DNA from: Macrostomum lignano
Taxonomy: Eukaryota
Length of the DNA stretch: 64,000 bases
Reading direction: 5' to 3'
Assembly: GCA_002269645.1 (NCBI GenBank)
Contig: NIVC01000561.1
Location: 310,001 to 374,000 of the forward strand
In this document: piece after piece, positions 1 to 64,000 of the stretch
Layout: every line of letters begins with the position of its first letter
Numbering within the stretch: the stretch's first letter is position 1
Program-made: the position numbers and the translations under genes
Notes under the pieces: model-generated
Told to the model about the DNA's origin: nothing
Seen by the model: only the letters and a program-made list of their open reading frames with translations
Database searches by the model: none

Positions 1-390
1 CAAATCCTTATTCTTAACCTTGGTATATAGATCCCAAAAATCTGCAGATCCTCATTCTTAACCATGGGATTTAGATCCCAAAATCTGCAGATCCTCATTC
101 TTAACCATGGGATTTAGATCCCAAAATCTGTAGATCCTCATTCTTAACCATGGGATTTAGATCCCAAAATCTGTAGATCCTCATTCTTAACCATGGGATT
201 TAGATCCCAAAATCTGTAAATCTTCATTCTTAACCATGGGATTTAGATCCCAAACAGATCCTCATTCTTAACCGTGGGATTTAGATCCCAAAATCTGTAA
301 ATCTTCATTCTTAACCATGGGATTTAGATCCCAAAATCTGCAGATCCTCATTCTTAGACTTGGAATTTAGATCCTAAATATCTGCATATC
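1..390. repeat. 43-bp tandem minisatellite (gatcccaaaatctgcagatcctcattcttaaccatgggattta), probably intronic in the calpain gene
   Basis: About 8-9 copies with period 43 (for example gatccc at 74 and 117); each unit contains a small gggat-ttag-atccc hairpin. Confidence 0.9.
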
Positions 391-519
391 CTCATCCCCA
401 TTGTTCGTCATAGGATTAAATCCTTCAAATACCGAGTTTGATTACCGAATTTGAGTTGCTGAACTTGCCAATATTATCCCATCTAAAACACTATCCCCAA
501 TCCTCGCACTCGTATACAG

Positions 520-7911
<7,392 letters not shown>

Positions 7912-7954
7912 AACTGGTCAGTTGTCTGTCTGTCTGATGTAGTTCAATTCGCGG

Positions 7955-8970
7955 TATTGGGAATTCCCCTTTGAAAATCTTTCCGGGGGATTCTCCATTT
8001 CTAATTTCTCAGGCTGGGTATTTTTCTTGTCGGTTTCTTTTAAAGTTGGGAATTCTCATGTCCCAATCTTTGAAGCGAATTCCCTCGTCCTTATTGATGA
8101 AGGGGATTCCCGCTCTCAATTTTAAATCGGGATTCCCTATCCCAATTTTCAGGCTGGATTCCCCTGTCTCAATTTTCAAACAAGATTTCCATATCCTGAT
8201 TTTTAAGTGGGATTCCCTTGTCTCGATTTGCAAGCGGGATTCCCCTGTCCCGATTTTTGAAGGGATTCCCTTGTCCCGATTTTTAAGTGGGATTCCCTTG
8301 TCCCAATTTGCAAGTGAGATTCACCTGTCCTAATTTTTGAAGGGGATTCCCCTGTCTTAATTTGCAAGTCAGATTCCCCTGTCCCGATTTTTGAAGGGGA
8401 TTCCCTTGTCTCGATTTGCAAGCGGGATTCACCTGTCCTGATTTTTAAGTGAGATTCCCCTGGCCCAATTTGCAAGCGGGATTCCCCTGTTCCAATTTTT
8501 GAAGGGAATTCCCCTGTCTCAATTTGCAAGTCGGATTCCCCTGTCCCGATTTTTGAAGGGATTCCCTTGTCCCGATTTTTAAGTGGGATTCCCTTGTCCC
8601 AATTTGCAAGTGGGATTCCTCTGTCCCGATTTTTGAAGGGGATTCCCTTGTCTCGATTTGCAAGCGGGATTCTCCTGTCCTGATTTTTAAGTGAGATTCC
8701 CCTGGCCCAATTTGCAAGCGGGATTCCCCTGTTCCAATTTTTGAAGGGAATTCCCTGTCTCAATTTGCAAGTCGAATTCCCCTGTCCCGATTTTTGAAGG
8801 GATTCCCTTGTCCCGATTTTTAAGTGGGATTCCCTTGTCCTAATTTGCAAGTGGGATTCACCTGTCCTGATTGTTGAAGGGGATTCCCCTGTCTTAATTT
8901 GCAAGTCGGATTCCCCTGTTCCGATTTTTAATCGGAATTCCCTTGTTCAAATTTTTTTAATAGGAATTCC
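7955..8970. repeat. Degenerate 26-27-bp tandem repeat (ggattcccctgtcccgatttttgaag / ...atttgcaagt) downstream of the calpain stop codon
   Basis: Alternating variant units visible. Confidence 0.85.
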
Positions 8971-9391
8971 CTGCCCATATTGATGATGGGAATGTCTGCA
9001 TGCAGGCAGACAGGCCTCGCGAGTTATCCCTGCGCATGTCTTGTTAAAAGTCTAGTTTTTCATTCCATAGCATTGCTTACAGATCGTCTCTCTCTCCTGC
9101 ATTCTGGTGTCGCGTTGAATAATTCTGTCACAAGATTATTGACAAATTATTTTACAAAACTTTATATATTTTCAAATGCTTTTTGTTTTACTTTTCCGTA
9201 TTATTTACACAAACTTGCTGGTGACCGCTCGATAATGTACGATTTTTTGAAGGCCTTTTTTCTAGCTTGTTGGCTATTTTTATAACATTTTCTTCCAAAC
9301 CTTTCTGGATTCCGGATCTTCCCATTTCTATATTTGGTTTTTGGTGACTTGCTGTGTAAGCCAATATTTTGACTGATAATATTCTCCAATT

Positions 9392-10372
9392 TAGGGGTCG
9401 GCAAACTTTATTACCTCTGGGGCCAGATTAGAGAGGAATGGAGAGGGAATAGAAAATGAGAGATGAAAGAGAAGATATAAGTACGAGCTCGTAAGAAGAC
9501 AAGACGAGAAAAGAGGGGAGAGACGAGAAAAGGTAGAGAGGAGAGAAGAGAGAAGAGAAGAGGGGAGAGAGAAGAGAAGGGAAGAGGGGAGAGAGGAGAG
9601 AAGGGAAGAGGGGAGAGAGGGGAGAGAGGAGAGAAGGGAAGAGAAGGGAAGAGGGGAGAGAGAGAAGAGAAGGGAAGAGGGGAGAGAGAGAAGAGAAGGG
9701 AAGAGGGGAGAGAGAGAAGAGAAGGGAAGAGGGGAGAGAGGGGAGAGAGGAGAGAAGGGAAGAGAAGGGAAGAGGGGAGAGAGGGAAGAGAAGGGAAGAG
9801 GGGAGAGAGGGGAGAGAGGAGAGAAGGGAAGAGAAGGGAAGAGGGGAGAGAGGGAGAGAGGAGAGAAGGGAAGAGAAGGGAAGAGGGGAGAGAGGGAAGA
9901 GAAGGGAAGAGGGGAGAGAGGGGAGAGAGGAGAGAAGGGAAGAGAAGGGAAGAGGGGAGAGAGGGAAGAGAAGGGAAGAGGGGAGAGAGGAGAGAAGGGA
10001 AGAGAAGGGAAGAGGGGAGAGAGGAGAGAAGGGAAGAGAAGGGAAGAGGGGAGAGAGGGAAGAGAAGGGAAGAGGGGAGAGAGGAGAGAGGGAAGAGAAG
10101 GGAAGAGGGGAGAGAGGGGAGAGAGGAGAGAAGGGAAGAGAAGGGAAGAGGGGAGAGAGGGAAGAGAAGGGAAGAGGGGAGAGAGGAGAGAAGGGAAGAG
10201 AAGGGAAGAGGGGAGAGAAGAAGGGAAGAGGGGAGAGAGGATAGAGCGAAGAGAGAAGAGAGAGGAGAAAGGGGAGAGAACAGACACAAATCTTGGTGGG
10301 CCAGATATTGTAAAGTTTCAAAGGACTTTCCATCCTTTAAAGACTTCGCAGGCCGGAGTTTGGCGACCCCTG
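9392..10372. mobile_element. Non-autonomous hAT-type element (MITE) carrying a ~850-bp polypurine (GA-rich) array
   Basis: TIRs taggggtcggcaaact (9392) and agtttggcgacccctg (ends 10372); 8-bp TSD ctccaatt / ctccaatg (7/8 match). Confidence 0.75.
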
Positions 10373-11188
10373 CTCCAATGTAACTGAATAAAAAACTAAG
10401 TATTTTATAAACTCACAGGTACTACTATAAGTAAGCCTTTTTTCTGGTTTGTGATAACAACTGCATTAAATATAAGTAATTTTATTGTGTGTTATTACTG
10501 TTGTGTCCTTGTTATTAATTTTTGTTTCTGAATTTTTCTTTGCATACTATTTATTTATTTATCAAGTTTAGAATCAATTTTAATTAGCATATTATTCAAA
10601 GCAGTTAATTTGGAGTCAACCTGACTCTGCTGTGGACCTTTGGCGACATCGTCTCTCACAAACCAACGCTGAAATGATTCTGCTCACAGTAGCGCACATG
10701 GACAACTGCAGTACAGGGACTCGACACTCTGGTTTTCTGAGAAATTATCTGCAGGTCGATGAGGAACAATCAATTTAGCAGCAGTGCAATCACACAGGCT
10801 CCCGAAAGAAAAGAAGAATTTTAAACCTGCCCACATTTTTATGTACTACTTTCCTACTTTAAGTAGCCAATACGAATAAATGTATCTAAAAGTATTTATA
10901 TCGAAATGAGAAATTTTTATTTTACCAGTTTAAATCAGACATTCAGTCGCCTTTGATAGCATAATTTGATAGAAGAGAATAATTTAACTATTCAAATCGA
11001 AATCAAATTTTATTCACTGATGAAACTAAATTATAACATATTATAGAATTGTGGCTCTCTTTACCTACCGATATGTTGTGTAAAGCGCGTCAGATTAGCG
11101 CAGATAGACAGATTAATTAAAATAGAGAAGGAAGGTGGGGAGAAGCAAGCTCAGATCCATCGGCTCAAGGTTAAAATATTTCTTCAAG

Positions 11189-11486
11189 TCACAAAATCTC
11201 GCACGAACTGCAGCAAGCGTATCTAGGAAACTTCTCAATGAACAGCTTGTTCTCGAAGCCGTAGACAAAAAAGACTCCCTGCTGTCCGTTGTGCAGGTAG
11301 TGGCACTCGGTGACCGGCACCCCCCGCAGCCAGTGCCGCTGCATGCTCACCCGCTGCCCCCGGTAGCTGCGCTCCGCCTCCTGCAGCAGCTTGGCTGAGG
11401 CTTCGTTCACCGAGGCGTAGGGGAAGTTCTGGATCGGGCTCACCTGCTGGGATGAGAGGGTCTGTCTGCCTGTCTGTCTGCCTGCC

Positions 11487-11537
<51 letters not shown>

Positions 11538-11590
11538 GTGTCTGTCTGTGTGTCTGTGTGTCTGTCTGTCTGTCTGTCTGCCTGCCTGCC

Positions 11591-11649
<59 letters not shown>

Positions 11650-11790
11650 GTGTCTGTGTGGCTGTCTGCCTGTCTGTCTGCCTGCCTGTCTGTCTGTCTG
11701 TCTGTCTGCCTGCCTGTCTGTCTGTCTGTCTGTCTGTGTGTCTGTGTGGCTGTCTGCCTGCCTGTCTGTCTGCCTGCCTGTCTGTCTGAC

Positions 11791-11825
<35 letters not shown>

Positions 11826-12084
11826 GTGTCTGTCTGTGTGTCTGTCTGTGTGTCTGTCTGTCTGTGTCTGTCTGTCTTTCTGTCTGTCTGTCTGTCTGTG
11901 TGTCTGTGTGTCTGTCTGTGTGTCTGTCTGCCTGTCTGTCTGCCTGCCTGTCTGTCTGTCTGCCTGTCTGTCTGCCTGCCTGTCTGTCTGTCTGTCTGCC
12001 TGTCTGCCTGTCTGTCTGTCTGTCTGTCTGTGTGTCTGTCTGTGTGTCTGTGTGTCTGTCTGTCTGTCTGTCTGCCTGCCTGCC

Positions 12085-12143
<59 letters not shown>

Positions 12144-12272
12144 GTGTCTGTGTGGCTGTCTGCCTGTCTGTCTGCCTGCCTGTCTGTCTGTCTGTCTGTC
12201 TGTCTGCCTGCCTGTCTGTCTGTGTGTCTGTGTGTCTGTCTGTCTGTCTGTCTGCCTGTCTGTCTGCCTGCC

Positions 12273-12321
<49 letters not shown>

Positions 12322-12403
12322 GCTGTCTGTCTGTCTGTCTGTCTGTCTGTCTTATTGTCTGTCTGTCTGTCTTAGTGTCTGTCTGCCTGTCTGTCTGCCT
12401 GCC

Positions 12404-12490
<87 letters not shown>

Positions 12491-12559
12491 GTGTCTGTCT
12501 GTCTGCCTGTCTGTCTGCCTGCCTGTCTGTCTGTCTGTCTGTCTGTCTGCCTGTCTGTA

Positions 12560-12596
<37 letters not shown>

Positions 12597-12624
12597 TTCT
12601 GTCTGTCTGTCTGTCTGGTCTGCC

Positions 12625-12661
<37 letters not shown>

Positions 12662-12664
12662 GCC

Positions 12665-12697
<33 letters not shown>

Positions 12698-15140
12698 GAG
12701 CAGCAGCCCTTCAGCAACTCACGAACTCGTCCTCCTCCAGGAAGATCAGCTTCCCTGACACGTCCCTCACCAGCTCGTCAGGCAGGTCGGTCTTCTCCTC
12801 GATGAAGTCGGCGTCCCGCCTGCGCCACTCGCACTTCAGCTTCACGTAGAACAGCAGGCGCTGCCGGCCGCGGCAGGTCGGGCACTCGATTTCCCCATGG
12901 CCGCGGCAACCGGGGCACCTGCGGTTGGCGGTTTCTTAGAAATAATTCTCTCCTCACACTCTACCCCATCGTCTCCCATCACACTCTACCCCATCATCTC
13001 CCATCACACTCTACTCCATCATCTCCCATCACACTCTTCCCCATCATCTCCCATCACACTCTACCCCATCGTCTCCCATCACACTCTACCCCATCGTCTC
13101 CCATCACACTCTACCCCATCATCTCCCATCACACTCTACTCCATCATCTCCAATCACACTCTACACTGCATCTCCCATCACACTCTACACTGCATCTCCC
13201 GTCACACTCTACCCCACTATCTCCCATCACACTCTACCCCATCATCTCCCATCACACTCTTCCCCATCGTCTCCCATCACACTCTACCCATCATCTCCCA
13301 TCACACTCTACACATCATCTCCCGTCACACTCTACACTGCATCTCCCATCACACTCTACACTGCATCTCCCGTCACACTCTACCCCACTATCTCCCATCA
13401 CACTCTACCCCATCATCTCCCATCACACTCTTCCCCATCGTCTCCCATCACACGCTACCCCATCATCTCCCATCACACTCTACCCCACTATCTCCCATCA
13501 CACTCTACCCCATCATCTCCCATCACACTCTTCCCCATCGTCTCCCATCACACTCTACTCCATCGTCTCCCATCACACTCTACCCCATCGTCTCCCATCA
13601 CACTCTACCCCATCGTCTCCCATCACACGCTACCCCATCATCTCCCATCACACTCTACCCCATCGTCTCCCATCACACTCTACCCCATCGTCTCCCATCA
13701 CACGCTACCCCATCGTCTCCCATCACACGCTACCCCATCGTCTCCCATCACACGCTACCCCATCATCTCCCATCACACTCTACCCCACTATCTCCCATCA
13801 CACTCTACCCCATCGTCTCCCATCACACTCTACCCCATCGTCTCCCATCACACTCTACCCCACTATCTCCCATCACACTCTACCCCATCATCTCCCATCA
13901 AATTCTACCCCACTATCTCCCATCACACTCTACCCCACTATCTCCCATCAAACTCTACCCCATCATCTCCCATCACACTCTACCCCACTATCTCCCATCA
14001 CACTCTACCCCATCGTCTCCCATCACACTCTACCCCACTATCTCCCATCACACTCTACCCCATCATCTCCCATCAAATTCTACCCCACTATCTCCCATCA
14101 CACTCTACCCATCATCTCCCATCACACTCTACCCCATCGTCTCCCATCACACTCTACCCCATCATCTCCCATCAAACTCTACCCCACTATCTCCCCACTC
14201 CACAGCCACTCACTTCTTTTTCCCCTGGCCATCGCAGCCAGAGCAGGCCACCCTCCTCGCCACGGTGCCCTGCAGTACTGTCCTCTTGCCCTGGCCGCTG
14301 CACTCGCCGCAGCGCAGGTACCGCCGACCTTTGCACCTCTGACAGGCCAGACAGCCAGCCTGAGAGCAGTGATGGCACGGTTTCAGCCTGCAGGTGTGCG
14401 GCACCACCGTCTCCTTGTCCTCATCCTTGAAGGGCCGGTCTGGCTTCAACTCGACCTCCCAGGGCGCTGGTGGCCGGCCGTTCTCGCGACCGTCGACTTC
14501 TTGATTATCGAATGGCTCGAATGTCCAGCAGGTATAGCGGGCTTCCAGGTAGGTCTCGAGGCAGTACTGCAGTGGTTGCGGATGGGACGGTGGGCCCTTC
14601 TCCAGTCGCCACCATAAGATTGCGCTCCCTCCGAAAACTGAATGAAGCGGGCAACCAAGATCGATAAATGGCCTCTGGGACATGACGTCCACCAGCTTAG
14701 GGGACAGGGGTAGGGGCGTCCACCAAGAGAGAGGGGCGTCTACCAAGAGACAGGGGGGTCTACCAAGAGAAAGGGGGGTCTACCAAGAGAAAGGGGAGTC
14801 TACCAAGAGACAGGGGGGGTCTACCAAGAGACAGGGGCATCCACCCAGAGACAGGGGCGCCCACCAAGAGACAGGGGCGCCCACCCAGACACCAGATATT
14901 GGTGACCCCTGAAGATTGCAGCCCTCTCCAATCAGAGTTCCTGCGTATACCACGAGGCCTGACGTGGATGCGCCACCCCTTGACAACTGGAGTTTTGATC
15001 AGCCACTCACATGCCAGGCCAGTGTAGTCTCAATCTTAATAATTGGCAGGTCCCTGATGAACTGGCTGCTCTGGCAGCAGTTCTCGGAAGCGTATTGCAG
15101 CAGAATGTTGCGCAATATCTCCTCAGTCACTTTAGGCAGT
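11189..15140 (-). CDS. SSUH2: SSUH2 (ssu-2 homolog)-like protein with CxxCxGxG zinc-binding repeats; exons 15140-15011, 14566-14214, 12918-12723, 11443-11189 (310 aa); upstream exon(s) unresolved
   Basis: Spliced translation [22 protein letters not shown]...|[10 protein letters not shown]...[14 protein letters not shown]...[13 protein letters not shown]...[17 protein letters not shown]...|VSPIQNFP...[21 protein letters not shown]...CCSSCEIL follows SSUH2 architecture; gtgagt donors and phases are consistent. Confidence 0.85.
11460..12700. repeat. (GTCT/GCCT)n microsatellite in an SSUH2-like intron
   Basis: Direct inspection. Confidence 0.95.
12950..14200. repeat. 25-bp minisatellite (cacactctaccccatcatctcccat) in an SSUH2-like intron
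   Basis: Direct inspection. Confidence 0.95.
14715..14890. repeat. 20-22-bp minisatellite (ccaccaagagacaggggcgc); the same family occurs at 48425-48550
   Basis: Direct inspection. Confidence 0.85.
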
Positions 15141-15629
15141 CTGAAAATTTGTATATAATGTCTATATTTCTTCTTATGAGTAGCCTCAATAGAGTTTTTC
15201 TTTTACTTTTCCAGCAGAGATATGAATCTTTTATAATTTATATCAATCTTGTCCATGAATTTCTACGATAACTGTGAGCTGCATTTTGCACGCGAACTGA
15301 TACAGGGTTTCGTCATTTATAACTGCCATCCAAACATCAATCTGTTTACATTCGGCATTTTTGTTCTAATTTCATTTCAAACTGCGCCACCGTTTATTTC
15401 CGTCTGTAGTCAGCTTCCATTCTAAACGGACGTATCTGTGGATTCAATTATCGCTGGGCAAACACGGGCTTTACTCAGATCTGGGGAGAACTGCTCAGGG
15501 AGAGCGGATTGCTGGCTTTGAGATTTTTATAACTGGTTCTCCTCTGCCGAGTCTGCTCACAAACAGCTTCCTACATTTTTGTTTTCACCACAAGTTTTCA
15601 TGTCCGACAACTCATTACCCCCCCTCCAT

Positions 15630-16250
15630 CTCACTGTCCACTCTCTATCTCACCCTCTGTCCCACTCTCTATCTCACCCTCTGTCCCACTCTCTATCTCA
15701 CCCTCTGTCCCACTCTCTATCTCACCCTCTGTCCCACTCTCTATCTCACCCTCTGTCCCACTCTCTATCTCACCCTCTGTCCCACTCTCTATCTCACCCT
15801 CTGTCCCACTCTCTATCTCACCCTCTGTCCCACTCTCTATCTCACCCTCTGTCCCACTCTCTATCTCACCCTCTGTCCCACTCTCTATCTCACCCTCTGT
15901 CCCACTCTCTATCTCACCCTCTGTCCCACTCTCTATCTCACCCTCTGTCCCACTCTCTATCTCACCCTCTGTCCCACTCTCTATCTCACCCTCTGTCCCA
16001 CTCTCTATCTCACCCTCTATCTCGCCCTCTATCTCACCCTCTGTCCCGCTCTCTATCTCACCCTCTGTCCCGCTCTCTATCTCCCCCTAGCTCTGTCCCA
16101 CTCTCTATCTCACCCTCTGTCCCACTCTCTATCTCACCCTCTGTCCCACTCTCTATCTCACCCTCTATCTCGCCCTCTATCTCACCCTCTATCTCGCCCT
16201 CTATCTCACCCTCTATCTCGCCCTCTATCTCGCCCTCTATCTCTCTCTCT
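15630..16250. repeat. 24-bp minisatellite (ctctctatctcaccctctgtccca)
   Basis: Direct inspection. Confidence 0.95.
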
Positions 16251-16959
16251 CAGTCTTCTTCACCCATTTTTTTGAGGCAGTTTTTGCCTCATCGCCTGGC
16301 CACCATTGTTCTTGGCAACAGCCGTGGGCGGCAAGGCCGGGAGGCGACAGACCCCGTCATGCCACCCTGCGGGTCTCGAGCCCCCCCCCCCACATCTCCT
16401 GCAACAAAGGCTGCGGCTTTTTCTCACTTCTTTCAATTAACTTCCGAGCAGCGAAGTCTAAACAGAAAGTCTGCAGCCCCCGTTTCCGCCAGCCGAAAAT
16501 TCGGAATCCCATTTCCCATTGTTCAGATTGTTTTTCTATCGCTCCAGAAACAGGCTTGTCTGTTTCATCTTTTATTTGGTGCCAAGCCTTACAGAACGCA
16601 GGCTTTTACCATAGCAACTACAGGCTTTTTTGGCGCCGAGATAAAAACACAGAGAGATGGCAGCCTTTCACGATTACACTTGTTGATCACGGGAAGCTTA
16701 TTGAATCTCGTCGGCTCAAGATTGACAGGGCCTGTACCAGCAACGAAGAGCATACAGTTTTGTTATTCATTTATGCATTTTTATTGCTGATTTTGTTGCT
16801 TCAAAATTGTCATAATTGTATCTCAATTTATTGAGTCGCGTCGGCTTCCTTTGATCCTGCGTTGCTGGGGCAATGAGTTTTTAATCTATCGGTTTTATTG
16901 CCACTGCATCCTGCTTGTCCCATTCATCCCTTGCTTAACTGCTCCCCACGATCCTCCCT

Positions 16960-17775
16960 CCCGTCTCCTTCTCCAGTCTCCCCTCTCCCTCTCCTCTCTC
17001 CCCTCTCCTTCTCCTCTCTCCCCTCTCCCTCTCCTCTCTCCCCACTCCCTCTCCTCTCTCCCCACTCCCTCCCCTCTCTCCCTCTCGCTCTCCCCTCTCC
17101 TTCTCCTCTCTCCCCTCTCCTTCTCCTCTCTCCCCTCTCCCTCTCCTCTCTCCCCTCTCCTTCTCCTCTCTCCCCTCTCCGTCTCCTCTCTCCCCTCTCC
17201 CTCTCCTCTCTCCCCTCCCTCTCCTCTCTCCCCTCTCCTTCTCCTCTCTCCCTCTCCCTCTCCCTCTCTCATCTCCTTCTCCTCTCTCCCTCTCCCTCTC
17301 CTCTCTCCCCTCTCCCTCTCCTCTCTCCCTCTCCTTCTCCCCTCTCCCTCTCCTCTCTCCCCTCTCCCTCTCCTCTCTCCCCTCTCCTTCTCCTCTCTCC
17401 CTCTCCCTCTCCCTCTCTCATCTCCTTCTCCTCTCTCCCTCTCCCTCTCCTTCTCCTCTCTCCCTCTCCCTCTCCCTCTCTCATCTCCTTCTCCTCTCTC
17501 CCTCTCCCTCTCCTCTCTCCCCTCTCCCTCTCCTCTCTCCCCTCTCCTTCTCCCCTCTCCCTCTCCTCTCTCCCCTCTCCCTCTCCTCTCTCCCCTCTCC
17601 TTCTCCTCTCTCCCTCTCCCTCTCCCTCTCTCATCTCCTTCTCCTCTCTCCCTCTCCCTCTCCTCTCTCCCCTCTCCCTCTCCTCTCCCCCTTCCCTTTC
17701 CCCTCTCCATTCAGCCCTGTCTCCTCTCCTCTCTCCTCACTCTCTCTCTTCTCTACTCCTTTCTCTCCCCTCTCT
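16960..17775. repeat. Polypyrimidine (CT-rich) simple repeat
   Basis: Direct inspection. Confidence 0.95.
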
Positions 17776-18309
17776 AAGAGTAGAAGCATCTCCTCCATCA
17801 GAGTCAAGAGTGACCGCTAGTCCCAACTCACTGCTCAAAAGTTTTTATTCCAGCGTCAGGATCAAACGTATAGGCCTCGGGCTTCGGCGCGGGCTGGTAA
17901 GACAGCTCTGAAAGTTATTTTTTGAAAAGACAAAATTCTAAAATTTCTGACATAAAAACCCAACTTTACAAGTTAAAATAGATTTCATGGGGGACATTTT
18001 AGAGAAATGTTACTCTCAGATACGCGCAGATAGTTTGTAAATATTACGAGCACAATATTTCCGTGGGGTATTCAAGTAAGCAGTTTTCTCGATTTTACAC
18101 GCATATCAAACTTTGTGGAATTTGCAGAAAGTGTTTTAAATGCATCTTGCTTTTCTATAGACAGCTAGCTGTTCGCAATTTTGTCGTTTTTAAGAGACTT
18201 TCATCGATTTAATTTAGAATTTTCCATTCATGATGTTGTGAATTTATATCGAAGTTTCGTGTAGTCCCAACTTTAGTCCCATCGAAGTTTCGTGAAATTT
18301 TTCATCCTG

Positions 18310-21300
18310 ATTTTGTGGAATTTCCCATCAAAGCTACGTGGAATTTCCCATCAAAGCTACGTGGAATTTCCCATCAAAGCTACATGGAATTTCCCATCAA
18401 AGCTACGTGGAATTTCCCATCAAAGCTGCGTGGAATTTCCCATCAAAGCTACGTGGAATTTCCCATCAAAGCCACGTGGAATTTCCCATCAAAGCTACGT
18501 GGAATTTCCCATCAAAGCTGCGTGGAATTTCCCATCAAAGCTGCGTGGAATTTCCCATTAAAGCTACGTGGAATTTCCCATCAAAGCTGCGTGAAATTTC
18601 CAATCAAAGCTGCGTGGAATTTCCCATTAAAGCTACGTGGAATTTCCCATCAAAGCTACGTGGAATTTCCCATTAAAGCTACGCGGAATTTCCCAGTAAA
18701 GCTACGTGGAATTTCCCATCAAAGCTACGTGGAATTTCCCGTCAAAGCTGCGTGGAATTTCCCATCAAAGCTACGTGGAATTTCCCATCAAAGCTACGTG
18801 GAATTTCCCATCAAAGCTACGTGGAATTTGCGATCAAAGCTACGTGGAATTTCCCATCAAAGCTACGTGGAATTTCCCGTCAAAGCTGCGTGTAATTTCC
18901 CATCAAAGCTACGTGGAATTTCCCATCAAAGCTACGTGGAATTTCCCATCAAAGCTACGTGGAATTTGCGATCAAAGCTACGTGGAATTTCCCATCAAAG
19001 CTACGTGGAATTTGCGATCAAAGCTGCGTGGAATTTCCCGTCAAAGCTGCGTGGAATTTCCCATCAAAGCTGCGTGGAATTTCCCATCAAAGCCACGTGG
19101 AATTTCCCATCAAAGCTACGTGGAATTTCCCATCAAAGCTGCGTGGAATTTCCCATCAAAGCTGCGTGAAATTTCCAATCAAAGCTACGTGGAATTTCCC
19201 ATTAAAGCTACGTGGAATTTCCCATCAAAGCTACGTGGAATTTCCCATTAAAGCTACGCGGAATTTCCCAGTAAAGCTACGTGGAATTTCCCATCAAAGC
19301 TACGTGGAATTTCCCATCAAAGCTACGTGGAATTTCCCATCAAAGCTGCGTGGAATCTCCCATCAAAGCTGCGTGGAATTTCCCATCAAAGCTGCGTGGA
19401 ATTTCCCATTAAAGCTACGTGGAATTTCCCATCAAAGCTGCGTGAAATTTCCCATCAAAGCTACGTGGAATTTCCCATCAAAGCTACGTGGAATTTCCCA
19501 TCAAAGCTGCGTGGAATTTCCCATTAAAGCCACGTGGAATTTCCCATCAAAGCTGCGTGAAATTTCCCATCAAAGCTGCGTGGAATTTCCCATTAAAGCT
19601 ACGTGGAATTTCCCATTAAAGCTACGTGGAATTTCCCATCAAAGCTACGTGGAATTTGCGATCAAAGCTGCGTGGAATTTCCCGTCAAAGCTGCGTGGAA
19701 TTTCCCATCAAAGCTGCGTGCAATTTCCCATCAAAGCTGCGTGGAATTTCCCATCAAAGCTACGTGGAATTTCCCATCAAAGCTGCGTGGAATTTCCCAT
19801 TAAAGCTACGTGGAATCTTTCTTTAAAGATTCAAAGCTACCATGGTACGTGGAATTTCCCGTCAAAGCTACGTGCAATTTCCCATCAAAGCTGCGTGGAA
19901 TTTCCCATCAAAGCTGCGTGGAATTTCCCATTAAAGCTACGTGGAATCTTTCTTTAAAGATTCAAAGCTACCATGGTACGTGGAATTTCCCGTCAAAGCT
20001 ACGTGCAATTTCCCATCAAAGCTACGTGGAATTTGCGATCAAAGCTACGTGGTATTTCCCATTAAAGCTACGTGGAATCTTTCTTCAAAGATTCAAAGCT
20101 ACCATGGTACGTGGAATTTCCCGTCAAAGCTGCGTGGAATTTGCTATCAAAGCTACGTGGAATTTCCCATCAAAGCTACGTGGAATTTCCCATCAAAGCT
20201 ACGTGGAATTTGCGATCAAAGCTACGTGGAATTTCCCATCAAAGCTACGTGGAATTTCCCGTCAAAGCTGCGTGTAATTTCCCATCAAAGCTACGTGGAA
20301 TTTCCCATCAAAGCTACGTGGAATTTCCCATCAAAGCTACGTGGAATTTCCCATCAAAGCTACGTGGAATTTCCCATCAAAGCTACGTGGAATTTGCGAT
20401 CAAAGCTGCGTGGAATTTCCCGTCAAAGCTGCGTGGAATTTCCCATCAAAGCTGCGTGGAATTTCCCATCAAAGCCACGTGGAATTTCCCATCAAAGCTA
20501 CGTGGAATTTCCCATCAAAGCTGCGTGGAATTTCCCATCAAAGCTGCGTGAAATTTCCAATCAAAGCTACGTGGAATTTCCCATTAAAGCTACGTGGAAT
20601 TTCCCATCAAAGCTACGTGGAATTTCCCATTAAAGCTACGCGGAATTTCCCAGTAAAGCTACGTGGAATTTCCCATCAAAGCTACGTGGAATTTCCCATC
20701 AAAGCTACGTGGAATTTCCCATCAAAGCTGCGTGGAATCTCCCATCAAAGCTGCGTGGAATTTCCCATCAAAGCTGCGTGGAATTTCCCATTAAAGCTAC
20801 GTGGAATTTCCCATCAAAGCTGCGTGAAATTTCCCATCAAAGCTACGTGGAATTTCCCATCAAAGCTACGTGGAATTTCCCATCAAAGCTGCGTGGAATT
20901 TCCCATTAAAGCCACGTGGAATTTCCCATCAAAGCTGCGTGAAATTTCCCATCAAAGCTGCGTGGAATTTCCCATTAAAGCTACGTGGAATTTCCCATTA
21001 AAGCTACGTGGAATTTCCCATCAAAGCTACGTGGAATTTGCGATCAAAGCTGCGTGGAATTTCCCGTCAAAGCTGCGTGGAATTTCCCATCAAAGCTGCG
21101 TGCAATTTCCCATCAAAGCTGCGTGGAATTTCCCATCAAAGCTACGTGGAATTTCCCATCAAAGCTGCGTGGAATTTCCCATTAAAGCTACGTGGAATCT
21201 TTCTTTAAAGATTCAAAGCTACCATGGTACGTGGAATTTCCCGTCAAAGCTACGTGCAATTTCCCATCAAAGCTGCGTGGAATTTCCCATCAAAGCTGCG

Positions 21301-24300
21301 TGGAATTTCCCATTAAAGCTACGTGGAATCTTTCTTTAAAGATTCAAAGCTACCATGGTACGTGGAATTTCCCGTCAAAGCTACGTGCAATTTCCCATCA
21401 AAGCTACGTGGAATTTGCGATCAAAGCTACGTGGTATTTCCCATTAAAGCTACGTGGAATCTTTCTTCAAAGATTCAAAGCTACCATGGTACGTGGAATT
21501 TCCCGTCAAAGCTGCGTGGAATTTGCTATCAAAGCTACGTGGAATTTCCCATCAAAGCTACGTGGAATTTCCCATCAAAGCTACGTGGAATTTGCGATCA
21601 AAGCTACGTGGAATTTCCCATCAAAGCTACGTGGAATTTCCCGTCAAAGCTGCGTGTAATTTCCCATCAAAGCTACGTGGAATCTTTCTTTAAAGATTCA
21701 AAGCTACCATGGTACGTGGAATTTCCCGTCAAAGCTACGTGGAATTTGCGATCAAAGCTGCGTGGAATTTCCCGTCAAAGCTGCGTGGAATTTCCCATCA
21801 AAGCTGCGTGGAATTTCCCATCAAAGCCACGTGGAATTTCCCATCAAAGCTACGTGGAATTTCCCATCAAAGCTGCGTGGAATTTCCCATCAAAGCTGCG
21901 TGAAATTTCCAATCAAAGCTACGTGGAATTTCCCATTAAAGCTACGTGGAATTTCCCATCAAAGCTACGTGGAATTTCCCATTAAAGCTACGCGGAATTT
22001 CCCAGTAAAGCTACGTGGAATTTCCCATCAAAGCTACGTGGAATTTCCCATCAAAGCTACGTGGAATTTCCCATCAAAGCTGCGTGGAATCTCCCATCAA
22101 AGCTGCGTGGAATTTCCCATCAAAGCTGCGTGGAATTTCCCATTAAAGCTACGTGGAATTTCCCATCAAAGCTGCGTGAAATTTCCCATCAAAGCTACGT
22201 GGAATTTCCCATCAAAGCTACGTGGAATTTCCCATCAAAGCTGCGTGGAATTTCCCATTAAAGCCACGTGGAATTTCCCATCAAAGCTGCGTGAAATTTC
22301 CCATCAAAGCTGCGTGGAATTTCCCATTAAAGCTACGTGGAATTTCCCATTAAAGCTACGTGGAATTTCCCATCAAAGCTACGTGGAATTTGCGATCAAA
22401 GCTGCGTGGAATTTCCCGTCAAAGCTGCGTGGAATTTCCCATCAAAGCTGCGTGCAATTTCCCATCAAAGCTGCGTGGAATTTCCCATCAAAGCTACGTG
22501 GAATTTCCCATCAAAGCTGCGTGGAATTTCCCATTAAAGCTACGTGGAATCTTTCTTTAAAGATTCAAAGCTACCATGGTACGTGGAATTTCCCGTCAAA
22601 GCTACGTGCAATTTCCCATCAAAGCTGCGTGGAATTTCCCATCAAAGCTGCGTGGAATTTCCCATTAAAGCTACGTGGAATCTTTCTTTAAAGATTCAAA
22701 GCTACCATGGTACGTGGAATTTCCCGTCAAAGCTACGTGCAATTTCCCATCAAAGCTACGTGGAATTTGCGATCAAAGCTACGTGGTATTTCCCATTAAA
22801 GCTACGTGGAATCTTTCTTCAAAGATTCAAAGCTACCATGGTACGTGGAATTTCCCGTCAAAGCTGCGTGGAATTTGCTATCAAAGCTACGTGGAATTTC
22901 CCATCAAAGCTACGTGGAATTTCCCATCAAAGCTACGTGGAATTTGCGATCAAAGCTACGTGGAATTTCCCATCAAAGCTACGTGGAATTTCCCGTCAAA
23001 GCTGCGTGTAATTTCCCATCAAAGCTACGTGGAATTTCCCATCAAAGCTACGTGGAATTTCCCATCAAAGCTACGTGGAATTTCCCATCAAAGCTACGTG
23101 GAATTTCCCATCAAAGCTACGTGGAATTTGCGATCAAAGCTGCGTGGAATTTCCCGTCAAAGCTGCGTGGAATTTCCCATCAAAGCTGCGTGGAATTTCC
23201 CATCAAAGCCACGTGGAATTTCCCATCAAAGCTACGTGGAATTTCCCATCAAAGCTGCGTGGAATTTCCCATCAAAGCTGCGTGAAATTTCCAATCAAAG
23301 CTACGTGGAATTTCCCATTAAAGCTACGTGGAATTTCCCATCAAAGCTACGTGGAATTTCCCATTAAAGCTACGCGGAATTTCCCAGTAAAGCTACGTGG
23401 AATTTCCCATCAAAGCTACGTGGAATTTCCCATCAAAGCTACGTGGAATTTCCCATCAAAGCTGCGTGGAATCTCCCATCAAAGCTGCGTGGAATTTCCC
23501 ATCAAAGCTGCGTGGAATTTCCCATTAAAGCTACGTGGAATTTCCCATCAAAGCTGCGTGAAATTTCCCATCAAAGCTACGTGGAATTTCCCATCAAAGC
23601 TACGTGGAATTTCCCATCAAAGCTGCGTGGAATTTCCCATTAAAGCCACGTGGAATTTCCCATCAAAGCTGCGTGAAATTTCCCATCAAAGCTGCGTGGA
23701 ATTTCCCATTAAAGCTACGTGGAATTTCCCATTAAAGCTACGTGGAATTTCCCATCAAAGCTACGTGGAATTTGCGATCAAAGCTGCGTGGAATTTCCCG
23801 TCAAAGCTGCGTGGAATTTCCCATCAAAGCTGCGTGCAATTTCCCATCAAAGCTGCGTGGAATTTCCCATCAAAGCTACGTGGAATTTCCCATCAAAGCT
23901 GCGTGGAATTTCCCATTAAAGCTACGTGGAATCTTTCTTTAAAGATTCAAAGCTACCATGGTACGTGGAATTTCCCGTCAAAGCTACGTGCAATTTCCCA
24001 TCAAAGCTGCGTGGAATTTCCCATCAAAGCTGCGTGGAATTTCCCATTAAAGCTACGTGGAATCTTTCTTTAAAGATTCAAAGCTACCATGGTACGTGGA
24101 ATTTCCCGTCAAAGCTACGTGCAATTTCCCATCAAAGCTACGTGGAATTTGCGATCAAAGCTACGTGGTATTTCCCATTAAAGCTACGTGGAATCTTTCT
24201 TCAAAGATTCAAAGCTACCATGGTACGTGGAATTTCCCGTCAAAGCTGCGTGGAATTTGCTATCAAAGCTACGTGGAATTTCCCATCAAAGCTACGTGGA

Positions 24301-25170
24301 ATTTCCCATCAAAGCTACGTGGAATTTGCGATCAAAGCTACGTGGAATTTCCCATCAAAGCTACGTGGAATTTCCCGTCAAAGCTGCGTGTAATTTCCCA
24401 TCAAAGCTACGTGGAATTTCCCATCAAAGCTACGTGGAATTTCCCATCAAAGCTACGTGGAATTTCCCATCAAAGCTACGTGGAATTTCCCATCAAAGCT
24501 ACGTGGAATTTGCGATCAAAGCTGCGTGGAATTTCCCGTCAAAGCTGCGTGGAATTTCCCATCAAAGCTGCGTGGAATTTCCCATCAAAGCCACGTGGAA
24601 TTTCCCATCAAAGCTACGTGGAATTTCCCATCAAAGCTGCGTGGAATTTCCCATCAAAGCTGCGTGAAATTTCCAATCAAAGCTACGTGGAATTTCCCAT
24701 TAAAGCTACGTGGAATTTCCCATCAAAGCTACGTGGAATTTCCCATTAAAGCTACGCGGAATTTCCCAGTAAAGCTACGTGGAATTTCCCATCAAAGCTA
24801 CGTGGAATTTCCCATCAAAGCTACGTGGAATTTCCCATCAAAGCTGCGTGGAATCTCCCATCAAAGCTGCGTGGAATTTCCCATCAAAGCTGCGTGGAAT
24901 TTCCCATTAAAGCTACGTGGAATTTCCCATCAAAGCTGCGTGAAATTTCCCATCAAAGCTACGTGGAATTTCCCATCAAAGCTACGTGGAATTTCCCATC
25001 AAAGCTACGTGGAATTTCCCATCATAGCTGCGTGGAATTTCCCATTAAAGCTACGTGGAATTTCCCATCAAAGCTACGTGGAATTTCCCATTAAAGCTAC
25101 GCGGAATTTCCCAGTAAAGCTACGTGGAATCTTTCTTCAAAGATTCAAAGCTACGTGGAATTTCCCATCA
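18310..25170. repeat. 23-bp satellite (gtggaatttcccatcaaagctac), about 290 monomers, organised in ~1.38-kb higher-order repeats
   Basis: Marker variant ggaatctttctttaaagattcaaagctaccatggtac recurs in triplets at about 19810/21192/22544/23926 (periods 1382, 1352, 1382). Confidence 0.95.
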
Positions 25171-25240
25171 CGTTGCTACGGTAGAAAAGTCTTCAAACAC
25201 GGCAGAAGATCAGATTCAGAAACCCAGTTTACTCGCTAAC

Positions 25241-25403
25241 CTCCTGGCGGCCCGATCATCTCGTAGCCTTCAACATCGTCCGGAGTGACGAGCTGCGGCT
25301 CGGCAGGAAAACTGGGCAGCAGCTGGCCGCTGTCCTCCTCAGCGTCATCAGCGGGTTGCTCGGGCACCAGCGTCTCAAGCGATCCCACTTTTGAGTTGGG
25401 CAT
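25241..25403 (-). CDS. Candidate first coding exon (MPNSKVGSLETLVPEQPADDAEEDSGQLLPSFPAEPQLVTPDDVEGYEMIGPPG), possibly of the SSUH2-like gene
   Basis: GC-rich coding-like island; ATG at 25403; phase-1 donor gttagc; acidic/Pro-rich with DxxxGYE reminiscent of SSUH2 N-termini. Linkage to the downstream exons is not proven. Confidence 0.4.
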
Positions 25404-25539
25404 TTCTTCGCTTTTTCTGCCGACAATACAGAGGCGGTGTCTTTAGCTGAGAACCTGTGGACTGATTGCTGTCTATATAGTTTGCTCTGACCAATCAGGT
25501 ACTCTCTCTCTCTCTCTCTCGCTCTCTCTGATTTGAAGG

Positions 25540-25800
25540 ATGAGCCTCATGTGTCACTCTTGGAACCAGGTGAGGCAGTGTGCTCATGTCACTCTTTGGA
25601 ACCAGGTGAGGCAGTGTGCTCATGTCACTCTTTGGAACCAGGTGAGGCAGTGTGCTCATGTCACTCTTTGGAACCAGGTGAGGCAGTGTGCTCATGTCAC
25701 TCTTTGGAACCAGGTGAGGTAGTGTGCTTATGTCACTCTTTGGAACCAGGTGAGGCAGTGTGCTCATGTCACTCTTTGGAACCAGGTGAGCAGACTGCGG
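25540..25800. repeat. 36-bp tandem repeat (tggaaccaggtgaggcagtgtgctcatgtcactctt), about 7 copies, preceded by (CT)n
   Basis: Direct inspection. Confidence 0.9.
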
Positions 25801-26569
25801 GAAGGTAGTCAGTCTAAAATGTTTACCCAATAAGTTGAGTAATTAGAGCCTTAACCAATGAAGGCCAAGCTGACGAATTCAGTAAAACAAATAGCAAACA
25901 ATTAAGTTGAGCGCGATTAATAAAAAAAGCTAAGGAGCCGCATTCTCGATATTTTATTGCTCTACCTTCTGCCCACGCGATTGCAACTTGCAGAAAAAAC
26001 TGATTATTGAGCATATTATTGGTTTCTAGTTGAATAGTGAGAGTTGCCGCTGCGAAGTGCAAGCGGGTGCAGAGTATGTGCTTCTCAAATCCAATGATAG
26101 AATCACAATAGGATGTGAGATAAAGTGAGGAAAGTGAGGAACCGCGCATAAGTTAGGACTGCAGGCTGTACTCTACAGGGCTGGTTTTGTACTTTTATCA
26201 ACAGACTCGAGCTGATTATTTTGTAGATAGGTGAAAGTAGCAGGGATTGAGGGGCGCAATTTCGGGAATATTAATAGGAGAAGAGGAATTAATAGACTCC
26301 CAGCTGCTATGTTGGTTATTGTTCTCATGGAAACCGCAACAACATCCAGCGAGGCGCTGGGAATGAGGGATAAGCTAAAAGAATAGAAGCTTATCAATAG
26401 AAATAACTCTGATGAAAAACACTTTAGCAACATATTAGCCTTGTGACGCAAATTGCATCACCTACAGCCCCACAGTTAAGGTGAAAACTTTAACATGCTG
26501 CTGAGTGTACACAATACCTGCATACATTATGCTTTTCTGCCAGATAAGAAATCAGGATTTCGATGTACA

Positions 26570-28830
26570 CTGCTAGCTACCCGAGATGATGGCTTAAGAA
26601 ATCAGGGCCAGATAAGAAGGGCAGATAAAAAATCAGGGCCTTGATGTACATTGCTAGCGATCCGATTGTTTAAGAACTGGGGTGAGGGCAGATAAGAAGT
26701 CAGGGCCTTGATGTACATTGCTAGCGACCCGATTGTTTAAGAACTGGGGTGAGGACAGATAAGAAGTCAGGGCCTTGATGTACATTGCTAGCGATCCGAT
26801 TGTTTAAGAACTGGGGTGAGGGCAGATAAGAAGTCAGGGCCTTGATGCACATTGCTAGCGACCCGATTGTTTAAGAATTTTGGGGTGAGGGCAGATAAGA
26901 AGTCAGGGCCTTGATGTATATTGCTAGCGACCCGAGATGATGGTTAAAGAACTGGGGTGAGGGCAGATAAGAAGTCAGGGCCTTGATGTACATTGCTAGC
27001 GACCCGATTGTTTAAGAACTGGGTAAGGACAGATAAGAAGTCAGGGCCTTGATGCACATTGCTAGCGACCCGATTGTTTAAGAATTTTGGGGTGAGGGCA
27101 GATAAGAAGTCAGGGCCTTGATGTACATTGCTAGCGATCCGATTGTTTAAGAACTGGGTGAGGACAGATAAGAAGTCAGGGCCTTGATGTACATTGCTAG
27201 CGATCCGATTGTTTAAGAACTGGGTGAGGGCAGATAAGAAGTCAGGGCCTTGATGTACATTGCTAGCGATCCGATTGTTTAAGAACTGGGTGAGGACAGA
27301 TAAGAAGTCAGGGCCTTGATGTACATTGCTAGCGATCCGATTGTTTAAGAACTGGGTGAGGACAGATAAGAAGTCAGGGCCTTGATGTACATTGCTAGCG
27401 ATCCGATTGTTTAAGAACTGGGGTGAGGACAGATAAGAAATCAGGGCCTTGATGTACATTGCTAGCGACCCGATTGTTTAAGAACTGGGGTGAGGACAGA
27501 TAAGAAGTCAGGGCCTTGATGTACATTGCTAGCGACCCGATTGTTTAAGAACTGGGTAAGGACAGATAAGAAGTCAGGGCCTTGATGTACATTGCTAGCG
27601 ACCCGATTGTTTAAGAACTGGGGTGAGGACAGATAAGAAGTCAGGGCCTTGATGTACATTGCTAGCGACCCGATTGTTTAAGAACTGGGTAAGGACAGAT
27701 AAGAAGTCAGGGCCTTGATGTACATTGCTAGCGATCCGATTGTTTAAGAACTGGGGTGAGGACAGATAAGAAGTCAGGGCCTTGATGTACATTGCTAGCG
27801 ATCCGATTGTTTAAGAACTGGGGTGAGGACAGATAAGAAGTCAGGGCCTTGATGTACATTGCTAGCGATCCGATTGTTTAAGAACTGGGTGAGGACAGAT
27901 AAGAAGTCAGGGCCTTGATGTACATTGCTAGCGATCCGATTGTTTAAGAACTGGGGTGAGGACAGATAAGAAGTCAGGGCCTTGATGTACATTGCTAGCG
28001 ACCCGATTGTTTAAGAACTGGGGTGAGGACAGATAAGAAGTCAGGGCCTTGATGTACATTGCTAGCGATCCGATTGTTTAAGAACTGGGGTGAGGGCAGA
28101 TAAGAAGTCAGGGCCTTGATGCACATTGCTAGCGACCCGATTGTTTAAGAATGTTGGGGTGAGGGCAGATAAGAAGTCAGGGCCTTGATGTATATTGCTA
28201 GCGACCCGAGATGATGGTTAAAGAACTGGGGTGAGGGCAGATAAGAAGTCAGGGCCTTGATGTACATTGCTAGCGACCCGATTGTTTAAGAACTGGGTAA
28301 GGACAGATAAGAAGTCAGGGCCTTGATGCACATTGCTAGCGACCCGATTGTTTAAGAATTTTGGGGTGAGGGCAGATAAGAAGTCAGGGCCTTGATGTAC
28401 ATTGCTAGCGATCCGATTGTTTAAGAACTGGGTGAGGACAGATAAGAAGTCAGGGCCTTGATGTACATTGCTAGCGATCCGATTGTTTAAGAACTGGGGT
28501 GAGGACAGATAAGAAGTCAGGGCCTTGATGTACATTGCTAGCGACCCGATTGTTTAAGAACTGGGGTGAGGACAGATAAGAAGTCAGGGCCTTGATGTAC
28601 ATTGCTAGCGACCCGATTGTTTAAGAACTGGGTAAGGGCAGATAAGAAGTCAGGGCCTTGATGCACATTGCTAGCGACCCGATTGTTTAAGAATTTTGGG
28701 GTGAGGGCAGATAAGAAGTCAGGGCCTTGATGTATATTGCTAGCGACCCGAGATGATGGTTAAAGAACTGGGGTGAGGGCAGATAAGAAATCACGGCCTT
28801 GATGTACACCGAGACCCGAGATGATGGATC
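26570..28830. repeat. 66-68-bp minisatellite (gcagataagaagtcagggccttgatgtacattgctagcgatccgattgtttaagaactggggtgagg), about 33 copies
   Basis: Direct inspection; no unique spacers. Confidence 0.95.
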
Positions 28831-30086
28831 CAATAAAAATATTTAGCACACCGGAATATCTACTTTAAATAGTCAAGACGTAAGAATCGACTTAAACTTC
28901 AAGTGAATTAAAGAAATACTTAGTGCTGTGAGTTGGATTTCGACGCTGTGCACGGAAGCTGCGCAGTGTATAATAATAGTTTTTATGACTGCAAACTGTG
29001 TTCTAGTAAAATCTGGAGGGCTGCAATTGTACTTTTGATGTACATCGCTGAAGTGACTTTTATTTTATTTGTGTTACACGCGCTGGATTATCTTCTTATC
29101 TCACATTTTCACGGCCCAGAGCGAATTATAACGGCGGTTGCATGTTCCCGAACGGCTTAAAATATTGTAATACCTAGAATATTAGTTGTACGCTCGTACA
29201 TCAGCTTGATCCGTTTGAGTCTTAATTTAATTACTTTTTACAATGTGTTGAAGGTACTATGTTTTGTTTGAATTTAAATTCGCTGAGGTTTCGAATTTTT
29301 CTAAAACCGTTGTGTTAATTTTTTATTAGAAATGAATTTTTTTTATTTTACTAAAGACACTCCGGCAGCAATGTGCAGCAGTGCAATTCGCCTGCAGGAA
29401 CGTCACAGAAGAACGTCTCGCAATGTCGCCAAAATTTGAAGTTTTCTCACAAAACTCTTTCTTAATATTATTCAATTACGTAAAAACTTATGCGTACTTT
29501 TAGTTATATAAATTTCGGTTTGATTTCGCAATAGTGAAATTTGAGTTTAATCACCTGTTGGATTGTTTGATAAATGACGTGCCTAAGGTTACAATTCATT
29601 AACCCGCACGTGGGCCGCGTGTTTACTGTCTGTTCTTTCTGACCATTTGCATTTTGCTTTGCAACCCTAGAGGAAATTCTGCTTCTCAAACTTAGCAGAT
29701 CTTCTCAATCTGCTCGGTTCTTGCAGGATCTTCTAAGATGGGAGGTACATTTTTTTGTTATTCATTTAGCTAAAGTGTTCTAGCTGAACTATATTTTATT
29801 TTATGACAAAATGGGACAAAAAAATAAAGAAAAGATGCGATTCGAAGCTATAAAAAGATATAAAAGCTAAGATCTTGTACGATGTAGCAAGTCGCCCAGA
29901 TCTGGTAAGTTTACCTAAGTATTATTATAGCAAAGATCTTGCACGTTCTTGCAAGTACTCGCGCAGCAACCCAAAGAAGATAGATGTCTTCTAGGGAAGG
30001 ACTATACTTACCGTGTATATCACCCTGCTAGCTGGAAATATTGCAGAATGAACTGTCTATGGCCAAACCTCCTGGATAGCCAGCAA

Positions 30087-30380
30087 GGAGCCGTAGCCCA
30101 GTGATCTAGCACGGCGCTCTTATGCGCCAGCGGCCCAGGCTCGATTCCAAGTGCAGTCACATTAATTTTTTAGACTATATTGGAATCTTGGCTTGGCTCT
30201 GCTAGTGCAATTAACGCCCAGCTTGGGGCCCAACCCCCAAGGTACAGTGAAGTGTACATGCCTAACGATAAATAAAGTAGGGGCCGCTGTACACACCTGT
30301 GTGAGTGTGTGCCTGTGCGTATGACTGCGTACATATCCGCGCGCTTGTGTGCCTGCTCAGGGGAGTCGGCGGAATGAACA
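30087..30380 (+). mobile_element. tRNA-derived SINE-like repeat, copy 1
   Basis: A-box-like tagcccagtga, 5-bp stem ggcgc/gcgcc, B-box-like ggctcgattcc; body shared with the 62745-62990 copy. Confidence 0.55.
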
Positions 30381-30700
30381 GTAATGTTGGCCGAATGAGG
30401 TGAACAAAAGTTTTTGATAGTCCGAACACCACCGACACATTCTTCATCGACAATTCACGGCAGAAGGCAATGACGATACGCTGTCGATAATGTACAGAAA
30501 TTTGTGGAGTGATTATAAAGCTTTCTTGATCAACCGAAATAAAATGAAAGCGTTTTGTTGTCTGTGTCAAAACTTAATTAGTATCGCAGACAATTGAGCC
30601 GAAGACACACTACCAATAGGGGTTTGACCATAGACTATTTTATTCTTGAATGAAGCTGAAGCTATATGGTAATTGACAAAGTTTTGCCAATCATTTAGAC

Positions 30701-31356
30701 CATGTGGATGAAGGAATACACTGGATTGCTCATCTGAAATAGTCTATGGTCGAGTTCTTTCCTCCAAACTTGGAATTTACCCCCCTAGGAATCTATTGGC
30801 TGATGAAAGTTAAAAATAATCCCCCATAGGACTTGACTGGCTGCTGAATCAGTCAGGGGGAATTCGAAGATCGGGTTGTGAGTTTGACTTTGAGTGTTTT
30901 CATAGAATATTGTAGCAGTATGTATCAAAGCAGACGAGCTGCAGAGAGAAGGGTGCATATAAGAAAGTTTCCTTTTAAATGAGAGCTGTGTGTCATTAAT
31001 TTATTCTATTCTGCCTTCGTCGTTTTGTTCCGTCAGCGTTCACTGGTAATGGCAAAGCGCCCCTGCGCTGCCTTGGACTGCAAATCCAAGACCGGTGAGA
31101 CGTCCGCAGGCAACAGCGTGATGCTTCATTAAGGCTTTTCTACCTACGAGCATGTCTAGCTGCTGAAAATTTGAGGGAAATCCAAAGATGTATTTGATAG
31201 ACTGATTCAGCAGCCAATCAAGTCCTACGGGGGATTATTTTTAACTTTCATCAGCCAATAGATTCCTAGGGGGGGGGGGTAAATTCCAAGTTTGGAGGAA
31301 AGGACTCGACCATAGACTATTTCAGATGAGCAATCCAGTGTGTTCCTTCATCCATG
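30701..31356. mobile_element. Non-autonomous DNA transposon with ~150-bp TIRs and an 8-bp TSD (P-element-like termini)
   Basis: 30701-30853 is the inverse of 31200-31356; TSD atttagac / atttagat; termini CATG(TG)GATGAAGGAA. Confidence 0.7.
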
Positions 31357-31494
31357 ATTTAGATAGACTTGTAACACGTCTATGGCCAATAATGGCTCGA
31401 ACGATTTTCTGCGAAAAGGTGATGGTACTTACGATGACTTGACAGGAATCTTATGGCATGAGTTCGTTTAGGCTTAGGTAGGTTGAGGTTTACT

Positions 31495-31690
31495 GAGGTT
31501 TGGGCTAGGGTTTAGGTTAAGGTTTAGTTTAGGGTTAGGGTTAGGGTATGGTTAAGGTTTAGGTTAGGGTTCAAGAATGGAGGTTAGAGTTAGGGTTTAG
31601 GTTTAGGTTTATGTTTCGGTTTAGGAATCAGGTTAAGTTAAAGTGTTTCAGTTGGGTTTAGAATTAGGGTTTAGGAGAGGGTTTGGTTTC
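31495..31690 (+). repeat. Degenerate (TTAGGG/TTTAGG)n telomere-like tract
   Basis: ttagggttagggttaggg core with degenerate flanking hexamers and heptamers. Confidence 0.7.
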
Positions 31691-32448
31691 GGCAGTCAAT
31701 TCTTGGCAGTCAGCTGTTGCAGACCCATAATATAGCCTTTTCTAAGCTAATTGAGCGCAGGAGCAAGCCATTTAATCCTCTGCAGTGGAGGGAATCAAGC
31801 TAGCGAAGACTTGCCTTTAAATTGTCTATGGCCCAAAAGGGGTTCTGTGGGAGCAATCAATCCTCCTTGTACTTGCTGAACCAACTCCAGCAAACAGATG
31901 GTGTATACTACTGAGAGTACAAAAAACTCAGCATTAAAATTGAATTGGTTTGGAAATACAGCACTCATCTATATCTATACTTTCCATACATTCTTTGTTA
32001 GGAATGGACCCAAACAATTTCTTGAAAAGCTTCGTTCTAACCCACCCAACCTTGTTTAAAAACCTTTTCATTGGCGTCCATGGAAAATTCCAATGTCACA
32101 GTATTATTCAAACTCTATAGAATGAATGACATGACTCTTTCAGCGACAATTTTCACATAGAACTAAAAATGTACATCGGTTTATTAATAACTTATTTACC
32201 CGTGTACTGTACGCTAATGGGGTGAGTAAGTGAGTGGACCTCTTGCTTTTTGTTTGTCAAGAACTGGCTCTGCATGGCTTGAAACAGCGGGGGGGGGTTA
32301 GAAAGATAAACCACCAACCCTCTACCCTCCCATGCCAAAAGCAAACTGTTTATAAATACAGGCAATCTGTAGCAGAGCAGAGGCTCCTGCAAGACCTTAA
32401 CATTGATTCTCTACACAACACCCAACTTTCTTATCACAGCGAACAGCC

Positions 32449-35400
32449 ATGTCTGTCTGCAGCAGTGCTAACAGGGGTCTCATCAAGCCCCAACCAACTG
32501 AACAGCCCAACAATCATTTGAAAGCCAAACTCGCTATGCTTCTGCCAGCCAAAGCATCAATGAAACCTTTGATGAAGGCTGCTGCAGATGACTCAAGTTC
32601 AAGTTCAACTGGAGATCGAAAGGTTAAGCAGCGTCGCGCTATGATTGGTCGATCGCTCAGCCTCAATGTGGCCGACTTTGCTGGCAAGTGGAAGGAGGCG
32701 TTTGGTCTGTTCGACAAGGACAACGACGGCAGGATGGGCGGGGCTGAGCTGGCGAGCGTGATGGAGAGGCTCGGCATGCCGGTTGCGGAGCGGGAGGTTC
32801 AGGTGAGACTGTTTTCACTAATAAACAGACACTTTAGGATCTTTCTTAGATATTTTAGACATAAACAGACAGTTCAGGCCTGCATAAACAGACAGTTCAG
32901 ACTGGCATAAACAGACAGTTCAGACTGGCATAAACAGACAGTTTAAGCTGGCATAAACAAATAGTTCAGACTGGCATAAACAGACAGTTCAGACTGGCAT
33001 AAACAGACAGTTCAGGCTTGCATAAACAGACAGTTCAGGCTTGCATAAACAGACAGTTCAGGCTTGCATAAACAGACAGTTCAGGCTTGCATAAACAGAC
33101 AGTTCAGGCTTGCATAAACAGACAGTTCAGGCTTGCATAAACAGACAGTTCAGGCTTGCATAAACAGACAGTTCAGGCTTGCATAAACAGACAGTTCAGG
33201 CTTGCATAAACAGACAGTTCAGGCTGGCATAAACAGACAGTTCAGGCTTGCATAAACAGACAGTTCAGGCTGGCATAAACAGACAGTTCAGGCTGGCATA
33301 AACAGACAGTTCAGGCTTGCATAAACAGACAGTTCAGGCTGGCATAAACAGACAGTTCAGGCTTGCATAAACAGACAGTTGAGACTGGCATAAACAGACA
33401 GTTCAGGCTGGCATAAACAGACAGTTCAGACTGGCATAAACAGACAGTTCAGGCTTGCATAAACAGACAGTTCAGACTGACATAAACAGACAGTTCAGGC
33501 TTGCATAAACAGACAGTTCAGACTGACATAAACAGACAGTTCAGGCTTGCATAAACAGACAGTTCAGACTGGCATAAACAGACAGTTCAGACTGACATAA
33601 ACAGACAGTTCAGGCTTGCATAAACAGACAGTTCAGACTGACATAAACAGATAGTTTAAGCTGGCATAAACAGACAGTTCAGACTGGCATAAACAGACAG
33701 TTCAGACTGGCATAAACAGACAGTTCAGACTGGCATAAACAGACAGTTCAGACTGGCATAAACAGACAGTTCAGGCTTGCATAAACAGACAGTTCAGGCT
33801 TGCATAAACAGACAGTTCAGGCTTGCATAAACAGACAGGTCAGGCTTGCATAAACAGACAGTTCAGACTGGCATAAACAGACAGTTCAGGCTTGCATAAA
33901 CAGACAGTTCAGACTGGCATAAACAGACAGTTCAGACTGGCATAAACAGACAGTTCAGGCTTGCATAAACAGACAGTTCAGACTGGCATAAACAGACAGT
34001 TCAGACTGACATAAACAGACAGTTTAAGCTGGCATAAACAGGCAGTTTAAACTGGCATAAACAGACAGTTCAGACTGGCATAAACAGACAGTTCAGACTG
34101 ACATAAACAGACAGTTTAAGCTGGCATAAACAGGCAGTTCAGACTGGCATAAACAGACAGTTCAGACTGACATAAACAGGCAGTTTAAACTGGCATAAAC
34201 AGACAGTTCAGACTGGCATAAACAGACAGTTCAGGCTTGCATAAACAGACAGTTCAGACTGGCATAAACAGACAGTTCAGACTGGCATAAACAGACAGTT
34301 TAAGCTGGCATAAACAGACAGTTCAGGCTTGCATAAACAGACAGTTCAGACTGGCATAAACAGACAGTTCAGGCTTGCATAAACAGACAGTTCAGGCTTG
34401 CATAAACAGACAGTTCAGACTGGCATAAACAGACAGTTCAGACTGGCATAAACAGGCAGACTCAGAAAATCTATGCTAAAACAAAAGCGAGCACAATGTC
34501 CTTTATTTAAAGCTTAAGTCCAACGCTTTCTAGGCAGATAAAATGCTTTGAGTTTCTTGGCCTGACTGTGGAAAATAATTCTGAGTACTTATTTACGAGT
34601 GAACAGTTTCGTCTGCATATTTTCATTCCAGTAAAAACAAGATGGTGTGAATAACAGAGCAAGTCAGACATCTCTGCATTGTGTTAGCAAAGAATACGAC
34701 ACCATTTTTTATTGAGAATTATGTGAAGCACGAACTGCTCAGAAATATGCCCTTGAATAAGTAGCAGGGCGCTCAATGCGTTTTTTCTGTGCTCAAAACA
34801 GCTTCGTCTGGTTCGGGGAGCTATTTATAGCAACATATTTTCTAATGTGAAGTTTGGCAACTTTTTTAATTAAAACCCGTATTTCTATGCCATGGTGTAG
34901 ACGAGACTTCTGATTTGTGTAAAGTGCCAATTGAGTACCTGAGCAGAGTGCCAATTGAGTACATGAGCAGAGTGCCAACTGATTACCTGAGCAGTGCCAA
35001 CTGAGCACCAGAGCAAAGTGCCAAATGATTACCTGAGGAGAGTACCAAATGATTACCTGAGGAGAGTACCAAATGAGTACCTGAGGAGAGTACCAATGAG
35101 TATCTGAGCAGAGTGCCAACTGAGTACCTGAGCAGAGTGCCAATTGAGTATCTGAGCAGAGTGCCAATTTAGTACCTGAGCAGAGTGCCAACTGAGTACC
35201 TGAGCAGAGTGCCAATTGAGTACCTGAGCAGAGTGCCAATTGAGTACCTGAGCAGAGTGCCAATTGAGTACCTGAGCAGAGTGCCAATTGAGTACCTGAG
35301 CAGAGTGCCAATTGAGTACCTGAGCAGAGTGCCAATTGAGTACCTGAGCAGAGTGCCAATTGAGTATCTGAGCAGAGTGCCAATTGAGTACCTGAGCAGA

Positions 35401-36167
35401 GTGCCAATTGAGTACCTGAGCAGAGTGCCAACTGATTACCTGAGCAGTGCCAACTGAGCACCAGAGCAAAGTGCCAAATGATTACCTGAGGAGAGTACCA
35501 ATTGAGTACCTGAGCAGAGTGCCAATTGAGTACCTGAGCAGAGTGCCAACTGAGTACCTGAGCAGAGTGCCAATTGAGTAACCCGAGCAGAGTGCCAAAT
35601 GTGAGCAGTGTCTCCAACAGTCTCATAAACCGCAGTTCCTCTCCCCCAACGAAACTCCCTCAGCTGCTACTCAACCAGTGGGACTCCGGCCGCAAAGGCG
35701 GTCTGTCTCTGCTGGAGTTCACCAGCCTCATGAACAGCTCTCGGTGCTGGCTCACACCAGCATCGGCGCTGTACCCGACAGCTCAGCAGCAGCAGCAGCA
35801 GCAGCAGCAGCTCGGAGGCCGCAGGCACCGGCAGTGCTGCCACCAGAGCGAAGACGACGCCGCTCTGAACACCGAGGAGCTGCTGGAGCTTCGAGCGGCG
35901 TTCGACTTGTTCGACAAAGACGGCGACGGACTTCTGAGTCGTCAGGAGATTCAAGTCGCTCTGGAGCTGCTGGAAGAGGACTCAGCCGATGCCGATGTCG
36001 AGCTGGTGATGTCGGCCACGGATGTCGGTAGTGGCGGCGGCGTCACGTTCAAAGAGTTCTGCAAGCTGCTCCAAGACGACGGCAGCGGCGGAGACAGCGG
36101 CGGCAGAGGCATCCAGTTTCCTGGAAAGAGCACCTACCGACCCCGGTCCACCACTGGAGCTGTGTGA
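32449..36167 (+). CDS. Calmodulin-like four-EF-hand protein with an N-terminal extension and a polyQ-containing central linker; exons 32449-32802 and 35664-36167 (about 285 aa; start codon uncertain)
   Basis: WKEAFGLFDKDNDGRMGGAEL, DSGRKGGLSLLEF, ELRAAFDLFDKDGDGLLSRQEI, DVGSGGGVTFKEF; phase-0 donor gtgaga at 32803 and acceptor ccctcag at 35663. Confidence 0.85.
32865..34460. repeat. 23-bp minisatellite (gcataaacagacagttcaggctt) in the calmodulin-like intron
   Basis: Direct inspection. Confidence 0.95.
34925..35600. repeat. 24-bp minisatellite (gagtacctgagcagagtgccaatt)
   Basis: Direct inspection. Confidence 0.95.
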
Positions 36168-36264
36168 CTGTGGCGTCACGTGACTTCATGTCTTGTGTGT
36201 ACTTCTGACTGTGAACTGCTTTCTAGATGTACAGCGCTATGTATTGAATTAAAGTACAGATTTG

Positions 36265-36815
36265 GGTCTGAGTAGAGTGCCATTTTGGAACTGAGTAGAG
36301 TGCCATTTTGGATCTTGAGCAAAGTGCCATTTTAGATATGAGTAGAGTGCCATTTCAGGTCTGAGTAGAGTGCCATTTTATATCTGAGCAGAGTGCCATT
36401 TCAGATCTGAGTAGAGTGCCATTTCAGGTCTGAGTAGTGTGCCATTTCAGATCTAAGCAGAGTGCCATTTCAGATCTGAGCAGAGTGTCATTTCAGATCT
36501 GAGTAGAGTGCCATTTCAGATCTGAGCAGAGTGTCATTTCAGATCTGAGTAGAGTGCCATTTCAGATCTGAGTAGAGTGCCATTTTAGATCTGAGTAGAG
36601 TGCCATTTTAGATCTGAGTAGAGTGCCAGTTTAGATCTGAGTAGAGTGCCAGTTTAGATCTGAGTAGAGTGCCAGTTTAGATCTGAGTAGAGTGCCATTT
36701 TAGATCTGAGTAGAGTGCCAGTTTAGATCTGAGTAGAGTGCCAGTTTAGATCTGAGTAGAGTGCCAGTTTAGATCTAAGTAGAGTGCCAGTTTAGATCTG
36801 AGTAGAGTGCCATTT
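36265..36815. repeat. 23-bp minisatellite (gagtagagtgccatttcagatct), related to the 24-bp array upstream
   Basis: Shared gag(c/t)agagtgcca core. Confidence 0.9.
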
Positions 36816-37396
36816 TAAACATGTGCAATTTATCAAATTCTGTGCCAGATTAGAATCGCACAGTTTCATTTTAATTTTGACTTTAATCGTAATAAAATTG
36901 TTGCCATTATTATTAAAAAAAATTTACTTCCGTACTAAATTGACTTGAATCAAACCTCTCATTAATAACCTATATGCTGTGCATATAGTTTAGTCATATT
37001 TATTAAAAGTACTTTGGTACCTGTCCAGTTTTATTGAAGCTTCGCATTTTACTTTGACCAATTCAACTGTAAAATTATAATTTATGAACTTTATGAAATT
37101 TATGTTTAAATTTCGGATTCAATATACAGGTAGATATAATTATATTCTCAATTCCGTTTTCTGAGTTTTTGTTTAAACTGGATGTGCGCTTGGTTGGCTG
37201 CCTTCGGCAAACATGAATTCCGTTCACGATACTGATTTTAACGAATTACAAAAATAAACTCATGTTCGCGTTGGTTTCTAAGAAATTAGCTCATTTTAAC
37301 TGAGAGTTCTAAGCAGAAAGCTGATAAAATATTTGCTTTCATTTTTGAGATGTATACATAAAACGGCCCTTTTTGGGGCCACACTTTTCTGGTAGA

Positions 37397-37637
37397 ATAA
37401 GAATGAGTAAAAGTTAATGAAACGTAGTGTGAGAGGCCAATCTATAGGCTCTTCTGCAGCCGAGGGAGCTCTCAGCTTCTCTCTTCTGAAACTCTCAGCT
37501 TCATCCTCAGCTTGCAGACTCTCAGCTTCATCCTCAGCTTACGAACTCTCAGTTTCATCCTCAGATTGCAGACTCTCATTAGCTTCATCCTACGCTTACA
37601 GACTCTCAGCTTCATCCTCAGCTTGCAGAATTTTTGC
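37397..37637 (-). pseudogene. Relic of the last exon and 3' flank of an ankyrin-cGLR paralog, with an expanded 27-bp (LQAEDEAES) repeat and in-frame stops
   Basis: Reverse strand reads LQAEDEAESL*A*DEANESLQSEDETESS*AEDEAESLQAEDEAES, like the last exon of copy A; includes the aagaatgagtaaaagttaatgaaacgtagtgtgaga motif also found 3' of copies A and B. Confidence 0.6.
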
Positions 37638-38159
37638 GATGTATATATAAAACGGCCTTTTTGGGGGCCACGCTGTTCTAGTAGTCTTTGTTATACTGAG
37701 GAGTGAAATCCTGCCCTGTTGTTTTAAATTTCTTAAAGTAGTTGAACATAAACTTCTGAAGTAATTGGAGCAGCAATGCCTCTCGCCGGTTGTGTGACAA
37801 TGGCGTTTAAAGTGCACCAGGGTGCACCCAGCCCCCTGCCTCTAACTAAAAATGTATGAGATGCCTAAAGCTTCAAAAATGCTTCAAAACAGACTCAAAG
37901 ACAAAATGAGTTCGGTGGCTCTCTCGGACCCTAACGAAAATGCAGGCTTTTGCCAGAGACTGCAGTTAAGATGATGCTGCAGCTGCATCAGTGCAACTCC
38001 CAGTGTCTCAGACTTCTGACTCAAGGGTCACTTGTTTCATGCAAGTGATGTGAGCACCCAGTGTCCTTGATCTCCAATCTAGAATTCTGGTGAGCTCATT
38101 AGTATGATTATATTGTACCATGACCTTTGTGCCCGCTGGGCACTTATTCTTGCCTTTTA

Positions 38160-38665
38160 ATGCCATAGACTACATTTAAGCCCGCTTGCAGGAGTCAAAC
38201 TTACTTTAATTCAAATTAGCGGGCAGTTAAGTATAAGATATTCTATGGGTTTAAGGTTGGTATGTGATTAAAGTGAAATACCGACCTCAAACCCATAGAA
38301 TATCCTACTTTAATTTTGCGGGATGTATTCAGATAAATCCCGGAGCCATACTTGTATGTCTATGGTTGAAGTTGGGGATGGGGGTGTGGGGGCGAAGCCC
38401 GGCCCTGCTGGGGGTGTGGGGGCTTCGCCATAGACTTACCATACCATAGACAAATCTTACCATAGACAAATTTTCATTAAGAAATTTCTCGAGTCACGAA
38501 GGAAGAGAAGAGAGAAGCTCGCTTATTTAGATACATACAATAATCCTTGCAATATGTCCGGGAATGTGATCGATTGAATCCCGCAAAATAAAATCTATGT
38601 CAATAACCTCCCTGAAAGTGAGCTTTAAAGTGGTTTAAATGTCATTAACTGCCCGCTAATTTTGT
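38160..38665. repeat. Cluster of nested inverted repeats (probable MITE or foldback remnants)
   Basis: aattagcgggcagttaa (about 38213) / ttaactgcccgctaatt (about 38645); ~30-bp hairpin arms at 38237-38310; gtctatgg...ccatagac at 38358-38435. Confidence 0.55.
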
Positions 38666-39977
38666 TCCACTTTGTCAAGGACACAAATGTATATGGCACA
38701 ATATATAGACATTTATATAGCGCCTACGGCGCCCTCTGATTTTCCCATTAACGTCCTTAAAGCATGGGTATTAATGTACTATTATACTCAGTTTGCGAGC
38801 TTAGTTGACAGAAACAGATCAGCCGATAATCCAGAGAATTATTGAATTTATTTATTTGACGAAAATAAAAAACTGGCTTTGAAGATTCTGTGTAGCTGAG
38901 CCGCATTCGGTAAAGGAGTCGATTCAGATTCATTTTCTTTTTCGATAGTCAAACAAAAGCAATTCATATTGGTAAACTAAAGACATCTCTGAAAAAGGAT
39001 CAGCAGTGGCAAAGAGAAATTTGTTTAAATAATAGAAAACTGAGATCAGATCTGAGATTTCTACTGCAAAAAAGCAAATGTTGGATGAATCAGAACTTCA
39101 ACACGCATAATTAATAAAACAGAATTACGATTTATTAAGCTGCTACATTTATTACTTAACTCGTCTGCAAAAAGATGTCATTTTTTCTCAAAATATTTAA
39201 ATTAAAATATGAAAATCGAAAGATAATAAATTTAAACAATTTCTGGTGAGCAGAAGCAAACTTGCAAACAAAGTTTTCAAAACAATCAATTCTGATCTTC
39301 AAACTTTGTGATCATCCATTTAGCTATAGCTAGACTCCGCTGAACGGCTCGAAATCAAAATCAAAATGTCATTATTCAGGGGCATTGTACAGTCCGAAAC
39401 ATTCAGTCCCAGAGTTTCACACAAAAAATATAACTAAAAATGAGTTTATGCGTCTGGAGAGGCATGGGTCCAGCCTCCACATTAGCTTACATTGTCCATG
39501 ACTGATCAATTGCTGCCAAACCAATTGTAAAATTTACAGATTCCGCACTCAATTAACAGACGCATTTAAATATATCTCATTATTGAAAAATTATGGAAGA
39601 AACTAATAATGAAAATAGTTCCACGGCGAACTGATACATGTATATGAAATAGTACACGGCCCGCCCTATTGTGTAGGGAGAGGCGCAGAAAGTACATTAA
39701 AACTGTAGGCTGGGATTTCGCAATTGTACATTGAGAAGATTTGGAAGGAAATCTCTATAAGAATGAGTAAAAGTTTAATGAAACGTAGTGTGAGATGCGG
39801 GCATGAGAGTATAGCAAGGTGATGCGTCACAGCCGCACTCAGTGAGGCACCTCAGCTCTAAAAGTGACAAACAATTCCGCATACTGCAGTGGTCAAACTC
39901 AGGTGACAATGTGATTACCGATAGGGCAGAAATTCATCTTGCCGCTGTGAGCTGACAGGCTGAAGAGAAAATGAAAC

Positions 39978-42900
39978 TCAATCCAGCGGCTCCTCCTGTA
40001 GCCCAGGGAGCTGCTGCATCTCGCCAGGCTCAGCCTCGGATTGCAGACTCTCGGCTTCATCCTCAGCTTGCAGACTCTCAGCTTTATCCAGGGCCAAGAG
40101 CAGCGCATCACGGGTGAAGCCTTCGTCAACGAACATCTGAAACAGATGGAGGTTCCGAAGCTGAAATCTTTGCGCAAAAATGTGCGGGACTAAAAGTTGT
40201 GGTTGTCATTTTTTAACTTGAGAAACACCGAAAGTATTTAAAAAATAATGCTTTTGAATTACCGACTGGAAGAAATTAGAAAAGAACGATATGGAAGCTT
40301 TATCTGACTGCAAGAACTGCAGATGCGGTTGGCTGCCTGCGCTGTCGAAAAGCCACTGCGGGATTTTCTGTCGTATTTCCTGCAGTCCCTCAGGAGACGC
40401 AGCTGCGGCACGAAGGTTGCGGATGTCTTCAGGAGGCAGCTGTCGAAACAAATCGCAAAGAATTTCAGAACTGAACTCCATCATTAGGCCTCGCAATTGT
40501 GGGCTTGCAATCATCTGAAAAAATGTTAATTCGAGAAGCATTTGCAGGTGAAGTCAATGAATGTGGAGTGCGACAGTCAAAGTAAAAAATTGAATAAAAT
40601 CTTACTAATGAAATGACATAATTATTGTACTCAGGAACTTCCTGTAGAATCTGACCCATCCTTCCGCATAGATAGCGCCAAGTCCCGATTTCAATTATTT
40701 CAGCCACATCACAAGCCTCATGAAGAGCCTTTACGTCACATCTCTGGGAGAGTCCAGCAATCATTTCCTGACCAAGTTGCGTCTCAAATGTAGCTGATTT
40801 CCGACCAGCCAGCGACTCATGCAACTGGACAAAGTCTACTGGTAGCTGAAATTCCTGATTGTTAAAATTGAATCTGATAATAAAATGTTGATTTGGAGCA
40901 GCTGGCAGGAATCCAAAATCCAGTTTCTCTTCAAACTGAAAATGGAAAAAGGTAGCGGAGTCGGTCTCCTCCAAGTGCCGCCACACGCGCTCCTTCGCCT
41001 CGCCCACCGACAGCAGCTCGCTGCCTCCGCCAGGACTCTCCGGACACTCGATGCCGCTGCTCTCCTGGCCCGTCAGTTCTGCTGCAGCACCGGCCGCATC
41101 CAGCGGTGCGTGAAATTTGAGATGCGCCATCAACCTGAGGCTCTCTCTGGCTGATCTGGCGCAGTCTGGCAGCTCACCGATCAGCTGCAGCAGCTCCGAC
41201 AGGTGCTCGGACTCCGACTGACCCCGCCGGTCCGAGCCGAGTTTAAGCAGGCAATGCCTCACCAAGCCGTAGATTGAGCTGTAGCCTGAGTACCGCTGCG
41301 CATCACGTGACGAACCGAAACCCATCAACAGCAGGAAAGGCTCGAACCGCACAGAGTTGCTCGCATTTTCTCTCAACTGGCCTTGGAATTGATGCAGCCA
41401 GCGAGGAAGCTCGTCAATCACCCCATTGACCGCATCCACAATGTCCTTCTTCGGGAGTTGATCCCTCTCAAAGTACACGTCGGCATCTCGTAAGAAGAAG
41501 TGCTTCATGCACACTGTATCGGAGGCTGAGCTCTCCATCGTCTCAACCAGCAGCTGCAGCGACTGCCGCACGAGTTGCAGCAAGTTGTCTGGCTTCCATT
41601 CTTCTTCCGGCGTCTCGTCGAGCATGTAGAACAGCAGGTTCTTGGCCATGTACGTCTTCAGACCGCTCACCTTCATCTCGATGCTGATCACCTTCTTGAT
41701 GAGGAACTTGACGAGGATGAAGAACTGGCCCTGCACGGTGGTGAGGCTGTGCATGACGGCTCTCTCCAGCAGGGTTGTGCTCACCCGCATGCAGCTGCCA
41801 GGCGGTTTGTGAGGAGGCGATGCAGCGACCGCGTGACACTTTGGAGAGTCGCCGAGAGCCTCCTGGTTGAGCTGGTTCAGGATGCGCTGAGACATCTGGG
41901 ACGGCTGGCCTCTGCGGTTTGAGTAGCCGGGCTGCAGCAGCTCGATGCGGGGGTAGCGGCAGCAGGGCACGGCTTGTATTCGATCGATATTGACATGCAA
42001 ACGATGATTAAAAGGCTCTGATGAACGCATTGTTGCCATGTTAGGTCCTGTGGCTGTGAATGTGAAAAATCTAGTGCTTAGCCTCCTAAACGCTGCATAA
42101 GAACTAATACAACTACGATGACTGCAATATTTACCAACTTTAATTTATCTTGATTCCAGCAAGCACTCAATGCTTTGCACACAGCCCCGCCAGCAAGCAT
42201 TCATTCTCATCTTTTATTTCTCTGGTTACTTTAGCAATCCACATACAAGAAATGCCTTTTAAATTGCTCTTTACTTTCGTCGAGTGCAGCTGGAGAGCAG
42301 AGAGCAGGGAAAGGCAACAAGCAAGGCGGAAAGTGTCTGCCTACTGACCACCCACCTTGAATACAGCAGTCTGTGAGATTGCCCAGAGTTGACGCAGATA
42401 ATCCTGCCAGTTTTGCACTGCCGCATCATCTGACATGAACTCCCTCCTGTAGGCTCCACTGCCCGCTTCAATATGGGTCGAAGCGCACAAAAAAGCCAGA
42501 GCTCATTGCAACTACCTGCTAAACCAGAGGGCCCATGACACTAAAAAGTCACTAGTTTATAATGATCACATGCTCAGGAAGCACTGAGTTACTCACAGCC
42601 ATGCTCATAGTAGGCGTGTCCGTTCTCGCACTGCACTCGGATCGCATCTCTGCCGCAGCCACTGCAGGCGGTCCAGCCGGCAGAGCCGCAGTCAAGGCAC
42701 AGCAGTCTATCGGACTCCATCCAGGTGACGTCAATGTCGGAGTCCCAGCTGATCTCCCCGTTCAGAGTCTCCAGGCTGCTGCCCAATCCGTCTGCGAAGC
42801 TGCCGAACACAAAAATGTCCTTGCAGTCCATCAGGTCTCTCAGGATGTCCTGCAGCGCGGCCGCAGCGCCGCTCTGAACTGCCGCGTTGGCCTGCTTGAA

Positions 42901-44796
42901 CCCGGCGGCTCGCATGGCTTCGGACAGCCGCGAGCTGAACTGGCGCTGCTCCTCCGCTGACCGGACGGCCGGCGCTGCGAGCGACGCTGCGGCTGGGCGG
43001 GGCGGCTCTGGGGCTGAGAAAAATGCGGAAACTATACTGATAATCGCATCCGATGGCATTTCCGCTCCAGAAGCAAGCAGCAACTTTCTGATTGAGGCAT
43101 TGCCTGGAAACACAGTAAACAACGACAGCATAAGGCCCATCGGTCCTGTCTGATCCCAGCTGACACCAGCATCGATCAGAAGTTGCACCGCCTCTGTGAA
43201 ACCAGCCATTAAGGCAACTGCAAACCACTCTGAGCTGTTTTTTTCATTGATGTCGGCAGAGGCGTCAATCAGCATCCGAGCCATGGACAGCTGCCGACAC
43301 ATGATGGCCTGCCTGACCAAATCCTTGTTGTTATTGCTGCTCATATCGGCTGAAGCTCCAGCTCGAATCAGCTCGCTGACGATCACCGCGTTTTCTTTAT
43401 AAACAGCCAGGGCCAGGGGAGTTCGGCCATTGCTGTTCAGCAGGTCGACCCTGGCTCCAGCTCTGAGCAGCATGGCAACCAGCTCTGCTCTTCTTTTACG
43501 AACTGCGTAATGCAACGGCGTGTTGCCATAACAGTCTAGAGCGTCGACATTCGCCCTGGCGCCGATCAGCCGCCTCGTGATCTCCTTAAAACCCGGATCA
43601 AAAACGGCGAGATGAAGAGGCGCTAAACCAGTATCTGATGATGAATCAACATTTGCTCCAGCTCTGATGAGAACTGCGGCTGCCTCAGTCCCACTGTCAC
43701 TTTCTGCCGCACGGTGAACAGGAGTGAAGCCTCTTTCATCCGTAATATCGACACCCACACCTGCGCTAATGAGCTGGCTCATGATATCAATTTTCCCGAA
43801 TCGTGCAGCCTCATGCAGTGGAGTTGAACCACCAGGGCAGTTCGGGTTCCTCCTGTCGGGATCTGCAGCGGCACTCAGCAATATTCGAACGATTTCGGCA
43901 TTGCCCAGAATCGCCGCGGTGCTCATCGCCGGCCCGCTGTGGCTGTTAAGAAGACGAAGCTGAGCTGAGCTGAGAAACCGCAACTCTGTATATAGACCCT
44001 GCTGCAATGTACTCCGACTAAGAGGAATTTTATGCGGAGCGAAGAGCAGCTGCCGAAGGGCCTCCATCTCGAGCTCCGATGCGCAGCAGTTGGGGTCCGC
44101 CCCGGCGGCAGTCAGGGCGTCCACAGCGCCAGCCTGTCCGAGCAGGACGCACAGATACAGCGGAGTCGGCAGTGGCCCGGCGGCTCCAGAGACCGGTGGC
44201 GGCTCCTGACGGCTGTCGGTGGCGGCGCAGGTCGGTCCGGCAAGCAACCGCGCGATGTCGTCGCCGGACTCAATGATCCCGGCCAGGTGCATCGGCAGGG
44301 CGCCGCTCACCGTCCGGACGGCTGGACTCGCTCCGGCTCGCAGCAGCAGCCGCGTCAGTCGCTCGCTGCCACCGTGGACGGCTTCGTGCAGCGGCGTAGA
44401 GCCGTCAGCTGCGGCCAGGTGCATCGGCAGGGCGCCGCTCACCGTCCGGACGGCTGGACTCGCTCCGGCTCGCAGCAGCAGCGGCGTCAGTCGCACCCTG
44501 CCAGCGTCGACGGCCTCGTGCAGCGGCGTAGAGCCGTCAGCTGCGGCCAGGTCGACGTTCGCCGAGGCCTCCACGAGCAGCCGCGCGGCCTGTGCGTTTC
44601 CTAGAAAGCTGGCGACGTGCAGGAAGGACCTGCCGTCAGAGTCCTGCTCGTCAGGACTGCCGCCACGGCTGAGCCACTCAGTGAGGAGGCCGCAGTCTCC
44701 CGACTCGAGCGACTCGAGCACCGAATCGAACTGCGGCGGCTCAGGTGGGCCAAGAGGTCGCCCGGATGTGACCGGAAGCAGTTCCTGTTCCGTCAT
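39978..44796 (-). CDS. Ankyrin-repeat Mab-21/cGAS-like nucleotidyltransferase (cGLR-type), copy A; exons 44796-42597, 42053-40606, 40514-40263, 40160 (or 40136)-39978; about 1360 aa, about 13 ankyrin repeats
   Basis: TPLH ankyrin repeats; FVFGSFADG...DSDIDV NTase motif; third acidic residue in NIDRIQAV; Mab-21 C-lobe RVSTTLLERAVM, FFILVKFLIKK, GLKTYMAKNLLFYML, MKHFFL; phase-consistent GT-AG introns. Confidence 0.85.
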
Positions 44797-47544
44797 GACT
44801 TTCTGAGGTGCACTGTGCTCCGTTTCTAGAAAATTATGTAAACATTTAAAGCTTCACCAGTTGCTAAGTTTTCCAAAATAAAAAGAAAGATACAACAGAG
44901 TCGGTGAGACCACTTTGACTCCACAGCTGTTTCTCTTCTCTCCTCACTTCCCACTCTGGGCTGCCAACTGGCTACCATACATACTGACTTGCTTTCAGGC
45001 TCAACTTCAGTTTTTGCTCTGTTGTGACTTTTGTGTGCTATATTAAACTAAGGCGGGCTGCGGGCACCCCAGTGCAACGCCTTCGGTGACATTGTCCCCG
45101 CATCCATGCGCGTTGAGCCGTCCTGCTCATTGAGCACATACAAGCGCGCCAATACTATACTGCACTCATGCTCACGCTCACAGAGGGTGCACAGCGACCC
45201 TGATTTTCAAATCGTCAGGCATGTGCAGTCTCTTTGCTTTGGGGGTTGGTCTTCATGGCCGTGAATCGCACGACAACCCCCTGCCAATTTTTTGCACATA
45301 GGCACAAAAAAGCGAATTTATGCAAATAAATGCCTATGAGACTACTGTAAGTAAAGATAATACGTATAATATATGGCTGCTGTAGTGCGCTTGTGTGCTG
45401 AGAAAATCATTGTCTCATGGACCGTATATTTGAGCTACTATATAGTATCACTGCCGACGTGCGGCTACAATGTTACGCAATAGTTAAGGGACAAGTGGCA
45501 GTGCACGTTGGTCGAGAGGGCCATTATAGTTAGTCATCACAGAAGAGTAAAGGCATAGATTGGGCGTACACTACAGCTGCCTAAACCAGCCTATTTTTGT
45601 GAATGCATTTTCCAGTACATACAAAAGCCACTCGACGCGTGAAGTAGGCGCTTGGTGACGCGTGGGTGGAGCGTTCATCGTGTAAATTTTTAGCCTGTTG
45701 AACTGAAACTTAATCATTCAATAAATTTAGAGCTTCTACTGCAACTGGAATTGGTTAACAATGCCCTTGCTATATTGCATTGTGTTTCGTGTTTCGTGTT
45801 ATGAAGCCAAATAAATGCTTTCGTCGGTAGAGTTCTGTTCATTCGCATTCTCCTTCGCTTCCAAAAATGACTTGACTCAGTTCTACCTAGACTAACACTT
45901 CAGAACCTCTCTCTCTGACAATGTCCCCAATTGCCTCTGTGCTAATTAGTTAAACAAGTCTATCTCGATCTTCAATCCTGAACATGAATGTTCTACTTCT
46001 ACTGCTTCCTTGATGGTTACAGTCTCAAACAGATGTTAATCGCGCAATTCCGTTCAGCAATTCATTGAAGAGGAGAGGCACAGGCTACTTACTTATCAAT
46101 ACTGTCGTACTTCCATCTTGTCGTGAGTCTCCAGGTGATCCCTAAGTTGGACCGGGATGTTGCAGTCTCGGGCTGATTCAAATAAAGAGGTTCCTTATAA
46201 GTCTTTTGAGTCTAGATGTGGTTAGCTGCTGACTCTGCATATCCTCTGAGTACATGTAGATTAGTCCGGACTAGGAAGTTTGGAGAATGGGGAAAGAGCG
46301 AGAAGAGGAAGGAGGAGGAGGAGGAGCGAGAGCTGCGCATTCTCACTGAACGCAATTGCGTACATTTATGTTTTCTGTAACGCTTTTCATTGGTGTTCGC
46401 TTCACACAATGGGATATTTACTGTTGCACTAGCATGTGCTGTACTTTCCAGACAGGGAGAAAATCTGTCTAATCTACCCTAAGTCGGGTAACTCATACAG
46501 AATGGGGTACTATTTGGAGTGGGGGTAGAGCCTGTGACTAACTCATCATCAGAACCATGGCAACGTGCGCTTCTGTTCATGCGATCGTCATGAGACTGCA
46601 TTCGTACATTGACGTCCCACGTACAATGTTTAAATTGCACTTTTCCCTACCTACATGAGTAAGGCCTCAGCTTGTAACGGTGCCTTGTATGCAGACCTCG
46701 CTTTTATGGCTTTCAATTGTGTCTTACATAGGGAGTCAAGCTTTGCTCAAGACCACAAGTTTACATCCTTATTATCATCCTAATCTCGTCTTTAGGCTCA
46801 TCCTTGAACTCATTCACCATTTTTCTCCCCAATTAATGTCGATTATTATTGATAATTAGCGATTGTAATATTGATTATTGATTGACTCATTCATTCCCTA
46901 ACCCCTATCCAGAGGTAATTGATCTCAGACACGAGACACAAGACAAAATACAAAATACAACAGACAGAAGACAAAATACAAAAGGCAGAAGACGGAAGAC
47001 AAGCTACAGAAGACAGAAGACCGCACGCGAGCGCCTCTACAAAGCTGCAACGCAGCATCTGTAACGCCAACACAGGTGCGTAACCATCAACCCGGATCGA
47101 GGGGCTGAACATTATCCTTAATTTACCTCCGCTCCATTTATTTATGAGGGCGGAGGCTATGAAATCCGCCTCCCGACGTTTTGGAGATGAAACGATAAAA
47201 ATTAGTCACTGAACCCTCTGGCCTCGATGAAAAGTCAAATCCCGCATATCCGTCGTGACCTTTTCAACGTCCACATCCAGCAGGCGATGTGGATAGCCGT
47301 CTCTCCACTCTCAACATCAAGCGGGGCTTCCAGACCGCCATCCTTGGTCGAGACAGCACGGCCCACTAGATGTTGTGAACTGGCGTAGCCAGTGCATTCG
47401 CTGCTCCGCTGACGGCTCGCGGTGGAGCGGGCATCGCCATCTTTCACGAGGGCAAGACGCTCTTTCAGGAAAGACTGCAGCTCCACGAGAACACCTCGGT
47501 TTTTCGCCATTGAGCAGCTGTGTGCCCAGAAATTTCAATATGCA

Positions 47545-47850
47545 TTTTACACTGATAGCTCGTAGTCAAGCCGTTATCAAGGCCTCAACCACGGTTAAAA
47601 TTTCCACTGAAACTACATGTATAGCGCATATCTCAATGCTGCCGCAGTTTTAATCTCTGTCAGTCCTTAACAGGGATCAGAATCACCTGGACACCCGGTC
47701 ACAGCAATATCCTAGGTAACGAGCCCGCAGCTTATCTTGCCAAGGAGGGCAGCAACATGGACGGCTGGAGAGGCTACCCAATGCCTAAGCCCGCAAATCA
47801 CCCGCCATATAAACGGGTGGCTCCACCAGCAACACCAGCCCCTTTGGACA
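47545..47850 (+). mobile_element. Degenerate RNase H fragment of a non-LTR retrotransposon
   Basis: YTDS..QAVIKA and IRITWTPGHSNILGNEPAAYLAKEG (WxPGHxxIxGNExADxLAK motif), broken by stops and frameshifts. Confidence 0.65.
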
Positions 47851-48424
47851 TGCAATGCTTGCGATATGAAAAATAGTTGCTTCTAGACAATCCTACTTGG
47901 AGCGATTTGAGAATTTGAAGCTACCTTCGTGTCCTACCAGACTCCCCAATAGCCGCAGCGGCTGGTGATGAAGAACTGATACAAGTGATTGATTAACAAG
48001 AGTGAAAACCATTCCAGATAGAGAGTCTGATTGAGCACAAATTCTTTTTGCTCAGATAATAACGGCTGATGGATAAGGTTTTGATCCTTATACTTAACTC
48101 GGTAAATTTAGACTATTGATTCAAATTAATTTAGTTAGCACTGGTTAATGCGAATAAACTTTTACAACCGAATCTCGCCATGAGCCGGACCTCAAATACT
48201 TGAAGTTTAATAAGAAGTTAAATAAGACAACGGTGGAAAAATGGCCGGGAGTTGGGAAAGAGACGGGAAAGGCGGAAAAGTGAAAATCAGATGGCGAAAA
48301 TGCAGTTCTACTTATTGTCTGTCGACCCCCCGCTTCCAAGACGTTTGATGGGTGTCTGTAGGCCTTAGATCCTTGGAAGAGTGAACTTGATGAGGTGTTC
48401 TCATCTAGTTATTTTGACCTTTTT

Positions 48425-48550
48425 CGACAGGGGCGCCCACTAAGAGACAGGGGCGCCCACCAAGAGACAGGGGCGCCCACCAAGAGACAGGGGCGCCCAC
48501 CAAGAGTCAGGGGCGCCCACCAAGAGTCATGGGCGCCCACCAAGAGTCAT
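48425..48550. repeat. 20-bp minisatellite (gggcgcccaccaagagacag), about 6 copies
   Basis: Direct inspection; same family as 14715-14890. Confidence 0.85.
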
Positions 48551-49371
48551 GGCTGCCACGTCTCACTCTGATTGCGGTGAGACTGGCTTGTACGATTGGC
48601 CCATGTGACTGATGCCTTCGCAATCGAAGGTTCCATTTTTTCTTAGAACTGATGAGTGCTTGAAAAAAATTTACTCGTAATGCACAGCAAACATTGCATT
48701 TTGTATCAATAGTTTACATTTATCCACGAGGTTAAATAGAGGTTTACTAGGCTACAAAATTTGTCTTTTGTTGGTGTTAAGTTGCTGACAAACCAATGAA
48801 ACAATTAATGTTCGTGTTAGAAAATTTTAAATAATGTCCGAAAATACTGATATAACAATAATATTAAATTTACAACACCTAATTCATTCAGTATGTATAT
48901 AAAATTGGATAAAAAAAGTCAGACTTCAGAGCAGGTGTTTCACGCAAAACTGTCAGATTTTTTTTCACAAATAACCATTTAAACGTTTTTTGACACACAC
49001 ACATGCGAATGTATATAAAATGGCATACTGCGAGGGTAGCGATAGTAAATCTTTCGTCCCATTGTGTGGGGACTGGGGAGAGACAGCAGAAAGTACATTC
49101 AAACAGTAGATTTCCCAATTGTGCATTAGGAAGATTCAGAGTGAAATCTCTATGAGAATCAGTAAAAGTTCAATGAAACGTAGTGTGAGATGCAGGTATG
49201 AGAGTATCAGCAAGGGGATGCCTCTCACCCGCAATCAGTCAACCACCTCTGCTCCAAAAGTGACAACAATTCCGCATACTGCAGTGGTCAAACACAGGTT
49301 ACAGTCTGCTTACCGATAAGGCAGAAAAGCATCTTGCCGCTGAGCTGACAGGCTGAAGAGAAAAATGAAAC

Positions 49372-52300
49372 TCAATCCAGGGGCTTCTCCTGTAGCCCAT
49401 GGATGCCTACTGTATCGGAGTCTGAGCTTCCCATCATCAGCTGCATCCAGTGCTGCTCGAGTTTTAAAAAGTTCTGCAGCCTCCTTTCTCTTTCCGCTCC
49501 CTCGTCGAGCAGGCAGTTGCTCTGCTGCATCTCGCCAGGCTCAGCCCCAGCTTGCAGACTCTCAGCTTCAGCCAGGGCTTTGTCCAGGGCTCGAATCATG
49601 CTTTGCGCAACCAGCTGAAGCAAATGAGGTTTCATAAAACTGAAATATTTGTTAAAAATTTTGCTGTACCAAACGTGGTGGCTGATTTTTTACCTGATTA
49701 AGACACTGAAAAAAATTCATAAAATTATTTCTTTTGATTTTCCTATTTGTCATAACATCAAGCATGCATCGATTTATAGATAATGAGCACTTACCGATCT
49801 GCAAGCTTCATTTGAAAAAAGTAACTGAAATGGTTGTCTGGATGGGGTGTCAAAAGACAACTGCAGCATTTCCTGCATCAGCTCCTCAGGAGAACCAACT
49901 GCAGCACGAAGGTAGCGGATGTCTTCGGGTGGCAGCTGTCGATAAAAACGGCGAAACGATTCAATATACAGATCCGAAGATCGATCCCGAAATTTCGGGT
50001 TTGCCAGCAGCTGAAAGTAAAAATTGAAATCGAGATGCATCGGCAAGTGAAAGTCAATGAAATGGACAATAAAAATAAAATGAAAAATTCTTACTAATGA
50101 AATGAAATTCTGAAATAACTCAGGATTCGCCTGATGAATCACATCCAGATTGAATTTGAATAGATTGAAAAAAGTCCCGTCGTCAATCATTTCAGCCCAA
50201 TTAAAAGCGTCAGATCTCTGGCAAACTTCAGAGACGGTTGCTGGAGAATTTCTTATGATATTTTGTCTCTCAACTAAAGCTGACTCCCGACCAGTCAGCG
50301 AATCATACAGCCGGAAAAAGTCCAGTAGAAGCAATTTTAAATTGTGTAAATATTTCTTTGAAGCAGCTGGCAGAAATCCAAAATCCACTTTATCTTGAAA
50401 AAAAAAATGAAAAACGTTGGCAGAGTCGGTCTCATGTAGGTGCCGCCACACGAGCTCCTTCGCCTCGTCCACCGACAGCAGCTCGCTGCCTCCGCCAGGA
50501 CTCTCCGGACACTCGATGCCGCTGCTCTCCTGGCCCGTCAGTCCTGCTGCAGCACCGGCCGCATCCAGCGGTGCGTGAAATTTGAGATGCGCCATCAACC
50601 TGAGGCTCTCTCTGGCTGATCTGGCGCAGTCTGGCAGCTCACCGATCAGCTGCAGCAGCTCCGACAGGTGCTCGGACTCCGACTGACCCCGCCGGTCCGA
50701 GCCGAGTTTAAGCAGGCAATGCCTCACCAAGCCGCAGATTGAGCTGTAGCCTGAGTACCGCTGCACGTCACGTGACGTACAAAATTCGTCCAGAAGCTGG
50801 AAAGGCTGGAACCGCACAGAGTTGCTCGCATTTTCTCTCAGCTGGCCTTGGAATTGATGCAGCCAGCGAGGAAGCTCGTCAATCACCCCATTGACCGCAT
50901 CCACAATGTCCTTCTTCGGCTGCTGACCCTTCTTGAAGTACACGTCGGCATCTCGTAGGAAGAAGTGCTTCATGCACACTGTATCGGAGTCTGAGCTCTC
51001 CATCATGGCAACCAGCAGCTGCAGCGACTGCCGCACGAGTTGCAGCAACTTGTCTGGCTTCCATTCTTCTTCCGGCGTCTCGTCGAGCATGTAGAACAGC
51101 AGGTTCTTGGCCATGTACGTCTTCAGACCGCTCACCTTCATCTCGATGCTGATCACCTTCTTGATGAGGAACTTGACGAGGATGAAGAACTGGCCCTGCA
51201 CGGTAGTGAGGCTGTGCATGACGGCTCTCTCCAGCAGGGTTGTGCTCACCCGCATGCAGCTGCCAGGCGGTTTGTGTGGAGGCGACGCAGCGACCGCGTG
51301 ACATTTTGGAGAGTGGCTGAGAGCCTCCTGTTCGGAGTCTTCCTTTGGAGAGTGGCTGAGAGCCTCCTGTTCGAGCTGGTTCAGAATGCGCTGAGGCATC
51401 TGGGACGGCTGGCCTCTGCGGTTTGAGTAGCCGAGCTGCAGCAGCTCGATGCGGGGGTAGCGGCAGCAGGGCACGGCTTGTATTCGATCGATATTGACAT
51501 GCAAACGATGATTAAAAGGCTCTGATGAACACATTGTTGCCATGTTAGGTCCCGTGGCTGTGAATGTGAAAAATCTAGTGCTTAGCCTCCTAAACGCTGC
51601 ATAAGAACTAATACAACTACGATGACTGCAATATTTACCAACTTTAATTTATCTTGATTCCAGCAAGCACTCAATGCTTTGCACACAGCCCCGCCAGCAA
51701 GCATTCATTCTCATCTTTTATTTCTCTGGTTACTTTAGCAATCCACATACAAGAAATGCCTTTTAAATTGCTCTTTACTTTCGTCGAGTGCAGCTGGAGA
51801 GCAGAGAGCAGGGAAAGGCAACAAGCAAGGCGGAAAGTGTCTGCCTACAGACCACCCACCTTGAATACAGCAGTCTGTGAGATTGCCCAGAGTTGACGCA
51901 GATAATCCTGCCAGTTTTGCACTGCCGCATCATCTGACATGAACTCCCTCCTGTAGGCTCCACTGCCCGCTTCAATATGGGTCGAAGCGCACAAAAAAGC
52001 CAGAGCTCATTGCAACTACCTGCTAAACCAGAGGGCCCAGGACACTAAAAAGTCACTAGTTTATAATGATCACATGCTCAGGAAGCACTGAGCTACTCAC
52101 AGCCATGCTCATAGTAGGCGTGTCCGTTCTCGCATTGCACTCGGATCGCATCTCTGCCGCAGCCACTGCAGGCGGTCCAGCCGGCAGAGCCGCAGTCAAG
52201 GCACAGCAGTCTATCGGACTCCATCCAGGTGACGTCAATGTCGGAGTCCCAGCTGATCTCCCCGTTCAGAGTCTCCAGGCTGCTGCCCCATCCGTCTGCG

Positions 52301-53241
52301 AAGCTTCCGAACACAAAAATGTCCTTGCAGTCCATCAGGTCTCTCAGGATGTCCTGCAGCGCGGCCGCAGCTCCGCTCTGAACTGCCGCGTTGGCCTGCT
52401 TGAACCCGGCGGCTCGCATGGCTTCGGACAGCCGCGAGCTGAACTGGCGCTGCTCCTCCGCTGACCGGACGGTCGGCGCTGCGGCTTGGCAGGGTGGCCT
52501 TGGGGCTGAGCAGAATGCGGAAATGAAACTCATTAACTCTTCTGGTGCCATTTCTGCTCCAGAAGCAAGCAGCAACTTTCTGACAGAGGCATTGCCTGGA
52601 AGCATGGTAAAAAACGACAGCATGAGGCCCATCGGCCCTGTCTGATCCAGCCTGACACCAGCATCGATCAGAAGTTGCACCGCCTCTGTGAAATCAGTCA
52701 ACAAGGCAAGCTTAAACCACTCTAAGCTCTTTTTTTCATCTATTTCGGCAGAGGCGTCAATCAGCATCCGAGCCATGGACAGCTGCCGACACATGATGGC
52801 CTGCCTGACCAAATCCTTGTTGTTATTGCTGCTCATATCGGCTGAAGCTCCAGCTCGAATCAGCTCGCTGACGATCTCCGGGTTTTCTTTATTAACGGCC
52901 AGGGCTAGGGGAGTCAGGCCATTGCTGTTCAGGAGGTCGACCCTGGCTCCAGCTCTGAGCAGCATGCCAACCAGCTCTGCTCTTCTTTTATGAACTGCTG
53001 TGTGCAGCGGCGTGCAGCCGTCAGCTGCGACCAGGTCGACATTCGCCAAGGCTTCCACGAGCAACCGCGCGGCCTCTGCGTTTCCGAGAAAGCTGGCGAC
53101 GTGCAGGAAGGACCTGCCGTTAGATTCCTGCTCGTCAGGACTGCCGCCATGGATGAGCCACTCAGTGAGGAGGCCGCAGTCTCCCGACTCGAGCGACTCG
53201 AGCACCGACTCGAACTGCGGCGGCTCAGGTGAGTCCGGCAT
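49372..53241 (-). CDS. Ankyrin-repeat Mab-21/cGAS-like nucleotidyltransferase, copy B; exons 53241-52101, 51557-50095, 50010-49795, 49614-49372; about 1020 aa, about 5 ankyrin repeats
   Basis: Same motifs as copy A (GSFADGW...DSDIDV, NIDRIQAV, KTYMAKN); homologous intron positions and phases; intact frame. Confidence 0.85.
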
Positions 53242-55254
53242 GACTTTCTGTTCTGTTTTTTATTGATTTTTGGTGCCACAAAAGTTTATTGCCAGTTTTT
53301 TTGAAAGGAGCTCTAGCTCCTGTGCTTAAAAGAAGTATTTTAGTACTTACGTATATTGTATTGTTGTATTGTATTGTATTGTATTTTTCTGGTTTTTTGC
53401 TTATCCAGACAGTGATTCGTCTCTGTAAGTGGAAGCAAATTAAAAAGCGAGCGAGCAAGGTTTGTCCGTGCACTTGGATAATTATTTTGCACTCCAGACT
53501 TGTTTATGCCATCCAGACAAAAAGAGCCCTCAGAGTGGTCACGTGAGTCACTAGGAGAGAGATGAATCGGAAAAGTGTTCTTATTCTTGTGTACAGTCTG
53601 CTTATGCTTCTGCTCTCCTTGCTGTTCGACCCTTCGAGAGACCGAAGTTCAGTCTTGACGACCTTGTTTCGAACCTTTAATTTGGGTTGACTTATTTTTA
53701 TTGTTAACTTTTCTTAGTTGCATGGAATAAACTACCGGTAGAATCAGCTGGCTTCATCAATTAATTAGCAAAAAACGTGTCACGCTGTAGTCTATAGATG
53801 CAGACACCAAGCAGACAGCTGAAGAGCTAAACATTAATGCAGGACAATACTCTACAAAATGGGTAGACAGACCGCCACCCTACTTGTAGCTATTTAAACA
53901 CGCATAGAAATATGTACTCCGTATTTTAGCCCTGATGCGCATAAAACAGACAGGAATACTACCTTAGACTCTGGAGATTATTACTTTTATCCCCTAAATT
54001 ACCCTTAAATCACCCACACGGAACATTAACAAAAGCTGAACTACTCGTCATACCAGCTGACATAGAAGTTAATTTAAATAATAAACACAAAATTTAAAGA
54101 TCGAACCGAGAACCGCATGCAAAAATCAATCAAATCATCAAATCAGGGCAACAATTAGCCAGGGTCAAAGTCAAAATCGATCCAACACAGCAGATGCTTC
54201 AGTGCAATGAGCAAGCGCACAGCTTCACAAATAAAATTCGGGTGGAATCCTACCTCTGGCGGCTCTTATCCCAATCATTGCAGGTGCTCTGGGAGCCGCA
54301 GGCTGTGTAGCTGGAGGGGAAGCCTGTGGCAATGGAGCTCACCAATCAGACATGGAAAAAAATTCAAGAGACAGAGATCAAAGTAAAAGCAGAAGAGGAT
54401 TCGACACGTTGGGATGGCCGAGAAAGCTGTGATGGTTCTGTGAGCGAGTCTGAAATTGTCAAAGCCATCATGACATTGCATGATAAGGATTTTTAATAAT
54501 GGGATGAGGATGAAAATTCCATTTTTACAACCTTATATTAACTTAGCGCTATTGATGATATGCAACAACAGTTTACGCTGCCTAAAGCACATCAAGCTGA
54601 AGGTTTTTTTAATTCATTTGAATAATAACAGCAGGGATAAGCTGTTAAAAATAATGGAGCCGCTTCCTAGTTGACAAATACACGACTCACAGGTGAAAAT
54701 GTAACCTGCCCAGAGGATGAACAGGAAGATTTTTTAGCCTGCCACTGAAGAAACTACTTTTGCACACATAATCATAATATTACATTAATTACACTGTCCC
54801 AAACAAAGAAGTCGCAGACATAAATGATTATAAAGACTGTATGTATTCAATAAGTTTTTGAAGCTTGGGATTTTACTCTGACAAATTAAACTGTAAGATC
54901 TTGAATTATGAACTCAACGTTCAACATGCAGATTCGACATACAGGTAAATATAATTATTATCGTTTACGTTTTCAGGCATTTTGTTTCAATTGGATGTGC
55001 AAACGAGTCCGTTCTCAGTGCTGATTTTAACAAATTAAAGAAATAAACTCGTGCTCGTGTTGATTTCTTGGAAACTCAGCTCTTCTTAAACTGACAGTTC
55101 TATCAAAAATAATTGGCAGAATATTTTCTGTCTTTTTCGGCCATTGTTTATGTAAAACGGCCTTTTTAGCGCCCCAAAAGTTGTTTTGGTAGTCTTTGTT
55201 TTATTGAGGTGCGGAATCCTGCCATGTGGGTTAAAGCTGCTCGAATAATTTCAT

Positions 55255-56400
55255 ATCTGTAAGGTGACACTGCTGTCTAACACACAGGTGACACTGCTGT
55301 CTAACACAAAGGCGACACTGCTGTCTAACAAACAGGTGACACTGCTGTCTAACACACAGGTGACACTCCTGTCTAACACACAGGTGACACTGCTGTCTAA
55401 CACACAGGTGACACTGCTGTCTAACACAAAGGCGACACTGCTGTCTAACAAACAGGTGACACTCCTGTCTAACACACAGGTGACACTCCTGTCTAACACA
55501 CAAGTGACACTGCTGTCTAACACACAGGTGACACTGCTGTCTAACACACAGGTGACACTGCTGTCTAACACACAGGTGACACTGCTGTCTAACACACAGG
55601 TGACACTGCTGTCTAACACACAGGTGACACACCTGTCTAACACTCAGATGACACTGCTGTCTAACACAAAGGCGACACTGCTGTCTAACACACAGGTGAC
55701 ACTGCTGTCTAACACACAAGTGACACTGCTGTCTAACACACAGGTGACACTGCTGTCTAACACACAGGTGACACACCTGTCTAACACACAGGTGACACTG
55801 CTGTCTAACACAAAGGCGACACTGCTGTCTAACACACAGGTGACACTGCTGTCTAACACACAGGTGACACACCTGTCTAACACTCAGATGACACTGCTGT
55901 CTAACACAAAGGCGACACTGCTGTCTAACAAACAGGTGACACTGCTGTCTAACACACAGGTGACACTCCTGTCTAACACACAAGTGACACTGCTGTCTAA
56001 CACACAGGTGACACTGCTGTCTAACACACAAGTGACACTGCTGTCTAACACACAGGTGACACTGCTATCTAACCTACAGGTGACACTCCTGTCTAACACA
56101 CAGGTGACACTGCTGTCTAACACCTTGACACTGCTATCTAACACACAGGTGACACTGCTGTCTAACACACAGGTGACACTGCTGTCTAACACACAGGTGA
56201 CACTGCTGTCTAACACACAGGTGACACTGCTGTCTAACACACAGGTGACACTGCTGTCTAACACACAGGTGACACAGCTGTCTAACACACAGGTGACACA
56301 GCTGTCTAACACACAGGTGACACTGCTGTCTAACACACAGGTGACACTGCTGTCTAACACACAGGTGACACTGCTGTCTAACGCACAGGTGACCCTGCTG
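55255..56400. repeat. 24-bp minisatellite (gtgacactgctgtctaacacacag)
   Basis: Direct inspection; shorter copy at 61967-62215. Confidence 0.95.
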
Positions 56401-56538
56401 ACTACTGCCAGTAGCTTCAATGCAAAGTTACTCAAATAGCTGTATGATCAACTGTCAAACTCAGCAAATGAGAGAAAGTCACATTTATCGAGCAGCAAGC
56501 AGACACTCCAAGTAGGTTGGTAGACTCTTAGGGGGGGG

Positions 56539-56650
56539 GCGGTAGCCCAGTGGTCCGGCGCGGCGCTCTGATGTGCCAGCGGCCCGGGCTCGATTCCAAG
56601 TGCAGTCGCATTCATTTGGGGCTGAATTGGAATCTCGGCTTGGCTCTGCT
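56539..56650 (+). mobile_element. tRNA-derived SINE-like repeat, copy 2 (head only)
   Basis: tagcccagtgg A-box, gggctcgattcc B-box. Confidence 0.5.
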
Positions 56651-58350
56651 CGAGCAATGACAGAATTGAAGGGACAACGAGTTCGCTAGATTTCTCGAAT
56701 TCATACAAAAGGAGCCCGAGCCCGATGAGCATCTGCCGCTCCTGCGGGAAGGTGGCGTAGATATCAGCGCCATGGACATCGCCGAGATTGACAGCCTACC
56801 AGCAGACGAAGCAGATGATCAGCCATGGACAGCGGTTGAAGACATTCCTCACAGAGGAGAATCTTCAGCGCAATTTGCATACCATTCCGAATTCGGTGCT
56901 CAACCAATACAAGAGCAAGACACCCGAACGTGCTGATGCTGTTGAGGTCGTCGGTAAGACTGTAGTATCGACGGAGGCTGCCTATTCTGTTGGTACGAAG
57001 TTTGCCTTCAACAATTGCACCTGTCACGGATAAGCAAATTGTACTCGTAGAAGTATTGAAAGAATAAGAACGTCAGTCTAGTTTCTTATTTTTATTTAAT
57101 GACTTTCAGTACTTTTATCGACCAGTAGGATGTTAGCCTACAAAAAATTAACATGAAATGCTGACACTGCTTTGTACTGTTGATTTTGCAACTCCTATGC
57201 AGTTTAATTATTTAAATCTTAAAATAAAAGTTTAAATTGACTGACTGATGCAAGATACGCTTTGCAAGATGCTGGATAAAAACTTGGCTTCAATTAATTG
57301 GTTGCGTTGAAATTGGAATTCTAGGCAATGGCCGGCCATTGCCATGGGACATTGCCATGAAGAGAAATTTTGGGCAATGTCGCTTAAAGCGCGCCAGGGT
57401 GCACGCAGCCCCCTGCTTCTAACTGAAAAATATGAGACGCTTGAAGCTTTAAAACTTCTTCGAAAGCAGATTAAAGGTCAATACCAAGGCTGGTGTCTCT
57501 CAGACCCTAACAGAAGTACACACTTATGCCAGAGACTGCAGTTAAGATGATGCTGCAGCTGCATCAGTGCCACTCCCAGTGTCTCGGACTTCTGACTCAA
57601 TGGTTACTTACTTCGAGCAGGTGATGTGAGCACCCAGTGTCCTTGATCTCAAATCTTGAATTCTGATGAGCTCATTAATCTGATTATATTACTGAGTTTG
57701 CGAGCTTAGTTGACAGAAACAGATCAGCACATAATCCAGAGAATTATTAAATTTATTTTTTTAGCGAAAATGAATTATGATTTATTAAAAGCTGTTATAA
57801 TATACATAAAGTCGTTTGCTAAGATTAAAAATCTATCTAATCTCGAAATTATTGATAGTTGTGTAGAAAATCTAGAAAATATCAGTGGCCATGTAAAAGC
57901 TCAGTAAAAGAAGCAAAAGCTACGGGGGACATGGCAAGGCTTTGTTCCCCCACCACCAATAGTCAACCGTTATGAAAATCAATAATTTTGCTTCACTCTG
58001 CCAAAATGAGTGCTAACAGCACCGATTCCCAAAATGATGAAGGAATTCAGTCATGCGGAATTCTTGGCTTTTCCCCCCACCATAAAATCCATGGCGACAC
58101 CCCTGGAGAACACAGAAGAAAGTTACGAATAAAATGAATAGAAAATTTAAACGAAGGATGATAAATATGAATTGTCTGGTGTGCAGAAGAAAACTTAAAA
58201 AATAATTAACAAAAATCTCTGGTTGATTAAAAATGAGTTTATGGCTCTGGGAGGGGCACGGGTCCAGCCTCTTTATGCTGAGACTTCCCATCCGGACAAA
58301 ATCATGTGAACTGCAATGTCAGTCAGCAGGGATCAAAATCCATAGAGCAG

Positions 58351-61300
58351 TCAGTCCTCAGCATCCTCTTGTGACCCCGGCAGCTGCCGCATCTCGCCAG
58401 CTTCATCCTCGGACAACTGCCTCTTAGCTGCATCCAGCGCCATGGGCAGCACCGTCGTGATTATGTTTAACTTTCTTTCATCCTGAAGCTGGAATGGTCG
58501 GAAAGACACAACAGTGGAATTCACTATAACTTTGCTGACAATTCAATCACCACCTGCTGTTTCAAGGATTTACAAAATTCAAAATTTGTACAACTGCTGC
58601 AACTTTACAAGACTAAATCATTTTGTATAATTTAATTCAAACTCGAAATACGTACGAATTCCCTCAGTTCTTCATCATCATACAATAGTTCGTCATCCAC
58701 TAAAGACTGCAGGAACTGCTGCAGGGTTTGCGGATCCGCGGCTGCGGCTCTGAGCTTGCGGAGTACTTCTTGAGCTTCGTCTACAGCTGCTACCTTATCC
58801 TGGAGCAGGCAATACGATGCACTTGCTAAGCCGTTAAAAAAGTAACTCCAAACCTCAGGAAACTTTTCGGCCTGAAAATTCAGAGTGGTCACAAAAGTCA
58901 TGGTAGAAACTCTCAGCAGAATACCCAGCATTACGGCGCAATCTTACCATAGAAAAAACAAAATCGAAAATTTGCGGAGCCTGCTCACTCCATATAAGCA
59001 GCCAGTCTACATCGGGAGGTAAATTCTCTTCATCCAAAAAATTGCTGGAACCAGCTTGAATCATTTGCAGATTGGGCTCAACATTCTGAGTCTCAGTTGA
59101 AGCTGCCTCATCCTGAGCAGCCAGACTCGCAAGAAGTTTTCGAAAATCTATTGGAGGAATTTTCGACCAGAAGAATTCCGGCTTCCATCTGACGCCTGAA
59201 AAAAACGATAAATAATTTCTTGACGCGAGATGGCAGAAATCCAAAATCCAATTCCTTTTTGAACCGAAACTGAAGCACTGCGGCAGTGTCGGTCTCCTCC
59301 AGGTGCCGCCACACGAGCTCCTTCGCCTCGCCCACCGACAGCAGCTCGCTGCCTCCGCCAGGACTCTCCGGACACTCGATGCCGCTGCTCTCCTGGCCCG
59401 TCAGTTCTGCTGCAGCACCGGCCGCATCCAGCGGTGCTCCGACTTTGAGATGCGCCATCAACCTGAGGCTCTCTCTGGCTGATCTGGCGCAGTCTGGCAG
59501 CTCACCGATCAGCTGCAGCAGCTCCGACAGGTGCTCGGACTCCGACTGACCCCGCCGGTCCGAGCCGAGTTTAAGCAGGCAATGACTCACCAAGCCATAG
59601 ATTGAGCTGTAGCCTGAGTACCGCTGCGGGTAACTTACGTGTAAGATATGGGAGTTCATCAACAGCTTGAAAGGGTCGAACCGAACAGAGTTGGTCGCAT
59701 TTTTTCTCAACTGTCCTTGGAATTGATGCAGCCAGCGAGGAAGCTCATCAATCACCCGATTGACCGCATCCACAATGTACTTCTTCGGCTGCTGACCCTT
59801 CTTGAAGTAAACATCGGCATCTCGCAGGAAGAAGTGCTTCATGCACACTGTATCGGAGTCTGAGCTCTCCATCATCTCAACCAGCAGCTGCAGCGACTGC
59901 CGCACGAGTTGCAGCAACTTGTCTGGCTTCCATTCTTCTTCCGGCGTCTCGTCGAGCATGTAGAACAGCAGGTTCTTGGCCATGTACGTCTTCAGACCGC
60001 TCACCTTCATCTCGATGCTGATCACCTTCTTGATGAGGAACTTGACGAGGATGAAGAACTGGCCCTGCACGGTAGTGAGGCTGTGCATGACGGCTCTCTC
60101 CAGCAGGGTTGTGCTCACCCGCATGCAGCTGCCGGGCAGTTTGTGAGGAGGCGACGCAGCGACCGCGTGGCACTTTGGAGAGTCGCCGAGGGCCTCCTGG
60201 TTGAGCTGGTTCAGGATGCGCATAGGCATCTGGGACGGCTGGCCTCTACGGTTTGAGTAGCCGGGCTGCAGCAGCTCGATGCGGAAGTAGCGGCAGCAGG
60301 GCACGGCAAGTATTTGATCGATATTCACAAGGGTAGGCCAAAGATTTCTCATTTCTGATGGTTGATTTGTCGCCAAGTTGGGTCCCGTGGCTGTGAATGT
60401 GCAAAAGGGTGCGTTTGGCTAAAGAAACGCTGCTGCAGGCAACAATGCTGACATAATGATAACAACTTCAATACATCTTGATTCCAGCAAAAGCCCTTCT
60501 TTTGCATCAAACCTTGTTACGGAGCGACGCCACCAATCTATGGATTCTCTATCTGTTATTTCTGTAGCTACTATAGTAATCCAGACACACTAAATGCCTT
60601 TACTTTACTTTGCACAGTGCAGCTGACGAGCAGAGAGCAGGGAAAGGCAAATAACTAATGCGGAAAGTGTCTCTGTCTGTCTCAGACCTACCACCCTGAC
60701 AGTAGTCTGTGTGAATGCCAAAACCTGACGCAGTCCTGTAGGCTCCACTGCCCGCTTCAAAATAGAGCCCATAAAGCAGGGTCAAAGCGCACGAAACAAG
60801 CTGGAGCTCAAAGCGACTGTCTGCTAAACCAGAGAGAGCCCACACACCCAGAACGCCACTGGTTTATACCCTCACATGCTCAGTTGATAAAAGCACTGAG
60901 CTAATCACAGCCATGCTCATAGTAGGCGTGTCCGTTCTCGCACTGCACTCGGATCGCATCTCTGCCGCAGCCACTGCAGGTGGTCCAGCCGGCAGAGCCG
61001 CAGTCCAGGCACAGAAGTCTACCGGACTCCATGAAGGTGACGTCAATGTCGGAGTCCGGACTGATCTCCCCGTTCAGAGTCTCCAGGCTGCTGCCCCACC
61101 CGTCTGCGAAGCTGCCGAACACGAAGGTGTCCTTGTCGTCCATCAGGTCTCTCAGGATGTCCTGCAGCGCGGCCTCAGCGCCGCTCTGAACTGCCGCGTT
61201 GGCCTGCTTGAACCCGGCGGCTCGCATGGCTTCGGACAGCCGCGAGCTGAACTGGCGCTGCTCCTCCGCTGACCGGACGGTCGGCGCTGCGGCTGGGCTG

Positions 61301-61862
61301 GACGGATCGGGGGCTGAGATTGCAGAAAAGAAGCTGGTCAACGCTTCTGGTGCGATTTCTGCTCCAGCGGCAACCAGCAACTGTCTGACTGAGTCATTGC
61401 TTGGAATCATCAGCCTTGTTTGATTAAACCTGACCCCAGCATCGATAAGAACTGGCACCACTTCTGTGAAACCGGTCCCTATAGCAAGTACAAACCACTC
61501 TAACATGTTGTCGGCAGAAGCGTCAATCAGCATCCGAGCCACGGTCGGCTGCCGACACTTGATGGCATGGCTGACCAAATCCTCATTGTTGTTGCTGCTC
61601 ATATCGGCAGAAGCTTCAGCTCGAATCAGCTCGCTGACGATGTCCGGGGTTCTCATATAAACAACAGCCATTGTCAGGGGAGTTTCACGCCAGTTGTTCA
61701 GCAGTTCGACCCTGGCTACAGCTCTGAGCAGCATGGCAACCAGCTCTGCTCTTCTTTTACGAACTGCGTGGTGCAACGGCGTGTTGCCATCGGAGTCTAA
61801 AACGTCGACATTCGCCCTGGCACCGATCAGCAGCTTTGCGATCTCCTTACAACCCGTATCGG
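58351..61862 (-). pseudogene. Ankyrin-repeat Mab-21/cGAS-like gene, copy C; exons ?-60909, 60390-58948, 58871-58656, 58488 (or 58482)-58351; no in-frame ATG and an apparent 1-nt frameshift near 59199-59205 (pseudogene or assembly error)
   Basis: Same NTase and Mab-21 motifs (GSFADGW...DSDIDV, NIDQILAV); exon 3 is 216 nt as in copy B; homology to A ends at about 61862 (DTGCKEI) against a repeat; frame switch needed between FLPSRVKK and IDFRKLLASL. Confidence 0.7.
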
Positions 61863-61966
61863 TCCTTTTGGGGACAATGCTGTTGTGGTAGCTAGTCTTT
61901 GTTTTAATAAGGAGCGAAATCCTGCCCTGTGGATTTCAACTGTTCTGTATGATTTCATATCATCAA

Positions 61967-62215
61967 GATGACACTCCTGTCTAACACACAGGTGACACTG
62001 CTGTCTAACACACAGGTGACACTCCTGTCTAACACACAGGTGACACTGCTGTCTAACACACAGGTGACACTGCTGTCTAACACACAGGTGACACTCCTGT
62101 CACCTAACTGACAGGTGACACTCCTGTCTAACACACAGGTGACACTGCTGTTCAACACACAGGTGATACTGCTGTTCAACACACAGGTGACACTGCTGTC
62201 TAACACACAGGTGGT
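61967..62215. repeat. 24-bp minisatellite, same family as 55255-56400
   Basis: Direct inspection. Confidence 0.9.
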
Positions 62216-62744
62216 TGACACAGCCCAAAGTTGCTGTTTCATCGGGCTGAAAATTCGGTAACAGAAAAGTGCAGGAGAAGAGAATTCGAAAAAGAGATGT
62301 GAATTATACAGCATTCGTACTGCTGCAGTCGGTGAAAGAGTCATAAATTCCTTATTCAGAAATTTCTAAACCCAATAAAAGTAATGAAAGAATCTGGAAC
62401 CAGGTCTTGGTCCCGAATACTGGAAAATTATGTAAAAACAGATTGCTGGTGACCCCGATGCCTTCTACCGTCATGAATTGAATGAATGATTGCTTCAATG
62501 TTTCCCCAAGACAGAAAATCCGTGTAGGTTTCCAGGCTACTTGAATTAGAGCCCTTGGGCTGGTACATGCATACGCAGGTCGAGTCCAGATCAGAACTCA
62601 GTCTGACTACTGCCAGTAGCTTTAATGCAAAATTGCTTAAATACGACCGAAAGTCAGAGACTCGGCACCTGAGCGAAAGTCACAATTGTCGAACAGCCAA
62701 GCAGACACTCCAAGAAGAGGATGTTAGACACTTAGGAGGGCCGC

Positions 62745-62990
62745 AGCCGTAGCCCAGTGGTCCATTGCGGTGCTCTGATGGGCCAGCGGCCCAGGCTCGA
62801 TTCTAAATGCAGTCACATCAATCTTTGATCGTTCAATTTAGGCCCAACCCCCAAGGCGCAGTGAAGTGTACATGCCTAACGATAAATAAAGTTGGGGCCG
62901 CTGTACACTCCTGTGTGAGTGAGTGCCTGTGCGTATGACTGCGTACGTATCCGCGCGCTTGTGTGCCTGCTCAGGGGAGTCGGCGGAATG
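62745..62990 (+). mobile_element. tRNA-derived SINE-like repeat, copy 3
   Basis: gccgtagcccagtgg A-box, ggctcgattct B-box-like; body matches 30230-30380. Confidence 0.55.
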
Positions 62991-62999
62991 GGCAGCAAT

Positions 63000-64000
63000 G
63001 CCTCTCGCTGGTTGTGCGACAATGTCGCTTAAAGTGCGCCATAGGGTGCACACAGCCTCCTGCTTCTAAAACTTCTTTTGAAAGCAAATTCAAGGTCAAT
63101 ACCAAGACTGGTGCCTCTCAGACCCTAACTAAAATGCAGGCTTATGTCAAAAGACTGCAGTTAAGATGATGCTGCAGCTGCATCAGTGCAACTCCCAGAC
63201 TTCTGACGTAATGGTTTTTTGTTTCGTGCAAGTGATGTGAGCACCCACTGTCCCCGAATCTAGAACTCTGGTGAGCCCTTTAGTGTGATTATATTACTCA
63301 GTTTGAAAGCTTAGCTGACAGAAACAGATCATTCAATAATCCGGAAATTTATTTTTAAAAATTGTTTGACAAAAAACTGGCATCGAGGATTCTGCTGGCT
63401 GAGTCGAATTCTATAAATGACTCGATTAAAATATATTTTGGTTTTCAGTAGGTAAATAATTAGTAATTGATATTGGTAAACTGATAAAATCCTTGAAGCA
63501 GAATTAACGCTGGTAAAGATAAATTTGTTTAAATAGCAGAAAACTAAGATAAAATCCAAGATCTCTACTGTCCAAGAAAACAAATGTTGGATAGTCAAGT
63601 TTTACACGCATGGTTATGAAAACATCTCGAATCTTGAAATTATTGATAGTTATGCAGAAAATCTGTTGGAGAGTCGCCACCGGAGGGGCATGCAGAAGCT
63701 GAGCAAAAGTAAAAGCTGGGGACATGCCAGTGCTTTGTTCCCCCACCCACCAATGGGGACCCGTTCTGGAATTCAATAATTTTGCTTAACTCTGCCAAAT
63801 TAAGTGCCCACAACACCGATTCACAAAATGATGCAGGAATTGAGTCATGCGGAATTCTTGGCTTGTCCCCCATCATAAAATCCACGGCGACGCCCCTGGA
63901 AATTACAGAAGAAATGAATAGAAAATGTAAAATATACTGAAGGATGATAAATATGAATTGTCTGGTGTGAGAAGAAAACTTAAAAAATAATTAATAAAAA
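63000..64000. repeat. Segmental duplicate of the 3' flank of copy C (57400-58215)
   Basis: Colinear blocks, for example ctgcagttaagatgatgctgcagctgcatcagtgc, gacagaaacagatc, atcaaaatccacggcgacgcccctgg-like block, gataaatatgaattgtctggtgtg. Confidence 0.8.

Follow-up and report, generated by a model that had tools for sequence, protein, structure and literature searches.

In the flatworm Macrostomum lignano, do three neighboring genes encode a diversified set of ankyrin-fused, cGAS-like enzymes, and could these act as ligand-triggered sensors? The window (64,000 nucleotides of contig NIVC01000561.1) contains three minus-strand, head-to-tail paralogues, c1 (39978-44796), c2 (49372-53241), and c3 (approximately 58352-61860). 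An earlier note had proposed this tandem layout together with a shared motif set, and both were confirmed at these coordinates: GSFADG[W/L]G, DSDIDV, VNID[R/Q]I, RVSTTLLER, LVKFLIKK, KTYMAKN, and KHFFL are found in each copy. The proteins start, at the N terminus, with ankyrin repeats that differ in number; a linker leads from these to the cGLR catalytic domain, which is followed by a conserved helical extension and, at the C terminus, a highly variable, partly acidic tail. The catalytic domain retains an intact GS loop, DxD strand, and third Asp and carries a Cys4 insert specific to the c1-c3 subfamily.

A phase-1 GT-AG intron had been predicted to link the ankyrin reading frame of each copy to a second one. 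The junctions are exact and the frame stays open in three of three copies (GGCT/gtgagt...cacag/CC at 42597/42053 in c1 and 52101/51557 in c2; GGCT/gtgatt...cacag/CC at 60909/60390 in c3). This intron does join ankyrins and enzyme but is not the boundary between them, as it interrupts the NTase N-lobe, leaving the DxD strand in exon 1 and the third catalytic Asp in exon 2. The tails of c1 and c2 each contain two further short introns. The features of c2 are as follows.

52101-53241, minus strand: exon 1, a short ankyrin array (Pfam Ank) plus the N-lobe's first half, equal to PAA80900.1 residues 1-380; FGSFADGWG at 52311-52285, DSDIDV at 52248-52231, Cys4 insert at 52203-52159
51558-52100, minus strand: intron 1, 543 nt
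50095-51557, minus strand: exon 2, third Asp (VNIDRI, 51498-51481), Mab-21 C-lobe, helical extension, and variable region
49795-50010, minus strand: exon 3 (tail), preceded by an 84-nt intron (50011-50094)
49372-49614, minus strand: exon 4 (tail, ending LQEKPLD and stop), preceded by a 180-nt intron (49615-49794)

When spliced at intron 1 and the two small introns of 84 and 180 nt, c2 reproduces GenBank PAA80900.1 (“hypothetical protein,” 1020 aa, 4 exons, BOX15_Mlig002049g3) residue for residue. Because the GenBank annotation of M. lignano was derived from RNA-seq and transcript assemblies (PMC5730564), this identity establishes c2 as a transcribed and correctly spliced gene. The second copy, c1, is unannotated and comprises the following.

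42597-44796, minus strand: exon 1, a long ankyrin array (Pfam Ank, nine stretches), linker, and first half of the N-lobe; FGSFADGLG at 42807-42781, DSDIDV at 42744-42727, Cys4 insert CLDC-x8-CSGC at 42699-42655
44280-44552, no strand assigned: tandem duplication in the ankyrin region, 132 bp, 2.1 copies, 95% identical
42054-42596, minus strand: intron 1, 543 nt, phase 1, GT-AG
40606-42053, minus strand: exon 2, third catalytic Asp (VNIDRI, 41994-41977), Mab-21 C-lobe (RVSTTLLER, 41787-41761; KHFFLRD, 41505-41485), conserved helical extension (LPDCARSARESL, 41172-41137), and a variable region starting after DFGFLP (40920-40903)
40263-40514, minus strand: exon 3, tail MIASPQLRG...FFQS, preceded by a 91-nt intron (40515-40605)
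39978-40136, minus strand: exon 4, acidic tail ...ALDKAESLQ...EEPLD and stop, preceded by a 126-nt intron (40137-40262)

The spliced c1 model encodes 1352 aa in four exons with conserved GT-AG sites and no internal stop, the splice sites of exon 3 being homologous to those of c2 (TCATTA/gtaaga, ttttcag/ATG); c1 is an intact gene. Its 132-bp duplication, visible in translation as the repeated peptide ...AADGSTPLHEAV...GASPAVRTVSGALPMHLA, indicates recent growth of the ankyrin repeat array. At one position c1 departs from its relatives, Leu replacing the Trp of GWG that is otherwise invariant in the family. Unlike c1 and c2, c3 is an incomplete copy with no ATG and a frame-shifted tail.

60909-61860, minus strand: exon-1 remnant, approximately four ankyrin repeats plus the N-lobe's first half, no ATG; FGSFADGWG at 61119-61093, DSDIDV at 61056-61039
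60391-60908, minus strand: intron 1, 518 nt
59108-60390, minus strand: exon 2, second half of the NTase and C-lobe intact; VNIDQI at 60328-60311
58352-59107, minus strand: tail relics (exon-2-end, exon-3-like, and exon-4-like) from three-frame reading, splice-site homology, and tblastn
61969-62213, no strand assigned: 24-bp minisatellite, approximately 100 bp past the 5′ truncation point of c3

Ankyrin homology between c3 and c1 stops near 61860, beside this minisatellite, which is the same repeat as that at 55262-56404 upstream of c2; the approximately 2 kb between the c2 start and the c2 minisatellite have no counterpart in c3. At the other end, the reading frame of exon 2 meets a stop at 59110-59108 after DFGFLPSR, and the tail relics no longer share the frame of the c3 core; the frame appears to slip within a T-run near 59200, which lies upstream of the relics. 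Copy c3 is a 5′-truncated gene with a frame-shifted tail and is probably decaying.

Similarity among the copies is far above chance. DNA identity between c1 and c2 is 94 to 95% in BLAST blocks and 96 to 99.5% in windows covering the NTase-coding region and intron 1, with the introns themselves 99 to 99.5% identical; judged from these sequences, the c1 and c2 cores look homogenized with each other. Identity of c3 to c1 and c2 is 86 to 92%, its exons being 94 to 98% identical and its intron just 67 to 83%. Within the core, dN/dS is about 0.2 to 0.4 (C-lobe 0.18-0.30, N-lobe 0.39-0.67), as compared to values near 1, roughly neutral divergence, in ankyrins and tails. The proposed pattern of a shared core with variable ankyrins and tails is thus real in both dN/dS and identity windows. 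Purifying selection and recent gene conversion or duplication keep the core near-identical between copies, and the ankyrin array and tail change through repeat gain and loss and near-neutral substitution. What had been described as “rapidly evolving” comes down to dN/dS near 1 in ankyrins and tails, which relaxed constraint would explain as well as diversifying selection would.

The near-neutral tails, the truncated and frame-shifted c3, and the fact that, to 10 kb on either side, the GenBank record calls c2 as its sole gene, leaving c1 and c3 uncalled, would each be expected if the array were mostly non-functional, whether as duplicated pseudogenes or as redundant assembly of a genome that is neopolyploid and rich in repeats; within assembly Mlig_3_7 there are 180 Mb in blocks sharing 95% identity or more (PMC5730564). 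We regard this as very improbable in view of the exact transcript-derived match of c2, the c1 frame, open for 1352 codons over four exons whose GT-AG sites are conserved, the constrained core, and c3 exons far better kept than the c3 intron. Differences in ankyrin number and tails argue that the copies are not assembly duplicates, and a gene model from another assembly has the same order, c2-like then c1-like. The omission of c1 may stem from the dropping of repeat-overlapping transcripts from that annotation (PMC5730564).

The identity proposed for the encoded proteins, ankyrins fused to a Mab-21/cGLR-type nucleotidyltransferase, is borne out by fold and profile evidence, which point to cGAS/cGLR specifically. 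An AlphaFold2 model built from 13 paralogues (pLDDT 74, pTM 0.76, catalytic strands 72-86) was compared with the PDB by Foldseek, and the best 50 matches were all cGAS or cGLR, led by Cv-cGLR1 (8gjw, E 1.5e-5), mouse, human, and pig cGAS, and Sp-cGLR1 (alignments of 224-427 columns, mostly 380-420; TM approximately 0.53 normalized to target). Pfam gave a divided answer: Mab-21_C matched at 23.6 to 24.3 bits (threshold 24.1; 23.6 for c2 exon 2), and the N-lobe model PF03281 gave no match to these proteins. The family profile, by sequence alone, found no solved structure, and it recovered proteins with Pfam Mab-21 and Mab-21_C, to which hhalign aligned it with 99.8% probability (E 2e-29, 301 columns), with the GS, DxD, and third-Asp columns in register. 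At E<1e-30 the profile collected 74 clusters (50% identity). Homologues of the window proteins belong to M. lignano wherever the source names the organism. Among sampled profile matches, 8 of 8 that carry a name are from M. lignano, and most are ankyrin-fused. The family is apparently a large, flatworm-restricted cGLR lineage of the Mab-21 superfamily with N-terminal ankyrins.

The catalytic residues expected in every copy (GS, DxD, and third Asp) are present in c1, c2, and c3, the three acidic ones being D334, D336, and D404 in PAA80900.1. The 13 paralogues agree without exception at S55, D76, and D78 and almost without exception at D146. The spacing GS-x20-DIDV-x65-IDR is compatible with published cGLR motif windows; two non-catalytic positions do not follow the published consensus, F taking the place of [QT] ahead of GS and R/Q following the third Asp. 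The array is, in our moderately confident reading, one of paralogous ankyrin-cGLR genes encoding a ligand-triggered enzyme that makes a nucleotide second messenger. By analogy with other cGLRs, the enzyme would probably be kept inactive until a ligand or partner binds, which may occur via the ankyrin array and/or catalytic-domain surfaces; once activated, it would turn NTPs into a nucleotide second messenger to be read by a putative downstream receptor. The proposed role in pattern recognition and second-messenger signaling is putative.

The array had been called uncharacterized, which is true of demonstrated function but not of the proteins themselves, c2 being a GenBank entry and its family, ankyrin-fused members included, appearing in a published catalogue. 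Li et al. 2023 (PMC9980059) list M. lignano cGLRs of this family, among them the ankyrin-fused PAA67649.1 and PAA58690.1, and c1-c3 are further members of this kind; PAA80900.1 (c2) was not found among the entries listed from their supplementary tables. Five M. lignano paralogues (samples 89-93 in those entries) were cloned, purified, and screened; they are 40 to 48% identical to the c2 core, PAA57558.1 (BOX15_Mlig007108g1), which corresponds to P0004, being 48% identical. With pooled nucleic-acid ligands, the “Note” field, in which a label denotes activity, is blank for all five, which therefore fall outside the 15 active cGLRs as listed there. The genomic tandem arrangement and mosaic evolution reported here do not feature in that description (PMC9980059).

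That none of the five is flagged active in those entries is also what would be expected of scaffold or ligand-binding adaptors of Mab-21 fold, like MAB21L1/2 or MiD49/51; in c1-c3 the ankyrins would then bind proteins, and there would be no immune or second-messenger function. Mab21L1-type proteins retain a full putative active site without known activity, per Li et al. (PMC9980059), and Schistosoma mansoni (PMC4117786) and Schmidtea mediterranea (PMC13563047) are reported to have lost cGAS and STING; a STING match in M. lignano was not found in searches of low sensitivity. Against such adaptors, which we consider unlikely, at least 13 paralogues 40 to 48% identical to the c2 core share GS and DxD without exception and the third Asp almost without exception, and the catalytic columns align with bivalve-type cGLRs. 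A large lineage-specific family with variable, recognition-like modules would, moreover, be unusual among developmental Mab21L genes, since these are highly conserved and occur as single copies.

OAS and terminal nucleotidyltransferases also have the GS...SDxD motif and the pol-beta fold, and active enzymes here might have an output other than cyclic dinucleotide-to-STING signaling: OAS-like linear 2′-5′ oligonucleotides, another cyclic or linear signal read by a receptor other than STING, or the nucleotidylation of proteins or RNAs that the ankyrins recruit. The reported absence of STING in flatworms (PMC4117786, PMC13563047) is consistent with this, as are the several cGLR products in Li et al. 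(PMC9980059) that fit no known standard. Sequence cannot reveal product identity, but the best 50 structural neighbors include zero OAS and zero poly(A)/terminal uridylyl transferases, and the C-lobe matches Mab-21_C; such an output appears doubtful.

The favored reading, a ligand-triggered second-messenger enzyme, can be set against known systems. The catalogued M. lignano cGLRs (PMC9980059) share with c1-c3 GSF[AS]DGWG...SD[IV]D[VL], PCC.YP, CHAV, RVSTTLLER, and the LPDCAR extension, and some are ankyrin-fused; the c1-c3 subfamily differs in having its own Cys4 insert and tails. Coral ankyrin-cGLRs from Stylophora pistillata, likened by description, follow the same ankyrin-plus-cGLR domain logic, with the ankyrins read as protein- or ligand-interaction modules (Li et al. 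2023, PMC9980059); that fusion, in a different phylum, probably arose independently of the flatworm one. Bivalve and cnidarian cGLRs resemble c1-c3 in the style of the GS-x-x-[DE]G...SDxD motif and in appended repeat modules, although sequence identity is approximately 10 to 20% and the cGLR-TPR proteins carry a C-terminal TPR rather than N-terminal ankyrins. Among them Cv-cGLR1 is closest by structure, and Sp-cGLR1 (8gjy, E 0.01) is the sole PDB match by sequence; Cv-cGLR1 (2′3′-cUA) and Sp-cGLR1 (dsRNA to 3′3′-cUA) have demonstrated ligands and products, whereas the flatworm proteins are predicted enzymes. Vertebrate cGAS, with dozens of structures among the best Foldseek matches, shares the bilobed NTase fold and catalytic triad at a sequence identity of approximately 9 to 11%. 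At the position where cGAS has its H-x5-CC-x6-C zinc thumb the flatworm proteins have none, and they also lack its basic N-terminal tail. Unlike cGAS, they carry ankyrin repeats at the N terminus, a Cys4 insert placed after the DxD strand and before the third Asp, and approximately 400 aa of C-terminal extension. MAB21L1/2 and MiD49/51 have developmental or mitochondrial roles without known signaling activity, and MiD49/51 have no catalytic triad. They share the Mab-21 fold and Pfam Mab-21_C region with c1-c3 but are conserved and single-copy, whereas c1-c3 belong to a family that is large, divergent, and lineage-specific and in which the triad is retained.

ORF scanning of the 38 to 64 kb region found three pairs of minus-strand ORFs, in each of which an ORF rich in ankyrin repeats precedes another long one; they are referred to here as c1, c2, and c3. 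The earlier note had proposed that a phase-1 GT-AG intron (intron 1) unites each pair into one protein, and the splice sites that it gave for all three copies were exact when read from the DNA: GGCT/gtgagt...ttcacattcacag/CC in c1 and c2, and GGCT/gtgatt...cacag/CC in c3. Joining at 42597/42053 (c1), 52101/51557 (c2), and 60909/60390 (c3) left uninterrupted open frames.

ORF pairs and exons of the three copies
44796-42589 and 42039-40465, minus strand, c1 ORF pair (ORF scan)
53241-52093 and 51543-49774, minus strand, c2 ORF pair (ORF scan)
61776-60901 and 60376-59108, minus strand, c3 ORF pair (ORF scan)
44796-42597, 42053-40606, 40514-40263, and 40136-39978, minus strand, c1 exons (splice-site homology)
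53241-52101, 51557-50095, 50010-49795, and 49614-49372, minus strand, c2 exons (exact match to PAA80900.1)

Intron 1, in phase 1, interrupts the nucleotidyltransferase (NTase) domain. Exon 1 encodes the GS loop and the DSDIDV strand as well as a Cys-rich insert before its end, and exon 2 encodes the third acidic residue, in VNIDRI or VNIDQI, together with the entire helical lobe; because the intron separates the GS loop and DSDIDV from the third acidic residue, the active site is present only in the spliced product. A brute-force search of GT/AG pairs yielded a c2 exon set that exactly reproduces GenBank PAA80900.1 (P0001; BOX15_Mlig002049g3, "hypothetical protein", 1020 aa), which reveals two additional introns in the c2 tail. 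The c1 spliced frame comprises 1352 open codons in the same four-exon arrangement. Wherever the source named an organism, protein-search matches were from Macrostomum lignano, with PAA80900.1 as the top match. The c2 gene resides on NIVC01000561.1 of assembly GCA_002269645.1, and the window corresponds to ~310001-374000 of that record. The GenBank annotation of the M. lignano assembly derives from a transcriptome that was assembled under genome guidance with StringTie/TACO and supplemented with de novo transcripts, and repeat-overlapping transcripts were dropped from it (PMC5730564). Since this transcriptome-derived annotation is identical to c2, the ankyrin-NTase junction is transcript-supported, and a spliced transcript across 52101/51557, set beforehand as a check, is thereby supported for c2. 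Within 10 kb on either side, c2 is the sole gene called in the GenBank record.

The proposed tandem head-to-tail array of three paralogues was confirmed: the copies lie on the same strand and are collinear in self-comparison, with conserved intron positions and splice sites, and collinearity extends to the flanks upstream of c2 and c3 (55190-58215 versus 61893-64000). No further copies were detected by tblastn with a c2 query in 1 to 39 kb of the window. The segment 63707-64000 is 85% identical to 57911-58215, directly 3' of the c3 tail, and on this resemblance a fourth copy may start immediately beyond the window end. The array is accompanied by repeats and by exons of two other genes. The 24-bp minisatellite upstream of c2 and c3 can be translated into long spurious ORFs on both strands. 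Satellite and minisatellite arrays fill much of the first 37 kb, creating many long artefactual ORFs and strong GC-skew swings at 12 to 18 kb, and satellite-filled introns break up the calpain-type gene. The EF-hand exons probably belong to a calmodulin-like gene.

Repeats and other genes in the window
55262-56404, 24-bp minisatellite upstream of c2, consensus AGGTGACACTGCTGTCTAACACAC, 47.8 copies
61969-62213, the same minisatellite upstream of c3, consensus AGGTGACACTGCTGTCTAACACAC, ~10 copies
37798-38114, 57375-57748, and 63062-63353, dispersed ~300-bp repeat flanking array units, 81-84% identity between copies
723-7911, plus strand, calpain-type gene exons (Peptidase_C2 723-1241, Calpain_III 5395-5799, C2 domain 7507-7911)
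32449-36167, plus strand, EF-hand exons (EF-hand_7, E 8e-14, in 35574-36167)
1500-3200, 9400-10300, 11450-17900, 18300-25250, 26950-27450, 34800-35600, and 36267-36817, satellite and minisatellite arrays

Tandem 33-residue ANK repeats were recognized by Pfam in all three copies, with Ank_2 E values of 1e-56 for c1 (which also has nine PF00023 stretches), 5.5e-22 for c2, and 2e-14 for the remnant in c3. The C-terminal Mab-21_C model matched at a borderline level (23.6-24.3 bits versus a threshold of 24.1), and the Mab-21 N-lobe model PF03281 gave no direct Pfam match. Neither an hmmsearch of PDB sequences with the family profile, which returned no match, nor single-sequence phmmer, which gave a weak match to Sp-cGLR1 (E 0.01), sufficed, so fold and profile-profile comparison were needed. 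An AlphaFold2 model, for which c2 was aligned with 12 paralogues from M. lignano, had a pLDDT of 74 (72-86 in the strands with acidic residues) and a pTM of 0.76. In a Foldseek search of the PDB with this model, the best 50 matches were all cGAS or cGLR structures (probability 1.00, target-normalised TM ~0.5, alignments of 224-427 columns, mostly 380-420), headed by Cv-cGLR1 (8gjw, E 1.5e-5). A profile search of 1.8 billion representative sequences recovered 351 proteins at E<1e-3, 74 of them at E<1e-30; Pfam analysis of ten distant matches identified Mab-21_C in every one, Mab-21 in seven, and C-terminal TPRs in several. When the family alignment was compared by hhalign with 16 distant Mab-21/cGLR-TPR matches, the two aligned over both lobes (301 columns, 99.8% probability, E 2e-29) with the GS motif, DxD, and third Asp in register. 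The cGAS/Mab-21-type fold and family assignment, which the earlier note had put forward for checking by HMM search and structure prediction, is thus supported by Foldseek and hhalign.

The 12 paralogues are 40-48% identical to c2, and across the 13 sequences the GS-motif Ser and both DxD Asp are invariant, as are G-H, C-C, and C-H motifs and many C-lobe residues, and the third Asp is nearly so. All of these catalytic elements (GS, both DxD Asp, and third Asp) are retained in c1, c2, and c3. Li et al. 2023 (PMC9980059) define cGLRs by an active-site motif, h[QT]GS-[X8-20]-[DE]h[DE]h-[X50-90]-h[DE]h, by two-lobe homology, and by predicted structural homology to cGLR or CD-NTase enzymes. The c2 spacing, VFGS-x20-DIDV-x65-IDR, conforms to this motif with two non-catalytic deviations (F for Q/T, and R/Q for the hydrophobic residue after the third Asp), and with the two-lobe homology and the predicted structure, all three published features are found. 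The FGS...SDIDV signature had also prompted a TUTase or poly(A)-polymerase reading, which was rejected on account of the cGAS/cGLR character of the C-lobe and of every top structural neighbour. We regard the identification as ankyrin-cGLR proteins as close to certain.

Two sequence peculiarities were noted in the N-lobe region. At 42781-42807, c1 reads GSFADGLG as compared to GSFADGWG in all 13 aligned paralogues and also in c2 and c3, a Trp-to-Leu change at a family-invariant site adjoining the GS loop. A CLDC-x8-CSGC motif (minus strand; 42655-42699 in c1, 52159-52203 in c2, and 60967-61011 in c3) follows the DxD strand and precedes the third Asp, in a stretch where AlphaFold2 confidence is low. 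Among the inspected sequences, it occurs only in c1-c3 and their nearest relatives (the database proteins P0002, P0003, and P0025) and is absent from other paralogues. This Cys4 insert could be a zinc knuckle.

The catalytic domain is under purifying selection. The ankyrins and the tail diverge at near-neutral rates, the tail being common to only two or three sequences.

Substitution rates among the array copies
C-lobe: dN/dS 0.18-0.30, dS 0.08-0.13
N-lobe: dN/dS 0.39-0.67, dS 0.05-0.16
Shared ankyrins: dN/dS 0.65-0.90, dS 0.22-0.35
Tail, c1 versus c2: dN/dS ~1, dS 0.44

Identity between c1 and c2 in 200-bp windows is 99-99.5% across intron 1, against 86-92% for the ankyrins and 60-70% for the tail, a pattern from which we conclude that their core was apparently homogenised recently, by gene conversion or partial duplication. 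Windows of c3 are 94-98% identical to the other copies in conserved core exons and 67-83% in the intron; as its core exons are far better kept than its intron, the c3 core appears to have evolved mostly under purifying selection. The patches that vary are the ankyrins, the tail, and two loops, one ahead of the third-Asp strand and one following NSVRF, and they bear out the anticipated pattern of a shared core with variable ankyrins and tails. The rapid evolution also proposed was not shown to reflect selection: in 30-codon windows the patches have Nd/Sd of ~3, equivalent to dN/dS near 1 and roughly neutral, which is no evidence of positive selection, and three sequences are too few for site tests. 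Ankyrin repeat number is evidently labile, judging from the sequence, with a 132-bp tandem duplication (95% identity) in the c1 array and ~1 kb of c1 ankyrin sequence missing from c2.

The c3 reading frame has no ATG, and no upstream exon or ATG was found up to 64000. Its similarity to c1 stops at ~61860, roughly 100 bp from the 24-bp minisatellite, and c3 lacks the ~2 kb that lie between the start of c2 and its copy of this repeat. Past DFGFLPSR, the frame encounters a stop, and the conserved downstream exon structure continues in a different frame. We read c3 as a putatively decaying copy with catalytic exons still intact. The database protein P0017 was rejected as a guide to c3 tail splicing, being a chimeric-looking 981-aa model with a junction that lacks an AG acceptor in c3.

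P0025, a 1330-aa model from another M. lignano assembly, proceeds from a c2-like gene through an exon matching 47495-47250 to a c1-like ankyrin start; the matching short minus-strand ORF between c2 and c1 (47250-47495) is 94% identical to an internal P0025 segment. Because P0025 reads through both genes, the same c2-then-c1 order exists at a second locus or haplotype. Such a model points to read-through, to a polycistronic transcript of the array, or to 5' exons that belong to c1. Co-transcription is conceivable, as M. lignano resolves polycistronic precursors via trans-splicing (PMC5730564). In P0025, ...ETDSAN is also followed immediately by LLANPKF, a sequence of exon 3 (c2 counterpart 50389-50412, ...ETDSAN/gtgttc), implying use of an internal GT donor and skipping of the variable part of exon 2. 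A variable tail segment could in this way be added or removed by alternative splicing.

This kind of protein is already known, and the family is in the published catalogue. In Li et al. 2023 (PMC9980059), most platyhelminths are described as lacking cGLRs beyond Mab21-like proteins, and the supplementary tables do hold M. lignano entries, including at least two ankyrin-containing proteins in the domain table. Five M. lignano proteins (samples 89-93) are in the biochemical screen of 140 enzymes, and one of the five, PAA57558.1, corresponds to database protein P0004, which is 48% identical to the c2 core. The Note column there, which tags active enzymes (e.g., "01, Pd-cGLR"), is empty for all five, indicating that the family was recognised and tried without reported activity. 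The Table S3 sequences of these samples start at or near the catalytic domain, so that, should the ankyrins or a ligand other than nucleic acid be required, the lack of activity would count only weakly against function. PAA80900.1 is not among the entries listed from Tables S1/S2, to which no weight is attached. The analysis adds an exact gene model for c1, the view of c3 as decaying, the tandem/mosaic organisation, and the subfamily-specific Cys4 insert.

Loss of cGAS and STING is commonly attributed to flatworms and has been reported for Schistosoma (PMC4117786) and Schmidtea (PMC13563047). M. lignano is an exception in cGLR number, with at least 74 family clusters at 50% identity, many ankyrin-fused; the eight named profile matches sampled (E 1e-217 to 1e-18, up to 3379 aa) were all from M. 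lignano and most were ankyrin-fused. In word-indexed searches of a protein collection with the human STING ligand-binding domain and a 7-species STING alignment, the 120 best matches were all from other animals, mostly vertebrates, and no M. lignano protein was among those listed. Literature searches on cGAS or STING in Macrostomum gave no specific match.

By analogy with characterised cGLRs, these proteins would perform ligand-gated synthesis of a nucleotide second messenger, with the N-terminal ankyrin array serving as a sensor, partner-binding module, or autoinhibitor. This functional reading is plausible; we give the signalling-enzyme mechanism by itself an even chance, and a combined statement of identity and mechanism is somewhat favoured. 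For cGLR study in an animal amenable to transgenesis (PMC5730564), the locus offers an exact transcript-supported gene model (c2), an intact neighbour with a long ankyrin array (c1), and a decaying internal control for evolutionary rates (c3). If active, the proteins would reveal how a cGLR is gated by the repeat modules attached to it; if inactive, they would provide a large example of a catalytic triad kept without a signalling role. A broader proposal, which we consider unlikely, is that Macrostomum, unlike flatworms studied so far, has a greatly expanded cGLR-type sensing network without canonical STING, in which specificity would reside in modular ankyrins and variable tails (repeat gain and loss, exon-level variation) and gene conversion would maintain the uniformity of a common catalytic cassette. 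The Cys4 insert could then be a new ligand-binding or zinc-binding element. If true, such a network would apply an immune-receptor-array logic, resembling that of NLR or LRR receptor clusters, to a nucleotide-signalling enzyme.
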